Part shown: positions 1 to 64,000 of the stretch, piece by piece
Position numbering within the stretch: position 1 is the first letter of the stretch
How the letters are laid out: each line of letters starts with the position of its first letter
Sequence record: PP885688.1
Length of the DNA stretch: 64,000 bases
Reading direction: 5' to 3' (one strand)
Notes under the pieces: generated by a model
What the model saw: the letters and a program-made list of their open reading frames with translations, nothing else
Told to the model about the DNA's origin: nothing
Database searches by the model: none
Position numbers and translations under genes: made by a program

Positions 1-1914
1 GTGGCGAAGGCGGCAAAGTTTAGTAAGGCGTCTCAGCAATCTACGCTGGGGAAGATTGTCGATGAGTCCCTACGGGGTTCAGCGGCTACTTCCATCAGTG
101 ATCTCGGCTACGCGACCGACTTCATAGAATCCCCACAAGGCCTCGGTCTCAAACTATACCCGGCACAGCGCCTCATTGCCAAGATCACATTTGGGATCCC
201 CCTCGATTACAAGCCCCAGATGGTTCCAGTCTGGGATGCCCTCAAGGAAAACCTCCTCTATACCCTGAGCGAGTCGGACTTCCTCAAGTACCTCGTCGAC
301 CAGGATCGCTGCAACGTAGCTGACTGGCGCGACATCCCTGCCCGTGGCTTCGGCACCACCGTCATCTACGCAGGCCGACGCGGAGGAAAGAGCCAGGTCG
401 TCTCGGCCATCGCCGGTACTTGCCTGCGCAACTTGCTCTCGATTCAGGATCCGCAGAAGTACTACAACGTCGTCCAGGGATCCACGATCGACTTCACCAT
501 GCTGGGCACCGACGAGATGTCCTCCAGCCGTCTCTATGAGAAGCTGCAGGCCGACGTCAACCGCTCGCCCTTCTTCTCCCCATACATCCGCGAGAACGGC
601 ACCACCGAGATGAAGTTCGTCTCTGAGGCCGACCGCACCCGTCGCGACGTGAAGCCCTCGATCACGGTGGCCGCGTTTCCTTGTACGACCAACGCTGTCC
701 GTGGTCCGTCATCCTACTTCCTCGCGCTCGACGAGTTCCAACACTTCAAGTCCGGCAAGAACACCAACTCGGACGATCTCTACAAGGCCGCGACTCCGTC
801 AACGTCCAACTTCCCCTCGAAGGAAGATCCCGAGATCGCGGACTCACGCATCCTTGTCATCTCATCGCCCCTGGGCCGCATCGGTAAGATGTACGAGCTC
901 TACTCCCGCGCAATGGCCGAGGGCATCAGCTCGGACATCTTCACCATCCGCCTCTCTACCGCAGAGATGAACCCTGGTCTCCCAGCCTCGAAGCTGCGCT
1001 CCGACTTCAAGGACAACCCGGACAGCTTCCCAGCTGAGTTCGGCGGTCAGTTCCTCGACGGTAAGGGCTCGTACATTCCGCCGGAGAAGTTTGACATCTG
1101 CGTTCAGGACGACCGCTACAACATCGAGCGCTTCGAGCTCTCTACTGTGGGCCGGAAATACTTCTGGGCAGTGGACTATGGCACGAAGATCGACGCGACG
1201 GCTCTAGCCATCGGTCACCTGGAGATGGGCGACCGTGGTGTGGTGCTGTTGGTGGACTATGTCGATCGCATGATGGTCGGTGAGAAGTTCGAAGGCCCTG
1301 GCGTGCTCAACCGCGACGCGGTCGGTATGGGTAAGGAGCTCGACCTCGAAGAGACCATTCGCTGGATGGTTCACATGAACCAGATTCTGCCCTGCTTCAA
1401 GGGTGTGACTGACCAGCATGGCGGCACCACGCTCAAGCAGCTTCTGCAGATCAACGGCATCACCACGATGGATCTGTTGCACCTGAACGATCAGATCAAC
1501 TCGAAGATGTACCTCATCCTCAAAGGATTCGTCGCCAACTCGAACGCGATCTTCCCGAACGTGCCGAAGTTCACCAAAGAGTTCAAGCAGCTGGAGGCAG
1601 AGTACAAGTCGAAGTACGTGCTAAAGGTGGAAGCGCCGAACGAAAAGGGCGCACACGACGACATGGCAGACGCGGTCGCGATGATGGCCTTCATCGCACA
1701 ACAGTGGCTCGATGAGTTCGGTCAGCTGGACCTCGATCCGTTGGGCCGTACGCTACAGGTCGATCCTCGCATCCTCAACCCGACGTCCTACCTGGACCCG
1801 AACAGTGTCTCGATCCGGGACATCGCGATACGGGAGCGCCAGCAGAAACTTGGCGACCATCTTCTGCTCCCTCCGGGCTTTACTCAGGTCAAGAACCCCT
1901 GGCACCGGCGCTAA
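1..1914 (+). CDS. terL: Terminase large subunit
   Basis: LYPAQ adenine-binding motif, Walker A YAGRRGGKS, Walker B FLALDEF, nuclease motifs WAVDYG and HDDMADA; GTG at base 1 may be the true start. Confidence 0.9.
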   Translation: MAKAAKFSKASQQSTLGKIVDESLRGSAATSISDLGYATDFIESPQGLGLKLYPAQRLIAKITFGIPLDYKPQMVPVWDALKENLLYTLSESDFLKYLVDQDRCNVADWRDIPARGFGTTVIYAGRRGGKSQVVSAIAGTCLRNLLSIQDPQKYYNVVQGSTIDFTMLGTDEMSSSRLYEKLQADVNRSPFFSPYIRENGTTEMKFVSEADRTRRDVKPSITVAAFPCTTNAVRGPSSYFLALDEFQHFKSGKNTNSDDLYKAATPSTSNFPSKEDPEIADSRILVISSPLGRIGKMYELYSRAMAEGISSDIFTIRLSTAEMNPGLPASKLRSDFKDNPDSFPAEFGGQFLDGKGSYIPPEKFDICVQDDRYNIERFELSTVGRKYFWAVDYGTKIDATALAIGHLEMGDRGVVLLVDYVDRMMVGEKFEGPGVLNRDAVGMGKELDLEETIRWMVHMNQILPCFKGVTDQHGGTTLKQLLQINGITTMDLLHLNDQINSKMYLILKGFVANSNAIFPNVPKFTKEFKQLEAEYKSKYVLKVEAPNEKGAHDDMADAVAMMAFIAQQWLDEFGQLDLDPLGRTLQVDPRILNPTSYLDPNSVSIRDIAIRERQQKLGDHLLLPPGFTQVKNPWHRR

Positions 1915-2001
1915 GTCCTCCTCTGCTCAGAGTAACGACTACGGGATCCATATAAGAAGACGCTCGCCGAGCAACTCGGTGTGACGATACGGGAGATTGG
2001 G

Positions 2002-2442
2002 ATGGATCCAGTGGCAGACGGCGGCGGCACCATTACGTTGGGCGTGGGTAGACTCTTCGAGTACCTAGCCTCCGCGTCGATCCCGGGCCTGGCCTGGCTC
2101 ACACGGGCCTACATCACTCTTCAGAACCGCATGACGAAGCTTGAGACTCTGGTCCAGGAACGTCTCGCCGGTGTCGCAGAGATGACCCAGAAGCAACAGG
2201 CCGACAGCAACCGTATCGCGCTCGTTGAAGCTGGTGTTGCCCACCTCACCGCCATGCAGCAACAGTCGGACAATCGTTTCGCAGAGGTGTCCAAGCAGTT
2301 GGAGATCCTGCCACGTATCGATGAGTCCTTGAAGTATCTAGCCCGCGTCTGCGCCACCATCGTTCCTCGCGAAGAGTGGGAGCAGAACAACCGTCATATA
2401 GAGGGACGGTTGAACCGTGTTGATGGTCAGACCAAGGGCTAA
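2002..2442 (+). CDS. Membrane-anchored coiled-coil protein (holin/XhlA-like candidate)
   Basis: GGGAG SD before ATG 2002; one hydrophobic segment followed by long heptad coiled coil. Confidence 0.45.
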   Translation: MDPVADGGGTITLGVGRLFEYLASASIPGLAWLTRAYITLQNRMTKLETLVQERLAGVAEMTQKQQADSNRIALVEAGVAHLTAMQQQSDNRFAEVSKQLEILPRIDESLKYLARVCATIVPREEWEQNNRHIEGRLNRVDGQTKG

Positions 2443-3239
2443 CTGATCAGTTGGTCAAAACCACACATAAGAAAGCAGTTACTCCACCCTGGGTAACGTG
2501 GTTACCAATTCTCAGCTGAAACTTTACTGAGTACCACGAACGAAAAGCGAAGAAGCGCTAGCGTTCCTATGTGGCTCGAAACCGTGCAATTAAGTGCACT
2601 TATCAAGCTTGATCCTCCCCTAAAATATAAGGAAGCGCTGTAAGTCCACATAAGCATGGCTTTAGATGTTTATAAGTTAGTAACTAAAGTGGGAAAAAAT
2701 TACCGGGTCGCTGCGCAAAATATTCGCTTTTCCACAGGAAGACATTGCAGGGTCTTGCTACACTCGATCTCATAACACCAGAGTAATGCGGTTACGAAGG
2801 GTACACCTCCGGACACGCCAATCGAAGTGAGGAAACATTTTGCGAACAGGAAAGAATCTACCAGTGCTATCCAGGAATGACCGGAAGCATGCCTCAGCAT
2901 TTCAGGCCACCAGGACGCAAGTCTGCGCACCACTCCCCGCATCACCCCTCTACTCCATTCCAGGGTACGGTTCCCCACCAAGGATCGAATGGAAAAAATA
3001 ATTTCAATTTTTTTCATTCAGTAATTGGGTAAGCAGCTTCAGGTTGGGTATTAGCAATTGTCGACAGTAGAAAAAGTCACTTTCGACATGAGGCTCAGCT
3101 CAACCTAACTGGACCAAACAGACAAGTCGTTACAACGGTGAACCGGTTCCGCTCCGATGATAGAAATCATCGAGCCCCAGTCATCACACGCCCTACCTGT
3201 CTCCAGAAACGGAAACCGTAACACTGCAATGGAGGCAAC
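2443..3239. other. AT-richer, palindrome-rich non-coding region (origin/pac/leader candidate)
   Basis: About 800 bp without a credible ORF; palindromes AACTGATCAGTT, ATCAAGCTTGAT, GAACCGGTTC and hairpins GGTAAC/GTTACC, CGATGAT/ATCATCG. Confidence 0.6.
3022..3054 (+). promoter_or_regulatory. Class 1 phage promoter (TAAT-N20-GGGTATTAG)
   Basis: Matches motif repeated 15 times with a 20-nt spacer; upstream of the sigma-like gene. Confidence 0.8.
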
Positions 3240-4220
3240 TTGAACACTGCTATTTTGACCCTGGGCAATGCACCCTCGATCAACGTGAACTTCGATGAAT
3301 CAACCGTAGCTGAACTGAACGCACTATCTGTCATTACAGACGAAGCCATCGCCGAAGTGGATTTTGATGGCGTTGATGATATTTCCGACGACGTTGACAC
3401 ACTCGATGTCGCCCCCGCCGCTGAGCAAGTCTCAAAGCGCGATCCTTACAGCCGCTCCGAAGACGGTCACTTCATTGGCCACGACGGATTCGTCGTTCCC
3501 CTGAACTTCGAAGAGTTCTACGAACGCTACCCCAAGTATGTCAAGGGATTCATCCGCCGCCTCTGGCACCGCGCCAGTGAGGCCGAGATCGAGGACCGCG
3601 AGAGCGAGCTCCACATCTTCCTGATGACTCTTCCCGAAGGATCGAAGTTCCGTGAGCCCGGCTACAACGGCCTCGAAGATGGTTGCACCGACCGCGTCCA
3701 GATCTTCAACCCTGAGGCCCTCGGCTCTTCAGCTCCGCGCTTCTTCCACTACATCAATACCTGCCTGACGCGCCACTTCTACTCTCTCGCGAAGAAGGCT
3801 GCCTCGAACCCGATCCGCCGCTACAACACGCTGAGCCTCTACTCCCCCGATGGTCAGGGACAGATGATCGACGAAGACTACATCTACACGATGACCAGCG
3901 AACAGGCGAACGCCGGTGTGAACTACGATCAGGTGATTCAGGACGGCGTCTTCGTCAGCCAGTACATCGCGTTTGTCGAGGAGCACAACCCCGAGCTGAT
4001 CCCGGTCATCAACGCGATTCAGGCCTTCGAGACCTACGTGGAGGCGATGAACAATCTCGGCATGACTGAGAAGATGTTTATTCGCGCCCGCAACCGTCTC
4101 GTCGTGCTTCACTCGGCATTCGACAAAGGTGTAAATCCCCCGCGCCAGCGTAAGGTTTATCGCGCTCGTGCGGTTGCGGAGAGCACCAAAATTTCTTCAG
4201 AAAATCTCGTCGCAGTATAA
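3240..4220 (+). CDS. Phage-encoded sigma-70-family (ECF-like) factor
   Basis: Region-2-like FEEFYERYPKYVKGFIRR...EIEDRESELHIFL...FFHYINTCLTRHF; region-4-like HTH YVEAMNNLGMTEKMFIRARNRL; GGAGG SD with TTG start. Confidence 0.6.
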   Translation: MNTAILTLGNAPSINVNFDESTVAELNALSVITDEAIAEVDFDGVDDISDDVDTLDVAPAAEQVSKRDPYSRSEDGHFIGHDGFVVPLNFEEFYERYPKYVKGFIRRLWHRASEAEIEDRESELHIFLMTLPEGSKFREPGYNGLEDGCTDRVQIFNPEALGSSAPRFFHYINTCLTRHFYSLAKKAASNPIRRYNTLSLYSPDGQGQMIDEDYIYTMTSEQANAGVNYDQVIQDGVFVSQYIAFVEEHNPELIPVINAIQAFETYVEAMNNLGMTEKMFIRARNRLVVLHSAFDKGVNPPRQRKVYRARAVAESTKISSENLVAV

Positions 4221-4248
4221 GGGTAAGCGGTCGGTTTTTGAGTATTAG
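4216..4248 (+). promoter_or_regulatory. Class 1 promoter (TATA-N20-GAGTATTAG), leaderless ATG 5 nt downstream
   Basis: Motif match; ATG at 4254 has no SD. Confidence 0.75.
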
Positions 4249-4253
4249 ATCTC

Positions 4254-4928
4254 ATGCAAGGTGAGATCGAATACGTAGACGATAACGACTTCGGAGTACA
4301 AGAAGTAGATTTCAACCGCGAGGTGGCGCGGGATCTTTATCGGGCGGGGTTCGGGTCGGCAGACCTCCTCGCCCGGTGGGATCGAATCAAGACCGAGATC
4401 CGGTTCGAGGATGTAGTCGAGCAGGTTCTGGGGTTCACCGATCCAGTCATTCGCTGCCCCTTCCACGGCGGCAAATCCTTCACACTCTACCGGCGCACCA
4501 ACGATGCCTACTGCTACGGATGCCCTCCCGGCAAAGGCTACTACGACGCAGTCCGCCTGATCGCCTCGCTGAATGGGTACACCACCTCCCAGGCCTGCAC
4601 ATGGCTCGAAAAGCAATACGACCTTCCTCCGCTTGAGAACGTAGCGGACGATGAAGACGAAGACGGGGACGACGAGGATGACACCACTCTCGAGACTCTC
4701 AACTACTCCGATCTGGTAGAGCCCTACATCGCACGTGCTGCCTCCGAGTTCCTGAAGAATCCCGAGCCGGGACTTGCACGCAAGTACATCCAGATCTATT
4801 TCGACAACCTGCCCGACAAGAAGACCGACCTCAACTCTGAAGAGGGTTTGAAGCTGGCCGTTCCGCTCGCGTGCGTTCTCGGTTCCGAAGCCATTGAAGC
4901 AATCAAGATAAAGAGGTTCGGTAAATGA
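4254..4928 (+). CDS. CHC2 zinc-finger protein (primase zinc-binding domain)
   Basis: CPFH...YCYGC motif typical of the DnaG ZBD; no TOPRIM domain. Confidence 0.75.
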   Translation: MQGEIEYVDDNDFGVQEVDFNREVARDLYRAGFGSADLLARWDRIKTEIRFEDVVEQVLGFTDPVIRCPFHGGKSFTLYRRTNDAYCYGCPPGKGYYDAVRLIASLNGYTTSQACTWLEKQYDLPPLENVADDEDEDGDDEDDTTLETLNYSDLVEPYIARAASEFLKNPEPGLARKYIQIYFDNLPDKKTDLNSEEGLKLAVPLACVLGSEAIEAIKIKRFGK

Positions 4929-7900
4929 GCACCACCCCTGATCTATTTGAATCCCAGCCTGAATTCACACTCACTGCCCCGGAGATACAGCCCAAGAAAA
5001 AGAAGGCGGCCCCGGTTTACGACATCAGCATGGAGAACATCTCCTTGGCTGGCCTGACTCACGTTGTCCGGAAGAAGCGCAAACCCGGCGCTCCCCGCGT
5101 GAAGAAGGACCGCAGCCTCCGCACTCTGTTCCGCGCCAAGCTGAAGGAGCTCGACATCGAACGGCTCAAGAAGCCGTGGATGGCGAAGAAGAGCTTCCAG
5201 AATCTCACCACCGGCGAACTCCTCAAAGAGTACGTCGATAAAGTCCTCGCGGACAGGTCCTCCTGGAAGCAGCCGTACCTCAACGCGGAAGAGAATCCGA
5301 ACGCTGAGTTCATGCCCGTCATCGCAGTCGACACCGAGACCCATGGCCTCGATACGCGCGTGATGGTGGACTTCGAGCTGGTCAAGGACTACGACACCGG
5401 CAAAGAGATCTGCATTCCGATCTACGAAGTCAACATCGAGATCGCGGGCGTCTGCCTCTGCCACGACGGTAAGAAGGGTGTGTACATCCCCATCCACCAC
5501 GAGGACGGGAACAACGTACCGATCGAGATCGTTCGCGACGAGCTGCAGCGCCTATTCGATGTCTCGCACCTGGTCTTCTATAACGCCAAGTTCGACCGCG
5601 AAGTGATGCGCCAGACCCTCGCGATCAAGTTCCGCGACTACCCCTACTTCGAGGACGTTCAGGTCCTGCAGTTTGCTGTCGACCCTAAGGCTGACCTCGA
5701 CGATGACACGTTCACCGGCGGCGGCGAAGGCCTGAAGGGACTCTCGAAGACCAAGCTAGGCATGGACCAGATCGAGCTCTCGGAGATCGGCAAGGTACAG
5801 GCCGAAGTCGAGCTCACAGCGGAAGAGCTGGAGGCAGAACGTCTGCGTCCACGCTGGCCCAAGCTGAAGAAGAGGGACGTACGCTTCTGCGCCAAGTGTG
5901 GCGACGCAGCGGTCCATGTTCGGACCCAGCTGGTGAAGACGGACGAAGGGGAACAGCTTGTAGAGACGCCAGAGTGCACGAAGCCAAGCTGCCTGACGAT
6001 GGTCAAGTACAAGCCCCGCAGCCGCCGCATGCAGTACGTTCCCTTCACCTGGATTCCGACCGAGATTGCTCTCTGGTACGCCGCAGCCGACGCAATCTGC
6101 ACATGGTTGCTGTGGGAGGGCAAGGTCGAGCAGGAGCGCAAGCTTGCGTTCCGTATCGCTGACGGTACCCAGTGCGAGAACCATCACGAAGGCCCACGGG
6201 TCTGCGCGAGATTCAAGGGCCACAACGGTCCGTGTGAGCGTGCGATGGGTATGCGGGAAGAAGCGCAGAGCCGCAAGCTTGTACACCGCATCGACGGCAA
6301 CCTCATCGACTCAATCACATGGATGGAGCGGCAGCGCTTCATCGTGGACACCCCGGCACACGCACGCCTTACCAAGTGGCATGCGAAGGCCAGCGTCGAA
6401 CGGAAGAACCGTCTACGTGAGATCGCCAACCGTCACGGATGGCAAGAGATGACCACCGATGAGGACGACGTCATCGAGAGCTCCATCTTCAACGTCGACT
6501 CAACCTCGATCGATCTGCCGAAGCTTCTCTTCCAGATCAAGGGGATGACTCCGACCAAGTACACCGACACCGGCAAGGCCTCTTGCGACGCTGAGGCGAT
6601 CTCCGATCTGTTGAAGCAGCACCCGCACGATGAGTTCCTACTGGCACTCACCGACTACAAGGAGTACGTCAGCCTTCACCCGGAGAAGTTGTCCTGGGAT
6701 CCACGCGATAAGTCAGCTCGCATTTACCTCAAGCAGGCAACCACTGCTGGTGGCCGTCTCGCTGCGTCCGGTGGCAAGTTCCATCGCGACGGCGGCGTGA
6801 GTATGAACATTCAGGCCATCAAGAGCGTCGGCGGTAACTGGTGGGTCAAGGGCGATGTGCTCGTACCTGACTACGTCAACGAAGAAGACGTCATTCCGCA
6901 CGAAGAGCATGAGCTCGATCCTTCTGTCTTCCAAGAGGTGAAGAAGGACGAGATCATGGACGTCGCCGGTCAGGTGCTGTCACCCGACCACCCTGCCTAT
7001 GCAGAGTCCGCGACGACGATGGGCTTTCAGCTGCGTGGGGACAAGTGGGTTCGCAAGGCCCCGGGCATCCTCAACAACCACATCGCGAACTATCTCGGCT
7101 ACTCCATCTGCTTGGTGCCGAAGTGCACAACCTGCGCTCGTGAGCACGGCATTCTCATCGGTGAGTCGAAGCTCGATGCGAATCAAATCATCAATCTCCG
7201 CGCACTCTTTATCGCTGAAGAGGGCTGGACGTTTCTCACCTCCGACTATAGCAATATCGAAATGCGTGTCGCCGCGAATATCTCCGGCGAACCTGAATTT
7301 ATCAAGGAATTCCTCGAAGGTTCAGGCGACTTCCACACGCTCACCGCGTCGAAGGTGTTCCCGGAATTCAACGATCCGAACACGTCGAAAGCACGCAAGA
7401 AAGAGCTTCGCTCACTTGCGAAAATAATAAATTTTGCACTTTTGTATGGCGGGACTCAGTTCACGATTTACGAAAACATGAGAAAAATCGATACGAACAT
7501 CACCATGAAGGACACCAAGAAAATGGTGGACAACTACTGGGATGGTGTTCCGGTTTTCGATCAGTGGTGCAAGGGCATGCAGAAGATCGCACGCGAGTTG
7601 ATGACCTGCACCACGGCTACGAATCGCATCGTGAAATTCGAATCGGCGATGTCTTCCCTCGGTATCGAAAAGCCCACGCAGATCCAGATGGACAACTACT
7701 TCTCCTGGCTGCGGCTGCGTAAAAAGTTCCGCGAACTGGAAGAGATTGCGAAGGCGCGTCTGGTCACCGGCGACGAGACACCTGAAGAGGAGAAGGCGCA
7801 GGCCCGTGGAATCAAGGAGCACATGGATGTGCTCTGGAACGACCGTGACTCCGGCGTCCGCAACGCCTCTGACTACAACCGCTTCATGTCGAAGATCCAA

Positions 7901-9196
7901 CGCGTCTCGGTCAACGTGCCGCTGCAGGGTCTGGCCGGTGAGTTCATGCGTATGACACTCAACCGCGTCCGTCACTGGGCCACCAATGGTGAGTACCTCG
8001 TGCAGTCCGTCCTCCGGATGCATGGTTCAGTTCACGACGAGCTGGATTATGCCGTGAAGAATCCCTACGTGCCCTTCGTGGTGCCACGCATCACTCGCTT
8101 GATGAAGCTGCGCAAGATGCACGCGAATCGCAAGTGGCCCGTCGGAATCGAAGCCGATACCGAGTACGGTCGTTCGTGGGACGTGTCCTATCACCTCACC
8201 GGCGACGATGGACACAAGCCATCGGGCTGGACTGACATCAAGGGACTCGAAGACTACATCCCTCACGAGTTCGCACCGGAGGCCGTGGAGAAGCTGATCC
8301 GCGCGATCCTCTCCGAGAAGGAAACCGCGCGTGCGAAGGCCGATGCCTTCCTCAAGGAGAACCTGCACGAGCGGGCCTACACAGCCGTCTGGCACGCCTT
8401 CTGGAGCGAGGACAAGAACAAGGTCAAGAGTGCGGTCACCAACGAAGCTGTGGTGCGTAAGCAGCTCATCGCGGCCCTGCAGCTGCATGAGTACTGGATG
8501 ATCGACGCGGTTCCAGATGGTGAAGATGCGTCGATGGAGACGATGGAACAGTACGAGGCCCGCCGTGGCCTCACTCCAGCCGATCGCGGCTACATGCCTG
8601 AGGGTGGATGGCTGCACTCGGTGCCGCTTGACCGTGTCCGCCGCAAGCCTCTTCCGATCCTTGGCGAAGCACCGCCGGAGCCGGTTGAGACCGAGCCTCT
8701 CGTCCCCCAGGTGGATGAAGTGGGTCAGGCCTCGATGTTCTATGACGACATCCCTGAGCCCGAGCCAACTCCTGAGCCTGTTGCGGTGAATGTGACGGTC
8801 GAGGTGCGTGTTGTTCAGAACGCAGCGACGCCAGCGCCGACACCGGCCCCGCAACCCGAGGCTGACTACGACGATGTGCTGATGCCTGCACCGAAGAAGC
8901 GGAATCCGACACCAGCATCGACGCCGGTAGTGGAGGAGGCTGCTCCCGTAACCGTCGCGGTGCCCAGTGTGCCGCCGCCACCGAAGCCGATCGCACGCCC
9001 GGCCTCGCTCAACGGTGTGCCCGTGCTTCGCGACATGGATAAGGCTGAGATGGCGCGGTTCGCACAGGTAATGGGCAAGGGATTTGGAGAAAAGGACCTA
9101 CGCGTTGTTTGGAATGGGGAGCTTTACACCCTGACCGGCTATGCCTACACCGAGATCCCGGCAGAGTACCTCGCCGAGGAGTTGGTCTATGCCTGA
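4925..9196 (+). CDS. polA: Family A DNA polymerase with 3'-5' exonuclease, large insertions and C-terminal extension
   Basis: ExoI DTET, ExoII YNAKFD, ExoIII YAAAD; motif A SDYSNIEMR, motif B RSLAKIINFALLYG, motif C VHDEL. Confidence 0.93.
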   Translation: MSTTPDLFESQPEFTLTAPEIQPKKKKAAPVYDISMENISLAGLTHVVRKKRKPGAPRVKKDRSLRTLFRAKLKELDIERLKKPWMAKKSFQNLTTGELLKEYVDKVLADRSSWKQPYLNAEENPNAEFMPVIAVDTETHGLDTRVMVDFELVKDYDTGKEICIPIYEVNIEIAGVCLCHDGKKGVYIPIHHEDGNNVPIEIVRDELQRLFDVSHLVFYNAKFDREVMRQTLAIKFRDYPYFEDVQVLQFAVDPKADLDDDTFTGGGEGLKGLSKTKLGMDQIELSEIGKVQAEVELTAEELEAERLRPRWPKLKKRDVRFCAKCGDAAVHVRTQLVKTDEGEQLVETPECTKPSCLTMVKYKPRSRRMQYVPFTWIPTEIALWYAAADAICTWLLWEGKVEQERKLAFRIADGTQCENHHEGPRVCARFKGHNGPCERAMGMREEAQSRKLVHRIDGNLIDSITWMERQRFIVDTPAHARLTKWHAKASVERKNRLREIANRHGWQEMTTDEDDVIESSIFNVDSTSIDLPKLLFQIKGMTPTKYTDTGKASCDAEAISDLLKQHPHDEFLLALTDYKEYVSLHPEKLSWDPRDKSARIYLKQATTAGGRLAASGGKFHRDGGVSMNIQAIKSVGGNWWVKGDVLVPDYVNEEDVIPHEEHELDPSVFQEVKKDEIMDVAGQVLSPDHPAYAESATTMGFQLRGDKWVRKAPGILNNHIANYLGYSICLVPKCTTCAREHGILIGESKLDANQIINLRALFIAEEGWTFLTSDYSNIEMRVAANISGEPEFIKEFLEGSGDFHTLTASKVFPEFNDPNTSKARKKELRSLAKIINFALLYGGTQFTIYENMRKIDTNITMKDTKKMVDNYWDGVPVFDQWCKGMQKIARELMTCTTATNRIVKFESAMSSLGIEKPTQIQMDNYFSWLRLRKKFRELEEIAKARLVTGDETPEEEKAQARGIKEHMDVLWNDRDSGVRNASDYNRFMSKIQRVSVNVPLQGLAGEFMRMTLNRVRHWATNGEYLVQSVLRMHGSVHDELDYAVKNPYVPFVVPRITRLMKLRKMHANRKWPVGIEADTEYGRSWDVSYHLTGDDGHKPSGWTDIKGLEDYIPHEFAPEAVEKLIRAILSEKETARAKADAFLKENLHERAYTAVWHAFWSEDKNKVKSAVTNEAVVRKQLIAALQLHEYWMIDAVPDGEDASMETMEQYEARRGLTPADRGYMPEGGWLHSVPLDRVRRKPLPILGEAPPEPVETEPLVPQVDEVGQASMFYDDIPEPEPTPEPVAVNVTVEVRVVQNAATPAPTPAPQPEADYDDVLMPAPKKRNPTPASTPVVEEAAPVTVAVPSVPPPPKPIARPASLNGVPVLRDMDKAEMARFAQVMGKGFGEKDLRVVWNGELYTLTGYAYTEIPAEYLAEELVYA

Positions 9197-9899
9197 GCGT
9201 CGCGCACGGTTTGCTTTCGAGATGGACAAGAAGGTTACGGTCACCAACAAACGTAACCTGGCCCGTCTTGCCTCCCGCCAGGTCTACGATTCCCTCGCTT
9301 ACGCGCAACGGACCCTCCTCCGCCTGGAGGAATCGGTTCGTTGGATGGCCCACCTGAATCAGGTGGAAGAGCGCCTGCTCCGCATGGGCATTCTTGCGGA
9401 CAAGGACGGCGATCCCGAAGAGAAACGTCTTCGCGCCGCCGCCTTCGAGGCTCTTATGGTTGCCCGGAAGGCCGTCACCACACTCCGCGACCACAAGTCA
9501 GAGATCGCCACGCAGATGGAGGAGGACTTTGATCCGTTCCTCCGCTTATCTGGTCAGCCAAAGGTTGCCAAGAAGCCCGAACCGCCGAAGAAAGCGACAA
9601 CGTTGCAGGAGCAGATGCAACCGCTGGGCGATCCCGCGTCGAAGTGGCAGCCTAAGGCCCCTCCACCAGCTCCCGCCGCATCCAAACCCGCGCCGGTTCA
9701 GGTCAAGCCTGCGCCAGTACCCGCCCCCAAGGCTCCCGCAGCTGCCCCGGCACCTCCGGCCAAGCCCAACCCCATGAAGCTGAAGCTGAATAGTCTTCTT
9801 CTGGCCAAGGCTCGGGCCGAAATCACCGCCCGCGCTAAGGAGAATGCTGAAAACGAGCTATCAGGTCCCTCCTTAGGGACGGTAACTGATGGCAAATAG
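9189..9899 (+). CDS. Hypothetical protein (coiled coil plus Pro/Lys-rich linker)
   Basis: ATG overlaps polA stop; genome-like codon usage. Confidence 0.7.
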   Translation: MPERRARFAFEMDKKVTVTNKRNLARLASRQVYDSLAYAQRTLLRLEESVRWMAHLNQVEERLLRMGILADKDGDPEEKRLRAAAFEALMVARKAVTTLRDHKSEIATQMEEDFDPFLRLSGQPKVAKKPEPPKKATTLQEQMQPLGDPASKWQPKAPPPAPAASKPAPVQVKPAPVPAPKAPAAAPAPPAKPNPMKLKLNSLLLAKARAEITARAKENAENELSGPSLGTVTDGK

Positions 9900-12336
9900 G
9901 CACAAGAACAGACCGGCATCGAAGAAGCCTGCAACCAAGCCTGCGAATACCCCAAAGGCAACCAAGCAGGAGAAGTTCTTCTCCGCCGGACGCTACACGA
10001 CCGTGGATGACAACGGGCAGGTGAACCATAACCTGGCTTCGCTGACTCGCATGGCCGCCGCCCGCCGCGCCCGCCAGACCAAGACCGCCGGACTCTTTGA
10101 AGACGGCAACCTTGGACCCTCAAACATCGCCGATTCCAATAACATCGGCTACTACTCCTATCAGTTCCCGGTTGACGCGCTGGAGATGCCAGCCTCCCGT
10201 GCTGAGGAGCTGGAGTTCTATCGCCTCGCCTACACCCGCGACCCAATCGTAGCTCGCGCCATCGACCTGCACACCGAACTTCCGCTCTCGAAGATGAAGC
10301 TGGAGAAGTCGAAGTGTTCGGTCGAATCGTTCTCGGACTATGTGTTCGATTACTTCCAGCGTCTGGTCAACGATACCCGATTCTTTTCTGAGCTGATTCA
10401 GGCAACCCGCGAGTACCACACCGTGGGAGAGGCATTCCTGTTCATCGAGCAGCCAGAGCACTACATGAATTTGAAGCTGAGCCCGACGACCGCCAAGGCG
10501 CTCAAGCGTGGCCGTGGCTTCCAGGCTGGTGTTAGCCCCATGACCGAAGCCGCCAATGGCGACCTAGTGGGTCAGGACATCCTTCCGGACTTCATTACCG
10601 CCCGTGGTAAACAGTCCTCGCTGAACGCGAAGGCGAAGGTCCAGGCGATGCAGCTGAAGTTCGCCGATGCCGGTGTCAGCTTCTCGGAAGACGAAGACCC
10701 CGATGACGTGCAGCGCGTGATTGTCCGCCGCCGTGCCAAGCTCTCCAAGCTGCTCAAGAAGCAGATCCGTGACCTCCGTGTTGCGGCGCTCGTAGAAGAG
10801 AGTATCAAGAAGGAAGCCGCAGCCAAGTTTGCGGCGCTGAAGGTTGCGGCCCCAGGTGATGAGCCTGCGCCTGCAGCTGACGCGCCTGCCCCCGACGCCG
10901 CGCCCGACGCCGGAGCCGTTGATGCTGGTGCTCCTGATGCCGGTGTGGATGGTGCTGAGGGTGCAGACGGCGGTCTCGACAATCTCGAGGCTGGCGGCGA
11001 TCTCGGTGGCGCTGACTTCGGTGGTGGCGGTGGTTTCGGAGGCGGTGGTGGCGGCGGAGCAACGATCCCGGGCGACATGGCCGAGGCTGCGGATGCTGCT
11101 GTCACAACAGTCGAGACAGCCAAGCGCGATCGCGAGATCAACGACCTCAAGCGTTACATCCACCTGTTGGAGCGCAAGAAGGAACTGCTCGAAGAGCTCA
11201 AGGACCTGGTCGAGAAGCGTCGTCTGGAGAAGGAGATCTTCTCGCACGTGGTCAACGAGGACTACGAAGGCTTCGACCGCATTCAGATCCTCCAGCCCGA
11301 GCGCATCACGATCACGAACGAAAACGGCGAAGAGCCGATGATCACCTACAAGCCGAGCGACGGCGAGAAGATGGGCTACCTCGAAGACGATGAGGTTCCA
11401 CAGGCGACTAAGGACATGCTGGAAGAGCAGGGTCTGATCCCTCTCAACACCAATCCTTTCGCTGGCTCCTATGTTCTCCACTTCGCGCGTAAGAAGTCCG
11501 GCTACGAGCTCCACGGGCGTTCGGCGCTGCAGTCCTGCATGCGTTCGATCATCTACCGTGAGAAGCTGCGCCAGGTACAGACCACACTCGCCAGCCGCAA
11601 CATGACGCCGAAGACGCTGATCACGGCCCCCGGTACCTCTGAGGTCCAGATCGCTCAGCTCCGCGCTCACGCCGACGAAGCGAAGTCCGATCCGGATTAC
11701 ACGATCGTTACAAACTACGACGTGACCTGGAACGAGATCGACTCCCAGTCGCGTCTGCTCAACCTCTCGGACGAGTGGCAGCACACCAACTCGAACCTCG
11801 CCATCGGCCTCGGCTTCTCGCCCGAGATCCTGATCGGTGAAGGCATGTACGGCAACAACCGCATTCAGCTCGACATGATGGGCGTGACCTACACCCAGTT
11901 CCGCGAAGAGCTGTCGGACATGATCGAGAACAAGATCTTCAAACCGATTGCGATGCTCAAGGGTTTCTATGAGAACGACAACTACGGTCGTCCTCGTTGG
12001 ATCTACCCCAAGATCAGCTTCGGTGCGCTCGCTCTGCGGGACTCGAACGACCTCTACGAGATGCTCTTCAATCTCTACTCGAAGGGTTCGCTGCCGGTCT
12101 CCTCGATCTACGAACTCCTCGGCCTCGATGCAGAGACGGTATCGCGTCAGCTCGAAGATGACCTGTTCTCGGTACGCGACTCGAAGTTCAACGAAGCTCT
12201 CGGCTCGACCTACAACAACATCGGCGCAGAGCTGATCGCCAAGACCGACATCGTCAACCGTCTGGCGAAGAGCATGAACCTGAAAGAAGAAGTTCCGGAT
12301 CCCAACGCGATGGAAGGTTCCGGGGAGGGTATGTAA
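9889..12336 (+). CDS. Portal protein with low-complexity insertion
   Basis: YTRDPIVARAIDLHTELP, HFARKKSGYELHGRSALQS and LAIGLGFSPEILIGEG segments typical of phage portals. Confidence 0.75.
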   Translation: MANRHKNRPASKKPATKPANTPKATKQEKFFSAGRYTTVDDNGQVNHNLASLTRMAAARRARQTKTAGLFEDGNLGPSNIADSNNIGYYSYQFPVDALEMPASRAEELEFYRLAYTRDPIVARAIDLHTELPLSKMKLEKSKCSVESFSDYVFDYFQRLVNDTRFFSELIQATREYHTVGEAFLFIEQPEHYMNLKLSPTTAKALKRGRGFQAGVSPMTEAANGDLVGQDILPDFITARGKQSSLNAKAKVQAMQLKFADAGVSFSEDEDPDDVQRVIVRRRAKLSKLLKKQIRDLRVAALVEESIKKEAAAKFAALKVAAPGDEPAPAADAPAPDAAPDAGAVDAGAPDAGVDGAEGADGGLDNLEAGGDLGGADFGGGGGFGGGGGGGATIPGDMAEAADAAVTTVETAKRDREINDLKRYIHLLERKKELLEELKDLVEKRRLEKEIFSHVVNEDYEGFDRIQILQPERITITNENGEEPMITYKPSDGEKMGYLEDDEVPQATKDMLEEQGLIPLNTNPFAGSYVLHFARKKSGYELHGRSALQSCMRSIIYREKLRQVQTTLASRNMTPKTLITAPGTSEVQIAQLRAHADEAKSDPDYTIVTNYDVTWNEIDSQSRLLNLSDEWQHTNSNLAIGLGFSPEILIGEGMYGNNRIQLDMMGVTYTQFREELSDMIENKIFKPIAMLKGFYENDNYGRPRWIYPKISFGALALRDSNDLYEMLFNLYSKGSLPVSSIYELLGLDAETVSRQLEDDLFSVRDSKFNEALGSTYNNIGAELIAKTDIVNRLAKSMNLKEEVPDPNAMEGSGEGM

Positions 12337-12372
12337 ATGACTCTTCACCCGAAGCACGGGGAGGCCATATAG

Positions 12373-15162
12373 ATGGCCACAGTCCCCTTTCCTGGCGTAT
12401 GGTCCTCGAACACTCAGCTCACTGGTAACTCCGTCTTCGTCATCGACGGCAACGGAACCGTGTGGTTGATCGGAAACTCCACCGAGACAGGTGCGGCTCT
12501 CTTCTCCTCTCCTGCAGGCGCGACCAGCTTCACCCAGATCGTTGCGATTCCGAACGTTGAGAGTGCGGACCTGGCCTTCGATCCCGCGATTGCAATCGAC
12601 GCGGACGGAACTCTCCACTTCATCGGACAGACCCGTAGCAACGGGATCGTCACCCTGGTGAAGTTCGACTACAACCCAGCGACCTCCGTACTCTCCGGCC
12701 CCTTCACGGTCAACACCAACGGTTATGTCGGATCTGACTACGACATCGTCGCGCTGGCGAACGGAAACTGCTACGTCGCATCCTGCCTGATCACACCTTC
12801 GACCGAGACCATCTCCGGAATGGAGATCAACGCCGCCGGAGAGGTCCTCAACACCGACGTCCTGATCACTCAGCCTCTCGAAATCGGCAACCGCTATGGA
12901 TCCGTGTCGCTCTGGACACCAGACGGCGTCGCGGTCGAGATCTATCTCTGCTTCGAGCCCAAGTCCTTCGTCTTCGCTGACTCCCTTGTATCGATCGCCC
13001 TCGCCATTCGCACCTCTGCGGGCAACGTCACCGCCCCCGCAGTTCTAACCACCATCTCAGCACGCTATGTAGCTGGTCGGCTGACGGTGCTGGGTAATCT
13101 CACCGAGCGTTACATCGCGCAGTGCTACTACACCCAGCTCCGTGGCCAGCTCGTCAGCAATCTGCTCGTCGGCCATCTCGCCCTCGGCGCTACTGCATGG
13201 GATTTCAAGGCGCTGACCGGCGCTGTCCAATCGTCCTACCTTGAGCCAACACTCTCTTTCTCCTCCGCTGGTCTGGTACTGGCGATCATCGGTGGGGATG
13301 CGAACAACTTCGCCAAGGGTGGGCCGGTGATGTTGTTCGACCTCAACCCCAACGGCTGGGTGCTGACCCCGCGTACCGACTTCCCGTATCCCGCGTTCGC
13401 GACCTGGCTGCGTGGTGCAAAGTCGATTCTGCCGGACGGCATGCCGTGGGGATTCCTCGCCCAGGACTCCGCAAGTGGCGTCGCCCGCTTCTACACCGGC
13501 TTCAATGCGCCACCGATCGCTGAGATCGAACCGACCACCGTGACGGCACAACGCAATGTCGTCTATGAGTTCGACGCCAGCGACAGCTCCGACATCAACC
13601 TCGACATTCTGAGCTTCGCCTGGAGCCTCAACGATCCGACCGGCAAAGCAGTCTTCCTTCCAGATGGAGAGACCGCGAGCGTCATGCTGCCCGCATCAAT
13701 CGGCCCTGCTGCTGAGACGGTCACCCTTACGGTGTCCGTCACCGACGTCACCGCCGACGGTGCACCGCTCCACGCCATCCCATCGACCGCTGTCGCCACG
13801 CTGACCTACCCCTTCATCCCCGCGCCTCAGATCGCAAGCCCCGGTATCCTTCAGGCAGCGCGTAACAGTCAGCTCCGTATCTCCCCGGTGATCACGCTCA
13901 GCCCGTTTGTGAGCGCCACCTACGCGTGGACCCAGACCGGCGGTACCCCAGTCGAGTTTCTCTCCTCAGCCGACTTCTCCAGTCTGCTCATCCAGACCAA
14001 TGGAGCCGCGATCGGTGGGGAAGCTCTCCTGTTCAAGATCACCGTCAACGACGGCATCAACGTACCGGTCTCTTCGACGATCGAAGTGCATGTGGCCGCT
14101 CGTCCCGCAACTGGCGAGACCGACACGCTCGCGCGTTCCACATACTCTGGCAACATCTCGCAGCGCAACACGCCGAAGACCTGGTCCGACCCTGTGGCCT
14201 CGACGACCATCACCAACTTCATCGAGACCAAGCGTGCCCCTCTGACACCCACGGTGGACGAGAACGGTGTGATGACCGTCGACCAGCTCGGCAGCTACAT
14301 CATGATCGGACCGGAGGCGGTGCTCGTTCAGCGCCGAGGTGTCAGCTACCACACCCTCACGCCCGATCCGACGAAGACGATCCTCGACGCGGAGCACTCC
14401 TTCCTCGACGAGACCATCCTGCTCACCAGTGACGGCTTGCTTCTGCAGATCTTCCCGAACGCGGCGCACACCGACACCGACAATGCTGCGGCGACGATCG
14501 ACATCTCCAACATCATCGACTCACCCTTCATCCGCGTGTCAGCGACGCCTCCGTTCATGGGAGAGCGCGTACTCTTTCTGTCCGGCACCTCTGGTGTCCT
14601 CCTGCTACAGGTGGACGGAACCTTCGATGTGACCGGCAGCCTCTTCCTCTCCTCGAACGGTGAGCATCTCTACGGAGCCTCTGACGTGCAGTGGGTCAAG
14701 TCGACCGGCGTTGAAGATCTTCACTCCGGTGTGCTGCTGATTGGTACGCTTGACTCTCAGGGTCACAGCTTCGAGACGGAGTTCCAGCTGTCGAACCGCT
14801 CTGTCACAGCAACGTGGGATGCCTCCAAGCTGCGCAACCAGACCGTCACCACCGGCGAGCTGCTCTTCGATCCGCTCGATGGGTACTCTGGCCTGCCGAT
14901 GCCTCCCGTGCTTGGTCTCCCGGTCCTGTCCAAGGGATCCATCCAGCTGTCATGGACGCAGGACCGCCTGGATCTGGTCTCCGGCTACTCCGTACTTCTG
15001 ACGACCAACGACTTCACCAGCACTCTGGTAAGTATCGGCTCCGGCGACATCACCACGATCTCGGTGACTCTGCCGACGGGTGCGAACTACGTCTTTGAGA
15101 TCGTGGCGCACTCGCTCGACGGTGATTCTGGCCGATCGAACCCCGCCTCGATAACAATCTGA
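12373..15162 (+). CDS. Virion-associated beta-rich protein (propeller-like, PKD/Ig-like and FN3 domains)
   Basis: FDASDSSD...FAWS and YAWTQTGG...FKITVNDG PKD-like motifs; C-terminal FN3-like LSW...GYSV...YVFEIVA. Confidence 0.6.
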   Translation: MATVPFPGVWSSNTQLTGNSVFVIDGNGTVWLIGNSTETGAALFSSPAGATSFTQIVAIPNVESADLAFDPAIAIDADGTLHFIGQTRSNGIVTLVKFDYNPATSVLSGPFTVNTNGYVGSDYDIVALANGNCYVASCLITPSTETISGMEINAAGEVLNTDVLITQPLEIGNRYGSVSLWTPDGVAVEIYLCFEPKSFVFADSLVSIALAIRTSAGNVTAPAVLTTISARYVAGRLTVLGNLTERYIAQCYYTQLRGQLVSNLLVGHLALGATAWDFKALTGAVQSSYLEPTLSFSSAGLVLAIIGGDANNFAKGGPVMLFDLNPNGWVLTPRTDFPYPAFATWLRGAKSILPDGMPWGFLAQDSASGVARFYTGFNAPPIAEIEPTTVTAQRNVVYEFDASDSSDINLDILSFAWSLNDPTGKAVFLPDGETASVMLPASIGPAAETVTLTVSVTDVTADGAPLHAIPSTAVATLTYPFIPAPQIASPGILQAARNSQLRISPVITLSPFVSATYAWTQTGGTPVEFLSSADFSSLLIQTNGAAIGGEALLFKITVNDGINVPVSSTIEVHVAARPATGETDTLARSTYSGNISQRNTPKTWSDPVASTTITNFIETKRAPLTPTVDENGVMTVDQLGSYIMIGPEAVLVQRRGVSYHTLTPDPTKTILDAEHSFLDETILLTSDGLLLQIFPNAAHTDTDNAAATIDISNIIDSPFIRVSATPPFMGERVLFLSGTSGVLLLQVDGTFDVTGSLFLSSNGEHLYGASDVQWVKSTGVEDLHSGVLLIGTLDSQGHSFETEFQLSNRSVTATWDASKLRNQTVTTGELLFDPLDGYSGLPMPPVLGLPVLSKGSIQLSWTQDRLDLVSGYSVLLTTNDFTSTLVSIGSGDITTISVTLPTGANYVFEIVAHSLDGDSGRSNPASITI

Positions 15163-15168
15163 ACTCAG

Positions 15169-15201
15169 TATTGGGTGAAGGGGCCGCGAGGAGGGTATTA
15201 G
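15169..15201 (+). promoter_or_regulatory. Class 1 promoter (TATT-N20-GGGTATTAG)
   Basis: Motif match. Confidence 0.8.
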
Positions 15202-15226
15202 CTCCTGTTGAGGTCCGTTTATCCGC

Positions 15227-16255
15227 ATGCAAGTTTCTAAAGGTTCGCTCTCCAAGATCATCAAGACTATCGACGCCTTCGACCTCACCGGCTCCCCGTT
15301 CGTGGGCATGCAGTGGGGTGAGGCTGGACCTCTGTTTCACCGCGCCGGTCCGGCTGGCTACGTCGAATCGATCGGGTACAAGCCCGGCCCTCCCTCACTC
15401 GTGATCTCAATCACGCATCTGAAGGAGACCCTCGCCCGCTTCGACGATGACATGATCGACATGAGTCAGGATCGCAGCGGCGTGCTGGTGCTAGAAAGCG
15501 TCGGCAGCGCCTTCGGGACGACTCTGCATGTCCACACGGTACGTTCGAACGTGACCTGGGCCCAGACACACAACCCCGGAGAGAGAACGGTACGGCTTGA
15601 GCCGACCGCCTTCGCCGGGATCAACACCTCACCCTTCAAGCTGGCCTCCGCGCCGGTCCTCCGCCAGGGCAAGCTGATGCTCGCCACCGACTACGGCATC
15701 ATCATGCGTTCGCAGGTGCCGGTCGAGGCCTATCCCTATCCGCGCGAGTCCTTCCTGCGCACGATCTCTCCACTGGCGATCGAGGACCTCTTCCTGACCC
15801 AAGCCGGTTACTGGAGTGCCCTCGCTGGCGGCTTCCGCATCATGATCTCCGGCCACCGCACCGGCGATCCTTTCTTCGACATGTACAACCGTGGTGCCGA
15901 GACGCTGGCTGAGATCCCCGCCGCCCGTCTGACCTCCGCTGTGGGCCATGCCGCCGCCATCGCCACCGCCGCCAAGAAGTCCCGCGTCACCTTCGACCCT
16001 ACGCTCGGTCTGGTGGTCGTCGACGGCTACGGCAACGAGGGTAAGTTCGCCCTGGGTACCTCGGCGGCGTGGGAGCGGTTCTCGGTCCCATCCCAGACGG
16101 CCTCCACTCTAGCCGATGTCCTGAAGCAGGGAACCGAGGAGACAGCGCTCCTGCAGCTTGTCGAACCCGGTACCCTGCGCATCACCCGGGGGCTCTGGGA
16201 GGTCTCTTTCAAAATCTTCGCCTCAAATTCATCTCACGACGTTTCTGGTTTGTAG
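15227..16255 (+). CDS. Divergent beta sliding clamp-like protein
   Basis: 342 aa; MQVSKGSLSKII N-terminus and repeated helix/strand pattern resemble DnaN; dnaX present in window. Confidence 0.45.
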   Translation: MQVSKGSLSKIIKTIDAFDLTGSPFVGMQWGEAGPLFHRAGPAGYVESIGYKPGPPSLVISITHLKETLARFDDDMIDMSQDRSGVLVLESVGSAFGTTLHVHTVRSNVTWAQTHNPGERTVRLEPTAFAGINTSPFKLASAPVLRQGKLMLATDYGIIMRSQVPVEAYPYPRESFLRTISPLAIEDLFLTQAGYWSALAGGFRIMISGHRTGDPFFDMYNRGAETLAEIPAARLTSAVGHAAAIATAAKKSRVTFDPTLGLVVVDGYGNEGKFALGTSAAWERFSVPSQTASTLADVLKQGTEETALLQLVEPGTLRITRGLWEVSFKIFASNSSHDVSGL

Positions 16256-16260
16256 GTTGA
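16228..16260 (+). promoter_or_regulatory. Class 2 promoter (TTCATCTCA-N15-GTAGGTTGA)
   Basis: Motif repeated 9 times with a 15-nt spacer. Confidence 0.75.
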
Positions 16261-16278
16261 GAAAGAGAGGCCTACTAA

Positions 16279-18090
16279 ATGTTTGCAGATAATCCCGACT
16301 TCTTCCCGACGCCACGCGCCATCGCCCGCAGGATGATGGCCAAGATCACGAACAAGGATGCGAAGTACTTCCTTGAGCCTAGCGCCGGGAAGGGCGACAT
16401 TGCGGACGTTATCCGGAACCCGACCACCTTCCAGGAGTTCGAGGCAGAGAACCCGGCCTACGCTGCCCGCAACCGCAGCAAGGGATACGACGGCCACGGC
16501 TGGGGAAATGCCAACTCGCGCGTCAAGGTCGACGTCGTCGAGAGCTACCCGGATCTCATCTCCGTTCTACGCGGTAAGGAATTCGACGTCGTCGGTTACG
16601 ACTGGCTCACCTACGAAGGTGTCAGCTACTACGACGCGATCATCATGAACCCACCGTTCAGCAGTGGCGCGAAGCACCTGCTCAAGGCGTGGGAGTTTAT
16701 TCATCACGGCGAGATTGTCTGCCTCCTCAACGAAGAGACAGTAAAGAACCTCTGCAGCGAGGAGCGCGTCCGTTTGTCTCAGATCATCGAGCAGTTCGGT
16801 AACGTCGAGTTCCTCGGCGACTGCTTCGCCACCGCTGAGCGCCAGACCGGCGTCAACGTCGTGATGGTCTACCTGAAGAAGGTAGCCCCTGACGACACCG
16901 CAGACCTTTGGGCCAAGGACGTCACCCAGGAGAAGCACGCTGGGATCGAGTTCGAGGGCGACATCAACTTCCTCGCCGTCCGTGACAACCTCGGCAACAT
17001 GGAACACTGGTTCAACATGGCGAACGAGCATTTTATGCAGGCCATCCAGCACATCCGCAAGGCACAGATCTATATGCGCCAGAACAAGGTCAGCGATCGC
17101 TCCTACGGCGACGGCGAGAAGGTCGGAATCGAGAAGATCCTCACGATGGCGCTGGAAAACTCTCACACCAGCCGGGCCGAGTTCCTCCGTGCTCACCGCC
17201 GGTGGGCCTGGACGAGCGTCTTCGAGCAGATGGAGTTTGGCCGCTGGCTGGACAGTAAGCAGAAGGAAAAGTTCATGCGCGACGTGCAGCGTGACAGCAC
17301 CATCCCGTTCACCGCACAGAATATCCGGACGACGCTCGACAACGTGTTTGGCTCGCGCAAGAAGCTGTTCGACGAGAGCGTAGCCCGAGTGTTCGATGAG
17401 CTCTGCAGCCACGCCGTCGAGAACGGCGAGGGACCGATCATCCCAGAGAAGATCAAGAATCACCGTGGATCTGAGGGCTGGAAGACCAACGACAACTTCA
17501 AGGTCAACAAGCGGCTTGTCTTCCCATACGGAGTAGAGATGGGACACAGCGGAAGCCTGCGGCAGCGAGGCTACGGTTCCAGCACGAGCTCCACGGTCTG
17601 CCTTGACCTCGACCGCATCCTCTGCGTCCTTGACGGTAAGCCGTTTGATAAGTGCTACACCGTAGGGAAGGCGATCGACAACGCCAAGCCGGGAGAGTTG
17701 GTCGAGTCAGATTACTTCGAGATTCGCGGGTACAAGAAGGGCACGCTACACCTCAAGTGGAAGAGTGAGGAGCTCTGGGAGCGCTTCAACCTGACGGCAG
17801 CAGCCGGGAAGAAGTGGCTCGGCGAAGATACCCAGCAGTACCGCCCGAAGAAGCGCAAGGACGGCGACGAGGCTGAGAACTGGCAGTGCAGAAGCAGTCA
17901 CAAGTTCGTCAACGGTGAGTGCGAGCGCTGCGAGGCTCCCGAGATCGACGAGGTGGAAGCGGTTGAGTGTGACTACTGCCGTGCGATCTTCGAGCACACC
18001 GGTCGCAAGAGCTGCCCCATCCACGAGGAGGTGTTACCCGCCCTCCAGGACGGATTCGCCCCTAACGAGTCGCAGCTACTCCTCGCGTAG
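16279..18090 (+). CDS. SAM-dependent amino-methyltransferase, DUF4942-type, with C-terminal Cys-rich tail
   Basis: FFPTP, LEPSAGKG (motif I), IIMNPPF (motif IV), WKTNDNFKVNKRLVFP. Confidence 0.8.
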   Translation: MFADNPDFFPTPRAIARRMMAKITNKDAKYFLEPSAGKGDIADVIRNPTTFQEFEAENPAYAARNRSKGYDGHGWGNANSRVKVDVVESYPDLISVLRGKEFDVVGYDWLTYEGVSYYDAIIMNPPFSSGAKHLLKAWEFIHHGEIVCLLNEETVKNLCSEERVRLSQIIEQFGNVEFLGDCFATAERQTGVNVVMVYLKKVAPDDTADLWAKDVTQEKHAGIEFEGDINFLAVRDNLGNMEHWFNMANEHFMQAIQHIRKAQIYMRQNKVSDRSYGDGEKVGIEKILTMALENSHTSRAEFLRAHRRWAWTSVFEQMEFGRWLDSKQKEKFMRDVQRDSTIPFTAQNIRTTLDNVFGSRKKLFDESVARVFDELCSHAVENGEGPIIPEKIKNHRGSEGWKTNDNFKVNKRLVFPYGVEMGHSGSLRQRGYGSSTSSTVCLDLDRILCVLDGKPFDKCYTVGKAIDNAKPGELVESDYFEIRGYKKGTLHLKWKSEELWERFNLTAAAGKKWLGEDTQQYRPKKRKDGDEAENWQCRSSHKFVNGECERCEAPEIDEVEAVECDYCRAIFEHTGRKSCPIHEEVLPALQDGFAPNESQLLLA

Positions 18091-18094
18091 CAAG

Positions 18095-18121
18095 TTCCTT
18101 CCCTCGATATTGGGGGAAGGG
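18095..18121 (+). repeat. 27-bp direct repeat copy 1 (TTCCTTCCCTCGATATTGGGGGAAGGG)
   Basis: Identical to 18998-19024; forms a hairpin with GATATT in the loop. Confidence 0.9.
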
Positions 18122-18140
18122 ACCCCTGCTTGGGTATTAC
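18108..18140 (+). promoter_or_regulatory. Class 1 promoter (TATT-N20-GGGTATTAC)
   Basis: Motif match. Confidence 0.8.
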
Positions 18141-18162
18141 CTACAGGAATCTTTCTCCCAAT

Positions 18163-18195
18163 TTCATCTTTCGCGGATTTTGGTCCGTAGGTTGA
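18163..18195 (+). promoter_or_regulatory. Class 2 promoter, leaderless ATG 4 nt downstream
   Basis: TTCATCTTT-N15-GTAGGTTGA-GGAT-ATG. Confidence 0.8.
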
Positions 18196-18199
18196 GGAT

Positions 18200-18667
18200 A
18201 TGAGCACCCAAGTTACTGTAAACGTCGAACTTCACCTCTCCCCGTCGTCCGATCTCCCCCGCCTCTACGGGAAGAAGATCAAAGCAGCCGGTGGAAAGTA
18301 CAGCGAGTGCCGTGGATTAGTCCACCGCCGCTACGTTACGCTCCCTGCGACGGCGACCGAGCTGATCGACACCCTCACTTGGGAGTTTGCCGGTGGCCCG
18401 TTCAGCGGCAAGAAGCCAAAGGTCCTAATGATCGCGCGTGAGGAAGGTGTTTCCGCGCACCTTCCAGCCCACCTTATCTGCTACGAGTGGGTTCAGGGCA
18501 GCGGTGTGAATGCTACCGACTACTTCAACAAGCGTTACACCGAAGCCCGCCTTCGGAACCCGATCGTCGAGCCCATCAAGGTTCATCCGCGCATCGCTCT
18601 TGAGAACCAGCTCGCCGTGGCCAAGGAAACTGTCGCTCGGCTCGAAGCGGAATTGGCGACCCTGTAA
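18200..18667 (+). CDS. Hypothetical protein
   Basis: ORF directly after class 2 promoter. Confidence 0.7.
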   Translation: MSTQVTVNVELHLSPSSDLPRLYGKKIKAAGGKYSECRGLVHRRYVTLPATATELIDTLTWEFAGGPFSGKKPKVLMIAREEGVSAHLPAHLICYEWVQGSGVNATDYFNKRYTEARLRNPIVEPIKVHPRIALENQLAVAKETVARLEAELATL

Positions 18668-18858
18668 TGGCAGACACCAAGTGCCTCGTCCTGGTCACCA
18701 ACGAACACGGGGTCCTATCCACCTACGTGAAGGACAACAACGTAGAGGCTCTCACCCTCGCACACAAGCTGGCCGGTATGGGCATGTGGGGCAAAGAGTT
18801 TCGAGTCGAGATCATGGAAGCCAAACTACTCAGCTACATCTCCGTAAAGAGGACCTAA
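18667..18858 (+). CDS. Hypothetical protein
   Basis: TAATG coupling at both ends. Confidence 0.65.
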   Translation: MADTKCLVLVTNEHGVLSTYVKDNNVEALTLAHKLAGMGMWGKEFRVEIMEAKLLSYISVKRT

Positions 18859-18995
18859 TGTCACGTTTTTTGCTCTGGACCGCCAAGTTGGTCCTACTCA
18901 TCGCCGCCACGCCGCTCGGTCTGATCCTCGCTTGCGTACCACCGTTCAAGGGACCCCACGAGTGGTTCGAATTCTGTATCTACGAGCTGTTCTAA
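18858..18995 (+). CDS. Small membrane protein
   Basis: MSRFLLWTAKLVLLIAATPLGLILACV hydrophobic stretch; coupled start. Confidence 0.55.
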   Translation: MSRFLLWTAKLVLLIAATPLGLILACVPPFKGPHEWFEFCIYELF

Positions 18996-18997
18996 CT

Positions 18998-19024
18998 TTC
19001 CTTCCCTCGATATTGGGGGAAGGG
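18998..19024 (+). repeat. 27-bp direct repeat copy 2
   Basis: Identical to 18095-18121. Confidence 0.9.
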
Positions 19025-19043
19025 CTCTCAATTTGGGTATTAC
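19011..19043 (+). promoter_or_regulatory. Class 1 promoter (TATT-N20-GGGTATTAC)
   Basis: Motif match. Confidence 0.8.
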
Positions 19044-19046
19044 ATT

Positions 19047-19736
19047 TTGGCAGGTTACGGAGAATCGATCTTGGCGCATCTACAGACAGAACTCATTCAA
19101 ACGCGATCCCAGCTAGGCCGCATCGGCCAGCGTCGTGAGTACGAGCGCGAACAGCTGGAGAAGCAGAAGAGGCGCATGGTCGAGATCGAGGAGGAGAAGG
19201 TCGAGCTAGTCAAGGCGGTCGCTCTCATCGATGCCACAATCGGCGTGATCTCCGCCAACGGTATCGGCAAGATCGAGTCCACGGTCACCAATGGCCTGCG
19301 CCTCGTGTTCGACGATCAGACTCTCGCCTTCAAGATCCTTCAGAAGTCAGGGGAGAAGGGCAACAAGTACTACATCGAAGTCCAGAAGGGCGACCACGGT
19401 GGTCCGATCCTCGAGACCTTCGGCGGCGGCGTCGCTAACGTCGTATCCTTCCTGCTCCGCGTCATTATGGTGAAGCGGTTCAAGCTGGCCAAGTTCATGG
19501 TCTGCGACGAGAGCTTCAACAACGTCTCAGCCAAAGTTTTGCCTCGCGTCTCTGAGATGCTTCGCTCCCTGACAGGCGACAGCGGCTACACCATCCTCGC
19601 AGTCACCCACCAACCCATCCTCGCCTCGTCGGCAGACCACGTCTACAAGGTCGACCGGCTGTGGAATCAGAACGTCCCGTCACTGCGTGCGCTCACTGCA
19701 CAGCAGAAGGCGGAGATCGATGCAAACGGAGAGTAA
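19047..19736 (+). CDS. Rad50/SbcC-like ABC ATPase, C-terminal half only
   Basis: Coiled coil, signature-like FGGG, Walker B FMVCDESF, H-loop VTHQ; no Walker A. Confidence 0.75.
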   Translation: MAGYGESILAHLQTELIQTRSQLGRIGQRREYEREQLEKQKRRMVEIEEEKVELVKAVALIDATIGVISANGIGKIESTVTNGLRLVFDDQTLAFKILQKSGEKGNKYYIEVQKGDHGGPILETFGGGVANVVSFLLRVIMVKRFKLAKFMVCDESFNNVSAKVLPRVSEMLRSLTGDSGYTILAVTHQPILASSADHVYKVDRLWNQNVPSLRALTAQQKAEIDANGE

Positions 19737-19739
19737 CGA

Positions 19740-20036
19740 ATGGACGCCTTTTCACGATTGGTAGCAAAGTCGCGGGATCTGGAACGAGAGGTCAACGGCC
19801 CGAAGGATTTCGTGGTCGGCAGAGAGCTGCTGATCAACGCCCAGCATCACCTATTCTTCCAGGTGGCGGGGGAGAACTCTGAGAAGCCGATGATCACCGG
19901 CGGCTACAACGGTCAGAACTACAAGCGATCTCTGCAGACGCTCACCAACTGCATTCAGATCATCGAGTGCGAAGCCAACAGCGAGGCGGTCAAGGCAGGA
20001 AAGAAACAGCCGTTCAGCCTCGCGTGGAAGTACTAA
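19740..20036 (+). CDS. Hypothetical protein
   Basis: ORF in co-oriented run. Confidence 0.65.
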   Translation: MDAFSRLVAKSRDLEREVNGPKDFVVGRELLINAQHHLFFQVAGENSEKPMITGGYNGQNYKRSLQTLTNCIQIIECEANSEAVKAGKKQPFSLAWKY

Positions 20037-20050
20037 CCAAGGAGTCGCAC

Positions 20051-20263
20051 ATGGCCAAAGGTCTCAAGTATGTACGTCAGGTTGTAGAGCAAGAGGGATT
20101 CGACTACGCCTTCCGCCACTACTCCAGCTTCAAAGAGGTAGAGGACGCAGAGTTTCACCGCCTGCGTCAAGCTTACGTCGACGCTGCCAATGCACTCGGT
20201 GCGTACACCGGCTGCGATGAAGAGCTCGACGAGGATGACGAAGATGAAGGTGACGATCAGTGA
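20051..20263 (+). CDS. Hypothetical protein with acidic tail
   Basis: AAGGAG SD before ATG 20051. Confidence 0.7.
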   Translation: MAKGLKYVRQVVEQEGFDYAFRHYSSFKEVEDAEFHRLRQAYVDAANALGAYTGCDEELDEDDEDEGDDQ

Positions 20264-20388
20264 TGGTGAAACGAAAGATCATCGATGACGATGCATTCTG
20301 CCCTAAAGGCTGCATGCTGCACCGCGATGTGTGGACTATGAATCCGAAGTACTGTCCGGATTGTGGGACCAAGATGCCGAAGAGATAG
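20263..20388 (+). CDS. 41-aa zinc-ribbon protein (not in ORF track)
   Basis: TGATG coupling; CPKGC...YCPDCG. Confidence 0.55.
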   Translation: MVKRKIIDDDAFCPKGCMLHRDVWTMNPKYCPDCGTKMPKR

Positions 20389-20431
20389 GTAGTAAACCCT
20401 GCACCACTTTTGCGAATAGGAAAGGCACCAC

Positions 20432-21034
20432 ATGACGAACGGTATCGTATCAATCACAGTCGGCGGCAGGATGGCAATGAAGATCGTCGCAGGCATCCAT
20501 GGCGCGAACGCTACCAATCTGGCGCTCAAGATCCGCCAGCTGGGGCGCGTACCCACAGGGGAAGAGGCCCGCGCATTCTGTCAGGAGATCAAGTTCGGAT
20601 CCCGCCTGTGCCTCGTCGTCCAGACACCTGAGGAAGACTTCTTCGCGGGCGACGACACCCTCTCTCCGGCCTATCGGGAGAAGTTCAACGACCCAGCTGC
20701 GAACCCACGTTTTGAGGATCGTACGCCCTGGGATCAGGAGAACACCGTCATCATCAGCGTCGACGAGTACGCCCCCAAGCCTGCGGGCTCAGTGTTGAAG
20801 CCTGAAGACGTCAAGATCTCGCCCTACGACAACAACCAGCTCCGCAGTCTTGAGATCGACAGCATCTGTGGAATTCAGGAAGACGGATCGTCAACCCGTC
20901 GCGTCATCTGGAATCTTCAGCAGGCCTTCCAACTGGGCTTCACTGCGCTCAGCCGTGGCGAGACGATTGATGGTCAGGTCCATCCTCCACAGCCGGACTG
21001 GATGACCGGCGAAGATGTCCCCGCAAAGGCATGA
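20432..21034 (+). CDS. Hypothetical protein
   Basis: ORF with AGGAAAGG SD-like sequence. Confidence 0.65.
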   Translation: MTNGIVSITVGGRMAMKIVAGIHGANATNLALKIRQLGRVPTGEEARAFCQEIKFGSRLCLVVQTPEEDFFAGDDTLSPAYREKFNDPAANPRFEDRTPWDQENTVIISVDEYAPKPAGSVLKPEDVKISPYDNNQLRSLEIDSICGIQEDGSSTRRVIWNLQQAFQLGFTALSRGETIDGQVHPPQPDWMTGEDVPAKA

Positions 21035-21222
21035 CACGCCGCCGCACACTTCTGCTCGGCATCATCCTAGGCATCCTTCTGGGCTGGGGTCTGGTCGCAA
21101 TGCACGCGGCTATGGCTCCGGTCCAGACTCCTGCTGAGGATGACGATGACGGCCCCGATTACAGCCCGCCGAGTTCCGGCTGGACCTACGTCAACTACCA
21201 CCCGCTCAAGGTCACACTATGA
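21031..21222 (+). CDS. Small membrane protein
   Basis: N-terminal TM helix; ATGA overlap. Confidence 0.6.
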   Translation: MTRRRTLLLGIILGILLGWGLVAMHAAMAPVQTPAEDDDDGPDYSPPSSGWTYVNYHPLKVTL

Positions 21223-21467
21223 AGAAGTTCCTTTACGTCGTACTCGCGTTTCTACTCGGTGCCGTCACCATGGCTGCGCTGCCGCGTCCGCGCTTCGAAC
21301 GCCTCTACTCCCAAAACCTCACAGGAGCGACACAGGGTGAAGAGATGATCTTCACCGTCTTCCACGACCGCGAGACTGGACAGGAGTCAGTTTGTGCCCG
21401 CCGGGTCTGGGACAGTCAGTCGGTGTCGTGCTATCTCACTGGGCGCACCTGGGACGCAGGAAAGTAA
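21219..21467 (+). CDS. Small secreted/membrane protein
   Basis: MKKFLYVVLAFLLGAV signal-like N-terminus; C-x8-C. Confidence 0.6.
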   Translation: MKKFLYVVLAFLLGAVTMAALPRPRFERLYSQNLTGATQGEEMIFTVFHDRETGQESVCARRVWDSQSVSCYLTGRTWDAGK

Positions 21468-21485
21468 CCGCATCAGGAGATTGTC

Positions 21486-21890
21486 ATGGGACTTGATCTC
21501 ACGCAGATCACGGTCAAGTCGAAAGAGGAGATCGTCTCACAGCTGTCGGAGTTGATTCACCGGCACCGGCGACGCTACATCAAGAAACACACGCGCCCCT
21601 GCCCGCTGAACTGCCAGTTCGCGAGTGTAGTGCGCAAGGGTGTAACTGGATGCTCGACCTGTGAGTCCAGCAATCCGGAGTCCTGCCGCCAGGAGGCCTA
21701 CTTCGTCCCGATCTCCACCAAGGACGAAGTCGCCGAAGAGTTCGCGCTCGACATTCGCGACCCGAAGATCCTGCAGCACGACTACCGCGACATCCTCACG
21801 CTGCTCTGGGTGCTGGGACAGTTCGATGGGGAGACGCCACAAGAGCAAGTCATCGCCAGCGCAGAGAAGCGCCAGCGGAAGGAAACGTAA
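21486..21890 (+). CDS. Cys-rich hypothetical protein
   Basis: CPLNC...CSTC...C cluster; AGGAG SD. Confidence 0.65.
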   Translation: MGLDLTQITVKSKEEIVSQLSELIHRHRRRYIKKHTRPCPLNCQFASVVRKGVTGCSTCESSNPESCRQEAYFVPISTKDEVAEEFALDIRDPKILQHDYRDILTLLWVLGQFDGETPQEQVIASAEKRQRKET

Positions 21891-22669
21891 TGGTATCGGG
21901 ATACGAGTTTTACAAGGGACCGTGGCAGGACACCGGCTGGCTGGTCAACGCGACGCATGCGTTCTTCACTGAGTATGCTCCGACGAAGAACATCTACGAG
22001 GTCACGAAGGAGAAGATCGTCGAGCGCCGCAAGTGGACTCCGACGCTGTCCTACTATGACACGCACTTCACCCAGATCCTCGAAGAGCTCGGCATCATCT
22101 ACGTCCCCAAGCAGGTGGACCCAGGTCCCGGCGTGCTCTTCCCGATCCCTGACTATCACCAGCGCCTGACCCATGGCAAGATCAACCCCTTCTATGAGCT
22201 GCTCCTCCGCGACCAGCCCGCTAAGTATGGATTCCTAGGCAAGAAAGATGCCTTCCGAGGACCGTCGTGGATGGGCGCGACCGATGAGGTCCTCCGGCTG
22301 ATCGCACGCTACCGTACAGTCATTCTGGTTGAAGGTCCGTATGATCTTCTCGCCTGCCGCCTGCTGTGGCCGAACGCTGCGGTGCTCTCGACCGGCACCA
22401 AGACCATCAACGATATGCATGTGGCGTATCTGCGCATGCTGGGCGTCAAGACGGTCTATCTCCTGTTCGACTATGAGTCTGCGAAGGCTGGTAAGTCCGA
22501 TGGTCAGGGACAGATCGCGATGGAGATCATCCGCAACACCTATGGCCGCACCTCAGGCCTGCGATTCGAGATCGCGAACTGCCCGAACGACGACCCCGCG
22601 ATGTGTCTCGAAGACTACTGGGGCGCTCAGGCTCTGCGCAAAGTTCTCGTAGGAATCTTTCCTCAATAA
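21890..22669 (+). CDS. DnaG-type primase catalytic/TOPRIM domain lacking the zinc-binding domain
   Basis: LFPIPD...KYG, VILVEGPYD, VYLLFDYE TOPRIM motifs. Confidence 0.75.
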   Translation: MVSGYEFYKGPWQDTGWLVNATHAFFTEYAPTKNIYEVTKEKIVERRKWTPTLSYYDTHFTQILEELGIIYVPKQVDPGPGVLFPIPDYHQRLTHGKINPFYELLLRDQPAKYGFLGKKDAFRGPSWMGATDEVLRLIARYRTVILVEGPYDLLACRLLWPNAAVLSTGTKTINDMHVAYLRMLGVKTVYLLFDYESAKAGKSDGQGQIAMEIIRNTYGRTSGLRFEIANCPNDDPAMCLEDYWGAQALRKVLVGIFPQ

Positions 22670-22699
22670 TCCCGGTCGGGCCTGTCGGATGGGTATTAG
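22667..22699 (+). promoter_or_regulatory. Class 1 promoter (TAAT-N20-GGGTATTAG)
   Basis: Motif match; upstream TAAT uses the primase stop codon. Confidence 0.8.
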
Positions 22700-22743
22700 C
22701 TCATGGGGACGCCAAGCGAAACCCCTTGAGAGGAACCTCCTAC

Positions 22744-24141
22744 ATGTTTGGACGTGCAAACTGGGCCATCATCGGTCTGAAGACTGAGTCGCTGCCGAAG
22801 TTCAAAGGCAGCCTCGACACCATCGAACTCATGCTGGCTCATTCGCAGCTGGCCGCAGCAGCAATCACCCGTTTCCTCAATCACGATTCTGTCGGAATCA
22901 ACCCGTTCGGCGCTCCCCGTCTCGACGAAGAGCACGGCATCTCTGACGCCCTCGCCTCCGATCTGATGGGCTACGCGACCGCGACGCCGGAAGAGAAGAA
23001 AGACCGTGGCGTCTCCCCCGAGCTGCAGGACCACGAGGGCTTCGGCTTCGGTCCCGATGCATTCTCACTCGATAGCTCGGCCACCCGCTTCGGCTTCTGG
23101 GTCGTCATCAACAGTTACAAGGATGTCAGCCACGTCGCCTCCATCAAGGAGCAGACGGCCAACACATCGTTCCAGCGTCCGTACAAGTTCCTCGCACCGA
23201 CCGACAAGAAGCAGGTCGATGCGGATACCCGTCCCGTCACCGCCGCCATCCGCAAGCAGTTCCCGGTCCTGATCGATTACCTCGAAGGCCGCATCTACAT
23301 CCAGTCCACCGCGAAGGCTGACATTCTGTCCGTGCAGGACGTCCTCGCCGACCTGGGCGCTGAGATTACAAGCCTCGCATGGAAGTTTGAAGTGGAAGGT
23401 CACTGGCCCTCGAAGGTTCTGAGCAAGCTTTACAGCGAGACGCTCCACAAGGACGCGTTCAAGGCTCGCGCCGAAGAGGCTCAGCGTTTCCGTGCCTCCG
23501 AGATCGAGAAGCTGGAGAACTCTGAGCTACAGAGCCTGGTCACGAAGTACTTCTCGACGACCGAGCTCGGTGGGGACAAGTTTGCGAACCTCGCGGCCCC
23601 TGCAGCGATTACGCTCCACGCAACCAGCCCAGCCATCGTGGTACAGAGCCCAACCACCGCCACCGACCTGCTCGGCCTGACCGATGACGCCGGTGTCTTC
23701 GCCGCCTCGGTCACCCTTCAGGAACGGATCACCATCACGAAGAAGTCCGGTGAAGAGCGTACCTTCCGCAAGGATCTGGTCAGCTTCGAGATCAACGATG
23801 GACTGAACCTCGTCGACGTTGGCGCGGCTCTTCTGCGTGGCTTCGATCTGCCGACCTTCAAGAAGGATATCCAGCGCGACATCAAGCAGACCAAGCGCGT
23901 TCCTCAGCTCTCTGAGTTCTGGACGCAGTGGTTGATCGATATGGCCACTGGTGTCCGCACGATCGAGTCTGAGATTGCTGAGATTCTCGGCATCAAGGAC
24001 GAAGACTACGGCATCCAGCCGATGAGCTTCGACGGCGGCAGTGACGGCGTCATCGAGGTCGTTGAGAATCCGTTCAAGAAGCTGCAGGAGATGGGCGTCA
24101 CCGTAACCCTGACGCAGGGTATCAGTGAGGTCGGTGAGTGA
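22744..24141 (+). CDS. Hypothetical protein, weak RdgC-like segment
   Basis: KQFPVLIDYLEGRIYIQSTAKADI resembles RdgC WIDxxNGLIxVD; resemblance only. Confidence 0.35.
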   Translation: MFGRANWAIIGLKTESLPKFKGSLDTIELMLAHSQLAAAAITRFLNHDSVGINPFGAPRLDEEHGISDALASDLMGYATATPEEKKDRGVSPELQDHEGFGFGPDAFSLDSSATRFGFWVVINSYKDVSHVASIKEQTANTSFQRPYKFLAPTDKKQVDADTRPVTAAIRKQFPVLIDYLEGRIYIQSTAKADILSVQDVLADLGAEITSLAWKFEVEGHWPSKVLSKLYSETLHKDAFKARAEEAQRFRASEIEKLENSELQSLVTKYFSTTELGGDKFANLAAPAAITLHATSPAIVVQSPTTATDLLGLTDDAGVFAASVTLQERITITKKSGEERTFRKDLVSFEINDGLNLVDVGAALLRGFDLPTFKKDIQRDIKQTKRVPQLSEFWTQWLIDMATGVRTIESEIAEILGIKDEDYGIQPMSFDGGSDGVIEVVENPFKKLQEMGVTVTLTQGISEVGE

Positions 24142-25259
24142 GCATGATCGCCGTCCGGCCTAAGCGCTGGCATGAGGTGATCGGGCAAGACCGGGTAGTG
24201 CGTGTGCTGCACGCGCTACTCCGGATGCCCCAGTTCATGACGCGCGGAATGATCTTTGAAGGACCCTACGCCGTCGGTAAGACGTCGTGTGCGTACATGT
24301 TTTCGAAGGCGCTGATGTGCCTCGATGACAAGCAGCCACTCGGTTGCGGTGTTTGCCCGTCCTGCATCACCGATCTGGACGAGCACAACTCCTTCATGGA
24401 GGTGGATGCTGCGTCGCACTCCGGCGTTGAGCAGGCTCGTGCGCTGATGGCTCGTCTCGATGGACCCTCGAACCTCGGCAAGCGCCACGTGGTGCTCATT
24501 GACGAGGCCCACAGGCTCTCAGTCCAGGCATGGGACATCTTCCTCAAGCCGCTGGAGCTCGGTGACACCTCGGTGGTCTTCCTGTTCGCTACGACCGACC
24601 TCAATGAGATCCCACTGACCATTCAGTCCCGCTGCGCCAAGCTGCGCTTCGGTGCGGTCGATACAGACGATCTCGTGGGGATGCTCACCGCAGTTGCAGA
24701 CGGCAAGCGCATCGCCTACACCAACGACGGTCTGCGTGCAGTAGCAGAGTCAGCCAATGGCCGCCCCCGGGATGCCGTCCTTTCGCTTGCACTCGTTGCT
24801 GCGACCGGAGAAGTCACCCGTGAGAACGCCGAGGCTGCGCTCAACCAGGACGCCAGCTCGATCGCGGCCCAGGTCTTTGTCGCCATCATGGAAGGCAAAG
24901 TCGCTGAAGCTGCGCAGACTGCCGACCGCCTGGCGCAACGCATTGGTCCGGTCAAGGTGATCGAGACTCTGTTCTCGCTCTATGCCCGCGATCTCTTTGA
25001 TGGAGCCAACGTCGCCGAGTACTTCGCTCCGTTGAAAGAGATGACCGCTTTCTTCCTGAAGTGGAACGCGGCCAGCCATCTCCCCGCCGATATCACCCCG
25101 CTCTTCACCATGGAGCTGAGTGAAATGCTGCGGGTCAACTACAAGCCTGTGATGCAGGTGACCGCATCGCCGTCCCAGCCCTCCCCTTCGGGCTCCTCGC
25201 AGACGCGGGGAACCACCGTAAACGAACACACCTTCAAAGAACTGCTCGGAGCACTCTAG
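24138..25259 (+). CDS. dnaX: DNA polymerase III gamma/tau-like clamp loader
   Basis: RPKRWHEVIGQ, GPYAVGKT, CGVCPSC, EVDAASHSGV, LIDEAHRLS, TIQSRC. Confidence 0.92.
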   Translation: MSMIAVRPKRWHEVIGQDRVVRVLHALLRMPQFMTRGMIFEGPYAVGKTSCAYMFSKALMCLDDKQPLGCGVCPSCITDLDEHNSFMEVDAASHSGVEQARALMARLDGPSNLGKRHVVLIDEAHRLSVQAWDIFLKPLELGDTSVVFLFATTDLNEIPLTIQSRCAKLRFGAVDTDDLVGMLTAVADGKRIAYTNDGLRAVAESANGRPRDAVLSLALVAATGEVTRENAEAALNQDASSIAAQVFVAIMEGKVAEAAQTADRLAQRIGPVKVIETLFSLYARDLFDGANVAEYFAPLKEMTAFFLKWNAASHLPADITPLFTMELSEMLRVNYKPVMQVTASPSQPSPSGSSQTRGTTVNEHTFKELLGAL

Positions 25260-26293
25260 TGATATTGACGTACGGCGACACTTCTTCTTTTGGCGATCTG
25301 CAGTGGTATATGGTCGAGCTCCGTTCGGAGCGCACAGTTGAATCCACGCTTCGCCGCCTTGGTCAAACCCTGCAGAAGATCTTCCGCGACACAGCGGTCG
25401 AACTCTTTCTGCCGATCCAGATTCGTGATCTGCACAACTTCGAGCTGAGCACAGGGAACTACATCTTTGCCCGCTCGCCCCAGTTTTCCCGCTTGCTTGC
25501 CATGCGTGCCGTGACCGGCGTCGTCGGTCTGGTGTGCGAGGGCGATATCAAGCACGCCTCCAAGGTCATCCCGGTCGATCACGAGTTCGTGAAGAAGATC
25601 ATCGACCAGGCTGAACTCGAATTCCTCGACCGCGCCAAGGATATCGACGTTGGCAGCTTCGTCCGCATCATCGACGGCGAGATGCGCGACTGGTGCGGCA
25701 CGGTCACCGAGATTCACGACGGTGTGGCAGCGGTCAAGGTGGAGATCAAGACCAAGACCATGCTGATCGAGACTCCCGTACGCAACCTGCTCGACAAGAG
25801 CTTTGTCCCGGCCTCCCTGCGTGTCTTCTATTACGGCGAGCTGGTGGAGGGTCTCGAGACTCTGGGCCTTGCTCATCTCCTTGCGGAGGATCTGCACTTC
25901 ACTCCTGACGTGGAGTCTGCGGATGATGGCCTCGAAGCACCGGCACCCGCCAAGCATGGCCGCCAGCAGACTGTGACGGCCCTGGTGAAGCGTCTGATCG
26001 TCACCGGAACCCTTGACCCCAACGTGATCGGTCGCGCGGTCCTGGAGGCTCTGATGGCAGGAGCGCTCAAGGCTCCGAAGAATCTCTCGATCGTGCACGG
26101 GATCATCAAGAACCGCATGATCGAAGACCACTTCAAGGCGATCGACCCCACCATCGAGAACTATCGCGATGTGGTGGAGCGATTCGGTCAGGCCTACAAG
26201 TTCTCTCTTCAGGATCTGGTCAAGTTGGACCCCGGCACCGGGATTCCACTGACGACCGAAGAAGACGACACCCAGGAGGTCACGCATGAGTGA
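25259..26293 (+). CDS. NusG-family transcription factor (NGN plus KOW) with C-terminal extension
   Basis: WYMV start, GNYIFAR, VTGVVGLV, KOW DVGSFVRIIDGEMRDWCGTVTEI. Confidence 0.8.
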   Translation: MILTYGDTSSFGDLQWYMVELRSERTVESTLRRLGQTLQKIFRDTAVELFLPIQIRDLHNFELSTGNYIFARSPQFSRLLAMRAVTGVVGLVCEGDIKHASKVIPVDHEFVKKIIDQAELEFLDRAKDIDVGSFVRIIDGEMRDWCGTVTEIHDGVAAVKVEIKTKTMLIETPVRNLLDKSFVPASLRVFYYGELVEGLETLGLAHLLAEDLHFTPDVESADDGLEAPAPAKHGRQQTVTALVKRLIVTGTLDPNVIGRAVLEALMAGALKAPKNLSIVHGIIKNRMIEDHFKAIDPTIENYRDVVERFGQAYKFSLQDLVKLDPGTGIPLTTEEDDTQEVTHE

Positions 26294-27323
26294 CACAACC
26301 ACCCCCGCAGTACCGGCAACAGAACCGGCAACGACCGCACCCGCTGCATCCACGACACCCGCTCCAGTCGTGGCTGCGGCGGCTCCGGCCAAACCGGCAC
26401 CCACTACCTTCGGCCAGTACCTGAAGGACAACATCCCGAATCACCTCAAGCTGCTCTTCATTGTCGGCATCATTGCAGCCTGCGTCTATGGCTACAACAA
26501 GATCAAGGACCTCGAAGCGCAGTTGAAGGACTCGCAGCAGGTCACCGCGACGCTCAACCAGAAGTTCCAGACGGTTGGGACAGCGGCGATCTCCGGAAAT
26601 GCGACGACCACGCAGAACGGCGTGAACTCGCAGGCCTCTGATGCGTTCGGGAGTGCACTCGTCGGCATGATGCAGCAGCAGGGAAGTCAGATCAACTCGC
26701 TCACCAACGCGATCGGGATGACGAACTCCGCTGTGACCGCACTCGCGACGCAGCAGGCCGCCTTCACGCCCGCACAACAGAACGTGACGACTGGCAGGCT
26801 GACGGCCTATCCGATGGATGAATCGCGCGTCGGTGCGCCACCTCTGTCTACGGTGAACCTCTTCTACGATCCCACGCAGCATGATCCGACGAAGGCCTTC
26901 GCGGGAACCAGCTGGACTCACAACCAGGAACAGTTCACCACGTCGGTCGGCGAGTGGTCGAAGAACAAGAACGGCGGCCTCAGCACCACGATGAAGCTGA
27001 GCCGAACGATCTCGAAGCCGGACCCGGCGAACCCTGGCAAGTTGATCACGCTTGGCACCGAGGAGATTCCGATCACCGGGTCGACCACGGTATACACCCC
27101 AGATGGAGTTCTCGCCGGTGCGCCAGTCACGGTACCTCGTTGGACTCTGGGGCTCGGACTCTCGAAGACGACCAGCACGAACGGCTCGAATTCACCCACT
27201 TCCGGCGTAGGCGTCTTTGGATCCATGGATTATAGGGTCACCGATCGCTATGGGTTGTTCATCGGTACCGCAAATAACGGGCTTCTGGGCGGAATCAGCA
27301 TCCGCCTCGACAGTAGTAAGTGA
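26286..27323 (+). CDS. Membrane-anchored protein with coiled coil and amphipathic beta C-terminus (spanin-like candidate)
   Basis: TM LLFIVGIIAACVYGY, coiled coil, C-terminal alternating strands RWTLGLGL...SMDYRV...GGISIRL. Confidence 0.4.
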   Translation: MSDTTTPAVPATEPATTAPAASTTPAPVVAAAAPAKPAPTTFGQYLKDNIPNHLKLLFIVGIIAACVYGYNKIKDLEAQLKDSQQVTATLNQKFQTVGTAAISGNATTTQNGVNSQASDAFGSALVGMMQQQGSQINSLTNAIGMTNSAVTALATQQAAFTPAQQNVTTGRLTAYPMDESRVGAPPLSTVNLFYDPTQHDPTKAFAGTSWTHNQEQFTTSVGEWSKNKNGGLSTTMKLSRTISKPDPANPGKLITLGTEEIPITGSTTVYTPDGVLAGAPVTVPRWTLGLGLSKTTSTNGSNSPTSGVGVFGSMDYRVTDRYGLFIGTANNGLLGGISIRLDSSK

Positions 27324-27330
27324 GGGGAAT

Positions 27331-28008
27331 ATGAAAGTTTCACGGAGCGCAATCCACCGTCTCGAAGTTGACGTGACCTGTGGATGCAAAGCACACGGAG
27401 AGTACGAGGACGAGGCCTGCAAGAAGCAGAAGGGCACGACCGCGTTCACCCCATGCGAGAAACACAAGGAAGCACCGGGCATCGACATGTTGGAGATGAT
27501 GCTCACCGAGGTCGTCGACAAAGAGGCCCGCGAGCTGGTCATCGCTCCACCGGAGCCGACGGTCCATCCACGGACGCTTGCTCTCAAGCAGGCCGCCGAG
27601 GCTGGCGCTGAAGGTGGTGAGGCCGCAACCGGGGCACCGGCACGGACTCTACGCACCACCGGCAGCACCGGAGCTGTTCGTTCGGCAGCAGCACCAGCCC
27701 GCAGCGCACCGGGTTCTCACCGGCCAGCTGGTGGCGGCGGTGGCGGCTCAAGCCCCTTTCGTCGCTCGGATCCGGGATCGCGTCTTAGCCCGGCTGCAGC
27801 TCGTCTCGCCGGTGGATCGAAGGTAGCCTCCTCAACCAGGGTGGCGGGCGGGAACGCGAATCCCTCCGGCATCTCGTTCGGAGGAGATCTCGACATCGAT
27901 ATGGACGAGGTTCCGGAAGACAGCCGCGTAACTCGTTTGCTTGAAGTGACTAACGCTCTCGGTGACGAGGATGAGGGTGACTTCGACGACGGCGACATCG
28001 AACTGTGA
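27331..28008 (+). CDS. Hypothetical protein: Cys/His N-terminal domain plus disordered tail
   Basis: CGCKAH...C...CEKH; GAGGGG SD before ATG 27331. Confidence 0.65.
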   Translation: MKVSRSAIHRLEVDVTCGCKAHGEYEDEACKKQKGTTAFTPCEKHKEAPGIDMLEMMLTEVVDKEARELVIAPPEPTVHPRTLALKQAAEAGAEGGEAATGAPARTLRTTGSTGAVRSAAAPARSAPGSHRPAGGGGGGSSPFRRSDPGSRLSPAAARLAGGSKVASSTRVAGGNANPSGISFGGDLDIDMDEVPEDSRVTRLLEVTNALGDEDEGDFDDGDIEL

Positions 28009-28054
28009 CGCTTTGCTGGACCGCGACTATCCCTCCAACTTTTAGGGGACATCG

Positions 28055-28900
28055 ATGGGTCTGAAGGCAGTCACAATCACACAGCCAAACCCGAGTGGGG
28101 CCTTCGTCGAAGGCCTCACCGATACCGTTGTCATCGGTACAGGAGCTGCTGACGCGGGTAAGGTCGTCATCACTGGCGCAGACGGCAAGATCGATCCTTC
28201 GCTTTACGTGAGTGGAGGCGGGGGCGATGCGACTCTACCGATCCCGGCGACGGAAGTGTCCTACGACAACACTCTCTTCCCGACTGTCGAAGCCGCTTTG
28301 AACTTCCTGCTCTACGTCGGCCTCCAGATCGCACAGTTCGTCGCAGATCCGTCCGTGGCCGAGATCGGTAGTGCCGTCAGTGATGTTGGGTTGAGCTGGG
28401 TCTACAACAAGCCAGTCGTCAGCGAGCAGGTGGTAATCAATGGCGACATCACTGTCACTGTGGTACCAGATCAGCGAGCCATTTCATACGACAGCAATCC
28501 CCCAGGCTTCGAAGTCAACCAGGATTTCGTCCTGACCGCGTCCGACGGGACCGAGACTCAGACCGCAACCTGCCAGCTGGTGTTCCTGCCCAAAGCTTAC
28601 TGGGGAATCGCAGCTGCGACGAATCTCTCGAACGACCAGATCCTCGCGCTTACGCAAGACTTCACCACAGCGATCAACAAGACGATCGTCTATGACGCCA
28701 CCGGGGGTGGATTCCCGTGCTACTGCTACCCAGCGTCCTTCGGTAAGCCAAGCCTCGTGGTCGTCAGCGGACTTCAGTTCTCGGCCTACACGGTGAACAC
28801 CCAGGTCGTCACCAACGCCTCTGGTTTTAGCCAGTCCTACTTCGTCATCTTCTTCAATAACCCTCAGAACGGAAGCAACATTACAGTGACCTGGTCGTGA
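28055..28900 (+). CDS. Putative virion structural protein
   Basis: Beta-rich, directly upstream of fibre gene. Confidence 0.55.
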
Positions 28901-28904
28901 TCCC

Positions 28905-31900
28905 ATGAGCCTAATCCCCGGAACAAATATCGCCGCTGCGGTCGTACCGTTCGACACCCTCGACACCTACCCCACGCACGACTCCGCGTATGGAATCGGT
29001 GGCTGGCGTGAGGTCCAGAATCTCGCCGCACGTGATGCGATCCCGACGGCCCGGTTGCGCAATGGCATGGTTGTGTTCGTGCAGGGAGATCAGCCCTACC
29101 TCTACAGCGACAACACATGGGGACCGCTCGGCAGTCTCTTCAGCTCGACGCTGAACTACCGTGGCGTTTGGAACGCTGGTAGCAGCTACCTCAAGAACGA
29201 TCTCGTCACCCTCGCAGGTACGGCTTACATTGCGATCAACCCATCGACAGACGACAGCCCCACTGCGGGCGATGGAAACTGGAGTGTGTTCCTCCCCGGC
29301 GGTCCGGGATTCACCTTCCGGGGAGCGTGGTCGGAGTCGACCGCATATGTGCCGAACGATGTCGTGACCTATAACGGCGTGGTCTACATCTCCACGGGGT
29401 CATTCACCGGTAAAGAGCCGGACCTTCCCCCGAACGACTGGGAGGTCTTCGTCCCCGCAGCGCCCGGCTTCATCTACAAGGGTCCGTATCAGGATGGCAA
29501 AGCCTACGTTCCCAACGATGTCTTCACGGTCGCAGGCAGCGCGTTCCTCGTGCTTGCCGCGTTCACGCCTCAGGCCGGAGATCCCGTACCGAATCCTAGT
29601 GTCAGCAATCCCGATTACACCGTGTTCGCGATTGCGGGCGCGACCGGCGCAGTGGGACCTCAGGGACCTGGCGGCGCAACCGGAGCCACCGGCGCAACGG
29701 GAGCCGACGGGGCTGGACTCGCCTTCAAAGGCTTCTGGGCAAACTCAACAGCGTACAAAGCGCTGGACGTCGTGACGTTTCTGAACGCGATCTACATTGC
29801 TTCGACCGCGAGCACCGGGGTAGAGCCAGACACGAACCCGGGAACCTGGACGCTGAGCGTGGGACCTGGAGCCACCGGCGCAACGGGATCTCAGGGGCAG
29901 GCTGGAACAAATGGAGCCACAGGAGCCACGGGCGCTACGGGTGCTACAGGCCCCACCGGCCCGACCGGCGCATCGGGCACCAATGGTACGTCCGGCACCA
30001 ACGGAAAAGACTTCAACTTCGCGGGCTTCTGGAACAACTCCGTCGCCTATAAGCTTCAGGACTGCACGATCTTCAATAACAGCATCTACATCGCGACCGC
30101 AGCTGTGGCCGCTGGTGGCGCAACGCCCGACAGCAACAGCAGCTGGACGCTCATGCTGCAGGGACTAGAGACTCCGGGCGGATTCACCTATCGCGGAGGT
30201 TACGCGGTCGGGTCCAACTACGCGATCGACGACGTCTTCACCTATCTCGGCCAGACCTACGTCGCGACCGCAGCTTTCGTAGCGGGAAGCGCTCCCCTAC
30301 CCGCCAACACCTCACTCTGGGCGGCAGCCGGAGCAACCGGTCCTATCGGCATCACCGGTCCGACAGGTCCAACCGGGAATACCGGACCCACAGGCATCAC
30401 AGGGCCAACTGGCCCCACAGGACCCACAGGCATTACCGGTCCTACTGGACCGTCTGGCGCATTCGGTCCCACCGGCCCAACTGGACCTTCCGGCACGAGC
30501 TTTACCTTCCTGCAGGCATGGGTCAACACGCACGCGTATGTCGTGAACAACGTCGTCTCGCGCAGCGGATCCTCGTATATCGCGCTCAAGGCGAACACCG
30601 GCGTCGATCCGATCACCAATGATGGCACCACGTGGTCCGTGATGGCTCAAGAAGGCACTTCCGGTTCTAATATGAACTGGCGTGCGGTGTGGAGTGCTTC
30701 GAGCAACTACGCCATCCTCGACGCGGTCTACTATCTCGGCAGCAGCTACATCTGCATCGCGACTGCTGTTGCTGGAGCCGCTGCGCCGAACGCGAACGGA
30801 ACGAGCTGGTCTCTGCTGAGTGCCGGTCCGCAGCTGGTCGGTGCGTGGAGTGCGTCGACCTCGTACATCTACTTCGACTTCGTCACGTTCAACAACGCGC
30901 TCTATGTCTGCACGTCGTTGGTCACCGGCGGCAATCCTCCGGATCAGAACACGACCAACTGGCAGCTAGTGACGCAGGGAACTGTCGGACCCACAGGCGC
31001 AACCGGACCTACGGGCGCGACCGGTGCCACGGGACCTACGGGATCTCAGGGACTCACCGGACCAACCGGCAACACTGGACTCACCGGCAACGTCGGCCCT
31101 ACGGGCCCCTTCGGACCTACCGGGCCCACGGGACCAACAGGACCGACCGGTCCCGCGAGCTTGATCTGGCTAGGTCCGTGGAATGCAGCCACCGCATACG
31201 TCACCAACGACATGGTGTCGGACGATGGATCGAGCTGGGTCGCGATCGCGGCGAGCACAAACATCGAACCGTCTTCCGCTGGTGGATCCGCTGTCTGGAA
31301 CCTCGTCTCTGCGCAGGGATCCGGACCAACCGGACCTACCGGCGCATCGGGTACTGCGGGAACGCCGGGGGCAACAGGCCCAACCGGACCAACAGGAGCC
31401 ACCGGCGCGACAGGACCAGCAGGAACCGCCGGGACGGCTGGAGCTTCGGGAACTGCGGGACACACTGGACCTACCGGCCCCACTGGTCTGACAGGACTCA
31501 CCGGAGCAACAGGACCAACGGGTCCAACCGGCGCGACTGGAGCTCAAGGGCCTCAGGGCGCACAAGGAAATGGTCAGGGATTCAACTTCCGTGGACCATG
31601 GGCAGCGTCGACGGTCTACAACCCATTCGATGTGCTCACCTTCGGCGGTCAGACCTACGAGGTCACGACTGAGTTCACCTCAGGTGCTACTTTCGCAGTG
31701 GATCCTGGCATGGCCTTGTGGGCTGCCATCGGTGCGACTGGCCCAGCGGGTCCAACCGGGCCTACGGGCGCGACGGGAGCCATCTACAACCCGCAGACTG
31801 CGTATGCGCAGCAGGTACAGTCCAATGCGCCTGTCACCTACGTTCGATTCGAGAACGGAGTCGTGACCGACAGCGAGGGCAACTTCGCTCCTGCCACCTC

Positions 31901-33314
31901 CGGCACCATTGATCTTACGCAGGCCGGACGTTACGGACTCGGCAACTGCCTCACGAACACCGGCGCTGGCTATATCACCATCCCCTATCCACTCTCGGCC
32001 AGCCCCAATACGTTCTCCGTCGAGTGCTGGTTCAACACGACCACCGTCGCACCGACCATAGCGAGCCCCGGCGGCCAGGGCATCATCATGGGCAACTTGC
32101 AAACCGCCGGAGCTGGAAGTGGCGGCGGAGTCTATGGCTGGGGCGTCACGATGAGCAACGGAGGTTTGCTCACGTTGCAGAGCTCCGTCAATGCCTCCTT
32201 TGACTGGACAGGCGTCACTACGACCAACGCGTATAACGACGGCAACTGGCATCACATGGTGGCAGTCTTCTCAGCGGCTGCGAACCTCTTCAGCCTGTAC
32301 GTCGATGGAGTCCTGGTCGGAAGCAAAGCCGCTGGATGGGCGACGAACACTCCCTTCGCCGAACCGACCGTCCCGATCTACGTCGGTTTCAACCCAATCA
32401 TCAACATTGTGAGCCCACACTTCATCGGACAGATCGATGAGGTTGCGATCTATCCCTTCGACGCTACCGCTCTGGTGGCGGCAGATTACGCTGCAGCTCC
32501 ACCCTTTGCTCCATCGCTCCACTTCCGGGGTGCGTGGTCGGCTACCGCGACGTATGGACCAACCGACGTCGCCACAGTGGGAAGCTCGTACTATCTTTCG
32601 ACAGAACCCTTCAACACCGGCAACAACCCGACCAGCGGTACCGGCTGGGTTCTCTTTATCCCGCAAGGAGCCACCGGCGCTACAGGTGCGACGGGAGCCA
32701 CTGGCCCTGGCTTCGCATGGCGTGCTGCGTGGTCGAACACTACCGCGTACAGCATCCGCGATGGCGTGGCCTTCAACAACAGCATGTACATTGCGGTGGC
32801 GGCCAGCACCGGCGTCACACCCGGTTCCGATGGTGGAGCAACATGGACGCTGGTCTCGACCGGCGCAATCGGACCGACCGGACCTCAGGGAGCAGCTGGC
32901 GTACCGGGCCCGTCCGGCAACATGGTCGCGCGTGGTGCAGTCACCGTCCACACGGCCACGACAGCGGTAGGCGGTATCGCCGTAGGCACGGTTGCTCTGG
33001 GTAAGACGTTCACGCTGATTCAGGTCTCAGTGACGAGCCCTGCACGTGTCGAGCTCTATGCGACCGCAGCGGCTCAGGCGGCGGATCAGGGACGTCAGCC
33101 GGGCACCTCTCCTGCAGCCGGTACCGCGCACGGCGTAATCGCGGATCTCCTGCTCAACTCCTCGGCGCAGTTCAACTGGAACATGTCTCCTCCGGCGCTT
33201 GGATCGAGCATGGAAGCCACACCGTCGGACAACATCACCTACGCGGTGACCAACTTAGATGTCACCAGCAGAAGCGTGCAAGTGATCTTCACGGTTCTTA
33301 CACAGGAGCAGTAA
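28905..33314 (+). CDS. Collagen-like tail fibre/adhesin with CBM5/12-like repeats and LamG domain
   Basis: Eight or so G-P-T/G-A-T triplet tracts alternating with W..(S/T)..Y...DVV.Y.G..Y modules; LamG motifs [29 protein letters not shown]. Confidence 0.85.
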
Positions 33315-33317
33315 ACA

Positions 33318-34175
33318 ATGGCCGTTTCGCAGAGCTTCGCCCTCGCCGACAACTCAACCCTCGCCAACTTCAAGGCATGGGCTCAGCTGATCTCGAACGC
33401 CTTCTCGGCCTTCGGCTGGGTCAAGAGCAGTGACACGGGTCAGGTGGTCTGGACTTCGATCGCGGCAACTCCCGCCGTGAGCACGTTCGTCTACGAGATC
33501 TGGACGATGAATGACTCGTTCTCTTCGACCGCACCTGTCTTCGTCAAGGTCGAGTACGGTACCGGAACCACCTCAACCTTCCCGAACATGGCGATCACCG
33601 TAGGCACCGGCTCTAATGGAGCAGGAGCACTCACCAATGCGGGGACTCGTACCCTCTGCGGACCCTTGAGCTCCGGCGGTATAGCGACCACATACGAGTG
33701 CGACTTCTCAGGCAACGCTGGACGCATCGCGTTCACGATGTGGCGCGGATACACGTCGCCCATGTTCTTCTCGATCGAACGCTCCCACGACGGGAGCGGC
33801 AACGATCTCGCGACCTATGTCACCTATCTAATTTCAGGGAACGCGGCGCTCACGCCCTTCTGCTATCAGCAGACCATCTTCCCCTCGGCCAACGGAGGCC
33901 CGCTCTTCTACGAGAAGTTCGGACTCACGCTGCAGACAGGGAATACCACCGCGACGTTTGCGAACTCGGTGGCTGTGTCACCCTTCTGGCCGTTTGTCGG
34001 CAAACTCGACAACCCGATGATGGGAGCGGTCTGCATCAAGGACGGGGACTTCTCGGACGGTGCTCAGTTCGGTGTCACGCTCTTCGGTGCGTCGCACAAC
34101 TACCTCGTAGTCAAGACGACTCTCGGCTCATGGGGGAATCAGACCACCAACGGTATCGCCATGAGGTACGAGTAA
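33318..34175 (+). CDS. Tandem paralogue 1 of fibre-associated family
   Basis: Shared motifs DTGQV.W, YEIW, ECDFSG, FFS.ERSHD, WP.VGK.DNP, MRYE. Confidence 0.75.
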   Translation: MAVSQSFALADNSTLANFKAWAQLISNAFSAFGWVKSSDTGQVVWTSIAATPAVSTFVYEIWTMNDSFSSTAPVFVKVEYGTGTTSTFPNMAITVGTGSNGAGALTNAGTRTLCGPLSSGGIATTYECDFSGNAGRIAFTMWRGYTSPMFFSIERSHDGSGNDLATYVTYLISGNAALTPFCYQQTIFPSANGGPLFYEKFGLTLQTGNTTATFANSVAVSPFWPFVGKLDNPMMGAVCIKDGDFSDGAQFGVTLFGASHNYLVVKTTLGSWGNQTTNGIAMRYE

Positions 34176-34177
34176 GC

Positions 34178-35023
34178 ATGGCTGTCATCCAGACCTACAC
34201 ACTACCGGACAACTCGACGCTCACCAACTTCAAGGCCTGGGCCCAGACGATCTCGAATGCGCTCGCGACCTTTGGCTGGACGCAGACGCCGGACACGGGC
34301 CAGGTCAACTGGAGCTCGATATCGGCGGTACCTGCGGCGTTCGTCTACGAGATTTGGAAGTCAGCGGACTCCTTCAGCTCCACCAACCCGATCTATCTAA
34401 AGCTGGAGTATGGCGCGGGCACAACTCCTTCGCTCGCGGTGACCGTAGGTTCAGGTTCCACCGGTGCAGGCCTGCTCACCAACGCGAGCCCACGCAATCC
34501 CCTTTCGATCAACGGTGCATCTGACAGCGCCACCCAGTCGTTCGAATGCGATCTCTCAGGATCCACCAGCCGTTTTGCATTCACGATGTGGCGCGGCATC
34601 GCTCTGCCCAGCTTCTTTTCGGTCGAGCGCTCGCGAGACGCGAACGGGAACGAGACGGCCAGTTACATCACGTATTTGTGTGCCGGGACCGGACTCGCGA
34701 CTCCCTTCTGCGCACAACAGTCGATCTATCCGGCGTCCAACGGTGGGCCGCTCTTTCAGGAGAACTTCGGCCTCACCTTCCAGACCACCAACACAACCAC
34801 AGTGACCGTAGGCAACCTGGTAGTAGCCGTACCCTTCTGGCCGCTCGTAGGCAAGCTGGACAATCCTCTCTTGGGGGCTGTGTGTCTCAAGGCAGCAGAT
34901 GTTGCCGATGGTCTGGTCTTCACGACCACGATTTATGGCGTAGCTCACACCTACATTGTGACGAAGTCCTCAGCTCTCTGGGGAGACGTCACCACCAACG
35001 CGATCGCGATGCGGTTCGAGTAA
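34178..35023 (+). CDS. Tandem paralogue 2
   Basis: Same motifs; true start MAVIQTY at 34178. Confidence 0.75.
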   Translation: MAVIQTYTLPDNSTLTNFKAWAQTISNALATFGWTQTPDTGQVNWSSISAVPAAFVYEIWKSADSFSSTNPIYLKLEYGAGTTPSLAVTVGSGSTGAGLLTNASPRNPLSINGASDSATQSFECDLSGSTSRFAFTMWRGIALPSFFSVERSRDANGNETASYITYLCAGTGLATPFCAQQSIYPASNGGPLFQENFGLTFQTTNTTTVTVGNLVVAVPFWPLVGKLDNPLLGAVCLKAADVADGLVFTTTIYGVAHTYIVTKSSALWGDVTTNAIAMRFE

Positions 35024-35033
35024 GGATACGACC

Positions 35034-35879
35034 ATGGCAGTGATTCAAACTTTTGCATTTGCTGACGGCTTGTCGATCGCAGACTTCAAGGCATGGGCAC
35101 AGGCGGTCTCGAATGCCTTCTCCACGTTCGGATGGGTACAGTCCTCGGATACCGGCCAGGTCAACTGGTCGACGATCTCTACGGTCCCGAGCACCTGTTA
35201 TGAGATCTGGCAGATGGGTGACGCCCTGCAGGCGACGAACCCAGTCTTCGTCAAGGTAACCTACGGGACCAGCAGTGGATCCTCCGCCGTACTTACTGTC
35301 TCGGTGGGATCCGCCTCAAACGGTTCCGGCACGCTGGGTAACGCAACTCCAACCATCAACTGTGGGCCAAGCACGGTAGCGGTGTCACAAGCGTGGGAGT
35401 GCGACTTCGCTGGCAGCACCAACCGGATCCATGTGTGTCTGTTTCGCGGTTCAACGACTGCGGCGTTCTTCTCGGTTGAGCGCTCCCATGATGCGAACGG
35501 AAACGACACTTCGGGATACGTCACGATCCTCGCAGGCGGTGACACCCTTGCCTCAGGGGTTCAGCAGACGGTAATGCCCTCCTCTCTAGGCGGCCCTCTC
35601 TTTCAGGAGCAGAACGGCCTGACCATGCAGACCACCAACACCAGCGGAACCTTCGCGTCTTCGACGGCAGTCGTTCCGTTCTACCCGATGGTTGGGAAGA
35701 TCGATAACCCTCTGCTTGGTGCGCTCTGCATTAAGAGGTCTGACTTCGCCGATGGCTCAGTCTTCTCCTCGACAATGTATGGAGCGAGCCATTCGTACCT
35801 CGTCATCAAGACGCTAGCCTCTGCTTGGGGCCGCAACGGCAGCTCTGGCAACAACGCCATCGCTATGAGGTTCGAGTAA
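35034..35879 (+). CDS. Tandem paralogue 3
   Basis: Same motifs; AAGGA SD. Confidence 0.75.
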   Translation: MAVIQTFAFADGLSIADFKAWAQAVSNAFSTFGWVQSSDTGQVNWSTISTVPSTCYEIWQMGDALQATNPVFVKVTYGTSSGSSAVLTVSVGSASNGSGTLGNATPTINCGPSTVAVSQAWECDFAGSTNRIHVCLFRGSTTAAFFSVERSHDANGNDTSGYVTILAGGDTLASGVQQTVMPSSLGGPLFQEQNGLTMQTTNTSGTFASSTAVVPFYPMVGKIDNPLLGALCIKRSDFADGSVFSSTMYGASHSYLVIKTLASAWGRNGSSGNNAIAMRFE

Positions 35880-36736
35880 TGGCAACCCTGCGATCCTACC
35901 TGCCGGTCGATCCCCAGGCCAGCTTCCCCGTCTTCCTCGCGTGGGCCGAGACGATCTCAGCTGCCTTCGCCTCGATGGGTTGGACCAGGACTTCGGACAC
36001 TGGGCAGGTGACCCTCTCTTCGCTGTCAGCTGTACCCTCGACCTACCCGTTCGAGATCTGGCAGGCCACTGATGCACTCGCCTCAACACTGCCGATTCTC
36101 ATCAAGATCGGATACGGGGCCTTCGCGCAGTTCGCCTCGATCACGATGCAGTTCGGCACCGGATCAAACGGCGCAGGCGTGCTCACAAACGCATCGCCGA
36201 TGTATACCTTCACCAACAACAACGGAGGTAGCGGCGGCAATCAGTTTCTGGAATGCTCATTCTCCGGATCGCCTGGACGCTTTACGTGTCTGATGTTCCG
36301 TAGCTGGGTTGGTGCGTTCGTGTTCTCGGTCGAGCGATCACATAACGCGAGCGGCGCGGACACGGCAGAGTACATCACCTACATTGCGGGTGGCGTCAAT
36401 CAGGGGATCAACCAGCAGTGTATCCTCCCGCCGCTTCAAGGAGGCGGTACGCCGGTCGAGAGCTCTATCGTGAGCGTTCACACCACCAATCCCTCTGGAG
36501 TCGTTCCTGGCGGTAACGCAAGCCTCTGCGCCTCCCCCGTCTGGCCGCTGGTGGGCCGACTGGGAAATCCGCTCATCAACGCCGTTGTCGTGAAGGCAGC
36601 CGACTTTGCCGATGGCACCGTTCTGCCGGTGTCGCTCTATGGCACAAGCCGAAACTATCTGGTGGCTAAGACGCTGATCGGTAGCGCGTCGATCACACGA
36701 GGAGGCGGGACGGCGCTTGCGCTGATCTACTCATAA
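35879..36736 (+). CDS. Tandem paralogue 4 (most divergent)
   Basis: Same motifs; TAATG coupling at 35879. Confidence 0.75.
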   Translation: MATLRSYLPVDPQASFPVFLAWAETISAAFASMGWTRTSDTGQVTLSSLSAVPSTYPFEIWQATDALASTLPILIKIGYGAFAQFASITMQFGTGSNGAGVLTNASPMYTFTNNNGGSGGNQFLECSFSGSPGRFTCLMFRSWVGAFVFSVERSHNASGADTAEYITYIAGGVNQGINQQCILPPLQGGGTPVESSIVSVHTTNPSGVVPGGNASLCASPVWPLVGRLGNPLINAVVVKAADFADGTVLPVSLYGTSRNYLVAKTLIGSASITRGGGTALALIYS

Positions 36737-36739
36737 CCC

Positions 36740-37057
36740 ATGGCCAACATCATCCAAAGCTACGTCGGTCCACTGCCGGTCATCTCGGTCACGGCCTATA
36801 ACGAGAACTCAGTCGCCGGGAACTTCACCCAGCTGGCTCCGGCGGTCCCCGTGTCGTCGATCAGCACCTTCGCGACCTCGGCACCAGGTGCAACCGAACT
36901 TCCGCTGGAGACCAACGCCTACTCTCCAGTCATCCAGGAGCTGATGCAGCCGCTGGTCACGCGTGCAGTCGCATCAGGCGGCGGCGCGGCGGGTACTGGA
37001 GGCGGCGGTCAACCACCGCCGACTACCGGCCAGCTGTTCCCACTAGGACGGAACTAG
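36740..37057 (+). CDS. Small putative structural protein
   Basis: Last ORF of the + strand operon; Gly/Pro-rich C-terminus. Confidence 0.6.
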   Translation: MANIIQSYVGPLPVISVTAYNENSVAGNFTQLAPAVPVSSISTFATSAPGATELPLETNAYSPVIQELMQPLVTRAVASGGGAAGTGGGGQPPPTTGQLFPLGRN

Positions 37058-38126
37058 ATCGTGCTGCGCTGCGGTCGTGTCCTTCTTTGGCAATCGTCAT
37101 GATCATCCACGGAAGCTTCTCCTGGTCGAGGACATGCTTATAAGCCTGATGCGCCAGGTTCCTGAACCCAACCTCTTCCGCACACAACGCAAACTCCAGC
37201 GCCATCTGATACTCGTAGACTGGCCGGTCGATGAACAGCCGGTCCAACGGATACGGGAAGTCGTTCCGCCACATGCAGGCGTAGATCCAAGCAATCGGGC
37301 CCTTACCTCGCTCCCGCAGATACTTCGCCAGCGCATGGAGTGGCTCAAGACGCGTCGGCCTCAGCTCGTAAGCCGACAGATAAGCATCACGCACCTGATC
37401 CCAGCGGATGCCGATCTTCTCCTTCATCACGGCCAGCTGGAACGTCGCATACCACTGCTCTTCATCCCACCCACCCATCACAGACCGGCGCTCATACCAG
37501 TAGAGCGCGTTGCCATAGTGTCCGATGTCGCGGTAGGACTGCGCGAGATAGAAGACGTCACGGGAGTTGCCGGGGTTGTTCTTCAGAGACTCGGTGAGGA
37601 GGCGGATGTCGCGCTCGAACTTGTCGACACGATTACCGCCGTCAGAGAAGTCGACCAACGTGACGTGACGGAGCGGAAGAGTGGTGAGTTCGGCAGGTGT
37701 CCACAGATACTCATGGGTCACACCGATGTAGCGCCAGTCCAGCTTGGTCGACACCAGCCGCGTGTTCACGTAGTCGAGGTTGCCCTCGTAGCGGATGTCA
37801 TAGGCGTCAGCAGTCAGCTTGTCCTTAAACCGCATATCAACGACCTTCAGCGTGAGATCCGCGTCGAGGACGAGAACGTAGTCGCAGCCGGACTTGCACG
37901 CCAGCTGTATCACCTGGGTGCGGTTGGTTCCGAAGTCTACCCACGCCACGTCATGGAGCTCGCCGGGGATGCCCTCAAGAGTCTTACGGATGATGTCGTG
38001 CGTCCCGTCCGTGGAGCCGGTGTCGCAGATGACCCAGTGGTCGATGTAGCCGATGACAGAACAGAGAGCACGCTCGATAACGCGGCTCTCGTTCTTCACG
38101 ATCATGGCAAGGCAGATAGTAGGCAT
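37023..38126 (-). CDS. GT2 glycosyltransferase with TPR-like C-terminus
   Basis: ICLAMIVKNE, ICDTGSTDGT, VLDAD (DxD), YIGVTHE, VFYLAQSY; AGAGAGG SD before ATG 38126. Confidence 0.88.
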   Translation of the reverse strand: MPTICLAMIVKNESRVIERALCSVIGYIDHWVICDTGSTDGTHDIIRKTLEGIPGELHDVAWVDFGTNRTQVIQLACKSGCDYVLVLDADLTLKVVDMRFKDKLTADAYDIRYEGNLDYVNTRLVSTKLDWRYIGVTHEYLWTPAELTTLPLRHVTLVDFSDGGNRVDKFERDIRLLTESLKNNPGNSRDVFYLAQSYRDIGHYGNALYWYERRSVMGGWDEEQWYATFQLAVMKEKIGIRWDQVRDAYLSAYELRPTRLEPLHALAKYLRERGKGPIAWIYACMWRNDFPYPLDRLFIDRPVYEYQMALEFALCAEEVGFRNLAHQAYKHVLDQEKLPWMIMTIAKEGHDRSAARSSSVLVGTAGR

Positions 38127-38139
38127 GGTGTTTCCTCTC

Positions 38140-39144
38140 TTAGCGGAGGTTGTAGAACTCTTTGACCCACGTGAGCAGCCAGGCTTCCAGCTGTTCGGAA
38201 AGTTCGTCAGTGATTGCAGGCAAGGAAGACGCTTCCTTGAGTTCGTGCAGCACGTTGAACCGGTCATCGATCAACGCGTCGATCTGTTCCGTCGTGTGCT
38301 CGCCGCGACGGATGGTGTGCAGGAACTCGATGTACTTCGGATCCGGGAACGGGAACACGAGGTCTCCCTCGGTGAAGAGACGAATGCCCTCATCGATCAC
38401 CCGGACCGCGTGCATGGTCGCCTTCCAGTCGCCCTTCGAGGCAGCAGCCTTCTTCGAGCGATCGCCGTAGCGCTTATGAAGCGATTGAACCGAGCGCAGA
38501 TTGTACGCGAAGGTGCCGGTGTAAGGCAGAGTCTTCTCCAGGATGCGGAGACATGACATCATAACGCCCTTCCCGTTGCTGTCGTATGTGGTGACCTCGA
38601 CACACTCCGGGAACTCAGCGACGAGCGGCTCCATAGCCTTCTCCAGCGTCTCACGATGCTGGCTCAGACGATCACCGCCGGGGAAGCTCTTCAGGATCTT
38701 CTCAAACTCGACGACGGACTGGAGACGCTCTCCCTTGAAGGAGTACTTGTTGGCCTGCTCCACCGCGAAGCCGGTCATCGCGGTCACGGTTGAGGTCATG
38801 AACTTGGCGCGGAGCTCGCGGCAGAAGTAAGGGAAGTTTGCGTTATAGACCTTCTGCTCGGCACCCTCGTACTCGACCGCCCACGCCAGCTCCAGCGCGT
38901 AGGTCTGGCCGCCGAGGAAGTCACGGGCGAAGGTGTGGACCGGGATCAGCTCCTGGTCGACATCGTCCGGTCCGTTCTTCCGGCCCTCGACGGTGTTGGT
39001 CTTGATCTGGAGGGTCCTGATCGGGTGGCCTAGGATCAGGTCGTTGAGATCCGGCAGCACGATGCGCTTGATGTCGCGGTCGGAGTCCGCGTGTGTGGTT
39101 CCGTAGAGGCTAGAACCTCCGAGACAGGAGAACAGATTCTTCAT
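38140..39144 (-). CDS. Pol-beta-superfamily nucleotidyltransferase (RlaP/T4 NrdC.11-like)
   Basis: GGSSLYGT...DSDRD motif; KATMHAVR helix. Confidence 0.7.
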   Translation of the reverse strand: MKNLFSCLGGSSLYGTTHADSDRDIKRIVLPDLNDLILGHPIRTLQIKTNTVEGRKNGPDDVDQELIPVHTFARDFLGGQTYALELAWAVEYEGAEQKVYNANFPYFCRELRAKFMTSTVTAMTGFAVEQANKYSFKGERLQSVVEFEKILKSFPGGDRLSQHRETLEKAMEPLVAEFPECVEVTTYDSNGKGVMMSCLRILEKTLPYTGTFAYNLRSVQSLHKRYGDRSKKAAASKGDWKATMHAVRVIDEGIRLFTEGDLVFPFPDPKYIEFLHTIRRGEHTTEQIDALIDDRFNVLHELKEASSLPAITDELSEQLEAWLLTWVKEFYNLR

Positions 39145-39162
39145 GGTCGATCTTTCTTGTGA

Positions 39163-39639
39163 CTAGGTGATGACAGGTGCAGCAATCGGTGCAGTGTGCT
39201 CCATGAGACGTTGCAGGACAGCTCCTCCAAACTTGGTTGGGTGCCAGACGGATACGAGTACCCCGACACCTTCATACTTCTGGCGCTTCGCAAACAGACC
39301 GCGTTCGCCGAGACCTTCGAGTTCCTTACGCGTCCGGGCGGCGGTCGACTTCAGAAACAGGGAGCTGGTGTGGGGGTGCAGTCCCCGGCAGCCGGTCTCC
39401 CAGTACAGCTTCAGCAGAACCTTCTGATCCTCACTGAGGTCGAGGATCTCGATGATGGGGTCGAGCCACGTGCGCGGTTCGACCTTCTCGATCTCGGTGT
39501 AAGGGAGCTCCGCTCTGCCAGCGTTAGACTCAACCAGTACAGTGCGGATGCCGGGCCCAGGTTCACGGATGACGGTGACGCTGATTCCGACCTTCAGGGT
39601 GACGGTGTCGTTCTCTAGGATATTTCTGTGAGTAAGCAT
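39163..39639 (-). CDS. Hypothetical protein
   Basis: ORF in - strand run. Confidence 0.6.
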   Translation of the reverse strand: MLTHRNILENDTVTLKVGISVTVIREPGPGIRTVLVESNAGRAELPYTEIEKVEPRTWLDPIIEILDLSEDQKVLLKLYWETGCRGLHPHTSSLFLKSTAARTRKELEGLGERGLFAKRQKYEGVGVLVSVWHPTKFGGAVLQRLMEHTAPIAAPVIT

Positions 39640-39836
39640 CAGTTCCAGTTGTTGTCTGCTGGAACGTGAAAGCCATTCTCGACCCAGAAGACGTCAGGAT
39701 CTTCCTCGATCGGTGGCGGGTTGAGTTCTACACCTTCTTTCTCTTCAGCGAGTTCGATGAACGATGTAAGGGCTTCGGCCTTGTCGGACCGTCCCTCATC
39801 CATATAGCGGTTCAGCAGACCCGAGGTAGTGAGCAT
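39639..39836 (-). CDS. Hypothetical protein
   Basis: Likely start MLTTSG; TGATG coupling to next gene. Confidence 0.55.
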   Translation of the reverse strand: MLTTSGLLNRYMDEGRSDKAEALTSFIELAEEKEGVELNPPPIEEDPDVFWVENGFHVPADNNWN

Positions 39837-39871
39837 GGATAGAAATCCCCCTTGCTCATGGATCGGGTAGG

Positions 39872-40417
39872 TCAGTTCTTTACTGGGTGCGCGGTGTCGG
39901 GAAGTTCTGTCTTCTTGATCGCGGCGTTCAGCTGGTCGAGCATCTTGCGGTCGAACGCGGTGAGCTCGTGATAATAGAAGTGGGTGAACCATGCCCTAAC
40001 GCTCTTGCAGGCATCAAGTAGATCAGGAGCAGCGTCGCGGGTACGTTCGGCCTGTTCCTTGTCACGCTGAAGGGCATCCGCGACCACACGCTCAGCAGCA
40101 ATCCGTATACGCTCCTCCTCGATCTCCTCGATCGTCGCGAAGGTCATCGTGTCGTACCGATAGTTGTTATGGTTCGCCTTCCCCGTCATTGCGTCGAAGC
40201 CGTACCGCCAGTTGGACCAGTACTCCTCGGCGGTGGTGATGAAAAGCCGACCGTTCTTGATGTGGGTCACCTCGCTGAGATGACGCTCTACTTGATCCTT
40301 GGCCCAGTATGGGCGGCGGAGCTCGATCCAGACCAGCTGGCCGACGCGGACACGGGTGAGTGACTGGGCTGCGGGGTGATGCGCGGGTTCGACCTTCAAC
40401 GGCATAACGATTTCCAT
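39872..40417 (-). CDS. Hypothetical protein
   Basis: GAGAGG SD; genome-like codon usage. Confidence 0.7.
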   Translation of the reverse strand: MEIVMPLKVEPAHHPAAQSLTRVRVGQLVWIELRRPYWAKDQVERHLSEVTHIKNGRLFITTAEEYWSNWRYGFDAMTGKANHNNYRYDTMTFATIEEIEEERIRIAAERVVADALQRDKEQAERTRDAAPDLLDACKSVRAWFTHFYYHELTAFDRKMLDQLNAAIKKTELPDTAHPVKN

Positions 40418-40606
40418 AAGATCCTCTCAGTTATCAAGGGCCCGTGGGCTGCTTCATCGCCTCACCGGCTCCACAGTGTGTCCCACAGGTGTTCCCTTGT
40501 GCCTTTGGTACCCGGTGTCACCCGGGATTCCCTTCATGCGGGGCTCCGCACTAGCCGCTGACTTACCGATACCTGGGAGGCGATCGGCGGCGGCACGTCT
40601 CAATGT
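40418..40606. ncRNA. Structured intergenic element (candidate ncRNA or leader)
   Basis: Four consecutive hairpins by eye; no family recognised. Confidence 0.3.
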
Positions 40607-41116
40607 CTAACGACTATGCCCGGTCCAGCTTCCCCAGGCAACGTTCTCAGCCTTGATCGGGACATAGGTGCTGCCCCTCAACTGACCCAGGAGAATGAGA
40701 CCCTCCGGGAGTGGCCGACCTTCGCGGACATCCTGGAGAAGCTTGACCCGTGGCCCGCCCATGAGGGAGTGATGCCGCCACTTCGGCTTACCATCCTCGG
40801 TGAACTCGCCGGTGAGCTTGCCGAAGATCGTACCGCCGAGCGAGATGATGCCTGGCGACAGAGGTAGACCGGCAGAGTAACGGATGTATTCAATGTCCAA
40901 CATCTTGCAGTTGTCGAGCGAGTTGAAGTGACGGTCCTTCGTGTCTTCGTAGAAGGCGGTCTGGACCTTGATCTCGGCTTCCTTCTCCTCCGCCAGTAGC
41001 GCGACAACTTCGTCGTTGGTCTTCGCAGCTGCCCAGAGGCGGTCCAGCTCGGGCTTGCGGGCGTCGTGGACCCTGAGGGCCTCTATCGTGTTGGTGTACG
41101 TCTGTGTGGCAGTCAT
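40607..41116 (-). CDS. Hypothetical protein
   Basis: Start MTATQTY with ATGA overlap. Confidence 0.65.
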   Translation of the reverse strand: MTATQTYTNTIEALRVHDARKPELDRLWAAAKTNDEVVALLAEEKEAEIKVQTAFYEDTKDRHFNSLDNCKMLDIEYIRYSAGLPLSPGIISLGGTIFGKLTGEFTEDGKPKWRHHSLMGGPRVKLLQDVREGRPLPEGLILLGQLRGSTYVPIKAENVAWGSWTGHSR

Positions 41117-41295
41117 GCAGCGGCCTCTAATGCTTTCTCTTCTGGTGTTGCGTTGGCCAGGAACTCTTCGTAGGTCTGGCATCCACATCCCTTGCAGCAG
41201 GGGTTGAGGAAGAACCGGCTCAGTGCCCATGACGGAGCCGGGTGTCTCGTGGTCTCTACCGAGCAGACCTCGCAGTAGTGAACAGTGTTGGACAC
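41113..41295 (-). CDS. Small Cys-rich protein
   Basis: CEVC...CCKGCGC. Confidence 0.55.
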   Translation of the reverse strand: MSNTVHYCEVCSVETTRHPAPSWALSRFFLNPCCKGCGCQTYEEFLANATPEEKALEAAA

Positions 41296-42239
41296 TAGGC
41301 CGCCTTCCAGTCGAATTCTTTGGGCTTCCAGTTCTGGACCTTGGCCTCGTGGTGCTCGATGTGCATTTGGTAACCGCCGATCTCGAACTCGGTGCGGCGG
41401 ATATGGCCGTCACGTACCGACTTGTACTCGCGGGTGCCACGCAGGTGGGTCAGGGTGTACTCGACCATCCGGTGACCCTCACGCTTCTGGCGCGTCTCGC
41501 TGTGGCTCTCAAACTCGTCGTTCTGGAGCTTTACGAGGTACTCCTCTGCGCTGGCGAGCGACTTCTTCAGGACAGGGATGTAGGCGATGTTCGCTTCGCA
41601 GGAGAGCTCATAGCCCTTGTAACCGACGCCGAAGCAGGAGCCCATGCGCTGGTGGAGCGGCTGACCCATGTAGGTGATGCGGAAGCCGTGGTGAACCATG
41701 TTCTGGCTCTTGTCCATCTTCTGACGGTTGCCGCAGATGGCGCAGTGAGCGGTGTTGGTGATGTCTTCGGGGGTGGAGTTCTCGGCTGGCTTGCGACCCT
41801 TCACGATGAAAGGCTTGGCGGCCTGGACGAGCTCATGTAAGGCGGCGATCTCTTTGAGGACCGCGATATATTCAGGGACATTCTTCAGGTCGGTGAACTT
41901 CGAGAGGCGCTTGATGCGACCGGCGGCCTGATTCATCTGGCATGAGGTGCTGAACTCATCGTGGGCGGTGTTGGTCCGCTCCTGCAGCTCGTAGTTCTTG
42001 GTGGAGAACTTCAGTTCACGCACCCGCCAGAACTCCGGCAGCGAGGCTTCAAAGATCTCGCGGACGACTGAATCGAACCCGCTGGTTAGGTTGTCTTTAG
42101 CGGCGACGAAATCAACGTTCCAGATGTGCTTCTTCTCGACACCCTCGACGAGGTCGGCCTTCGCGTTGACGAAACGGGCAAGGCGCTTCTCGTTCTTGAG
42201 GGAAGCTTCGATAAGGGGCGTGTTGATCATGGCTGTCAT
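41295..42239 (-). CDS. Hypothetical protein with zinc-ribbon-like motif
   Basis: HCAICG...HHG...CFG; leaderless after class 2 promoter. Confidence 0.75.
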   Translation of the reverse strand: MTAMINTPLIEASLKNEKRLARFVNAKADLVEGVEKKHIWNVDFVAAKDNLTSGFDSVVREIFEASLPEFWRVRELKFSTKNYELQERTNTAHDEFSTSCQMNQAAGRIKRLSKFTDLKNVPEYIAVLKEIAALHELVQAAKPFIVKGRKPAENSTPEDITNTAHCAICGNRQKMDKSQNMVHHGFRITYMGQPLHQRMGSCFGVGYKGYELSCEANIAYIPVLKKSLASAEEYLVKLQNDEFESHSETRQKREGHRMVEYTLTHLRGTREYKSVRDGHIRRTEFEIGGYQMHIEHHEAKVQNWKPKEFDWKAA

Positions 42240-42243
42240 GTAT

Positions 42244-42276
42244 TCAACCTACGGAGCTGGTGAGCCCAAAGATGAC
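42244..42276 (-). promoter_or_regulatory. Class 2 promoter, leaderless
   Basis: GTCATCTTT-N15-GTAGGTTGA-ATAC-ATG; box lies within palindrome CCCAAAG-TCAT-CTTTGGG. Confidence 0.8.
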
Positions 42277-42292
42277 TTTGGGAACGAAATAA

Positions 42293-42553
42293 TTATTCTT
42301 TCTCTGGGAGGGTGAATTCTAAGCCCAGTTCCTTGGCGCACTTGTTACCGATCAACATCCAGCCGGGGTCACGATCGTCCGGCGTGTGCCGCGCGATGTC
42401 TTCGGGGTGGACTGCTTGATATCCTTCGGTCACGAACACGCGGCGGCAGGTCTCGTTCGGGAAGATGTCCTTCTGGCACTTGACGCAGTACCTCCGGGTC
42501 TTCGGGTTCTTCCGAGCGTCGTAATCGATGAACTCATATCTCACTTCAGCCAT
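42293..42553 (-). CDS. Zinc-binding hypothetical protein
   Basis: YCVKCQKD...HPE...C. Confidence 0.6.
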   Translation of the reverse strand: MAEVRYEFIDYDARKNPKTRRYCVKCQKDIFPNETCRRVFVTEGYQAVHPEDIARHTPDDRDPGWMLIGNKCAKELGLEFTLPEKE

Positions 42554-42572
42554 CAGGAGCCTCTTCCCTAGT

Positions 42573-43079
42573 CTAGCGTTTACCGAAGAACGTCAGCATC
42601 CGGTCTCTCTTCTCCATCGGCCAGTCGCAATCGATGAAGTGGACCTCAGCGGGTTTGACGGCGCAGGCAGAGACCTCATCGACGTGCTTGAAGAGTCCCG
42701 GCATGCGGTGTCCAGTCACGACGATGCAGTTGGCGTCGACCTTCCACCCATGGATCCAGTGAGCGCTGAGGACGAGGACAAACTGCTGTGAGTGGTTGAA
42801 GCCATCGAAGGTAGACTGGCGCAGTTCGTTGGAGCTGCGCTGGGTCAGACCGACGGCGTTGATGCCCATGCGCTTCAGGTTTTTCACGGTCTGATTGATG
42901 AAGGCGGGGCCGGTGAGGATCAGGACGCGACCGTGCTTCTCGTAGAAGTTCTTGACCTCTTTGGGCAGCATACCCAGCCCAGGCTGAAAGTCCCCGTGCA
43001 GGAAGATGCGGGGGCGCTGGGGCTCGCCCAGGAGGACGCTGCCGTTGAAGGTGGACGTGAATGCTTCGGTGATGTTCAT
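42573..43079 (-). CDS. Stand-alone degenerate helicase C-terminal (HELICc-like) domain
   Basis: RVLIL...LKRMGINAV...R...FDGF...VLVLS...G pattern. Confidence 0.4.
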   Translation of the reverse strand: MNITEAFTSTFNGSVLLGEPQRPRIFLHGDFQPGLGMLPKEVKNFYEKHGRVLILTGPAFINQTVKNLKRMGINAVGLTQRSSNELRQSTFDGFNHSQQFVLVLSAHWIHGWKVDANCIVVTGHRMPGLFKHVDEVSACAVKPAEVHFIDCDWPMEKRDRMLTFFGKR

Positions 43080-43090
43080 TGCTCTCCTCG

Positions 43091-43336
43091 TTACGTGAGA
43101 AAGGGAACGCATTCGCCTGACTGAATCCAGTGAGCGCGTTGCCTGAAAGTGAATGTGTGATCGCTCTTACCTGCGATCGTGTCTGCGATCATGCCTTCAC
43201 ACCAAGCGACATACCGGTCGAGGTCATTGACGCGGACCTTGCCGGATTTCGCATCGTCGATGCACGCGCGGTGGATCTCAACGAAGTGCTCTCGCGTCTT
43301 CTGGATCGTCTCGGGTGTGATCTCTGTGCCGTTCAT
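43091..43336 (-). CDS. Hypothetical protein
   Basis: ORF in run. Confidence 0.6.
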   Translation of the reverse strand: MNGTEITPETIQKTREHFVEIHRACIDDAKSGKVRVNDLDRYVAWCEGMIADTIAGKSDHTFTFRQRAHWIQSGECVPFLT

Positions 43337-43500
43337 TTCAATCCTTCGCGGCGGTCGCGTTCAAGGTGGTGCGTGATGTGCTTTCTGACGAAGGGCCAGA
43401 TCAGACCCAAGAGCAGACCGTCGACCAGGAGGATGAGGAAGATCTCGAACTCCCAGTGAGCCTTGTCGCGAAGCAGCGTTAGGAATGTCTCGTGTTCCAT
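43333..43500 (-). CDS. 55-aa membrane protein (not in ORF track)
   Basis: AAGAGG SD; IFLILLVDGLLLGLIWPF TM; ATGA overlap. Confidence 0.55.
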   Translation of the reverse strand: MEHETFLTLLRDKAHWEFEIFLILLVDGLLLGLIWPFVRKHITHHLERDRREGLK

Positions 43501-43508
43501 GGGTCCTC

Positions 43509-43883
43509 TTAGCTAGGCCGACCCTGGCACATTGGGCAGGTCTCGGCGCGGGGGTTGAGTCGATAGAACTCGGAGATGCGGGTCTTCGAGGCTAGCTTGC
43601 TCTCGTTGATCGGATCACCGTTGCAGTAGGCGCAGACGCCTCGGGAGTTGCGGGCGAACCCGTCGGACATGCGATCGTATCGGATCTGGGTGGTCATCCC
43701 GTCGCCGGGATCGAACGGCATGACGAAGGTGCCATCAAGCTGCGGACCCGGTGTCGCTTCCTCGTCGTCGAGGTAGTAGATCTCGCGCATCAGCTGTACG
43801 TTCTCCTGCTGCAGCGCATAGATCGCGTTCCGGTTGAGTTCCAGACTCTGGAGAAGCTGTTCGCGTTTCGTGAGCTCGGTCAT
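43509..43883 (-). CDS. Hypothetical protein with CxxC pairs
   Basis: CAYC...CPMC; leaderless after class 2 promoter. Confidence 0.7.
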   Translation of the reverse strand: MTELTKREQLLQSLELNRNAIYALQQENVQLMREIYYLDDEEATPGPQLDGTFVMPFDPGDGMTTQIRYDRMSDGFARNSRGVCAYCNGDPINESKLASKTRISEFYRLNPRAETCPMCQGRPS

Positions 43884-43887
43884 ATCT

Positions 43888-43920
43888 TCAACCTACAAAC
43901 CAAACCCGGCCAAAGATGAA
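43888..43920 (-). promoter_or_regulatory. Class 2 promoter, leaderless
   Basis: TTCATCTTT-N15-GTAGGTTGA-AGAT-ATG. Confidence 0.8.
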
Positions 43921-43930
43921 TTTGGCCGGG
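43897..43930 (-). terminator. Intrinsic terminator after dut, overlapping class 2 promoter
   Basis: CCCGGCCAAA/TTTGGCCGGG 10-bp stem followed by TTTGGTTT. Confidence 0.6.
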
Positions 43931-43938
43931 ATGTTTGT

Positions 43939-44391
43939 TTAGCGAGCCCCCGAGGAGCCGAAGCCACGCGAGCCTCGGTTGCCCTTGGGCAGTTCGTCGA
44001 CGTGCTTCACCTTGCCGGTTCGGACGCGAGCGGGAACAGCTTGGGCGATCTTGGTACCGGCGCGAAGGACGTAGCCGAGGGGGTAGTCAAGGCACTGGTC
44101 GATGACGATGACCTGGACTTCGCCGGTGTACCCAGCGTCGATGACGCCGCCGCCGAGGGACAGGCCCTTCGAGGCGAGACCGGAGCGCTCTTTGAGGATG
44201 AGGCCGTACTTGCGCCATGGGAGGCGGCTCTTGTAGGTGAGTGCGATGCCGGTCTTCACCTTGGTGGGTTTGTTGGGTTCGATGGTGATGTCTTCAGAAG
44301 CATAAAGATCAAAGCCGAGGTCCTCGCCGGGTGTTGCGACGGTCGGGAGCTGGGCATACGGGGTCAGTAGTTTCACGAGCAAAGTAGCCAT
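43939..44391 (-). CDS. dut: Trimeric dUTPase
   Basis: GFDLYA, RSGLA, GVIDAGYTGE, KIAQ, RGSRGFGSSG. Confidence 0.95.
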   Translation of the reverse strand: MATLLVKLLTPYAQLPTVATPGEDLGFDLYASEDITIEPNKPTKVKTGIALTYKSRLPWRKYGLILKERSGLASKGLSLGGGVIDAGYTGEVQVIVIDQCLDYPLGYVLRAGTKIAQAVPARVRTGKVKHVDELPKGNRGSRGFGSSGAR

Positions 44392-44396
44392 GGTTG

Positions 44397-44429
44397 CTAA
44401 TACTCAAAAGCGAGCCGCTTCCATGAATT
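44397..44429 (-). promoter_or_regulatory. Class 1 promoter (AATT-N20-GAGTATTAG), leaderless dut
   Basis: Motif match; ATG 5 nt downstream. Confidence 0.75.
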
Positions 44430-44451
44430 CGCTTCGAATATTTTCGGCGAG

Positions 44452-44484
44452 AATTCGACCTAGGGCCCCCTCGATGGGTATTAG
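44452..44484 (+). promoter_or_regulatory. Class 1 promoter (AATT-N20-GGGTATTAG), leaderless
   Basis: Motif match; ATG 5 nt downstream; back-to-back with the dut promoter. Confidence 0.8.
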
Positions 44485-44489
44485 CCCAC

Positions 44490-45368
44490 ATGGCACAGTA
44501 CGTACGTTTACCCGATCGAGTTACGCAGGCTGAGGAGATCGCGAAAGAGCATGGTGGAAAACTTCCCCGGCCCACGCTCCTCAAAGAGATCAATCCCCAA
44601 CTGGCACAGGCTGTCTTCCGTCACCCTGAAGCTTTCGCACACATCCCCAGAGGATACGTAGGACATCGCAGCCCGGATGACTGGGTCAAGCTCGCAGAGG
44701 AGATCGCAGCCGCGAACGGCGGCTTCCTACCGAAGCACAAGGACCTGGCTGCCGAACACCCAAGTCTCGCAAGCTGCATGTATCGACTCCCGGAGATCTT
44801 TGGACACATTCCCCGCGCAAAGTGGACGCTCGCCAAGGTCAATCGGATCGAGAAGTATGTGAAGCAGGCCGAAGAGCTGGCTGCGAACAATGGTGGAGTC
44901 CTTCACCTGTCCCGAACGCTCCAGACCGACAACAATGCACTCACCTGCGCGATGCGGTCGAACCCCGAGGCCTTCGCTCACATCCCCCGCGTCCACCGCG
45001 AGACCAAGACACTCGAACAGCATCAGGCCTTCGCCAAAGAGCTGGCTGAGAAGAATGAAGGCAAGCTTCCGCCGGTGTCCGTGCTCAAGAAGACCTACCC
45101 GGCGCTGCGCACCATGATGCAGAAGCACCCCGAGGCCTTCTCCGACTTCACCAAGGAAACCCTCACCACCTCACTCGCTCAGTATGTCGAGCAGGCCCAG
45201 AAGCTGGCGGCCCAGCATGACGGTATCCTTCCGGCGGGCAGCTGGATGAACAAGAACGGTTACAAGAACCTGGAGTCTGCGATCTATCGCAAGCCGAAGG
45301 CCTTCGCCGGGCTGCAGCAAGAGCTTCTCGACGCGCGTGGGAAACGTGTCGGCATCAAGACACTGTAG
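44490..45368 (+). CDS. Five-repeat helical protein (about 55-aa units)
   Basis: A.E.A..NGG.LP....L....P.L...M...PEAF.HIPR repeated five times. Confidence 0.75.
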   Translation: MAQYVRLPDRVTQAEEIAKEHGGKLPRPTLLKEINPQLAQAVFRHPEAFAHIPRGYVGHRSPDDWVKLAEEIAAANGGFLPKHKDLAAEHPSLASCMYRLPEIFGHIPRAKWTLAKVNRIEKYVKQAEELAANNGGVLHLSRTLQTDNNALTCAMRSNPEAFAHIPRVHRETKTLEQHQAFAKELAEKNEGKLPPVSVLKKTYPALRTMMQKHPEAFSDFTKETLTTSLAQYVEQAQKLAAQHDGILPAGSWMNKNGYKNLESAIYRKPKAFAGLQQELLDARGKRVGIKTL

Positions 45369-45382
45369 AAATCGGCATTTGA

Positions 45383-45415
45383 TATCTCGGTAAGCAGGCC
45401 CTCCATGGGTATTAG
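45383..45415 (+). promoter_or_regulatory. Class 1 promoter (TATC-N20-GGGTATTAG)
   Basis: Motif match. Confidence 0.75.
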
Positions 45416-45434
45416 CCCGTGGAGGGCTTTTCTT
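45398..45434 (+). terminator. Terminator-like hairpin enclosing the class 1 downstream element
   Basis: GCCCTCCATGGGT-ATTA-GCCCGTGGAGGGC followed by TTTTCTT. Confidence 0.6.
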
Positions 45435-46397
45435 ATGGCCGAATGGTATGGACGAATGATGCAGGTCGCAGATCTCTGCGCCACATGGAGTAAAGACAAG
45501 AGTCGCGGCGTCGGTTGTGTGGTCTTCGACCCTTATACGCATGGCGTCCTCGCGCAGGGTTTCAACGGCTTCCCGCGTGGTGTGAACGAGAACATCCCCG
45601 AGCGTAACGAGCGGCCCCTCAAGTACAAGTACACTGTGCACGCGGAGATCAACGCGATCGCCCATTGCGCGAAGAACGGGATCAGCACCAACGGCATGAG
45701 CATGGCGGTGACCTTCTTCCCGTGTGCGCCTTGCGCCAACGCAGCGATCCAGGCAGGCATCTGTGAGCTGGTGGTGCCGGACACCGACTTCGACGATGAG
45801 CGCTGGGGAGCTGATTTCAAAGAGAGCCTGCAGATCCTCACCGAAGGTCACGTCAAGATCGTGTACCTGGTGCCGGTGACGATCACCGAGAGGGCCGAGT
45901 CTGGAGAATGGGTCACGTCGACGAAGCTGATACCTGTCACAGAATGGGATGAAAACCGTTGCTACCAGGAGGGAGATCAGGTCCGGTTCCTCGGTGTGCC
46001 ATATCGTTGCCTCCGGAACAACGAACACGGCTGGAAGCCGGATACGAGCTCCGCTTCGTGGATTGAGATCGGCCCGAAGCCAGCGATCCAACCTTGGAAC
46101 CGGGTAACGATCTACTACCACAGGGACAGGTGCACTTACAGGGGCGGCACCTTCGAATCACTGCTCCTCGCACAGAACGGATTCTATCCCGACATGTATC
46201 CCAATATGTGGATGCAGGTCGACGGCGACATGGTCGCGCCGCCACCGCAGTGGAACGCCGCTCTGTTTTACCTCGTCGATTCGGTCGTTCACTATCACGG
46301 TCGCAAGTACACCTCGCTCAGGCAGTCAAACGGCAGTGAAGGTGACCCTGAGACCGACCTCCGTTCATGGGCTCCCCTGGCCGACGACGCCGACTAA
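45435..46397 (+). CDS. dCMP deaminase fused to three CBM5/12-like repeats
   Basis: SKD...VGCV, GFNG, HAEINAI, PCAPC; C-terminal W...Y..GD.V...G..Y...W repeats. Confidence 0.85.
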   Translation: MAEWYGRMMQVADLCATWSKDKSRGVGCVVFDPYTHGVLAQGFNGFPRGVNENIPERNERPLKYKYTVHAEINAIAHCAKNGISTNGMSMAVTFFPCAPCANAAIQAGICELVVPDTDFDDERWGADFKESLQILTEGHVKIVYLVPVTITERAESGEWVTSTKLIPVTEWDENRCYQEGDQVRFLGVPYRCLRNNEHGWKPDTSSASWIEIGPKPAIQPWNRVTIYYHRDRCTYRGGTFESLLLAQNGFYPDMYPNMWMQVDGDMVAPPPQWNAALFYLVDSVVHYHGRKYTSLRQSNGSEGDPETDLRSWAPLADDAD

Positions 46398-46419
46398 CCC
46401 TCCCCCTGTGGAAAAACAA

Positions 46420-46452
46420 TAATCACTGTCGCGGCCCTCGGATGGGTATTAC
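46420..46452 (+). promoter_or_regulatory. Class 1 promoter (TAAT-N20-GGGTATTAC)
   Basis: Motif match. Confidence 0.8.
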
Positions 46453-46470
46453 GTATCGAGGGCCACGATT

Positions 46471-48027
46471 GTGACGAAGAAGTTAGACGCACCAAACAAG
46501 ACTGCTGAAGTATTCGCGATCCACGGGGCAGACCCCGAAGTTCAGGCCTATGCCATGGCCAAGTACTCCCGCTCGGCGCTGTCGATGGCTGAGTCCATCA
46601 AGGAAATCTCGAGCCAGAAGGCGGAGACGTTCCTCAACAGCTTCTATTTCCAGTACGGCCACAAGTCCATCGCCGACCTCGCGCACATTCCAATGGCGAT
46701 CGAGAACATCAGCCTGTTGGCTGCGATCGATGTGGTGGATGAGCAGCGCTGGGATGGACAGGAACGCTCCACCCGATACCAGGACTTCTCCAAGCGCGAG
46801 TACTACGTGCCCGAGGGTATGGATGAGACCGAGACGGTCCACTACCACGCCACGATCAACATGCTCTATGACGCCTACTTCGAAGTCCTCAACGAGGCTA
46901 TCGAGTACTTCACACTCCACAATCCGAAGCCGGAGCACATGGCGCAAGGTCCGTACGAGCGCACCATCAAGGCTCGTGCCTTCGACATCGCCCGCTACCT
47001 ACTGCCGATGGCGACGCTCACCTCGGTCGGCCAGATCAACAGCGCCCGTGCTCTCGAAGGTCAGGTCTCGCGTCTCGCCGCTAGCGTCTACCCCGAAGTG
47101 GTTGATCTAGCGGAGAGCATCAAGGAAGCGGCGACCATCAAGCCGATGTATCTTCCCAACGATCCCGTCTGGGATATTCCAGTGGCATTCCGTGGTGACT
47201 CTGATGCTTATGGAGCGATGCGCAAGGTCTACGCGGCTCCCACGTTGCTGAAGTATGCCGAGCCCAACACCTATAAGTCGAACGCCGCAGACCTCGCCAA
47301 GGGTTATCTGCACGAGCTGAGACTGGACAGTGTCGATCCTGAAGGATGTCGCGAGTCGAATGTGACCATGACCAAACTGGATGCGTGGTCGACTGAGATC
47401 GAGATCCTCACTACCTTCCTCTACGAGCAATCTGACCTGTCGTTCGAGGTGATCCTCAACCGCGTGCGCAACACCGGCACGGAGTTCCGTAGGGACGCGA
47501 TCGCTGCCTTTATGGCGCTGCGTGGTAAGCACGATGAGCTGCTGCGACCTCTGCGTGCCGCTGGCGGAGTCATCTTCGACATCACCATGGACATCGGTGG
47601 TATGCGCGACATGCACAGGCATCGCCGCGCCACCCAGCATCTGCAGCCCTACACGACGACCCTCGGCTTCGTTCAACCTGAGCCCCACGTCAACGCGAAG
47701 GTCGAACGCCTCTACGAAGCCGCAACTCGCAAGATCGTTCACGCCCACGACATCATGCAACAGCTGCGACAGATGCGCGATACAAACGACTCGATCGCGG
47801 ACTACCTCCTGCCGCTCGGTACTCGCTGCCGGTTCCTGATGAAGATGGACGTCGCAGAGATGGCTTACATCGCAGAGCTGCGTACCGGCCCAGCGGGTCA
47901 CATCTCCTACCGCAACGTCGCCTGGGAGGTCTACAACCACCTCGCGTCCTTCGCGCCCACCCTCGCCGAGCAGATCCGCAGCCGCGTCACCGATCCGTCG
48001 GAGCCACTGGACTTCTTCAAGCGATGA
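46471..48027 (+). CDS. thyX: FAD-dependent thymidylate synthase, tandem double-domain type
   Basis: YGHKSIADLAH, QERSTRY in domain 1; RDMHRHRR in domain 2. Confidence 0.88.
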   Translation: MTKKLDAPNKTAEVFAIHGADPEVQAYAMAKYSRSALSMAESIKEISSQKAETFLNSFYFQYGHKSIADLAHIPMAIENISLLAAIDVVDEQRWDGQERSTRYQDFSKREYYVPEGMDETETVHYHATINMLYDAYFEVLNEAIEYFTLHNPKPEHMAQGPYERTIKARAFDIARYLLPMATLTSVGQINSARALEGQVSRLAASVYPEVVDLAESIKEAATIKPMYLPNDPVWDIPVAFRGDSDAYGAMRKVYAAPTLLKYAEPNTYKSNAADLAKGYLHELRLDSVDPEGCRESNVTMTKLDAWSTEIEILTTFLYEQSDLSFEVILNRVRNTGTEFRRDAIAAFMALRGKHDELLRPLRAAGGVIFDITMDIGGMRDMHRHRRATQHLQPYTTTLGFVQPEPHVNAKVERLYEAATRKIVHAHDIMQQLRQMRDTNDSIADYLLPLGTRCRFLMKMDVAEMAYIAELRTGPAGHISYRNVAWEVYNHLASFAPTLAEQIRSRVTDPSEPLDFFKR

Positions 48028-48542
48028 CCATGACAAAGAGTATTTGCGAACTAGAAGACTTCCTGCCGATCGAAGCACAGTTTGGGATGCACTCTCAGAA
48101 TGAGTTCTATAAAGCGATGAAGTCTCCTGCCGGTCGTCAAAGCCTCGCTGACCGCCTGCAGGCCACAACCCAGCGCAGGCTCGAAGCAGTCCGCGAAGAG
48201 CTCGGGCTCATCCAGACTCTGCCTGAGGATAGAGGCATGCCGGTGCTGCAGTACGAGGTGACCCTCCAAGTCTCGGCTACAGAGATCCAACAGCGTAACA
48301 GCAGGGCTCTGGCTCGCTGTCTCACCCTGACTCTGAACGACATGATGTGGTATGAGCGCACCCAGGCCAAGGAGTACTCCGATAAGGCGGTTCAGGTGGG
48401 CCCACTTGCTGTACGGATCACGTCGGCAGACAATGCGGCGTCGCGCAGCCTGGGCTTCAGCTTCAACATCCGCTACGTGACTTGCTCCGACTTGCGTTTC
48501 TCAATACCTGCTGCCGACGTGGCAGAGAGGTCTCCGCAGTGA
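48024..48542 (+). CDS. Hypothetical protein
   Basis: ATGA overlap with thyX. Confidence 0.6.
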   Translation: MTMTKSICELEDFLPIEAQFGMHSQNEFYKAMKSPAGRQSLADRLQATTQRRLEAVREELGLIQTLPEDRGMPVLQYEVTLQVSATEIQQRNSRALARCLTLTLNDMMWYERTQAKEYSDKAVQVGPLAVRITSADNAASRSLGFSFNIRYVTCSDLRFSIPAADVAERSPQ

Positions 48543-48988
48543 AAGAAGATCAAATATTCAAGCTGGTGCAGACCGCCCGGGGACGTCGCAGTTTCATCAA
48601 AGCGATCGAGCGTGAGTTCGATAACGAGCTGAACTGGAATCGCGAGCAACGTAGGCTTCCGAGTGCGCCGAGGAATCCACGTGTCCGCAACAGCGAGTTC
48701 ACCTACCTCCGCTCCGCGTACAGCGAGACCATGACCTTCCCGATGAGCCGCATCAGCGACCCGAGGGAATGGAAAAACTTCTCTCACTATGCGTTCCCGG
48801 CTCTGCTCAACCAGCTGAAGAAAGACGATGAGCGTGTGCTGAAGGGAATCGCTCTGCAACCTTGGGAGTTTGCGCTCAGGACCGGAGAAGCCGGAAAAGG
48901 TTACAGCCATGTGGTCACTTTCACCGGCTACCTCTTCTACGCCTACCGCAGGGACCCACAACACCCTTCGTCGTTCGTCATCTTCTAG
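48539..48988 (+). CDS. Hypothetical protein
   Basis: GTGA overlap; GAGAGG SD. Confidence 0.6.
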   Translation: MKEDQIFKLVQTARGRRSFIKAIEREFDNELNWNREQRRLPSAPRNPRVRNSEFTYLRSAYSETMTFPMSRISDPREWKNFSHYAFPALLNQLKKDDERVLKGIALQPWEFALRTGEAGKGYSHVVTFTGYLFYAYRRDPQHPSSFVIF

Positions 48989-48996
48989 GAGTTCCA

Positions 48997-49272
48997 ATGC
49001 TTGATTTCAGTAAGGTAAACCGCGCACCTGCCACCGAGATGGAGAAGGTCCTGATGGAGACCGTAGCCATGCTCCTGCCCAACGTCCAGAACATGAGTCC
49101 ACGGATGTGGTGGCTGATCGAGAACATGCTCAAGCAGCACTGCCCGGGCTACGTGCCCCTACCACCCAACGACGACCGCGTGTACATGGCGGGTTGGGAT
49201 AACGCCGAACGTGAACGCGCCCGCGAGCGGACCGGCATCCATCGGACCTTCGATTCCGATCTGGAGGTGTGA
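48997..49272 (+). CDS. Hypothetical protein
   Basis: AGGAG SD before ATG 48997. Confidence 0.6.
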   Translation: MLDFSKVNRAPATEMEKVLMETVAMLLPNVQNMSPRMWWLIENMLKQHCPGYVPLPPNDDRVYMAGWDNAERERARERTGIHRTFDSDLEV

Positions 49273-49318
49273 ATCTGTCTTCCGCCCTCCGTAGGTAGAA
49301 GCACACGGAGGTATCACC

Positions 49319-50038
49319 CTGAACCAGAGGAAGCAGAAGAACCGCAAGAAGCCGCCCGTAGCTGCACCTGTTGAGAAGTCCGTCGACAGACCGCTCAAAC
49401 TTCGTATCAAACTGCGCCCTCGGAACGGGAGTCAGACAGAGTATCTCGACTCCATCGACATCAATGACATGACCTTCGGCCTCGGCCCTGCAGGCACCGG
49501 TAAGACGTGGCTCGCGGTCGGCAAGGCAGTAGAGGCTCTGCTCGACAAGCGAGTGGACCGCATCATTCTGGTCCGTCCGGCTGTTGAAGCGGGTGAGAGG
49601 CTGGGCTTCCTGCCTGGTGATCTCAAGGAGAAGGTGGATCCGTACCTTCGTCCGCTCTACGACGCCCTCTACGACTTCCTCGGCCAGGAGAAGGTCGACA
49701 AGCTGCTCGACGCCAACATCATCGAAGTGGCTCCACTCGCCTTCATGCGTGGACGTACGCTCAAGAACGCGTTCATCCTCTGTGACGAAGCTCAGAACAC
49801 CACGGTTGAGCAGATGAAGATGTTGCTCACACGGTTCGGCGAGAACTCGAAGGCTGTGATCAACGGAGACCTCTCCCAGGTTGACCTACCCCGGGGAACC
49901 AAGTCAGGTCTCGAGAAGGTGACGACACTGCTGAAGGATGTTCGCGGTATCGGCTTCCATCGGTTCGAGGCCTGCGACGTTGTCCGGCATCCTCTGGTGG
50001 GCCGGATCGTTGACGCGTTCGAAGCTGATCTGAAGTAA
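49319..50038 (+). CDS. phoH: PhoH family ATPase
   Basis: [42 protein letters not shown]; open frame extends to a CTG 7 nt after GGAGG. Confidence 0.93.
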
Positions 50039-50042
50039 CACG

Positions 50043-50076
50043 ATGCCGGGGCCAACCAGCCCCGGCATTTTTCTTT
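50043..50076 (+). terminator. Intrinsic terminator
   Basis: ATGCCGGGGC/GCCCCGGCAT stem plus T tract after phoH. Confidence 0.8.
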
Positions 50077-50082
50077 GCGAGA

Positions 50083-50115
50083 TATACGGTGTAGCGCCTC
50101 CTCGATGGGTATTAG
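50083..50115 (+). promoter_or_regulatory. Class 1 promoter (TATA-N20-GGGTATTAG)
   Basis: Motif match. Confidence 0.8.
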
Positions 50116-50140
50116 CGAAAGACAGACCCGGAGAGCACAC

Positions 50141-51133
50141 ATGAGCATTATCAAACCCAGATTGTTACGCGCGGCATATGTTGCCGGTAGGGCCACAAAG
50201 GGAACGCTGACCATCGACCCAGAGGGATCGAATAGCCTGCTGATCGATGAGGACGACAACACTGTCGCCATCGTTGCCTTTCGCAACACAAACGGCCAAC
50301 CGGGCATTGACCCCGCCAACCTCGATGAGAAGTATGCGAACTGCGAACGTATCGTCGCGTGCTGGAACTTCTGCCGAGGCCTCCCCACTTCTTCGTTGCA
50401 GAGCGCCGCTCCTCTGTTGGAGTTGCTGACGACCGCTGACTATGCGAGTGACTTCCTCCCCGGCCAGGACGACCGAGACCAGCGCGATCTACGCAAGGAA
50501 CTCCAGGAGATCCTCGCGACCTTCTCGCCACGGACGCCGGAGCTGCAGACGCAGATCGATACCGTCACAGACCGCCTCCGGTCCGCAAACATCACTGATG
50601 ACAACACACCTATGTACGACGTTGGCGATCGCTGGGAACGCGCGAACGGCTTCCACGATCCTGCGATCAGCATCCCCACGCCAAAAGACATGAACGACGG
50701 TTGGGCCCATAGCGGCGTCGATGATTCAACCTCCGGCTTGATCAAGGAGCTCAAGGGATTCTTCGCCGACGACAGGCACGAGCAGCTGATGACCGCCTTC
50801 GCGGAACAGCGTGAGGTAGAGCAGATCCTCTCAAGCACGGACGGAGTCCTCACGGCACCGGCCACTGTCACAGCCGAGCAGATCACCGAGCTGCGCGAGC
50901 ACTGTGAGGCGGCCAAGAAAGACGCCGACTTTCAGATCGTCACCAGCCACGAGGTCAATTGGATCGAGGTACCTCTGACCAGCGACACCCCGGTCATCGA
51001 CTCCATGGAGAGGTTCCGCAACCAGATGGAAGTGGGCCTCGGTATCGCCCCTGGGTGCAACTGCGTCGGCACCAAGAGTGGTCACGATGCCGGTTGTCCG
51101 AAGGCCGCCCCTACCGTGGACGTCATTGCCTGA
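50141..51133 (+). CDS. Hypothetical protein
   Basis: GGAG SD before ATG 50141. Confidence 0.7.
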   Translation: MSIIKPRLLRAAYVAGRATKGTLTIDPEGSNSLLIDEDDNTVAIVAFRNTNGQPGIDPANLDEKYANCERIVACWNFCRGLPTSSLQSAAPLLELLTTADYASDFLPGQDDRDQRDLRKELQEILATFSPRTPELQTQIDTVTDRLRSANITDDNTPMYDVGDRWERANGFHDPAISIPTPKDMNDGWAHSGVDDSTSGLIKELKGFFADDRHEQLMTAFAEQREVEQILSSTDGVLTAPATVTAEQITELREHCEAAKKDADFQIVTSHEVNWIEVPLTSDTPVIDSMERFRNQMEVGLGIAPGCNCVGTKSGHDAGCPKAAPTVDVIA

Positions 51134-51369
51134 TGCCTCCGACCTACCACTTCGGAGTCGACTACGGCTGCGGTAGGGACCGCACGTTGATCACGGTCGT
51201 CCTCGTCGGTTCAGCGGTCACCAACGGATCGGAGATCGTCACCATCGTCGACGCTCCCTGCGGCAACAACTATCCACCACCTGACCACACACCCGTAGCC
51301 AAGCCACCACTGGGCAAGCGCAAGTCGTACCGCCAGACCCAGAGAGACCTTCCGAAGTTCCTAAAGTAG
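51133..51369 (+). CDS. Hypothetical protein
   Basis: TGATG coupling. Confidence 0.55.
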   Translation: MPPTYHFGVDYGCGRDRTLITVVLVGSAVTNGSEIVTIVDAPCGNNYPPPDHTPVAKPPLGKRKSYRQTQRDLPKFLK

Positions 51370-51378
51370 GAGAACCTG

Positions 51379-51729
51379 ATGACCTTGTCTGCCCTTGAAA
51401 CAGATGCCTCGACGAAGAACGCCGGTGAGGTGCTCCACCAACTCATCAGCTCGCACGTAAATCTCTTCGCGCACGACTACATGGTGCTGGAACGCGAAGC
51501 GATGATCTACGGCATCGTCATCGGCTGGTCGGACAAGGAGCTCAGCTACCTCGCATCCTTGCACCGATGGAGCGACGAGGACGTATCTCGGCTGAAGTCC
51601 TGGCATGCCGCCTTCGAGGCTGCGTTCTTCCAGCCCAAGGTACGACAGCTCAACCCGCTCCATGCCTTCGGCGAGGACCTCGACTTTCTCGCTGAACTCG
51701 TCGGCATTCCACCGAGGCTCGCCAAGTAA
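51379..51729 (+). CDS. Hypothetical protein
   Basis: AGGAG SD. Confidence 0.6.
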   Translation: MTLSALETDASTKNAGEVLHQLISSHVNLFAHDYMVLEREAMIYGIVIGWSDKELSYLASLHRWSDEDVSRLKSWHAAFEAAFFQPKVRQLNPLHAFGEDLDFLAELVGIPPRLAK

Positions 51730-51741
51730 TTCTGCCCAGTT

Positions 51742-51774
51742 GTCATCTTTGGTTCCCTGAGGTTCGTAGGTTGA
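51742..51774 (+). promoter_or_regulatory. Class 2 promoter
   Basis: GTCATCTTT-N15-GTAGGTTGA; leader carries GGAGG SD. Confidence 0.8.
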
Positions 51775-51790
51775 AACCAGGAGGACCTTT

Positions 51791-52360
51791 ATGCATGCCG
51801 CACCCGAACCCCTTGAGGAGTACCAGGATCTTATGTACGAACATCTGACCAGCGACTACACCATCCGCCAACACCCCAACCCAGTGCTCTATGAGATCGC
51901 TGAACCGATCGCCGAGGATGAGTTCGGCGATGAGCTGTTCGCTCTGGGTGCGCAGATGGTCGCCATCGTGAAGCAACACGACGCCCTCGGTATCGCCGCG
52001 AACCAGATCGGCCTGCTCAAGCGCATCTTCGCCATGGAGTCCACCCTCGGGCCTGTCGTGATCTGCAACCCGGAGCTCACACTGAGCAAAGAGACTGACT
52101 ATAGGGATGAGGGATGCCTGTCCATGCCCGGCGTACAGGAGCAGGTCATCCGCTCCACCAGTCTGCTGATGAAGTTCCGTACTCCGATGGGTGCACCGGC
52201 CTCCATCCAGCTCGAAGGCCTCGACGCGCGTATCGTGCAACACGAAGTCGACCATCTTGACGGAATCAACTTCGTCGACCGCCTCCCGCGCAACCTGAAG
52301 AAGCGTGCGATGAAGTCGTGGGAAGAAAAACTCGCAAAGATCAAAAAATCTGCGGCGTAA
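51791..52360 (+). CDS. def: Peptide deformylase
   Basis: GIAANQIG, EGCLS, QHEVDHLDG. Confidence 0.93.
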   Translation: MHAAPEPLEEYQDLMYEHLTSDYTIRQHPNPVLYEIAEPIAEDEFGDELFALGAQMVAIVKQHDALGIAANQIGLLKRIFAMESTLGPVVICNPELTLSKETDYRDEGCLSMPGVQEQVIRSTSLLMKFRTPMGAPASIQLEGLDARIVQHEVDHLDGINFVDRLPRNLKKRAMKSWEEKLAKIKKSAA

Positions 52361-52361
52361 T

Positions 52362-52394
52362 TTCATCTTTGGACCCTCCAGGTTTGCAGGTTGT
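52362..52394 (+). promoter_or_regulatory. Class 2 promoter variant (TTCATCTTT-N15-GCAGGTTGT)
   Basis: Two mismatches in downstream element. Confidence 0.6.
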
Positions 52395-52433
52395 GGATAG
52401 AGAGATAAATATTTCGGTTTTCCACCGACCACA

Positions 52434-52466
52434 TAAACGGGTAAGTGCCCTTCGCTTGGGTATTGA
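52434..52466 (+). promoter_or_regulatory. Class 1 promoter variant (TAAA-N20-GGGTATTGA)
   Basis: Motif match with mismatch; tandem with class 2. Confidence 0.65.
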
Positions 52467-52504
52467 CCACTGTACGAGCGAAAAGCTCGACCTGGAGGAT
52501 TCAA

Positions 52505-52996
52505 ATGTCTACCGCTACCATGCCGCACATCACCATCAATGGCAACGACTACGAGATGGACGGCTACAAAGTGTCGCACCGTCAGAATATGGGCATCAGC
52601 GCCCCTCTGACCGCACCGGCAGAGATCGATTTCCAGAAGAATTTCATGAAGCCGCTGTACCGCAAGCTGACTCTCTCCGAGAAGCTCAGCCTCCGCTTCC
52701 GCAGCCACACTTTCAGCTGGCCGCATCAGCGCCAGGACGCCCCCGCACAGCTCTGCTACCCCAACTGGAAGCCACGCGCCAAGCGTAAGGCCTCCGTGAA
52801 GGGCGAGCCCACCGAAGTCGTCTTTGACTCCCACCAGATCTGCACCACCACGGGCGCGATGCGCTTCTATGACAGCGTCAACATGGTCGCGGGAGAGTAC
52901 TTCGCCTGGACTGACGCCGGAGCCCGCTCTGAGCGCCAGCAGAACCCATTTGATGTACTGACCACCGACGAAAATGACTTCGGGATCGCGCGGTAA
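52505..52996 (+). CDS. Hypothetical protein
   Basis: GGAGG SD before ATG 52505. Confidence 0.7.
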   Translation: MSTATMPHITINGNDYEMDGYKVSHRQNMGISAPLTAPAEIDFQKNFMKPLYRKLTLSEKLSLRFRSHTFSWPHQRQDAPAQLCYPNWKPRAKRKASVKGEPTEVVFDSHQICTTTGAMRFYDSVNMVAGEYFAWTDAGARSERQQNPFDVLTTDENDFGIAR

Positions 52997-53045
52997 CCCG
53001 TGTCCAGAGCCGCCGTCAGCAACCTCCTAAAATTTCCCATTTCAA

Positions 53046-53078
53046 TATTGGGTGCACAGAGTCTCCGAACGGTATTAG
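53046..53078 (+). promoter_or_regulatory. Class 1 promoter (TATT-N20-CGGTATTAG)
   Basis: Motif match. Confidence 0.7.
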
Positions 53079-53128
53079 CCCGCAGGAGACTTTATGAAAA
53101 CCGAAATTCTCAACAACGGGGGTTCGCG

Positions 53129-53494
53129 ATGAGGACCCCTTACAACCTCGAAGAAGCGGAAGCGACCTTTGGTATCGAGCGCGTCCGCAGACCAAGCAGG
53201 AAAGAGCGCCGGTCTCACGCAATCAGAATGGCACGCAAAAAGTGCCTCCTCTGCGACAAGTGGGGCTACTACTCCGAGGATGCTACCCGCATCATCATCA
53301 GCCGGATGCTCAGCAACGGCTCACTGGCGGGACCGGACATGTTCACCTTCCGCCCTTATCAGTGCGCCAACAACTGGTGGCATACCGGACACGACTCAAA
53401 GGCTCGCCGTCTCCTCCGCGACAAGGTTGAGATGGACTCTCACCGGGCCATGCTTCGGGCACAGCGATGCTGCAGTACTTCAGCAGCTGCATAG
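53129..53494 (+). CDS. Hypothetical protein with CxxC/C..H motifs
   Basis: CLLCDK...YQC...WHTGH; coupled to a 12-aa uORF. Confidence 0.6.
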   Translation: MRTPYNLEEAEATFGIERVRRPSRKERRSHAIRMARKKCLLCDKWGYYSEDATRIIISRMLSNGSLAGPDMFTFRPYQCANNWWHTGHDSKARRLLRDKVEMDSHRAMLRAQRCCSTSAAA

Positions 53495-53499
53495 CTCAC

Positions 53500-53549
53500 T
53501 GGGGATCGGGCTACGACACTGGGTCGCCGATCCCCATTTTTTCTTCTTT
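53500..53549 (+). terminator. Intrinsic terminator
   Basis: TGGGGATCGG/CCGATCCCCA stem plus T tract. Confidence 0.75.
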
Positions 53550-53554
53550 CGAAA

Positions 53555-53587
53555 GTCATCTTTGGCCCGACGGGCTTTGTAGGTTGA
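53555..53587 (+). promoter_or_regulatory. Class 2 promoter, leaderless
   Basis: AAAGTCATCTTT-N15-GTAGGTTGA-GGAT-ATG. Confidence 0.8.
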
Positions 53588-53591
53588 GGAT

Positions 53592-54734
53592 ATGAGCACA
53601 CTTCTTGAAGCCGCGATGAGCGTTAGCATGACGCTCCAGAACGATAGACACAGCAAGTCCTACTTCGCCGCCATCGAACAGGTTGAAGGTGGGTGGGTCG
53701 TCAACTACACCTACGGCGCGATCGGTGCGATGCAGAAACCCGGCACTAAGACCAAGACCCCTGTCCCCTACGAGAAGGCCTTCGGCATCTGGACCAAGCT
53801 GGTCGGCGAGAAGCTCAACGACCCTTGCGACTGCTGCGGTGCGACCTACACCGGGACCAACGCGACCGCGACCACATCCGAAGGCACCACCTCTGTCTCC
53901 GCCCCCGTGCTCGCGCAGACTCATCCCGGCTTCAGCCCTGAGCTCCTCGAAGCAATCGGCGAGGAGGATGCCGACAAGTACATCCTCGACGACCGCTACG
54001 GCGCTGAGCGTAAGTTCGACGGCGAGCGCCTGTCGATCTCCTACGTCGCCGGAGAGATCATCGGCTACAACCGTCTGGGTAAAGTCGTCCCGGCCCCTGA
54101 CTCGCTCAAGAAAAAGATCGCCTTCCTCATGGACTGGCGCAGCGAGAACGCCGTCCAGATCGACGGTGAGTGGATCCGCGACGAGTACGTTGCTTTCGAC
54201 CTGCTGGTCCTAGGCGGCGACGTCAAGCACCTCCCGATGAAGACTCGCCACAAGATGCTCACCGAGCTCCTGGCGACCACCGGCATCAAGGTAGCAGACC
54301 TCGTCACCGGCAAAGAGATGAAGGCTGCTCTCCTCGTCTGGGAGACAGCACATCGCGGCGAGGGCATCGTCTTCAAGAAGCTCTCCGCCCCGTACATGCC
54401 GGGACGTCGCGGCACCAACGTCAAGCTGAAGTTCTGGGTCTCAGCCACCGTCCGCGTCACCCGCAAGATGAAGAACAAGGACGCGCACAGCTTTGGCATC
54501 GAGGCCCACACGCCCGGCTCGCCTCTGGGTGAATGGGGCTTCGTCGGCAACGTCACCTGCAAGGGACCGCTGCCTGAGATCGGCACCTACCGTGAGGTCA
54601 AGTACCTCTACGTCGGCAAGGGCGGCCACCTGTACCAGTCCGAGGACCTCGGTGCACGTACCGATGTCACCGCTGACGACTGCCTCTACTCCACGCTGAA
54701 GCACAAGCAGGACAAGGAGCTGCTGGCTGTCTAA
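53592..54734 (+). CDS. ATP-dependent DNA ligase with N-terminal WGR-like domain
   Basis: ERKFDGER, IDGE, AFDLL, EGIVFK, KLK motifs; N-terminal SKSYF...VNYTYGAIG. Confidence 0.85.
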   Translation: MSTLLEAAMSVSMTLQNDRHSKSYFAAIEQVEGGWVVNYTYGAIGAMQKPGTKTKTPVPYEKAFGIWTKLVGEKLNDPCDCCGATYTGTNATATTSEGTTSVSAPVLAQTHPGFSPELLEAIGEEDADKYILDDRYGAERKFDGERLSISYVAGEIIGYNRLGKVVPAPDSLKKKIAFLMDWRSENAVQIDGEWIRDEYVAFDLLVLGGDVKHLPMKTRHKMLTELLATTGIKVADLVTGKEMKAALLVWETAHRGEGIVFKKLSAPYMPGRRGTNVKLKFWVSATVRVTRKMKNKDAHSFGIEAHTPGSPLGEWGFVGNVTCKGPLPEIGTYREVKYLYVGKGGHLYQSEDLGARTDVTADDCLYSTLKHKQDKELLAV

Positions 54735-54752
54735 AAGTTTGTTTCGCTGAAA

Positions 54753-54785
54753 GTCATCTTTCGCTTGTTTCACTTTGTAGGTTGA
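54753..54785 (+). promoter_or_regulatory. Class 2 promoter, leaderless
   Basis: AAAGTCATCTTT-N15-GTAGGTTGA-AAAT-ATG. Confidence 0.8.
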
Positions 54786-54789
54786 AAAT

Positions 54790-55584
54790 ATGAGCACACA
54801 CAACAGCCCGAACCTGTCAGACGTAACCAACATGATCGCCGAGCACGGCGACAACCTGGCATTCGTGGTCAACATGAGCGGCGGTAAAGACTCTGTACGT
54901 ATGCTCGGCTTCATCCGTGAACACTTTCCACTCCAAAAAACGTACGTGGTCATGGCCGACACCGGTTTCGAACATGCGAAGCCCGTGTCGGCTGAGGACT
55001 GGGCCCGGCAGATCAGCGCCAGCTACGGCCTCGACCTCCATGTCGTCAAGAATCCCAACAAGACCTACCTCCAGATGGTCGAGAACCGCAAGATGTTCCC
55101 GTCGGCCTCGACCCGCCAGTGCACCTCGGACCTCAAGCGCGGTCCGATCCAGAAGTTCATCCGCCACCTCGACGAGAAGGTCATCATCAGCGTCATGGGT
55201 ATTCGCGCCGAAGAGTCACCGGCTCGCTCGAAGCAGAATCCCTGGAAGTTCAACGCGGGCATGTCCAAGGCCGGACGCATCATCTGGGACTGGATGCCGA
55301 TCTTCGAAGAGACCCTCACCGAGGTCCTCAACTGGCACCACGAGAACAACGTTCCCCTTCACCCGGTTTACGTCGAGGAGTATCACCGCGACGGCACCAA
55401 GGGTGGTTTCCTGCGACGCCTCTCCTGCCGCGTCTGCATCTTCTCCACCGACCACGACCTCCGCGAGATTTACAAGCACGATCGCGAGGCCTTCGACCTA
55501 GTCGCCAATCTCGAGACCAAGATCGGCTTTACGATGAAGTCAGGCAAGAGCCTGTTTCAGATCCTCGGCCAGGAGGCCGCATAG
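54790..55584 (+). CDS. PAPS reductase-family (adenine nucleotide alpha hydrolase) protein
   Basis: PP-loop SGGKDS, ADTG, RQCTSDLK, GIRAEES, RLSCRVC. Confidence 0.85.
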   Translation: MSTHNSPNLSDVTNMIAEHGDNLAFVVNMSGGKDSVRMLGFIREHFPLQKTYVVMADTGFEHAKPVSAEDWARQISASYGLDLHVVKNPNKTYLQMVENRKMFPSASTRQCTSDLKRGPIQKFIRHLDEKVIISVMGIRAEESPARSKQNPWKFNAGMSKAGRIIWDWMPIFEETLTEVLNWHHENNVPLHPVYVEEYHRDGTKGGFLRRLSCRVCIFSTDHDLREIYKHDREAFDLVANLETKIGFTMKSGKSLFQILGQEAA

Positions 55585-55752
55585 ATGGCTTGCGAATGTT
55601 GCACCAATGAAGTTGAGTTCGAAGTGTCGATGATCAACAAGAACGGCTACGATCTCACCGACCACGTCATGGCGCATACCGCTCAAGAGGCTATGTTCCG
55701 CGCTGAGCTCAGACATCTCCCCTACACCGCCCAGAAAGCGATCGCCATATGA
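55585..55752 (+). CDS. 55-aa hypothetical protein (not in ORF track)
   Basis: AGGAGG SD; ATGA overlap with next gene. Confidence 0.5.
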   Translation: MACECCTNEVEFEVSMINKNGYDLTDHVMAHTAQEAMFRAELRHLPYTAQKAIAI

Positions 55753-56120
55753 GCAACACTCCCACCCTTCGCCCTTACCAACAGGAAGCATTAGCAAGCA
55801 TCGAGCAGATCCTTGCCCAGGGACGTAAGTTCCAGATCCTGGCCGTAGACGACAGTGCTCCACTAGGCAACGCCCTCGACAGCTACCGTGAGGAGCTCCT
55901 CGACGAGCAGCGCCGCATCACCGCCCAGGAGATCAAGTTCTTCTTCTTCGACGGAGAGAAGGTCATCAAACGTGCGGGGGAACCACCTCTACCACGCGGC
56001 ACCTACTTCGCCGCCCACTACATCATCACCGACGGCGTCGTCACCAAGGACAAGGCGACCGGCACTGAGGTCGAGCACATGGTTATGGCGGCAGTTCGCG
56101 CGGATGCGGAGGACCTGTGA
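55749..56120 (+). CDS. Hypothetical protein with LRPYQ helicase Q-motif-like N-terminus
   Basis: TLRPYQQEAL but no Walker A. Confidence 0.55.
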   Translation: MSNTPTLRPYQQEALASIEQILAQGRKFQILAVDDSAPLGNALDSYREELLDEQRRITAQEIKFFFFDGEKVIKRAGEPPLPRGTYFAAHYIITDGVVTKDKATGTEVEHMVMAAVRADAEDL

Positions 56121-56434
56121 TCGCCTTCCCGAAAATGCTTGGGCTCCCAGAGACGAAGCCGCAGCTACGGGTCTACCGCGTGAGTGGACTCTGGAACGAC
56201 GTACGTGCGAAGAACCGGCACAATCAAGCCAACTTCGTGTGCGCCGCTGCAAGCAAGGCCGCATTCTTTCGGCTTTACCCCGACTTCCGTAACAACGAGG
56301 TCGCCGTTGAGCTCAGAGGTCCCGTCAAAGCCCTCGCACGCACCAAGCCCGGCGCTCTCTTCGCCCTGGGTATCACCGACTGGACCGGACACTTCGTCGA
56401 GGTCACAGACATGTCGACCGTGAGGCGGGGATAA
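56117..56434 (+). CDS. Hypothetical protein
   Basis: GTGA overlap; GGAGG SD. Confidence 0.6.
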   Translation: MIAFPKMLGLPETKPQLRVYRVSGLWNDVRAKNRHNQANFVCAAASKAAFFRLYPDFRNNEVAVELRGPVKALARTKPGALFALGITDWTGHFVEVTDMSTVRRG

Positions 56435-56436
56435 CG

Positions 56437-56658
56437 ATGAGCGTGATAGCAGACGGTTACTGGATCGTCGAATGGGATGATGTGACAACAAACTTCGAAA
56501 AGGCCACCTATCGCGGTGTTGTGCGTGTCGAGCGAGAAAACTTCGGCCACGGTAACGCCAAGGTCTACACGACGGTGCCGCACTTGAAGAACGTTTGGAA
56601 GATGGAAGAGTTCGAGAAGTACAACCGGTTCATCCGGCCTGTGGAGATGTGGCCATGA
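56437..56658 (+). CDS. Hypothetical protein
   Basis: ORF in run. Confidence 0.55.
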   Translation: MSVIADGYWIVEWDDVTTNFEKATYRGVVRVERENFGHGNAKVYTTVPHLKNVWKMEEFEKYNRFIRPVEMWP

Positions 56659-56888
56659 TGATCTGGTCACTCCAGTGGAGCCGAGACCAGGGCAACTTCG
56701 TGCGCCTTGAAAACGTGCACTTCGACCCCGAGCTAACTGAATGCTGGCTGCAGGACGTCCGAGAGCGCCTGCCCGACACCATCGTCATGGTTCGCTACCC
56801 AAAGCCCACCGTCGAGGAGATGGAGAACAGTCCTGAAGCGATGCAGCTGGAGCTGGAGCATGCCCGCGAGTATGCCCAGGCCGAGTAA
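56655..56888 (+). CDS. Hypothetical protein
   Basis: ATGA overlap. Confidence 0.55.
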   Translation: MMIWSLQWSRDQGNFVRLENVHFDPELTECWLQDVRERLPDTIVMVRYPKPTVEEMENSPEAMQLELEHAREYAQAE

Positions 56889-56904
56889 ATTTCTTCCCCC
56901 CAAA

Positions 56905-56937
56905 GTCATCTTTTGCGCATCCGCCTCTGTAGGTTGA
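56905..56937 (+). promoter_or_regulatory. Class 2 promoter
   Basis: AAAGTCATCTTT-N15-GTAGGTTGA; leader carries AAGGAG SD. Confidence 0.8.
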
Positions 56938-56955
56938 GAATAAGGAGCAACAGAG

Positions 56956-57750
56956 ATGAGCAATCGGATTGAGTGCGGTACGTTTCGGGTAGCTGAGGAT
57001 AAGGTCTACCATTACGCGGGCTACGAGTGCGCGGCATGGTCGAAGGACACAGCCGTCAAGGCAGGGAGCTACCCAGTGTTCGCTCTCATCGAGAAGGGCC
57101 ACGTGAAGTATTTCCTCGTCACCCTCCCGGGCGTCATCGTCGAGGACAACTTCCAGAGCCTCTTCGGTGGCATGGCGATCGGGAAGAGCTACGACGCCAA
57201 GCAGAACGCCGGTCAACCCTCCAACGAGCACATCCAGGCGTACGAATACATCGTCTTCGAGTCCATGACCAAGGCCGATAGCCCGTGGTCGATCGATGTC
57301 TCGAAGCTCCCCAACATCGGGGTATGTGTGAACCCCGCCTGCGGATCCTACGTCTCGGTCTACGAGACTCCCCGCCACTGCCCGAGGTGTTCCGTCGCCC
57401 TGGCGGAAGAGGGTAAGGCGAAGATCGAGGCACGGCACTCGTTCCTGCTCGACGCGGCCCACGTCGTACGGCCCACCGAGTTCTCCTCCATTCTCGATTC
57501 CACCATTTATGAATACCAGCGCAACGATAGGTTGGCGGGCTACCACCGCGACCAACTGATCAAAGTGATTGCTGGCCTGCGCAAGGCTGGACCTGAGGGA
57601 AGGAAGGCGGCGAGGGCGAGATACAGCCCTCGGTACCGCCGGGTTGCTGCCCCACCTGTAGCACCGAACACGCACCGTGAAGCCCTGACCGAGTTCATCG
57701 TGAACCTGTCAGAATCCCAGGAGGTAATTCGAGATGCAGTCAAAAACTGA
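56956..57750 (+). CDS. Hypothetical protein with zinc-ribbon-like CVNPAC...HCPRC
   Basis: SD and class 2 promoter upstream. Confidence 0.75.
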   Translation: MSNRIECGTFRVAEDKVYHYAGYECAAWSKDTAVKAGSYPVFALIEKGHVKYFLVTLPGVIVEDNFQSLFGGMAIGKSYDAKQNAGQPSNEHIQAYEYIVFESMTKADSPWSIDVSKLPNIGVCVNPACGSYVSVYETPRHCPRCSVALAEEGKAKIEARHSFLLDAAHVVRPTEFSSILDSTIYEYQRNDRLAGYHRDQLIKVIAGLRKAGPEGRKAARARYSPRYRRVAAPPVAPNTHREALTEFIVNLSESQEVIRDAVKN

Positions 57751-58060
57751 TGTCCCTGTTGTGCTGAACTTTCCTACTCCCAAGCCTGAGCCCGTCTCCG
57801 AGGCCGACCGCGAAGCCGCCGTCCTCCACGACATGATGATCCACGACATATGCAAGGACACCCGCACGGCGCTCCAGGAGCTGCGCCACGGGATCGTGCA
57901 TGTCCTGCTCGACACGCTGGATAAGATGGACCCGGATGAGGCGACGCTCGTCCAGTTGCTAGACGAGCGTCCCAGTGTTGTTCGCGAACTTATGGCAGGA
58001 GAGACCGACGGCCTAACGACGGAAACGTTGACTGAGTACCTAGAGAAGCTTCGCGCTTAG
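57734..58060 (+). CDS. Hypothetical protein
   Basis: GGAGG SD. Confidence 0.6.
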   Translation: MQSKTDVPVVLNFPTPKPEPVSEADREAAVLHDMMIHDICKDTRTALQELRHGIVHVLLDTLDKMDPDEATLVQLLDERPSVVRELMAGETDGLTTETLTEYLEKLRA

Positions 58061-59429
58061 CCTCATCAGTCATCGGTGGGGCGCTGGTGCGAACCGTACC
58101 GGCCCCGCCCGCCGTGCGAACGATTCCTTTCGCTGACCCCGCCTTCAACATGGCGTCGACGTAGTCGTCACCGAACTCTTTCCTCTGTTGCTCGATGAAG
58201 GCATCCTCTTCGGCTTCGAAGATAGCAACCAACTCAGGGTCTCCGCCGGTGGCTTCATAGGCTCGCAGTGACGCCGCATCTGTCGGCTTGGCGATCGGCT
58301 TATCCCATCCTTCCCAGAAGCCACGCTCGGCCTCTGGAAGCGTGTTGATGTCGAAGGCTGGCCGGAAGATAGGCTGGTCTGCTGGGCCCGACTTCGCTGG
58401 ACCTACTTCAGGGTCACCTTCATAGCGAACCAGTGCACGATCCCATGGCGACACGTGAGAGAGATCGCTTCCACGCTTGACTGGTGTGCGGTCGACATCC
58501 TGATTCAGAGCTGGAGCGGCGGCACCAAACTTCAAGATGGTGCCTGGAGGCAGATCCATCACGTTGATGTGCTTGTTCCCGTTCGTGCCCAGGTCAACGA
58601 CGCCTTCGCCGGTCTTGCTGAAGTCCTTCGCGTTGGCTGAGACGTGCTCGGTCGGAGGGATGTACTCTCTGCGAGTCCGGCGGCGGATTGGCTTCTCAGG
58701 ATTACCGGCGAGCTCCGACGTCAGCATGCCACGGACCTCGGCGAGAGCGTCTTGCATAGACAAGCTGTCGAAGCGTCTCTCTTCCCGGCTGATGACACCG
58801 GTCGAGATGTATGGATTGTCGTCGACCACTGGTGAAATTTCTGCGTGTGTGCCTTCCTCGTAGGTGTTACCATCCGGCCCAGGGAAAATAGTTTCACCGA
58901 ACGGACTGGAGAGCTCGGAAGGGTCGGCAGCCCTGAGAGTACCGGGCTCTCCGTTGACCATCGGTGAGGTAGGTAGGAAGGCCTTGTAGGTATCAATGAA
59001 GGACTCCTCAGGGACTGACTGAATCGTCTCTCTCACCGTGATACCTTCGGCGTCATACTTCAGCGTTCCATCCAGCTCTGCCGCCCTCATGAAGCCATGG
59101 GGCTGAGTCGGAGATACGAGATACAGCAACGCAGCGCCCAAGCCCATCTCTCCATCCTTCATCGTCTCGATCACCTCGACCAGGCCGCGAATCAGACGAA
59201 CAGTAGCGCAGTCGGTGCAGGCATAGCCCAGCCCATCGACGGGATAGCCGAAGCGGATCCGCGTCTGGCATCTGGCCACAAAGCAGCGTGTCTCACTCTC
59301 GATCGCGTAGGGTTTTTCGAGGAGGTCCGACGGGAACGTGCCGGTCAGGATCGCATCACGCAGTTCTGCGTAACGCTTTTCTGTGATGAGTTCTTTGGTT
59401 GGCGATGTGCCCGCCGGACGCATGGTCAT
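57990..59429 (-). CDS. Hypothetical protein (479 aa)
   Basis: Long ORF; 3' end overlaps the convergent + gene by 71 bp. Confidence 0.7.
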   Translation of the reverse strand: MTMRPAGTSPTKELITEKRYAELRDAILTGTFPSDLLEKPYAIESETRCFVARCQTRIRFGYPVDGLGYACTDCATVRLIRGLVEVIETMKDGEMGLGAALLYLVSPTQPHGFMRAAELDGTLKYDAEGITVRETIQSVPEESFIDTYKAFLPTSPMVNGEPGTLRAADPSELSSPFGETIFPGPDGNTYEEGTHAEISPVVDDNPYISTGVISREERRFDSLSMQDALAEVRGMLTSELAGNPEKPIRRRTRREYIPPTEHVSANAKDFSKTGEGVVDLGTNGNKHINVMDLPPGTILKFGAAAPALNQDVDRTPVKRGSDLSHVSPWDRALVRYEGDPEVGPAKSGPADQPIFRPAFDINTLPEAERGFWEGWDKPIAKPTDAASLRAYEATGGDPELVAIFEAEEDAFIEQQRKEFGDDYVDAMLKAGSAKGIVRTAGGAGTVRTSAPPMTDEAKREASLGTQSTFPSLGRRSLLP

Positions 59430-59704
59430 TCTGAATCCTTCCCACTGAGTTCGCGAATCCAGGCCTGGCGGTCTGCTTCGAGGTCCTTGTTGAGTTTTCG
59501 AGTGATGAGGATCGCCGCTACCGCAAGGACGATGCCGAAGATGAAGTCAAAGAGGGAGCGCTTGAGCATCCCCAGGGCGAAGTACGATAGGCCGAGGACG
59601 AAGGCCGCGAAGACCCACAGCCGCAGAATGCGCAGGCTGAAGGTCCACTCGTACAGGTGGTCACGAAACACGATGCCGATCGCTAACTCATGCCTCTGTG
59701 ACAC
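59426..59704 (-). CDS. Two-TM membrane protein
   Basis: Two hydrophobic helices; overlapping start/stop. Confidence 0.65.
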   Translation of the reverse strand: MSQRHELAIGIVFRDHLYEWTFSLRILRLWVFAAFVLGLSYFALGMLKRSLFDFIFGIVLAVAAILITRKLNKDLEADRQAWIRELSGKDSE

Positions 59705-60161
59705 GGTTCACCTCCAGCCACTGACGTCCTGCAGGGGTGAGCGTGTAGGCCAGCTTGTAGGAGCCCTGGTGAAGGACCTTGCCGAACTCGTGGACGAACT
59801 TGAGATTGGTGACGAGCTCCTTCATCCGAGTCGACGCCGAGCTGAGAGGTACGTTCGAGCGGAGAGAGATCTGGTCTGCACAGAGAGCGAAGTCTCCGGC
59901 CTGGGCGAGCACGCGAAGGATGGCACGCTTCTGGCGTGACACGTTGACCTTGGCTGCAGCGATGACGGAGGTCTCACGGTCGCCGGAGTGAGCGGATCCG
60001 GCTCCATTGCGGGCAGCGGAGCGGGCACGGCGGCTCGTGTAGTTCTTGTCGAGCTGTTCTTCAATGGCGGACCGCAGCTTGACTGGGTCGGTGATAGCGA
60101 TAACGGCGAGGATCTGGGCGGCTACTGCATCGTTGCGGAGTGGAGCATTCAAGGTGGACAT
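59688..60161 (-). CDS. Winged-helix DNA-binding protein
   Basis: ILRVL...LCADQIS...VPLSSASTRMKELV...YTLT; leaderless after class 1 promoter. Confidence 0.7.
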   Translation of the reverse strand: MSTLNAPLRNDAVAAQILAVIAITDPVKLRSAIEEQLDKNYTSRRARSAARNGAGSAHSGDRETSVIAAAKVNVSRQKRAILRVLAQAGDFALCADQISLRSNVPLSSASTRMKELVTNLKFVHEFGKVLHQGSYKLAYTLTPAGRQWLEVNRVTEA

Positions 60162-60166
60162 GTGGG

Positions 60167-60199
60167 GTAATACCGTTCCCGCATGCCCGACCCTGAATA
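60167..60199 (-). promoter_or_regulatory. Class 1 promoter (TATT-N20-CGGTATTAC), leaderless
   Basis: Motif match; ATG 5 nt downstream. Confidence 0.75.
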
Positions 60200-60209
60200 T
60201 CGGTAGGAA

Positions 60210-60416
60210 TTATTTCTGCAGGCTGAGGTAGTTCACTTCGACGCGCTCGTGATGAATACCGTCGTCGGTTTTGATCATCAGGTCACACTGCAGGTCCTTG
60301 CCCGCTTCGATAGTGAGCTGGATGCCGACGATGCCCTCGATCTTCTGGCCGGAGAGCTGCTCGCGGACCCAGGTGTGGCCTATGGAGACATCTCCACTGA
60401 TGCTTACTGTGCGCAT
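60210..60416 (-). CDS. Hypothetical protein
   Basis: AAGGAAG SD. Confidence 0.65.
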   Translation of the reverse strand: MRTVSISGDVSIGHTWVREQLSGQKIEGIVGIQLTIEAGKDLQCDLMIKTDDGIHHERVEVNYLSLQK

Positions 60417-60427
60417 GATTCTTCCTT

Positions 60428-60531
60428 TGTTCTATCTTTGTTCGGGTTTTCGGTTTGTTCGTACAGTACGAACACGGGCTGTTCACGAACAGGCCTCGTT
60501 CACGTAACGTGAACAAGCGGTTTGAGTGAAC
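60428..60531. promoter_or_regulatory. GTTC/GAAC palindromic operator array
   Basis: TGTTCGTAC-A-GTACGAACA, CTGTTC-AC-GAACAG, GTTCACGT-A-ACGTGAAC, plus GTTC-N7-GTTC at 60429-60443. Confidence 0.65.
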
Positions 60532-60533
60532 GG

Positions 60534-60875
60534 CTACTTGGCTGTGGGCTTTGCGTCTGGTGCCTGCTCTGCACGATTCGGTGGGCTGACCTTGCGGCGC
60601 AAGCCGGTACCGAGCTCGTTGAAGTAGAGGACGCCTTCGTAGTCATCCGGCTGACCATCAGCAACCCACGTCTTCAACACCGCGCCGGTCATCGAGAGCT
60701 GCGTGACGATGTAAGGATCGTGCTGCTGGTGATCGAGGTAGGCATCCCGCTTGGCGTCGTCGGCATATTGCTTCAGCACGGCTGGGTCTGGTGGCTTGCG
60801 ATACTCGTAGGTGCCGAACGAGGCGACAGCTGCACCCACGGCGAGAGCGGCGATGCGTGTGTAGAGTGTGCGCAT
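60534..60875 (-). CDS. Membrane-anchored/secreted hypothetical protein
   Basis: N-terminal hydrophobic segment. Confidence 0.6.
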   Translation of the reverse strand: MRTLYTRIAALAVGAAVASFGTYEYRKPPDPAVLKQYADDAKRDAYLDHQQHDPYIVTQLSMTGAVLKTWVADGQPDDYEGVLYFNELGTGLRRKVSPPNRAEQAPDAKPTAK

Positions 60876-61102
60876 CAGTCGAACCAGACCGTGAGGAACT
60901 TATAGACGCCGATGACTAGGAATAGGCAGTAGGTCAACGAGTGGTAGCGACCCTGCGGATGGAGCGCGACGAGGACAATGAAGTAGATGACCCCGATCGC
61001 GAGAGCCCAGACAATCGTGCGGACGACGCGCGAGTAGAGCAGGTAGTCGAGCGCCTTGAGGATGTTATGAATCACGGCGAAACCTCCGTAGGTAGGGAAC
61101 AA
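60875..61102 (-). CDS. Small two-TM protein
   Basis: Hydrophobic helices; start uncertain. Confidence 0.55.
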   Translation of the reverse strand: MFPTYGGFAVIHNILKALDYLLYSRVVRTIVWALAIGVIYFIVLVALHPQGRYHSLTYCLFLVIGVYKFLTVWFD

Positions 61103-61292
61103 TCACCGGGACGAACATGAACAGTGCGACCCAGAGAGAGCTCGTGGAAAAGTGAACGTGGAGCTTGTGAAACCTGAACACGATATGGATCAGGCTGTTG
61201 CTGAAGAGCATCACCAGGTAGAGGGTCACGTAGCTCACCGTCACGAGGAGGCGAGCTACGGATTTGCCATAGATGAACCGCAGCCCGGCCAC
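61065..61292 (-). CDS. Small two-TM protein
   Basis: Hydrophobic helices; coupled start. Confidence 0.55.
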   Translation of the reverse strand: MAGLRFIYGKSVARLLVTVSYVTLYLVMLFSNSLIHIVFRFHKLHVHFSTSSLWVALFMFVPVIVPYLRRFRRDS

Positions 61293-62053
61293 TACTCGAC
61301 CGGTCCGATAGCGACGCCCGCAGCGACTTTCAGCGCGAGACGTTTCTTGAAGTGCTCGACCGGCAGTGAGAGAACCCGCTCGATCTCGTTCTTCTGGATC
61401 TCTTCGAGGTCGAGGCCATAGGACTCCGCCAGAGCCAGGAGCGTCATGCTGAGGCCTGCGAGCTCCTGCGGGACCTCGCCGACAGGACGACCGTAGACGT
61501 AGAGAGCGAGCTCGATGACCTTCTCAAAAGGGAGACCACAGGCCTGGGCCAGTTCGATCGCCTCTTCGAGGACGCGGCGGCTGCGCTCGGACCCATTCGT
61601 GAAGGACGCCTCACCGAAGCAACGCAGAACCCAGTCACCAATGATCTGTTGAATGGACATCGACTTCGGCCACTCTTCCATCAGGATCTGGTTGACCAGA
61701 CGCGCACCAGCTTCGAGTGACTCGACCTGGGTCAGCTTGTCATGCAGGATTGCGGTGGGCAGCAGACCGCTCAGATCGCCGACGACAACCACGCGGGTGC
61801 CCTGGGCGAGAGCTGCGCCGATCTCCAGAAGGCCGCCCTTGAGGACTTCGCCTTCATTGACAAGCACGAACACGACGGCTGCGGATGCGGCCTCTTTCAG
61901 ATAGCGCGGCCAGGCCTCTGCGAAGTTGATCTCTTCCGGGCCTCCGTCGTCGATCCACGAGGAGATGATGGGAAAGCTGTGCTCACGCATCTTGCGCCAC
62001 AACGGGGCGTGCGTGATCTTCGAAACGACGTAGACTCCCTGCTTACCTGCCAC
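61292..62053 (-). CDS. Nucleoside deoxyribosyltransferase-like N-domain fused to MazG-like NTP-PPase
   Basis: VYVVS...GGLLEIGAALAQG..VVVVG; VLEEAIEL...QELAG..MTLLALA..YGLDL. Confidence 0.6.
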   Translation of the reverse strand: MAGKQGVYVVSKITHAPLWRKMREHSFPIISSWIDDGGPEEINFAEAWPRYLKEAASAAVVFVLVNEGEVLKGGLLEIGAALAQGTRVVVVGDLSGLLPTAILHDKLTQVESLEAGARLVNQILMEEWPKSMSIQQIIGDWVLRCFGEASFTNGSERSRRVLEEAIELAQACGLPFEKVIELALYVYGRPVGEVPQELAGLSMTLLALAESYGLDLEEIQKNEIERVLSLPVEHFKKRLALKVAAGVAIGPVE

Positions 62054-62696
62054 TTGGAACCTCCAGAAACTTGATGATTGGTGCGTTGTTGATCACGTAC
62101 GCCTCGTTCATCGCGGCGCAGTTTACGAACTCTGTGTTGGGGAAGATGGTGGTGCGCTGCTCGCCATAACTTCCGTGGATATGGCCGAAGATGTGGAGCC
62201 GAGGCTTGACGCGGTTGATCGCAAGCAGCAGCTCATCGCATCCCAGGTGCTCTCCACCGGGCCGTAGCTGGTCACGGAGGCCGAGAGCAGGCCCATGGGT
62301 GATCAGCACGTCGGTGTCGTTGGGAATGCGGTCCCAGAAGCGGCGGATAGGTAGACCACGCGGCACGTTGAAGGCCCAGTTCATGAACTCGGGCTGTTGG
62401 GGGGAACCGTAGAACTTGATGCCCTCGATCTCGACGCCGGAGTTCTCCAGATAGATCGCACTGGTGAGGAAGCTGCGGGCGTACGAGTTCTGTCTCTCAA
62501 AGAGAATGTCGTGGTTGCCCGCGATGACGATCTTGTGGCGGTGGGGCTGACTGGCAAGCCACTGGTTGAAGTCCCAGATCTCGTCCGCCACTCGACCGGA
62601 GAGCATGAAGTCTCCGGCGTGAATGAGAACGTCGCCTTCCGGGATTTGAGTCAGGCGGTGAGACCCGTGTGTGTCGCTGATGCAAACGATGCGCAT
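62043..62696 (-). CDS. Metallophosphoesterase (MPPED/239FB-like)
   Basis: ISDTH, HAGD, IAGNHD, LITHGP, HIFGHIH. Confidence 0.9.
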   Translation of the reverse strand: MRIVCISDTHGSHRLTQIPEGDVLIHAGDFMLSGRVADEIWDFNQWLASQPHRHKIVIAGNHDILFERQNSYARSFLTSAIYLENSGVEIEGIKFYGSPQQPEFMNWAFNVPRGLPIRRFWDRIPNDTDVLITHGPALGLRDQLRPGGEHLGCDELLLAINRVKPRLHIFGHIHGSYGEQRTTIFPNTEFVNCAAMNEAYVINNAPIIKFLEVPSGR

Positions 62697-62751
62697 GGTG
62701 AGACCTCGTGCTGGAGGTCGGCTGCACCAAAACGCATCGGCCTCTCCATGG

Positions 62752-62784
62752 CTAATACCCACGCGAGAGGCCGATCCTGGATTA
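62752..62784 (-). promoter_or_regulatory. Class 1 promoter (TAAT-N20-GGGTATTAG)
   Basis: Motif match. Confidence 0.8.
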
Positions 62785-62801
62785 TCGAAATGCTTTAATT
62801 T

Positions 62802-63416
62802 TTACGAGAGGAAGTTGTCCATCTGTTGTGTAGCGATTCCGGTCAGTTTGACACTCGCCTTCTTGACCGAGGCGACCTGACGCTGGCCTTCGAGGGTGAC
62901 TGGCTCCTTCGCTACAGGCTGCGTCGCCGGGACGGGATCGCGCGGGACGATCACATCGGCATCGACTGCGCCGCCACGGAAGCCGTGCTGCTTGAGGAAC
63001 TCATCCAGCCAGCTGTCGCTATCGGACAGAGCCAGGGTATCGAAGTCGTTGATCGTGACGCTGACGCCACCGTTACGCGCGTAGAGCCACTTGGTGCGAG
63101 TGTCATCGTTGCCAGCGCGGTAGGCGAACTCCTCGTTCTTGAGGACGACGCCGGAGCCGGTCAACAGGTCGATGGTCTCTCCACGGAAAGGGATGGCAAG
63201 AGCCACCTCGGTAGCCTTGGGGACAGTCTTGCCATCGGTCTCTTCCTCGTAGTCGCGCTCCAGTTCATCATTCGCCGCAGCGAGAACCGAATCCTTGATC
63301 GTGATGCCATACAGGAAGAAGCTTTCGTTGCTGCTATCTTCGGTCAGACGTTCGACAAGGGCCAGCCCAGGACGGGCAGACTGCAGTTCTTCTTCGGTAA
63401 CGGTAAAGTAGCGCAT
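62802..63416 (-). CDS. Hypothetical protein
   Basis: AGGAGAGG SD before ATG 63416. Confidence 0.7.
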   Translation of the reverse strand: MRYFTVTEEELQSARPGLALVERLTEDSSNESFFLYGITIKDSVLAAANDELERDYEEETDGKTVPKATEVALAIPFRGETIDLLTGSGVVLKNEEFAYRAGNDDTRTKWLYARNGGVSVTINDFDTLALSDSDSWLDEFLKQHGFRGGAVDADVIVPRDPVPATQPVAKEPVTLEGQRQVASVKKASVKLTGIATQQMDNFLS

Positions 63417-63432
63417 GGGTTGAGAACCTCTC

Positions 63433-64000
63433 CTATAAGGAAAGGGATAGTTGTTTGGCATCCCAGAGGTGTTGGAACACCCGGATGGACTGCTGCTTGA
63501 GGAGGTCCAGGTCGCCGTCGGGGATCTGGAGATGAACCTCGAACGGGGCACCATCCAGCTCGGTCTCGGACACGTGGGCCGGTACGCCGGACTCGAAGTT
63601 CAGGCGTTCCACCTTGATCCGTGTGCCCATCAGCTCGCCAATGAGGTGGAACTCGTTCCAGAAGCGCATGTCCCGGAAGAACAGGACATCAGCTCCATCG
63701 CGACGGGCCTCCTCGACCAGAGCCCGGCCCTTGGAGGTCCAGTACTGCGGATCCTGGGCGCGGCGGTACTCGGTACCCCACCACTGGAGCAGGACGCGCT
63801 GCTTGCCCCATGGGTAGGTCTCATCTTCCGGGGCGTTGGGATCGTAGGGCTGGTTGTAGAAGTCGCAGACCAGCTCCAGAGCCCGGTGCCCGTTGAAGAG
63901 TCGATGTGGGTAAGTACGTTCCCAGATTTTGAAGGCCTCATCGGTCACCTCCGCACGAAGCGGATCAGCGAACGAGTGTAGCCGGATGTCTAAAGTTTCA
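63433..64000 (-). CDS. Deoxynucleoside monophosphate kinase (5' end outside window)
   Basis: SFADPLRAEV, RVLLQWWGTEYRR, DMRFWNE, HVSE; frame open to the window edge. Confidence 0.85.
   Translation of the reverse strand, partial: ETLDIRLHSFADPLRAEVTDEAFKIWERTYPHRLFNGHRALELVCDFYNQPYDPNAPEDETYPWGKQRVLLQWWGTEYRRAQDPQYWTSKGRALVEEARRDGADVLFFRDMRFWNEFHLIGELMGTRIKVERLNFESGVPAHVSETELDGAPFEVHLQIPDGDLDLLKQQSIRVFQHLWDAKQLSLSL

Follow-up and report, generated by a model that had tools for sequence, protein, structure and literature searches.

Temporal classes of promoters are read by phage sigma factors such as gp28 and gp33/34 of SPO1, gp55 of T4, and gp36 of phiEco32. Among ECF (group 4) sigma factors, those of the PvdS type use an AT-rich -35 element. 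The sigmaB promoter is AGGTTT-N17-GGGTAT, as quoted from DBTBS (PMC6849360), and each of the three Acidobacteria genomes analysed has predicted leaderless genes, at 9.7 to 19.4% (PMC3160421). Here, we analysed a motif, Class 1, in Tunturiibacter phage Tunturi_5, a soil phage and 309-kb jumbo myovirus of Acidobacteriota; the window is the stretch comprising bases 1 to 64000 of its record (PP885688.1). As a promoter signal of this giant Acidobacteria soil phage, Class 1 is real and spans the whole genome. It probably constitutes a promoter class of Tunturi_5 and its relatives whose specificity factor is a phage protein of the sigma-70 family.

Numbering positions from the first G of GGGTATTAG (position 0), a Class 1 site comprises an AT-rich block at -40 to -33, the upstream element TC-R-ATAWTC (T-28 C-27 R-26 A-25 T-24 A-23 W-22 T-21 C-20), a G/C-rich 19-nt spacer, the downstream block T-GGGTATTA-S-C, and a purine at the putative start. 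Other conserved positions are G-11, C-10, C-9, C-8, T-1, C+9, and the purine at +14, which is present in 55 of 65 sites. The spacing of the two conserved blocks is invariant (19 to 20 nt), with a centre-to-centre distance of 26 bp. The original prediction had proposed comparing genome with shuffled counts and building a weight matrix, and both analyses bear the motif out. SRGTATTAS has 14 matches within the window, whereas 100 dinucleotide-preserving shuffles average 0.84 +/- 1.08 and never reach 14; GGGTATTA occurs 10 times against 0.20 expected. Across the whole genome, the matrix finds 65 sites scoring at least 15.9, the next best score being 10.2, while in 632 kb of control DNA it finds no Class 1 site (maximum, 10.4 bits). 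GGGTAT is present in 49 of the 65 sites, and SRGTAT in all but one (AGGTATTAG at 240024).

Class 1 sites are placed as expected of sigma-dependent promoters, with blocks at fixed spacing, oriented with and upstream of genes: 59 of 65 are intergenic, although the genome is 91% coding, and nearly all have a same-strand gene close downstream. One lies 14 nt ahead of a tRNA gene, and some fall within structural modules, so that Class 1 does not serve "middle" genes alone. An ATG follows exactly 5 nt past the 9-mer, at +14, in 16 sites (0.82 expected). Annotated starts take this position in 14 cases (13 ATG and 1 GTG), and among the 65 sites none lies 7 to 13 nt past the 9-mer. Where the start codon sits 5 nt past the 9-mer, there is no room for a Shine-Dalgarno sequence, and the codon would coincide with the 5' end of the transcript. 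The statistics of the sequence, its position and orientation, and its conservation in relatives thus strongly support Class 1 as a predicted promoter for leaderless and short-leader mRNAs, with transcription probably starting at the purine at +14.

All 15 copies that the original prediction had listed in the window were recovered on the same strands, and in each the W-rich tetramer begins 24 nt upstream of the 9-mer, leaving the 20-nt spacer it had described. The tetramer itself proved too narrow a description, since the element is TC-R-ATAWTC plus the AT-rich block. Likewise, the 9-mer consensus as written covers 14 copies; the plus-strand copy at 52434 to 52466, upstream of gp59 as its putative promoter, carries the variant GGGTATTGA at 52458, yet it fits the matrix (29.9 bits). 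A Class 2 site, belonging to a second motif class discussed below, lies upstream of it at 52387. The four ATGs noted 5 nt downstream of the motif are the annotated starts of gp4, gp47, gp48, and gp72. The first of these belongs to the plus-strand site at 4216 to 4248 (9-mer at 4240; 23.8 bits), a putative promoter for gp4 (primase) to gp8, whose leaderless ATG at 4254 lies 5 nt past GAGTATTAG. Two further sites stand back to back: 44397 to 44429 on the minus strand (9-mer at 44405; 24.3 bits) precedes gp47 (dUTPase), with its ATG at 44391, and 44452 to 44484 on the plus strand (9-mer at 44476; 30.9 bits) precedes gp48 (helicase), with its ATG at 44490. The fourth, on the minus strand at 60167 to 60199 (9-mer at 60175; 32.5 bits), leads to the ATG of the MarR-like gp72 at 60161.

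On the plus strand, 3022 to 3054 (9-mer at 3046; 38.0 bits), with its AT-rich block at 3000 to 3020, lies 185 nt upstream of gp3, which encodes a sigma-like protein. The intergenic site at 15169 to 15201 (9-mer at 15193; 33.8 bits) is followed 25 nt on by the start of gp9 (sliding clamp), and the site at 18108 to 18140 (9-mer at 18132; 42.6 bits), ahead of gp11, has a Class 2 site (18188; 56.9 bits) in tandem with it. Also on this strand, 19011 to 19043 (9-mer at 19035; 37.5 bits) lies 27 nt before the start of gp14 (ATPase), and 22667 to 22699 (9-mer at 22691; 41.7 bits) precedes gp23 (exonuclease), after which come the clamp loader and the NusG-like gp25.

The other five copies contain inverted repeats or, in one case, lie just after a hairpin. 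The plus-strand site at 45383 to 45415 (9-mer at 45407; 32.9 bits), ahead of gp49 (dCMP deaminase), has its -10 block within a terminator-like hairpin (45396 to 45429) with perfect 8-bp arms, GCCCTCCA/TGGAGGGC, followed by TTTTCTT; this hairpin is the best match of our terminator-like scan. On the same strand, the site at 46420 to 46452 (9-mer at 46444; 42.1 bits), 18 nt before the start of gp50 (ThyX), has the inverted repeat GGCCCTCG/CGAGGGCC around its -10 block (8-bp stem). Another, at 53046 to 53078 (9-mer at 53070; 29.5 bits), the putative promoter of gp60, has a 7-bp repeat around the -10 block (stem AGTCTCC), and that at 50083 to 50115 (9-mer at 50107; 34.8 bits), the putative promoter of gp55, is directly preceded by a terminator-like hairpin at 50042 to 50069. 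The minus-strand site at 62752 to 62784 (9-mer at 62760; 39.2 bits), the putative promoter of gp78 (metallophosphoesterase), has an 11-bp repeat around the -10 block (stem ATCGGCCTCTC). Such repeats could mean that Class 1 is no promoter and that the motif is a conserved RNA hairpin loop for processing or translational control. Complementarity between spacer and downstream sequence is indeed elevated (5.12 versus 4.38 +/- 0.12 in arm-swapped controls; 0 of 5000 permutations), and about 10 sites have perfect stems of at least 7 bp with GGGTATTAG in the loop. Yet a convincing stem is lacking at most sites, no stem takes in the conserved upstream block or the AT tract, the 16 sites with an ATG 5 nt on leave no space for a Shine-Dalgarno sequence, and an Rfam search gave no match, making this reading extremely improbable. 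For the hairpins, a role as terminators, or as anti-SD structures in read-through transcripts, is the better explanation.

Taking Class 1 as a promoter, we asked how well it fits described promoter classes. A primary-sigma -10 hexamer has the form TANNNT, with A at -11 and T at -7. Taken as the hexamer, TATTAS ends in G, C, or A and never in T (0 of 65), and with GTATTA placed at -12 to -7 the base at -11 is T, not A; both registers were judged with the start held at the ATG. Because T never occupies the -7-equivalent position and no register offers A-11 and T-7, the -10 part is unlike the primary-sigma hexamer. Where a primary-sigma promoter would have TTGACA, about 17 nt before the hexamer, positions -21 to -16 of the motif read T-C-R-S-S-S. 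Scanning 44000 to 63500 for generic sigma70 promoters gave a single site outside Class 1 (5.1 in shuffles), and the genome as a whole has few promoters of the canonical TTGACA/TATAAT type. ECF promoters also fit poorly: the -35 part has no AAC, the -10 part has no CGT, and the 19- to 20-nt spacer between ATAWTC and SRGTATTA is too long. The comparisons with primary-sigma promoters indirectly support a non-primary specificity factor as the probable reader.

Could the host holoenzyme nevertheless read Class 1? With either its primary or a resident alternative sigma, it might use these sites as early promoters, possibly with assistance from the UP-like AT block or from injected ADP-ribosyltransferase polyvalent proteins; the phage sigmas would then act only later, on other classes. 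As would be expected if this class came before the phage sigmas, their genes, gp72, and gp25 are all downstream of Class 1; transcription at time zero must rely on some conserved class, since canonical sigma70 promoters are nearly absent; the AT-rich block stands at UP-element distance; and three virion-type ART-PolyVal proteins are encoded. Still, we judge this unlikely, given the missing T-7 and A-11 and that sigmaA fits Class 2 far better. Moreover, Tunturi_4, which infects the same host genus, has no Class 1 site and no GGTATTA at all, and about 100 kb of host-like DNA (loci L011, L134, L135, and L138), a small sample, contains no match.

Six metagenomic contigs from related phages retain Class 1 at orthologous positions. 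In four of them (L008, L136, L137, and L221), conservation ahead of gp3, gp4, and gp212 orthologs covers the upstream element and the 9-mer but not the spacer; L139 and L140 have relaxed matches. In L008, the site orthologous to that at 4216 has an ATG 5 nt past GGGTATTAC. In Tunturi_5, L136, L137, and L221, the gp212-gp211 operon has a Class 1 site 5 nt ahead of its ATG, and in L008 and L140 the gp3 homolog has one about 200 nt upstream. Two observations weigh against our preferred reading: no Class 1 site was found near gp3 homologs in bacterial mobile elements or in L010, and in a 307-kb relative that keeps Class 1 a search for a gp211 ortholog recovered none.

In distant relatives (L221), the upstream block is the more variable of the two. 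This would suit a host sigmaA redirected by a phage activator bound to TC-R-ATAWTC, as with T4 MotA/AsiA, with GGGTATTAG serving as a non-canonical -10. The block is centred near -37, too far for a normal -35, and the genes served resemble T4 middle genes. However, MotA-dependent promoters retain a sigma70 -10, whereas that of Class 1 is not sigmaA-like; the annotation contains no MotA/AsiA-like protein; and half of the sites have no dimer-type palindrome in the upstream block. Overall, redirection of sigmaA seems unlikely. Recognition by an overlooked phage RNA polymerase, as in T7-like, N4-like, and phiKZ-like phages, might be suggested by the high information content (up to 45 bits over 39 nt) and by four large proteins without any domain match (gp128, gp160, gp252, and gp70). 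It is very unlikely, since neither the annotation nor Pfam scans of eight large proteins (those four included) revealed an RNA polymerase domain, a bipartite site whose spacer varies resembles sigma promoters and not those of T7, and two sigma-family genes imply use of the host core enzyme.

The original prediction had attributed the motif to a different sigma, probably the phage's own. The non-primary character of the -10 block and the primary-sigma look of Class 2 in the same genome support the first part indirectly; the second is plausible because the phage encodes two candidate proteins, which we regard as the likely readers. The ECF sigma gp211, encoded outside the window on the minus strand (genome positions 151918 to 152616), carries Sigma70_r2 and r4_2 domains. 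The other candidate, gp3 (3240 to 4220, plus strand), is a divergent protein whose sequence has no match in Pfam, NCBIfam, PHROG, or the PDB. Its AF2 model shows two helical domains with a disordered linker of about 45 residues between them, and 20 of its best 24 Foldseek matches are sigma factors, albeit weak ones (E values of 0.05 to 3). The C-terminal LGxTERLFxRARNRL resembles region 4.2, and hhalign places gp3 collinear with the gp211 family over regions 2.1 to 2.4 and 4.2, with a probability of only 1.3%. By predicted fold and collinearity, gp3 thus appears sigma-like, although the similarity is weak. Both genes lie downstream of Class 1 sites; therefore, one of these proteins or a host factor must act first. 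A promoter ahead of its own sigma operon, the layout of autoregulation, is seen for gp211 in four genomes, but it also fits gp3 (Tunturi_5, L008, and L140) and does not tell the two apart; gp3 is nearly as likely a reader as gp211. Given the long 26-bp distance and the lack of ECF hallmarks, it may not be sigma region 4 that reads the upstream block.

In the model that we propose, host core RNA polymerase with a factor other than unmodified primary sigma would bind a long bipartite site made up, relative to the start, of a UP-like AT block at about -54 to -47, TC-R-ATAWTC at about -42 to -34, and T-GGGTATTA-S at -15 to -6. Transcription would begin at the purine 6 nt past the 9-mer. At about one-fifth of sites, this purine would be the A of the ATG, yielding a leaderless mRNA; the others would have a 9- to 60-nt leader with a GGAGG Shine-Dalgarno sequence. 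Class 2 (TTTG-TAGGTT, with TAGGTT followed after 6 nt by ATG) does look like a primary-sigma extended -10 (TGnTAGGTT). One such site lies upstream of gp214-gp213-gp212-gp211, two genes before the Class 1 site of gp212-gp211, with no terminator-like site between them. Host sigmaA might thus read Class 2 first, including this site; gp211 would then read Class 1, feeding back on its own operon and driving replication, nucleotide-metabolism, and tRNA genes together with gp3, which would serve a later class.

How does Class 1 compare with known systems? As the original prediction had noted, it shares GGGTAT, the first six bases of its -10 block, with the group 3 promoters of Bacillus subtilis sigmaB and mycobacterial SigF, but their -35 element (GTTT(AA)/GGTTT) occurs 12 to 17 nt upstream in only 1 of 65 sites. 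The Class 1 block extends to GGGTATTA-S, its upstream partner is ATAWTC at 19 to 20 nt, and the phage encodes no group 3 sigma. As with ECF sigmas, whose PvdS type also has an AT-rich -35, the site is bipartite and in four genomes stands directly ahead of the operon for the phage ECF sigma, yet the spacer is 3 to 5 nt longer than the typical 16 to 17 nt, and the 26-bp block distance exceeds that of sigma70, group 3, and ECF promoters. Leaderless promoters of Actinobacteria, Deinococcus, and Acidobacteria likewise place a -10 at a short, constant distance from the start codon, with no Shine-Dalgarno sequence; these use the primary-sigma TANNNT, which in Tunturi_5 fits Class 2 and not Class 1. 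Like T4 middle promoters, Class 1 serves replication, recombination, nucleotide metabolism, and tRNAs, and an upstream element replaces the normal -35, but MotA-box promoters have a sigma70 -10 and an upstream block at -30, not near -37. Finally, Tunturi_5 resembles SPO1, T4, and phiEco32 in having its own sigma-family genes and several sharply conserved, phage-specific promoter classes, with sigma genes behind promoters of another class, suggesting a cascade; it differs from them in its unrelated Class 1 consensus, in having candidate readers only, in its acidobacterial host, and in its many predicted leaderless transcripts.

The window corresponds base for base to positions 1-64000 of PP885688.1, the 308,711-bp circular record (350 annotated CDS) of Tunturi_5, a jumbo myovirus from Arctic tundra soil whose host of isolation is Tunturiibacter psychrotolerans X4BP1 (Acidobacteriota). 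The 15 copies of Class 1, a promoter-like motif composed of an upstream element, a gap of 19-20 nt, and a 9-mer forming the -10 block, were all recovered where the original prediction had placed them. SRGTATTAS occurs 14 times in the window, compared with 0.84 occurrences expected from shuffled sequence, and GGGTATTA occurs 10 times, with 0.20 expected; the fifteenth copy, at 52434, has the variant 9-mer GGGTATTGA. A weight matrix spanning -30 to +9 (position 0 being the first G of the 9-mer) and iterated over the whole Tunturi_5 genome isolated 65 sites with scores of 15.9-45.1 bits, the next best reaching at most 10.2. Unrelated metagenomic loci totaling 632 kb, which came from a metagenome search with the ECF alignment that returned generic ECFs of ~30% identity, scored at most 10.4. 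In a genome that is 91% coding, intergenic DNA holds 59 of the 65 sites, and nearly all sites have a same-strand gene closely downstream.

These sites share an AT-rich block at -40 to -33, the upstream element T-28 C-27 R-26 A-25 T-24 A-23 W-22 T-21 C-20, a G/C-rich spacer with W at -15 and G-11 C-10 C-9 C-8, and a 3' part comprising T-1, GGGTATTA, S+8, and C+9, followed by a purine at +14 in 55 of the 65. The W-rich tetramer initially described is present, and its 20-nt distance to the 9-mer is invariant, but it is merely the core of the larger element extending from T-28 to C-20.

An ATG occupies +14 to +16 at 16 of the 65 sites, with 0.82 expected. The proposed placement of start codons 5 nt past the 9-mer holds genome-wide, with 14 annotated starts at that distance (13 ATG and 1 GTG). 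One other annotated start lies at 6 nt and the rest at 14 nt or more, with none at 7-13 nt at any of the 65 sites. This bimodal distribution is the pattern expected if leaderless and Shine-Dalgarno-led mRNAs arise from one fixed start. There is good evidence, drawn from the sequence, that Class 1 would give leaderless starts at +14, the position that we infer for transcription initiation. Zheng et al. (PMC3160421) analyzed three Acidobacteria genomes and predicted leaderless genes in each. In Tunturi_5, a tRNA-Arg(ccg) begins 14 nt after one Class 1 site. The predictable start site of Class 1 could improve gene-start annotation: the start of gp303, a DNA methyltransferase gene, is probably misannotated, since an in-frame ATG located 36 nt further upstream (genome 248825-248875) follows a Class 1 9-mer by exactly 5 nt. 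Another in-frame ATG follows a Class 1 site inside gp321 (genome 261820-261836), which may yield an internal isoform, and a 9-mer overlaps the GTG annotated as the start of gp139 (genome 103217).

Complementarity between the spacer and the sequence downstream of the 9-mer is 5.12 bp, versus 4.38 +/- 0.12 bp in arm-swapped controls (0 of 5000 permutations), and perfect stems of at least 7 bp surround the -10 block at about 10 Class 1 sites. Inverted repeats bracketing the -10 block lie at window 45396-45429, 46433-46464, 53060-53091, and 62736-62775 and at genome 218485-218515 and 93654-93680. The 3' arm often includes a GGAGG Shine-Dalgarno sequence, a T-run follows some stems, and the site at 45407 is the best terminator-like match of a generic scan. 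Such sites may unite a promoter with a terminator/anti-SD structure. An mRNA initiated at the promoter would not contain the 5' arm, and the hairpins would therefore act only on read-through transcripts; with the -10 block in the loop, read-through would be stopped or silenced, and translation would proceed only from promoter-started transcripts. As for Class 1 as a whole being an RNA element, no Rfam family was found in the window and the stem is absent at most sites.

Class 1 is conserved in phage relatives. In a 307-kb metagenomic relative (L008), whose homolog of the divergent sigma-like protein gp3 is 49% identical, one copy lies ~200 nt upstream of the gp3 homolog and a second lies 5 nt before the primase ATG. 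Orthologs of gp211, the phage ECF sigma, occur on three short contigs (62% in L136 and L137 and 41% in L221). On all three, the gene that precedes the sigma gene has a Class 1 copy 5 nt ahead of its ATG, and Class 1 recurs downstream. A three-way alignment shows a variable spacer and conservation of the upstream element, the 9-mer, and the coding start; L221 has a degenerate upstream element and an intact -10 block. More distant gp3 homologs on two IMG/VR contigs have W4-N20-SRGTATT sites adjoining them. Other IMG/VR matches, to ATAWTC-N18-TGGGTATTA, number one per contig and proved to be chance matches upon matrix rescoring. The leader before gp3 (window 3055-3239) is ~190 nt long, a length kept in relatives, where it contains two copies of CGYCGWMGTGTGTCT (L008 9800-10000; L139 and L140, ~9750-10000) that may serve to regulate expression of gp3. 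Upstream of the gp3 promoter, as far as gp2, ~580 nt (window 2443-3021) carry no annotated gene; this region is AT-richer and contains several short palindromes, and its minus strand has a 105-codon ORF (2700-3017) missing from the annotation.

GGTATTA is absent from the 88 kb of Tunturi_4 (PP885687.1), a siphovirus that shares the host genus, and Class 1 is absent from the host-like loci, among them a 20.7-kb chromosomal stretch of Tunturiibacter gelidiferens (M8UP28, 2305667-2326398), the one locus returned by a profile search of genome contigs with the gp3 alignment. Tunturi_4 contains CTAGGA(A/T)T 67 times and CTAGGA 255 times, with ~2 occurrences expected per 8-mer. Both strands carry CTAGGA(A/T)T, and most copies fall within genes, for which reason we rejected it as a host-type promoter; its excess may be a modification/restriction-related or compositional signal.

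Upstream regions without Class 1 yielded a second and sharper class, Class 2, with the consensus CAAA(T/G)TCATCTTTGG-N9-GGTTTG-TAGGTT-GAG. It has 36 sites genome-wide, scoring up to 60 bits and mostly preceding small hypothetical genes; at 11 of them, an ATG follows TAGGTT by 6 nt. Nine sites are in the window, with the first base of TAGGTTG at 16253, 18188, 51767, 52387, 53580, 54778, and 56930 on the plus strand and at 42251 and 43895 on the minus strand, and loci L010 and L136 have one copy each. The extended -10 element is TGnTANNNT. Since TGnTAGGTT fits it in the canonical register, Class 2 is the strongest candidate for recognition by the host sigmaA; its sequence resembles that of a primary-sigma promoter of the extended -10 type with a noncanonical -35 region. 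Canonical sigma70 promoters were considered as an early class, and almost none were found: TTGACA-N16-18-TATAAT occurs once in window 44000-63500, versus 5.1 +/- 2.3 times in shuffles, and the 309 kb contain only 7 intergenic sigma70-type near-matches. A loose YYTT(W)TAGR motif (CCTTATAGAG, CTTTAGAAG) precedes ~20 of 34 structural-module genes, for example at window 12360-12372 (gp8) and 28030-28045 (gp28) and before genes of gp242-gp253 and gp321-gp347 elsewhere in the genome; upstream of structural genes, TATAG and TTAGA each occur 6 times, with 0.5 expected. Reminiscent of the T4 late promoter TATAAATA, it is tentatively a possible late class. An EM search for a late class converged on Shine-Dalgarno-like purine runs.

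Which factor reads Class 1? A primary sigma fits neither register: if TATTAS is taken as the hexamer, its last base is T in 0 of 65 sites, and if GTATTA is placed at -12 to -7, as leaderless starts require, -11 is T. No TTGACA accompanies any of the 65 sites. The suggestion that a different sigma, probably the phage's own, is responsible thus stands on good evidence as regards a nonprimary factor, and a phage sigma is a plausible reader. We rate the latter as somewhat better than an even chance, divided roughly equally between gp211 and gp3, whose genes both lie downstream of Class 1; a host-holoenzyme model and an activator model are the main rivals. Neither the annotation nor Pfam scans of 8 large proteins, four of which had no domain match, revealed a phage RNA polymerase. 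Three proteins, gp225 (163409-167197), gp273 (225802-230271), and gp321 (261501-265589), 1262-1489 aa long and annotated as "MutT/NUDIX hydrolase," are polyvalent proteins combining an ART-PolyVal ADP-ribosyltransferase with GNAT, NUDIX, SprT, or 2'-5' RNA ligase domains, a mix typical of injected multi-enzyme proteins.

Matches to Sigma70_r2 (2e-11), r4_2, and many NCBIfam ECF models identify gp211 (genome 151918-152616, minus strand) as a genuine ECF sigma at the sequence level. A role for it as the Class 1 reader is favored by a Class 2 site that precedes its operon by two genes, an interval free of terminator-like sites; L136 keeps this layout. In the resulting cascade, sigmaA acting at Class 2 would produce gp211, which would act at Class 1 to produce gp3, which in turn would serve the late genes. 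The operon partner of gp211 is not a downstream anti-sigma but the upstream gp212 (genome 152618-153211), a predicted HhH/Ogg-like glycosylase-fold protein that is probably cotranscribed. The C-terminal tail of gp211 is conserved and Cys-rich (CKCGCGT). Searching IMG/VR with the gp211-type ECF alignment returned nothing.

Alternatively, the reader may be gp3 (window 3240-4220), annotated as a sigma, within a sigma-like family invisible to profile libraries; taken jointly with the linker and hairpin proposals, we regard this as unlikely. It has no sequence match in Pfam, NCBIfam, PHROG, or PDB, the last tried singly and as a profile. Its 34 aligned homologs share a conserved core, a region-4.2-like LGxTERLFxRARNRLxVL, and an invariant basic tail (PPRQRKVYR). 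In the AlphaFold model (pLDDT 70, cores >85), a disordered linker of ~45 residues connects two helical domains; the model's Foldseek matches are sigma factors almost throughout but with E values of at least 0.05, and hhalign against the gp211 family is collinear with low probability. Synteny of gp3 with the terminase and DNA polymerase genes, kept in every relative examined, favors it as the reader, as does the 307-kb L008, which keeps Class 1 and from which no gp211 ortholog was recovered; the contigs carrying one of the two genes are too short to show absence of the other. The long modeled linker could suit the long spacer, and if gp3 is the reader, the linker and the PPRQRKVYR tail would account for both the unusual length of the gap (19-20 nt) and the AT-rich block upstream. 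Against it, Class 1 is absent near the homologs in locus L010 and in mobile elements. The latter homologs (~60% identical over the core) come from the host genus and soil bacteria: WP_433968301.1 is cargo of a Tn7-like element in T. gelidiferens, and among the host-like loci, L135 is tnsA/B/C-tniQ cargo of the Tn7-like type, L011 adjoins an integrase, and L134 has transposases.

To our knowledge, nothing is known of transcription signals in Acidobacteria phages. The words promoter, sigma, and motif are absent from the paper describing Tunturi_5 (PMC11924767). Class 1 suggests a regulatory cascade that can be tested in a 309-kb phage, and it offers candidate pairs of orthogonal promoters and sigmas for use in Acidobacteria, a phylum abundant in soil but without genetic tools; gp3 is flagged as a possible unrecognized sigma family common to phages and mobile elements. 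The likeness of GGGTAT to the -10 element of sigmaB and SigF was correctly drawn, GGGTAT being the sigmaB -10 as quoted (PMC6849360); GTTT at 12-17 nt occurs at only 1 of the 65 sites. Unlike ECF promoters, Class 1 has no AAC and no CGT, and its gap is 3-5 nt too long. Class 1 is a real and previously undescribed promoter class and belongs with the phage-specific promoter classes.

Follow-up and report, generated by a model that had tools for sequence, protein, structure and literature searches.

Primary sigma factors need a T at position -7 and work with a spacing of 16-18 bp, and early/middle/late cascades that run on the host RNA polymerase are a familiar kind of phage system. In Acidobacteria, a TANNNT hexamer whose first T lies 12 nt before the ATG has been reported as a signature of leaderless genes, which account for 9.7-19.4% of genes in the three genomes analysed (PMC3160421). 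Here we analysed a window of 64,000 nucleotides that corresponds to bases 1-64000 of PP885688.1 (100% match) and belongs to Tunturiibacter phage Tunturi_5, a published Acidobacteria jumbo phage with a genome of 309 kb; this phage-host pair is unstudied and culturable. The paper describing Tunturi_5 makes no mention of promoters, sigma factors or antitermination, GenBank labels gp3 'RNA polymerase sigma factor' and gp25 'transcription antiterminator', and there is no phage RNA polymerase among the annotated genes, so the system depends on the host core polymerase. Three promoter-like motif classes, together with a very divergent sigma-like gene and a NusG-like gene (Table 1), look like an early/middle/late cascade on this enzyme, and the motif classes are most naturally read in this temporal way: Tunturi_5 would redirect the host core enzyme via three promoter classes spread across its 309-kb genome. 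Taken as one package, the promoters, their temporal order and the factor assignments, every one of which we infer, have in our judgement slightly better than even prospects of being right.

Table 1. Promoter-like sites and candidate transcription factors of Tunturi_5 (L numbers denote related contigs).
Feature	Position	Strand	Remarks
Class 1	3016-3057	+	182 nt upstream of gp3; PWM 41.7 bits; site also before gp3 orthologue of L008
Class 1	4210-4251	+	primase gp4 ATG 6 nt past GTATTA, leaderless geometry; orthologous box before primase gene in L008, L150, L151
Class 1	15163-15204	+	before clamp gene gp9; orthologous box in L169
Class 1	18102-18143	+	before gp11; tandem with class 2 site at 18155
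Class 1	19005-19046	+	before ATPase gp14
Class 1	22661-22702	+	before exonuclease gp23; heads gene run including clamp loader gp24 and NusG-like gp25; orthologous box in L170, L169
Class 1	44394-44435	-	dUTPase ATG 6 nt past box; half of divergent pair conserved in L170
Class 1	44446-44487	+	helicase gp48 ATG 6 nt past box; other half of the pair
Class 1	45377-45418	+	before dCMP deaminase; TATTAG is loop of 12-bp hairpin, then T-run; MFE -33.6 kcal/mol
Class 1	46414-46455	+	before thyX; box at hairpin apex
Class 1	50077-50118	+	before gp55
Class 1	52428-52469	+	GGTATTG variant; before gp59; tandem with class 2 site at 52354
Class 1	53040-53081	+	before gp60
Class 1	60164-60205	-	MarR-like gp72 ATG 6 nt past box
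Class 1	62749-62790	-	before metallophosphoesterase gp78; box at hairpin apex
Class 2	16220-16263	+	before DNA methyltransferase gp10; overlaps gp9 3' end; class 2 -10 box at matching place in L169
Class 2	18155-18198	+	gp11 ATG 6 nt past TAGGTT
Class 2	42241-42284	-	gp41 ATG 6 nt past TAGGTT
Class 2	43885-43928	-	gp46 ATG 6 nt past TAGGTT
Class 2	51734-51777	+	before peptide deformylase gp58; leader has Shine-Dalgarno sequence
Class 2	52354-52397	+	GCAGGTTGT variant; upstream of gp59
Class 2	53547-53590	+	DNA ligase gp61 ATG 6 nt past TAGGTT; annotated start 53592
Class 2	54745-54788	+	PAPS-reductase-family gp62 ATG 6 nt past TAGGTT
Class 2	56897-56940	+	before gp68; leader has Shine-Dalgarno sequence
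Class 3 (late-type)	28025-28046	+	GACTAT-N12-TAGG, 8 nt before tail-fibre gp28 ATG; 23.1 bits
Class 3	63432-63452	-	AACTAT-N11-TAGG, 15 nt before gp79 ATG; 21.8 bits
Weak class-3-like, uncertain	1937-1957	+	before gp2; TAAG replaces TAGG; 14.4 bits, within null range
Class-3-like variant, suggestive only	9846-9870	+	AGCTATC-N11-TAGGGA, ends 9 nt before portal gp7 ATG
gp3	3240-4220	+	divergent sigma-like protein, 326 aa
gp25	25259-26293	+	NusG/Spt5-fold protein; model pLDDT 87
gp211	151918-152616		outside the window; clear ECF sigma

Classes 1 and 2 are bipartite. The class 1 consensus consists of ATAWTC, 22 nt and TATTAG (n = 15 in the window, n = 64 in the genome), with ATAWTC at about -39 to -34 and TGGGTATTAGC across the -10 region, and that of class 2 consists of CATCTT, 17 nt and TAGGTT (n = 9 and n = 36, respectively), with the extended form tTCATCTTTgg-N15-GTAGGTTGA. 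Expected counts in the window came from 300 second-order Markov simulations. The class 1 core GGTATTA occurs 12 times (0.6 expected, simulated maximum 4) and, when the variants GAGTATTA and GGTATTG are admitted, yields the 15 sites in a single register. For class 2 there are eight exact copies of GTAGGTTGA (0.5 expected) plus a single-copy variant, and the combined pattern TCATCT-N17-G[TC]AGGTTG is found nine times in the window and never in the simulations. These are the 15 and nine copies counted in a preliminary description of this DNA, which agrees with us on where the first and the last class 1 site lie, and the genome-wide scan that it proposed returned the 64 and 36 sites in 309 kb at PWM scores clear of the null (class 1 cut-off of at least 10 bits, reversed-sequence null peaking at 9.0; class 2 null maximum -1.1).

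The arrangement of these sites is highly regular. As previously noted, each of the 24 sites in the window falls in an intergenic region or at the 3' end of a gene and shares the orientation of the gene downstream; genome-wide, 64/64 class 1 sites have the orientation of the next gene and 59/64 lie outside genes, while for class 2 co-orientation holds at 35/36, the lone exception being a gene-caller error. The spacers had been called invariant, and when the boxes were scored independently over the whole genome with spacers varied from -4 to +4, native spacing was found in 50/52 class 1 and 34/34 class 2 pairs, against none in the reversed-sequence null. An ATG lies exactly 6 nt past the hexamer at 16/64 class 1 and 12/36 class 2 sites (28/100 together), where about 1.0 and 0.6 would be expected at any single offset, and in the window nine such sites abut GenBank-annotated starts. 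This fixed distance implies leaderless mRNAs, the start codon falling at the expected transcription start in about 28 of the 100 promoters of the two classes. Divergent motif pairs occur in divergent intergenic regions. In related metagenomic jumbo-phage contigs, a search of which had also been suggested, -10-like boxes are kept at orthologous positions even though the gp3 and gp25 orthologues of these relatives are just 39-64% identical. No enrichment was seen for canonical TTGACA/TATAAT sites, and not one of them shares the orientation of a gene, which leaves the motifs as the only promoter candidates. Position, orientation, geometry, ATG offset and conservation together make promoter function very probable for both classes.

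We consider it very improbable that the motifs are instead elements acting at the RNA or DNA level, for example repressor operators or conserved-loop hairpins for termination or processing. TATTAG is enclosed by at least 6 uninterrupted base pairs at 16/64 class 1 sites (at least 8 at nine of them), five of these 16 are followed by T-runs, and the class 2 upstream box forms a small palindrome, AAAG-TCAT-CTTT (p = 0.015). However, the hairpin enrichment is modest (p = 0.03) and a minority feature, no fixed-register covariation was found across motif sites (maximum z = 3), an Rfam search of the window gave no match, and co-orientation, fixed bipartite spacing, the 6-nt ATG offset and divergent pairs all fit promoters rather than terminators.

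The two classes also differ in the genes that they precede. The partition by gene type proposed for the window holds genome-wide, with the first downstream gene having a named product at 35/64 class 1 versus 5/36 class 2 sites (Fisher p = 5e-5) and a median length of 240 aa versus 159 aa (p = 0.01). Class 2 is most likely an early class read by host sigma-A, since its 17-bp spacer has primary-sigma geometry and its -10 box, TAGGTT, fits TANNNT with the first T 12 nt before the ATG; it would drive small unknown genes and accessory functions, namely methyltransferase, deformylase, ligase and PAPS-reductase-family genes. Class 1 is most likely a middle class dependent on a phage factor, for which gp3 is the foremost candidate, because its -10 region has no T at -7; read as either TATTAG or GTATTA, that region also does not show the TANNNT pattern. 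This class would drive expression of both sigma genes, the NusG-like gene and the genes for replication, recombination, nucleotide metabolism and tRNAs.

The location of gp3, gp211 and gp25, all behind class 1 sites, restricts the possible pairings of factors and classes, a constraint that the preliminary description left out of account: were gp3 the factor for class 1, the first gp3 would need another source. This bootstrapping problem disappears if the assignment is swapped, such that host polymerase, using sigma-A by itself or helped by an injected factor, reads class 1 as soon as infection begins, and class 1 turns on both sigma genes, gp3 then reading class 2 and gp211 class 3. We regard the swap as unlikely, though worth weighing. 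Class 2 has 9 + 9 nearly invariant bases, beyond what a primary sigma usually demands and more like a dedicated-factor site than a degenerate host promoter, and, also against host sigma-A for class 2, its -35 region (CATCTT/TTCATC) agrees with TTGACA at only about three of six positions; class 2 was not found in Tunturi_4, which infects the same host genus, has no sigma of its own and must use host promoters; and among relatives the class 1 -10 boxes are better conserved than those of class 2. On the other hand, class 1 has no TANNNT and its upstream box is 21-22 bp from the -10 box, outside the 16-18 bp primary-sigma range, whereas class 2 combines TANNNT, a 17-bp spacer and the host leaderless signature, and its small, unknown and accessory genes have a typical early profile. 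Relatives carrying gp3 homologues show traces of all three classes, so co-occurrence cannot discriminate between the assignments.

The preferred assignment of class 1 to gp3 depends on what gp3 is. Its reading frame had been described as sigma-70-like; the frame exists, but the label found no sequence support and only weak fold matches. Pfam searches and sequence and profile searches against PDB gave no match, hhalign against gp211 returned a probability of 4%, and in the gp3 family of 427 clusters just two faint Sigma70_r2 matches constitute the sequence-level sigma signal. In an AlphaFold model, helical domains at residues ~70-190 and 229-296 are joined by a disordered linker, and nearly all fold matches are to sigma factors: the top ~20 from Foldseek in PDB are sigmas, led by the phage sigma chain of the phiEco32 gp79 complex (best E 0.046), while most of the top viral matches in BFVD are phage sigmas; E-values exceed 1e-3 throughout in both databases. 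By fold, at these weak scores, gp3 may tentatively be called sigma-like. Conversely, gp3 could be a helical protein of another kind that binds DNA or polymerase. Class 1 would then be read by host sigma-A holoenzyme remodelled by a phage activator bound at the ATAWTC box, much as in sigma appropriation by T4 MotA/AsiA. The sparse sequence signal would suit this reading, as would an upstream box lying about 4 bp above the canonical -35 position, where an activator box might be, and diverging among relatives while the -10 box persists. It is nonetheless quite improbable in our view, given the run of sigma folds with the same two-domain layout, the absence from the class 1 -10 box of the T that sigma-A needs, and the failure to find a candidate activator among the window's class-2-driven genes.

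The NusG-like reading frame of the preliminary description was borne out by its predicted structure. All 33 Foldseek PDB matches of gp25 with E <= 1e-3 are NusG, Spt5 or RfaH (best 5e-8); NGN and KOW domains occupy residues ~1-180, a helical C-terminal domain (~190-325) is unmatched, and sequence matches to NusG/KOW are weak. The model thus strongly supports a NusG/Spt5 fold. More than 150 homologues adjoin clamp-loader genes on contigs of 92-463 kb. Made from a class 1 promoter, gp25 would probably ride the elongating polymerase and change how it pauses or terminates on phage DNA.

The earlier interpretation is, as a whole, partly supported, and departs from our results in two further respects. 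It described a self-contained programme at positions 3022-62784, yet sites occur genome-wide and gp211, with Pfam matches to r2 (2e-11) and r4_2 (1.5e-5) and a match to E. coli sigma-E (3e-19), is encoded elsewhere. It also correctly observed that neither motif lies directly before portal or fibre genes, from which it proposed that class 1 promoters serve the structural genes through read-through or antitermination; this is undercut by a third motif, GACTWC-N11/12-TAGG, that precedes many structural genes genome-wide, including the window's tail-fibre operon. The genome holds 25 matches to it (8.65 +/- 2.8 expected), 16 of them in intergenic DNA, which makes up ~10% of the genome, with 14 of these 16 co-oriented. 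A two-box PWM, a weak model with a null maximum of 21.5 bits, finds 24 sites at >=16 bits against seven in the null and 12 sites at >=20 bits. Most class 3 sites are before structural genes, and the genes that the class precedes include those for tail fibre, protease and virion proteins.

It is thus probable that late genes are transcribed from promoters of their own and need not rely on read-through. Class 3 would be the late class, plausibly read by gp211, whose own operon (gp213-gp212-gp211) is headed by one of its sites; the class 3 upstream box presumably resembles ECF -35 boxes. The variant before gp7, a gene whose portal identity was confirmed (phrog_16240, E = 3e-24), was read from the sequence and scores under the class 3 PWM threshold. 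Class-3-like boxes also precede fibre orthologues in relatives, including L169.

Tunturi_5 is a jumbo myovirus with a circular genome of 308,711 bp, recovered from Finnish tundra soil on its host Tunturiibacter psychrotolerans (Acidobacteriota), and 80 CDS are annotated within the 64-kb window. Acidobacteriota are abundant soil bacteria; to our knowledge nothing is known of transcription signals in their phages, and little of those in the hosts. No RNA polymerase gene is annotated anywhere in PP885688.1. GenBank labels two genes, gp3 (3240-4220) and gp211, 'RNA polymerase sigma factor' and labels gp25 'transcription antiterminator', and the words promoter, sigma, antiterminator and RNA polymerase are all absent from the paper that describes the phage (PMC11924767). 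In a megablast, window bases 3000-12000 matched this record alone, at 100% identity, and the window corresponds to its bases 1-64000. For our analysis the remainder of the record was taken as five further loci and scanned locus by locus. Word expectations were obtained from 300 second-order Markov simulations, and position weight matrices trained on the window sites were iterated once and applied across the genome with the reversed sequence as null.

Two motif families are evident at once when the upstream regions of genes are printed side by side. The core of class 1 (ATAWTC-N22-TATTAG), GGTATTA, occurs 12 times in the window against 0.6 expected and a simulation maximum of 4; counting the variants GAGTATTA and GGTATTG, the window has 15 sites in one register, with a RATAWT box 21 nt 5' of GGTATTA. 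Class 2 (CATCTT-N17-TAGGTT) is represented by eight exact window copies of GTAGGTTGA, where 0.5 are expected, and by one GCAGGTTGT variant; its upstream box, TCATCTTT, lies 15 nt 5' of GTAGGTTGA, and the bipartite form is found nine times and never in simulations. The preliminary description had arrived at the same 15 and 9 sites, with matching first and last class 1 coordinates, and we likewise find every window site to be intergenic or at the 3' end of a gene and facing the next gene. The genome-wide motif scan it had proposed yielded 64 class 1 sites scoring at least 10 bits (null maximum 9.0), every one of which is co-oriented with the following gene while 59 lie outside genes, and 36 class 2 sites (null maximum -1.1), 35 of them co-oriented; the sole exception reflects a gene-calling error, the annotation starting gp266 at that ATG. 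The two boxes were also scored independently with spacers shifted by -4 to +4, and the native spacing was recovered in 50 of 52 pairs for class 1 and in all 34 for class 2, with none in the null. Because independent scoring returns a single native spacing, the earlier claim of fixed geometry is solid.

The proposal that the two classes partition by gene type also extends beyond the window. Judged by the product names in the record, the first downstream gene has a named function at 35 of the 64 class 1 sites and at only 5 of the 36 class 2 sites (Fisher p = 5e-5), and its median length is 240 aa for class 1 and 159 aa for class 2 (p = 0.01). Class 1 sites precede gp3, primase/polymerase, clamp, exonuclease/clamp loader/gp25, dUTPase, helicase, deaminase and thyX genes, as well as SSB, RuvC, ribonucleotide reductase, RtcB and tRNA genes; two sites lie directly 5' of tRNA genes, and the 43 phage tRNAs appear to share the expression class of the replication genes. 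The five named class 2 targets are a methyltransferase, a deformylase, a ligase, a member of the PAPS-reductase family and RecT. Tandem promoters of mixed class stand before gp11 and gp59, and the dUTPase and helicase genes are served by a back-to-back divergent class 1 pair that is kept in a 303-kb relative. The non-coding gap 5' of gp3 (2443-3239) is unusually long at 797 bp and is AT-rich just before its class 1 site. Rfam gives no match there, and GC at third codon positions is low in the sole long ORF of the gap (2700-3017, minus strand).

Class 1 and class 2 sites are nearly absent from the blocks of structural genes (about 174-212 kb and 261-308 kb). An expectation-maximisation search of the 107 upstream regions lacking either class converged on a third motif, GACTWC followed after about 11-12 nt by TAGG (class 3), which was absent from the preliminary description. 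The pattern [GA]ACT[AT][CTG]-N11/12-TAG[GA] has 25 hits in the genome against 8.65 +/- 2.8 simulated (maximum 15); 16 of the 25 fall in the roughly 10% of the genome that is intergenic, 14 of these 16 are co-oriented, and two further hits lie 11-15 nt 5' of the next start codon. With a two-box matrix 24 sites score at least 16 bits, where the null has 7, and 12 score at least 20 bits; this matrix discriminates less than the class 1 and class 2 models (null maximum 21.5 bits). Strong sites precede the tail-fibre genes gp28, gp247 and gp341, the virion gene gp329, the head-protease gene gp331 and the tail gene gp336, as well as gp321, gp339, gp343 and gp347, often with just 8-13 nt from TAGG to ATG. 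The first box (GGACTTC, GAACTTC) is reminiscent of the -35 element, of GGAACTT type, that RpoE-like ECF sigmas use. All three classes are gene-upstream, co-oriented and bipartite with fixed spacing; we regard classes 1 and 2 as promoters with high confidence and class 3 as probably so.

The fibre genes would thus have a late-type signal of their own, which undercuts the earlier idea that structural genes are reached by read-through or antitermination from class 1 promoters, as do the class 3 sites before virion genes. The portal gene, whose identity is sound (phrog_16240, 3e-24), possibly has one too: a variant, AGCTATC-N11-TAGGGA, ends 9 nt before its ATG and scores below threshold. The 430 bp 5' of terL, the terminase gene at window position 1, contain strong GC-rich hairpins, one of which has a T-run behind it; a class-3-like box in this region, AACTTC-N11-ACAG, lies near the start. 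Coordinates of these and other features are collected in the table.

Coordinates of promoter candidates and associated features in Tunturi_5 (PP885688.1)
Feature	Position	Strand	Context
Class 3 site, weak	1937-1957		before gp2
Class 3 site, strong	28025-28046	+	before fibre operon gp28-gp29
Class 3 site, strong	63432-63452	-	before gp79
Class 3 site	153691-153711		heads gp213-gp212-gp211
Class 3 site	194352-194372		further genome site
Class 3 site	261471-261492		further genome site
Class 3 site	276394-276414		further genome site
ECF sigma gene gp211	151918-152616 (L004:37918-38616)	-	outside the window
Class 1 site	239994-240035		directly 5' of tRNA genes
Class 1 site	253357-253398		directly 5' of tRNA genes
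Tandem promoters	18102-18198		class 1 then class 2, gp11
Tandem promoters	52354-52469		class 2 then class 1, gp59
Divergent class 1 pair	44394-44487		dUTPase and helicase
GC-rich hairpin	45377-45430		TATTAG in loop, class 1 site
GC-rich hairpin	46414-46460		TATTAG in loop, class 1 site
GC-rich hairpin	62749-62790		TATTAG in loop, class 1 site
Region 5' of terL	308282-308711		hairpins and class-3-like box

The position of start codons relative to the motifs bears on how the first two classes might be read. An ATG lies exactly 6 nt past GTATTA at 16 of 64 class 1 sites (about 1.0 expected at any single offset) and exactly 6 nt past TAGGTT at 12 of 36 class 2 sites (about 0.6 expected), and nine such ATGs in the window are GenBank starts (gp4, gp47, gp48 and gp72 for class 1; gp11, gp41, gp46, gp61 and gp62 for class 2). 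If transcription begins the usual 6-7 nt after the -10 hexamer, mRNAs from these sites would start at the A of the ATG; at the remaining class 1 and class 2 sites the leader is 15-30 nt long and carries a GAGG-type ribosome-binding site. On that start point, class 2 reads as CATCTT-N17-TAGGTT; its -10 box is of TANNNT form, and the first T of this box stands 12 nt 5' of the start codon. A survey of leaderless genes described a TANNNT signal about 12 nt 5' of start codons and found such genes at 9.7-19.4% in all three Acidobacteria genomes surveyed (PMC3160421). Class 2 (TAGGTT, 6 nt, ATG) matches exactly this arrangement of leaderless genes in high-GC bacteria (PMC3160421), except that in Tunturi_5 it is set in much longer conserved boxes and also occurs with a box that is not TANNNT, that of class 1.

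Class 2 has the TANNNT box and the 16-18 bp spacer of primary-sigma promoters, TAGGTT being invariant in most sites and the spacer 17 bp, and its -35 hexamer agrees with the TTGACA consensus at only about 3 of 6 positions. Class 1 lacks this combination: position -7 is G or C in TATTAG, position -11 is T in GTATTA, and the upstream box ATAWTC lies at about -39 to -34, 21-22 bp from the -10 region. Neither the missing T at -7 nor the box distance agrees with a primary sigma. Canonical sigma-70 promoters (TTGACA/TATAAT) are not enriched within 1-20 kb (7 sites against 4.9 +/- 2.3 expected, none co-oriented), nor are terminator-like sites in the same stretch (11 against 14.8 expected). Tunturi_4, which infects the same host genus, has no sigma gene and contains 26 TAGGTTG and 70 TAGGTT words, was considered as a proxy for host promoters and dropped, its TAGGTTG words being antisense to coding regions and without a -35 box. 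The class 2 -10 box also resembles the RfaH ops element; the box lies upstream of the predicted start, and the likeness is probably coincidental.

Two candidate readers are encoded in the genome. From its sequence gp211 is unambiguously an ECF sigma, with region 2 and region 4.2 and without region 3 (Pfam Sigma70_r2 2.3e-11, Sigma70_r4_2 1.5e-5; E. coli sigma-E 3.4e-19 over residues 9-184), and it has distant relatives in crAss-like phages. It shares no detectable sequence similarity with gp3. The preliminary description had called gp3 sigma-70-like, and at the level of sequence this found no support: gp3 has no Pfam match at E <= 0.01, no PHROG match and no PDB match by sequence or with two family profiles, and Sigma70_r2 appears below threshold in only 2 of 10 distant members of its family (E ~0.03). 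Neither profile searches nor hhalign tied gp3 to the sigma factors with significance, and this line was dropped; hhalign against gp211 gave a probability of 4% and nonetheless aligned an acidic stretch resembling region 2.1/2.2. A tentative likeness is seen instead at the level of fold. In the AlphaFold model a disordered linker connects two helical domains predicted with confidence (pLDDT 85-96), and the top ~20 PDB matches of this model are sigma factors (best E 0.046, none <= 1e-3), led by chain F of the phiEco32 gp79-dependent open complex, formed with the phage sigma gp36, and followed by ECF sigmas. Single domains match sigma-E region 2 on -10 DNA (TM 0.5) and sigma4 (TM 0.59), and hits in the viral fold library BFVD are mostly phage sigmas (best E 0.005). 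Overall, gp3 is likely a sigma-family protein. A word-indexed search found 34 homologues at 43-66% identity and an exhaustive profile search 427 clusters.

The gene content of the classes and the fit of class 2 to a host-type signature lead us to lean towards an order of expression in which class 2 would be followed by class 1 and class 1 by class 3, read respectively by host sigma-A, a phage factor and the ECF sigma. Class 1 promoters lie before gp3, the gp212-gp211 operon and gp25, and within gp213-gp212-gp211 a class 1 site lies inside an operon headed by a class 3 site, through which gp211 would reinforce its own expression. Were gp3 itself the reader of class 1, its expression would pose a bootstrapping problem. 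This problem disappears if class 1 is read by the host from the start of infection, gp3 reads class 2 and gp211 reads class 3, an arrangement that contradicts the -10 logic of the two classes and that we consider unlikely. As a possible starter of gp3 expression we considered a class-2-like element that overlaps the gene's class 1 promoter, and dropped it because it scores below threshold at any spacing. Pfam gives no matches among class-2-driven genes, where a class 1 regulator had been sought.

The motifs recur in relatives, which we compared over 20-kb pieces: Logan SRR21229958_20219 (307 kb; pieces L008 and L169), which is syntenic with the window, JASCQV010010426.1 (303 kb; L170) and ERZ25039521 contig_2112 (272 kb; L010). 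This search of related contigs, suggested in the preliminary description, brought out diverged versions of the motifs at orthologous positions in syntenic relatives. Class 1 -10 boxes precede the gp3, primase, clamp and exonuclease orthologues in L008/L169 and L170, the divergent dUTPase/helicase pair in L170, and the primase orthologues of two IMG/VR contigs (L150 and L151). L169 has a class 2 -10 box after its clamp gene and L010 contains a complete class 2 site; boxes of the GACT type stand before the fibre orthologues of L169 and L171 as well as before the terminase orthologues of L008, L150 and L151. Throughout, upstream boxes are more diverged than -10 boxes. Matrix scans of 19 loci had placed class 1 or 2 only in close relatives, from which it seemed that gp3 reads neither; this was dropped when word-level inspection found all three classes, diverged, in syntenic relatives. 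With traces of all three classes in the relatives, factors cannot be matched to classes by co-occurrence. Exact bipartite matches in IMG/VR were single, lay in AT-rich contigs and never reached 20 bits on re-scoring, and were attributed to chance. Among 50,697 deposited phage genomes Tunturi_5 alone has a gp3 homologue, a gp25 homologue or class-2-like DNA, and the gp3 and gp25 families are widespread in metagenomic huge phages.

The gp25 product has the NGN-then-KOW fold of NusG and Spt5 over residues ~1-180 of its AlphaFold model (pLDDT 87), and all 33 PDB matches at E <= 1e-3 (probability 1.00, best 5.2e-8) are NusG, Spt5 or RfaH. Sequence signals are weak but consistent with a NusG-type identity: gp25 falls below the Pfam NusG/KOW thresholds (only KOW_Spt5, E ~0.03), PF02357 NusG is matched in 2 of 34 homologues (best E 0.0012), and a PDB profile search gives NusG at E = 0.024. 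There are more than 150 full-length homologues. In every context fetched (L166, L168, L169, L170 and L171, phage-like contigs of 92-463 kb) the gene adjoins a clamp-loader (DNA_pol3_delta2) gene or follows it a few genes downstream, and the homologues are 320-450 aa long, with a C-terminal part of variable length. Like the RfaH, LoaP and UpxY classes and Spt5, gp25 combines NGN and KOW, and its top matches are NusG, Spt5 and RfaH in elongation complexes; it differs from NusG paralogues in being phage-encoded, about twice the length of NusG, and extended by a helical C-terminal domain of ~140 residues that has no fold match. gp25 would most plausibly act on elongation complexes; antiterminator is its annotation label. 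We identified no ops-like recruitment element for it, and in the literature library searched no paper names both NusG and jumbo phages.

The nearest phage sigma cascades on a host core polymerase are those of SPO1 (gp28, then gp33/gp34), phiEco32 (gp36 sigma with gp79) and 7-11 (gp47). In such cascades early genes are transcribed via the host primary sigma, and a phage sigma encoded among middle genes near replication genes directs later classes from promoters of sharply conserved, phage-specific consensus with starts 6-9 bp downstream (PMC8948821). By analogy, the Tunturi_5 system would work like those of SPO1, T4, phiEco32 and 7-11 (PMC8948821). Its motifs are nonetheless unrelated to tAATGTAtA of phiEco32 and GTAAtg-N16-aCTA of 7-11, and it differs from SPO1, phiEco32 and 7-11 in that the sequence of its sigma-like gp3 resembles no known sigma detectably and in that a 309-kb genome combines two unrelated sigma-type genes with a NusG-like gene and three motif classes. 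With T4 (MotA/AsiA; gp55/gp33 and the sliding clamp) the predicted programme shares three tiers on a host polymerase, replication genes in the middle and structural genes late, and a middle class with a displaced upstream box; the conservation of the NusG-like gene beside clamp-loader genes brings to mind a replication-transcription link, the clamp connection being positional only. No homologues of MotA, AsiA, gp55 or gp33 were identified in Tunturi_5, and its late motif is bipartite whereas the T4 late element is a single TATAAATA. Four features set the system apart from known cascades: its motifs, a sigma-like protein that sequence comparison does not recognise, a conserved partner with the NusG fold, and the predicted frequency of leaderless starts.

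At 16 of the 64 class 1 sites, TATTAG is enclosed by at least 6 uninterrupted base pairs, and at 9 by at least 8; three of these GC-rich hairpins are listed in the table and 13 others are found at class 1 sites genome-wide. Compared with shuffled flanks the hairpins are modestly enriched (p = 0.03). Ten of the 16 have a ribosome-binding-site sequence (GGAG, GAGG or AGGA) in the 3' arm, often GGAGG belonging to the next gene, and a T-run follows in 5. The hairpins occur at a subset of sites only, with no fixed-register covariation across class 1 sites, and Rfam gives no match in the 64-kb window. We hypothesize that in transcripts arriving from upstream the hairpin would fold and either terminate them or mask the ribosome-binding site, and that transcripts begun at the class 1 promoter would be without its 5' arm, such that these elements may be overlapping terminators and promoters or a means of promoter-dependent unmasking. 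A more far-reaching reading, which we offer tentatively as a possibility against which we would still bet, is that gp3 founds a large, Pfam-invisible sigma-type family (427 clusters), too diverged to be recognised by sequence, whose -10 box lacks the usual T at -7 and is often displayed at a hairpin apex, the hairpin also sequestering the next ribosome-binding site, and that together with the NusG-like factor conserved in huge soil phages and heavy leaderless use it forms a dedicated transcription-translation apparatus on host core polymerase, with Tunturi_5 as its only cultured example.

Roughly 120 sharply defined promoter candidates that sort into classes, along with two sigma-type genes and a NusG-like gene, are thus available in a phage and host that grow in the laboratory, and expression profiling could directly test the predicted cascade, the predicted leaderless mRNAs and the assignment of factors. 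Annotation of gp3 and gp25 would transfer to many uncultured huge phages, and the promoter motifs could serve as expression signals in genetic tools for Acidobacteria, the need for which was raised by the phage's own authors (PMC11924767).

Two further observations concern the genes and families involved. Class-2-driven ORFs at 18200, 53592 and 54790, and at genome positions 66735, 81690 and 170125, share near-identical first codons, ATG-(A/G)GC-(A/G)C-AC, and the one at ~81.69 kb is a 7-codon mini-ORF that resembles the start of the PAPS-reductase-family gene; these shared starts could represent a conserved initially transcribed region or duplicated promoter cassettes. On a 648-kb contig that is apparently a bacterial chromosome (ENA ERZ25039540 contig_22563, L011), a gp3 homologue adjoins a phage-type integrase beside tryptophan-biosynthesis genes (8474-10960), and the gp3 family may thus also occur in integrated elements.

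Follow-up and report, generated by a model that had tools for sequence, protein, structure and literature searches.

The product of gene 3 (gp3) of the Tunturiibacter phage Tunturi_5, a 309-kb jumbo myovirus of soil Acidobacteria, is, as judged from structural models, a sigma-70-family protein that has diverged strongly and has the two domains of an ECF-like factor, and would be expected to bind the core of the host RNA polymerase. We regard the identification of gp3 as a sigma factor, taken by itself, as very probable. Going further, we propose tentatively, giving the statement as a whole somewhat less than an even chance, that this ECF-like sigma is transcribed from a "middle" promoter of a type that we term class 1, carries a leader that pairs with its own ribosome-binding site, and drives late transcription. 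The window analysed here, 64,000 nucleotides long, corresponds to bases 1-64000 of the phage genome (PP885688.1).

The gp3 gene

The gp3 coding sequence occupies 3240..4220 on the + strand and specifies a divergent sigma-70-family protein of 326 aa. The TTG start proposed by the first-pass annotation of this DNA was borne out, as TTG is the furthest 5' in-frame start and a ribosome-binding site, GGAGG (3231-3235), lies 4 nt ahead of it. The homologue in the relative L019 also starts with TTG, in an identical TTGAACAC context, and gp3 and its closest homologue have 'PSINV' near the N-terminus in common, from which it follows that the N-terminus is translated. The GenBank record PP885688.1 labels gp3 'RNA polymerase sigma factor'; despite this label, gp3 is not discussed in the paper on the phage.

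Fold and sequence relationships of gp3

AlphaFold models of gp3 consist of a sigma domain 2 and a sigma domain 4, and not of a fold unrelated to sigma factors, with pLDDT values exceeding 90 over residues 70-190 and 240-300 of the full model and of 94.3 when domain 2 was modelled alone. The domain 2-like segment, delimited by domain modelling, fold searches and hhalign, spans aa 66-200 (3435..3839, + strand), and in VIA comparisons all 17 of its 17 top matches were to sigma region 2 (Z 4.7-5.9, rmsd 2.4-4.2 Å, 71-96 residues), among them sigB (Z 5.9, rmsd 3.0 over 82 residues) and the T4 late sigma gp55 (7d7d_F; Z 5.5, rmsd 2.4 Å over 79 residues). Foldseek likewise placed sigmaE region 2 at the top of its list with probabilities of 0.66-0.85, yet with E >0.1. 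The domain 4-like helix-turn-helix, aa 230-299 (LGMTEKMFIRARNRLVVL; 3927..4136, + strand), was assigned from VIA matches, of which the best, for residues 229-298, was sigma-H region 4 (3mzy_A; Z 7.4, rmsd 2.5 Å over 69 residues), followed by SigD4, CnrH, SigF, BldN, SigK and SigW, with LuxR/FixJ-type HTH domains just below the sigma matches at Z 5.5-6.5. The lists for both domains are made up almost entirely of sigma factors, with ECF and group 3 members dominating, at structural Z-scores that are modest (5-7.4) and lie in a range for which the tool itself cautions that matches between helical domains may be unspecific.

Profile comparison may point to the same relationship. When the A3 profile of the gp3 family (77 sequences) was aligned by hhalign with A2, the profile of the family of gp211, the second sigma factor of this phage and a canonical ECF member, the match had 61% probability (E 7.9e-5) with regions 2.1-2.4 in register; with the shallower A1 profile of the gp3 family the probability was 6% only, and region 4.2 was aligned as well. 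In these alignments RFFHYINTCLTRHF of gp3 is paired with the ECF 'sfstW..rIa.N' motif and LGMTEKMFIRARNRL with region 4.2, and the register retains an acidic helix like that of region 2.2 (EDRESEL) as well as the aromatic-plus-Asn motif of region 2.3/2.4. This register, together with an insertion of about 30 residues and a domain 2 to domain 4 linker of about 40, bears out the suggestion that region-2-like and region-4-like segments are split by insertions. Direct sequence searches did not reach any sigma family: the Pfam models Sigma70_r2, r4 and r4_2 matched neither gp3 nor any of 33 homologues at E up to 1, Pfam, PHROG and PDB sequence searches of gp3 gave no sigma match even at E = 1-10, and a PDB sequence search with two gp3-family profiles gave no match. 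Under the identical Pfam scan gp211 was matched by r2 at E 2e-11 and by r4_2 at E 1.5e-5.

The closest likeness is to the ECF (group 4) sigmas, such as E. coli sigma E, M. tuberculosis SigL/SigH and gp211, which consist of sigma 2 and sigma 4 without regions 1.1 and 3. Their regions 2.1-2.4 superpose on gp3 with an rmsd of 2.4-3.0 Å over about 80 residues and the 4.2 HTH with 2.5 Å over 69, and gp3 keeps the register of the ED..E..L, F..Y/W....L.N and RAR..L patterns. It differs from them in having no match to the Pfam sigma models at the thresholds tried and in several additions. These are a conserved beta-hairpin N-terminal to domain 2 (DGHFIGHDGFVVP, aa 75-87); the insertion within domain 2 (about 30 aa, aa 130-164; 3627-3731, + strand), which bears an invariant G-C-x-D-R-x-Q-x-F-x-P motif with Cys149 and Asp151 invariant in the family; the linker of about 40 aa; and, after domain 4, a conserved basic tail, PPRQRKVYRAR (aa 300-312; 4137..4175, + strand), in which P300, P301, R302, Q303, R304, K305 and Y307 vary little or not at all across 34 homologues.

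Members of the phage clade have, in addition, an acidic, disordered N-terminus, which in gp3 comprises aa 1-65 (3240..3434, + strand). Its Asp/Glu-rich character had been said to recall sigma region 1.1. The composition stands (15 D/E and 0 K/R), and gp3 does resemble sigma-70 in having an acidic segment before region 2, but homology does not: in group 1 sigmas region 1.1 folds into a helical domain, whereas the gp3 segment is predicted to be disordered (pLDDT <50 for residues 6-63, with one short helix only) and its sequence is unconserved among homologues. A net negative N-terminal charge (-5 to -10) was found only in the phage clade and not in the transposon or chromosomal clade, the segment being absent or non-acidic in the transposon clade.

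The class 1 promoter of gp3

Upstream of gp3, at 3022..3054 on the + strand, lies a class 1 promoter scoring 39.6 bits against the class 1 matrix, composed of GTAATT (3022-3027), a GGGTAAGC box (3027-3034) and the -10-like GGGTATTAG (3046-3054, with GTATTA at 3048-3053). The first-pass annotation had placed a class 1 motif at 3022, and the score and the presence of the motif upstream of homologues in related phages confirm it. The motif, ATAATC-N21-GTATTA, occurs at 64 sites genome-wide at >=21.6 bits, the next best site scoring 14.9, and a simpler pattern gave 9 matches within the window against 0.5 expected. The genes behind these sites include those for primase, clamp, helicases, dUTPase, thymidylate synthase and SSB, as well as both sigma genes. 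At 16 of the 64 sites GTATTA stands exactly 6 nt ahead of the start codon, implying leaderless mRNAs. One such case is the next gene, primase gp4, whose class 1 promoter (4215..4253, + strand) overlaps the gp3 stop codon; its ATG at 4254 is exactly 6 nt past GTATTA (4242-4247), so that a leaderless gp4 mRNA is implied. In L010, L013, L018 and L019 the gp3 homologue is followed by a promoter arranged in this way too.

The leader of gp3

The gp3 transcript would, by contrast with these leaderless cases, begin with a leader of 186 nt, taken as the stretch between GTATTA and the TTG (3054..3239, + strand), the second longest among the 64 class 1 sites by an ORF-based measurement. In the MFE fold a 5' hairpin forms at about 3060-3087 (+ strand), and an anti-Shine-Dalgarno segment, TCTCCA (3200-3205), pairs with the Shine-Dalgarno sequence TGGAGG (3230-3235) on the same strand, as it does in relatives. 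RNAalifold on 7 relatives recovered a long-range helix and the helix covering the Shine-Dalgarno sequence, with double changes in 6 of 20 pairs; in the latter helix CTCCAG/CTGGAG (L010, L013) is replaced by CTCCGG/CCGGAG (L016), a compensatory change. An Rfam scan of 2300-3400 returned nothing credible. The earlier description of a hairpin-rich leader of about 185 nt therefore holds for the length and for the two helices kept in relatives, but the folding energy lends it weak support (MFE -48.5 kcal/mol, z = -1.5). Since the anti-Shine-Dalgarno segment pairs with the ribosome-binding site, translation of gp3 is probably gated or delayed.

A second sigma factor, class 2 promoters and a candidate late-gene motif

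The second sigma gene, gp211, also sits behind a class 1 site. A second, early-type promoter motif, class 2, is present at 35 sites, one of which, at 154290 on the - strand, precedes gp214-gp213-gp212-gp211 without an intervening terminator-like site, read-through from this promoter into gp211 being an assumption. The + strand from 1 to 16258 has no class 2 site upstream of gp3. The class 2 -10, TAGGTT (TAnnnT), obeys the A-11/T-7 rule of primary sigma factors, whereas the class 1 GTATTA in the matching register does not. In a 6.8-Mb Tunturiibacter genome class 2 had 5 matches at <=2 mismatches and 0 exact ones; in its exact form it is thus not a common host promoter, and these counts neither support nor exclude its being read by host sigma A.

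As for the late genes, the motif YYT(T/A)TAGRRR was found upstream of 10 of 66 late-region genes as against 1 of 229 others (Fisher P = 1.6e-6), but being short and overlapping in part with stop codons and Shine-Dalgarno sequences it is a candidate only as a promoter. In the wider search for promoter motifs, a strict GACTAC-N-TAG pattern had only 8 gene-proximal sites, k-mer statistics with a maximal-order background did not rank the promoter motifs, and in a seed-matrix search coding-like composition drowned the signal.

Proposed role of gp3

From these elements a temporal programme can be envisioned in which host sigma A would read the class 2 early promoters, and the canonical ECF sigma gp211, reachable from a class 2 promoter, would switch on class 1. 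Transcribed from the class 1 (replication-gene) promoter at 3022-3054, and made from class 1 only, gp3 would then redirect the host RNA polymerase core and direct transcription of the late (virion) genes through the third motif class. The result would be a candidate three-tier phage transcription programme, built of two clear promoter classes and a candidate late-gene motif, with many apparently leaderless transcripts and with places for two phage sigma factors, gp3 and gp211.

A rival scheme, which we consider somewhat unlikely but deserving of serious weight, is that gp3 itself reads class 1 in a positive autoregulatory loop, with gp211 or another factor handling the late genes. ECF-type sigmas are often autoregulated. 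The class 1 motif, with the same GGGTATTA -10, is kept upstream of the gp3 homologue and the adjacent primase gene in L010, L013, L018 and L019, which is to say in every close relative examined, and in more distant relatives the -10 of the gp3 promoter differs (GTATTC, GTAATC). Moreover, among 201 Acidobacteriaceae genomes class 1-like matches were about three times commoner in the 10 with a gp3 homologue than in the others (2.4 against 0.74 per genome; Poisson P 2e-5, or 0.003 leaving out the discovery genome), which fits self-reading at least as well as a late role, and in Tunturiibacter gelidiferens full class 1-like leaderless promoters stand ahead of an excisionase-like gene and an integrase gene. 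However, the genome association may reflect mobile-element load alone, and no class 1 motif was found near the chromosomal and transposon homologues of gp3. The conservation in relatives does not discriminate either, because gp211 is conserved equally and is also behind class 1. Self-reading also meets a bootstrapping problem, in that the search for early-type promoters turned up none ahead of gp3. On regulatory logic only, gp211 and the candidate third motif favour a late sigma over self-reading.

It had appeared for a time that some relatives keep gp3 while lacking gp211, a first word-based search having returned only two close gp211 homologues; this was overturned by gp211-like ECF sigmas in the helicase neighbourhoods of the 307-kb and 303-kb relatives. 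The presence or absence of gp3 and gp211 hence does not discriminate between promoter assignments.

The consequences of the two schemes differ. If gp3 is the late switch, with a gated leader, it would represent a novel way in which a phage can control the timing of its gene expression, a classic problem, and its promoters and sigma could serve as genetic tools for a phylum that is without such tools; if it simply reads class 1, it would be an ordinary autoregulated phage sigma. Tunturi_5 is among the first cultured phages of Acidobacteriota, and with its host in culture these predictions are testable at the bench.

The gp3 family and mobile elements

The gp3 family, a sigma-like family missed by standard annotation, comprises at least 425 unnamed sequence clusters. 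Its members occur in related jumbo phages and are also carried on Tn7-like transposons within the host genus. In some cases the gp3-family gene directly follows tniQ in Tn7-like transposons, and some members are fused to AIPR abortive-infection domains. Such contexts could be taken to mean that gp3 is sigma-like in fold without being an initiation factor, and acts as a DNA-binding regulator, or as a decoy or anti-sigma-type partner in the manner of the sigma-like domain of PhyR, leaving gp211 and host sigmas to read class 1 and late promoters. The failure of sigma HMMs to detect gp3 would agree with this, as would its beta-hairpin, Cys149/Asp151 insertion and PPRQRKVY tail, all family-specific and absent from sigma factors, and the presence of the PhyR sigma-like domain among the structural matches to domain 2 (Z 4.4). 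We nevertheless find it improbable, given that domains 2 and 4 are both there in canonical order, that the EDRESEL helix and the aromatic-plus-Asn motif are in register, that the best structural matches come from holoenzyme complexes containing bona fide sigma factors, and that in L010, L013 and L017, the three large relatives with flanks read, the gp3 homologue is a conserved core gene adjoining replication genes.

Most improbable of all is that a host sigma, such as a group 3 factor recognising a GGGTAT-type -10 like sigma B/F of Firmicutes and Actinobacteria, reads class 1, with a small, specialised regulon left to gp3: the class 1 -10, GGGTAT, equals the published sigma B/sigma F consensus, and a host-genus strain has class 1-like promoters in its chromosome, distant from its gp3 homologue, but the 191 Acidobacteriaceae genomes without a gp3 homologue are barely enriched (141 class 1-like matches against about 91 for a reversed-pattern control), the 21 bp spacing to the upstream element is unlike that of sigma B promoters, and the motif is kept across related phages.

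Returning to gp3 as a late sigma, a broader and more speculative extension, which we hold to be somewhat unlikely, would make the family a deep branch of the sigma-70 superfamily that has gone unrecognised, without a Pfam model and common to the jumbo phages of Acidobacteriota and the Tn7-like transposons or integrative elements of their hosts. Here the beta-hairpin, Cys/Asp insertion and basic tail would allow an unusual promoter geometry, and the leader hiding the ribosome-binding site would time synthesis so as to create a late-transcription switch.

Comparison with other phage sigma factors

Like gp3, the T4 late sigma gp55 is highly divergent, is missed by generic sigma HMMs and is encoded among replication genes; it is also made ahead of the late genes, the driving of which is our proposal for gp3. 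The two differ in that gp55 lacks domain 4 and depends on gp33 and the gp45 clamp, whereas gp3 retains a domain 4-like HTH, has no evident clamp-binding tail, and goes with a candidate late motif that is not TATAAATA. We considered gp3 as a gp55-type sigma and set this aside, as the domain 4-like HTH is present and the domain 2 match to gp55 is no better than those to cellular sigmas. The SPO1 sigmas (gp28, gp33/34) and phiEco32 gp36 offer a parallel of another kind, being phage factors that take over from the host sigma in a temporal cascade; they have no detectable sequence kinship with gp3 and use other promoter motifs, and theirs is a function shown biochemically. Of these, phiEco32 gp36 is itself of the ECF-like type, and one of the structural matches to gp3 domain 2 (Z 5.1) comes from its complex (9m7y_F).

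The gp3 gene and its neighbourhood

The circular, 308,711-bp record of Tunturi_5, whose host is Tunturiibacter psychrotolerans X4BP1 from Finnish tundra soil, matches the window over bases 1-64000 of PP885688.1 with zero mismatches. The gp3 ORF (3240-4220, plus strand, 326 aa, TTG start; product at 3240-4217, the only hit of a tblastn against phage records) is already labelled 'RNA polymerase sigma factor' in GenBank, and the bare identification is therefore not new, while the paper describing Tunturi_5 (PMC11924767) makes no mention of sigma factors, RNA polymerase or promoters. What is new here is how large the gp3 family is and how wide its host range, that it also occurs on transposons in the host genus, that the gp3 leader is conserved, and where gp3 fits among two clearly defined promoter classes and a candidate late motif that make up a programme.

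On one side gp3 is flanked by the large terminase gp1, the small gp2 and an ORF-free gap of ~800 nt, and on the other by the primase gp4 and the DNA polymerase gp5. The TTG is the most upstream in-frame start and is preceded by GGAGG; the homologue on L019, a related phage contig, also starts with TTG, in identical context. The TTG start, acidic N-terminus, class 1 promoter motif (3022-3054) and long leader (186 nt) that the first-pass annotation attributed to gp3 were all borne out. Between gp2 and the gp3 promoter, a stretch of ~580 nt (2443-3021) is free of ORFs other than some of low GC3 (0.44-0.52) and has no match in Rfam; relatives keep a gap of similar length (690-770 nt), in which the conserved blocks, TTTTCCACAG and ACTTTGCTAAGT, are short.

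gp3 as a predicted sigma factor

By sequence, gp3 fails the models of the sigma-70 family. Neither gp3 nor any of 33 homologues matched Pfam at E up to 1, a PHROG search with gp3 returned a single, meaningless match, and a PDB sequence search with two profiles found none. By fold, gp3 appears to belong to this family. An AlphaFold2 model built with 34 homologues had pLDDT >90 at residues 70-190 and 240-300, and its best matches among 48,161 PDB representatives were nearly all sigma factors. The best match to residues 229-298 was region 4 of sigma-H (Z 7.4, rmsd 2.5 A over 69 residues); SigD, CnrH, SigF, BldN and SigK came next, and the whole-chain alignments were to sigB, SigL and SigH holoenzymes; the Foldseek list also held sigma factors, but at E >0.07. 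A separate model of domain 2 (residues 66-200, 76 sequences) had pLDDT 94.3, and all of its top 17 matches were sigma region 2, led by sigB (Z 5.9), with T4 gp55 (Z 5.5, rmsd 2.4 A over 79 residues), AlgU, SigH, the AR9 promoter-specificity subunit and phiEco32 gp36 after it; in Foldseek the top entry was sigmaE region 2 in complex with its -10 DNA. Since Z values <8 can be unspecific, the case depends on how pure the lists are and on both domains being covered.

Comparison with a profile of gp211, the canonical ECF sigma of the phage, and six relatives gave 6% with a shallow gp3 alignment and 61% (E 7.9e-5) with 77 sequences, regions 2.1-2.4 being in register and ~30 gp3 residues taken as an insertion. 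By eye, FEEFYERYPKYV fits region 2.1, EIEDRESELHIFLM region 2.2, RFFHYINTCLTRHF region 2.3/2.4 and LGMTEKMFIRARNRLVVL region 4.2. The predicted fold is that of sigma regions 2 and 4, as the first reading of gp3 as a divergent phage sigma had it, and gp3 is very probably a sigma factor. It would work like an ECF-type phage sigma, and is not of the T4 gp55 type, which has domain 2 only.

Four additions are conserved in the family alignment: the beta-hairpin motif DGHxVGxDGFVVP, immediately ahead of region 2.1; an insertion in domain 2 that carries the most invariant residues of the family (G148, C149, D151, R152, Q154, F156 and P158); a linker of ~40 residues; and a basic tail, PPRQRKVY, beyond domain 4. 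No described sigma factor is known to carry these modules. The N-terminus had been likened to region 1.1, and in composition the likeness holds (15 Asp/Glu and no Lys/Arg in residues 1-65); the sequence is unconserved and predicted to be disordered, so that gp3 lacks a true region 1.1. The net negative charge recurs in phage-clade homologues only.

Distribution of the gp3 family

A word-based search gave 34 unnamed homologues, and an exhaustive profile search 425 cluster representatives at E up to 1e-3, including 267 at E up to 1e-10. In a jumbo-phage clade the order terminase, small gene, long gap, gp3, primase, polymerase is shared by a 307-kb contig, a 14.6-kb contig and the 107.6-kb IMG/VR contig L017; the 46.2-kb IMG/VR contig L016 carries a homologue with the conserved leader. 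In a bacterial clade the gene lies directly 3' of the TnsB-like, TniB, TniQ, TniQ module of Tn7-like transposons (L020 and L014). Tunturiibacter gelidiferens M8UP28, of the host genus, has one such copy on its chromosome (L020, 2309667-2322398; 59% identity over the core), and on a 648-kb contig another bacterial-clade copy adjoins an integrase. Fusions to AIPR abortive-infection domains occur in two distant members. Homologues were carried by 10 of the 201 Acidobacteriaceae genomes searched.

Two promoter classes and leaderless genes

A 40-column matrix anchored on GTATTA gave the class 1 consensus aTAtTc-N21-GTATTA(g/c), with tGG ahead, and 64 sites genome-wide (21.6-46.8 bits; next best 14.9). 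In the record annotation, the genes behind them are those of replication and nucleotide metabolism and the two sigma genes. The class 2 promoter, AAAgTCATCTTTGG-N11-TTGTAGGTTGA, has 35 sites at >=33 bits, nine of them in the window (16250, 18193, 42246, 43890, 51772, 52392, 53585, 54783, 56935) and 26 elsewhere, mostly before small unknown genes and also before the methyltransferase gp10, ligase gp61 and PAPS reductase gp62. Primary sigmas need the A-11 and T-7 positions, which the class 2 -10, TAGGTT, keeps at -12 to -7 and the class 1 GTATTA in the same register does not. A search of 63 kb from two related phages gave no class 2 match, and a host-genus genome has few. Variant -10 elements of class 1, GTATTC and GTAATC, occur in the two most distant phage relatives.

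At 16 class 1 sites a start codon opening a real ORF lies exactly 6 nt past GTATTA, and at 11 class 2 sites exactly 6 nt past TAGGTT (examples of this spacing: window 4254, 44391, 44490, 60161; record 74256, 75703 and others). Transcription would then start on the start codon, and leaderless mRNAs would be widespread in this phage of Acidobacteriota. The remaining class 1 leaders are mostly 15-60 nt, and that of gp3 is the second longest by an ORF-based script. On the related contigs L010, L013, L018 and L019 the class 1 motif is kept both upstream of the gp3 homologue, with a leader of ~170-210 nt, and upstream of the primase gene, which would be leaderless there too.

Perfect inverted repeats of 6-12 bp surround the -10 at 12 of the 64 class 1 sites (shuffles: mean 1.9, maximum 7), for example at 45388-45440, 46425-46475, 53050-53100 and 62720-62790 of the window and 93640-93690 and 218470-218530 of the record. 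The arm on the upstream side often resembles CCTCC and complements the SD of the gene that follows; therefore, read-through transcripts from upstream might be translationally silent, and promoter-initiated ones not. Before gp11 (ATG 18200) tandem promoters lie within 18113-18200, with a class 1 -10 at 18134-18139 and a class 2 -10 ending at 18193.

The gp3 leader

The gp3 leader is not exceptional in MFE (z = -1.5), and its sequence is conserved among relatives. RNAalifold predicted a long-range helix joining two ACGCCCG(T/A)CGTGTG boxes and a second helix covering the SD together with the bases between it and the start codon, with double changes in 6 of 20 pairs, the seven sequences compared being too few for statistics. 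In Tunturi_5, TCTCCA (3200-3205) pairs with TGGAGG (3230-3235), and a compensatory change is seen in CTCCAG/CTGGAG of L010 and L013 vs CTCCGG/CCGGAG of L016. The predicted translational gating by this leader is likely but unproven.

Which promoters gp3 reads

The reading that we tentatively prefer, at a little short of an even chance, is that gp3 is a late sigma. The canonical ECF gene gp211 (151918-152616, minus strand; Pfam r2 E 2e-11, r4_2 E 1.5e-5) forms a pair with gp212, which encodes an HhH protein; the pair spans 151918-153211 (L006 35919-37212, minus strand), and from the sequence a leaderless class 1 promoter at 153223 would serve both genes as one transcript. At 154290, 1 kb upstream of the pair, is a class 2 promoter, and no terminator-like hairpin separates it from gp211. 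A gp211-like sigma is found near the same helicase in 307-kb and 303-kb relatives, the former keeping the HhH partner and the class 1 promoter. As gp3 has a class 1 promoter only, with no class 2 site upstream, and gp211 lies downstream of class 2, a cascade in which control would pass from the host to gp211, from gp211 to gp3 and from gp3 to the late genes is self-consistent; its logic matches that of T4 and SPO1.

That gp3 reads class 1 itself is less likely but a serious alternative. The motif and gp3 go together in all relatives; gp211, however, travels with the motif as well, which weakens this point. In a survey with a strict class 1 pattern (<=1 mismatch), the 10 genomes with a homologue held 24 matches vs 141 in the other 191, where a reversed-pattern control gave about 91 (Poisson P 2e-5; 0.003 without the discovery genome); the tallies include one unpublished genome, G028 (one match, no homologue), on which no claim hangs. 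The T. gelidiferens chromosome also has complete class 1-like promoters (L024, G003 555822-555860; L021, L022 and L023): one, leaderless and again with the 6-nt spacing, stands ahead of an excisionase-like gene of 75 aa, and others stand ahead of integrase genes. Yet the association may reflect mobile-element load only, and no class 1 motif lies near the chromosomal homologues. A role for gp3 outside initiation, set beside the sigma matches of both domains, is improbable. Least credible is that the host reads class 1 and gp3 serves something else.

Virion genes mostly lack class 1 and class 2. A late motif, YYT(T/A)TAGRRR (also written YYT(T/A)0-2TAGRRR), has 49 copies in the genome. Of 66 late-region genes, 10 have it <=90 nt upstream, vs 1 of 229 others (Fisher P = 1.6e-6), and GACTAC or GGAC often stands 7-12 nt ahead of it; sites include 9889 and 28055 of the window and 178571, 179339, 184616, 194322, 196324, 266939, 276420 and 278679 of the record. 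This motif may be a third promoter class or a special context for translation initiation; its partial overlap with stop codons and SD sequences keeps it from being established as a promoter. Finally, gp25 (25259-26293), annotated 'transcription antiterminator' and with weak KOW/Spt5 matches only (E about 0.03), may be the NusG paralogue pointed out in the first-pass annotation.
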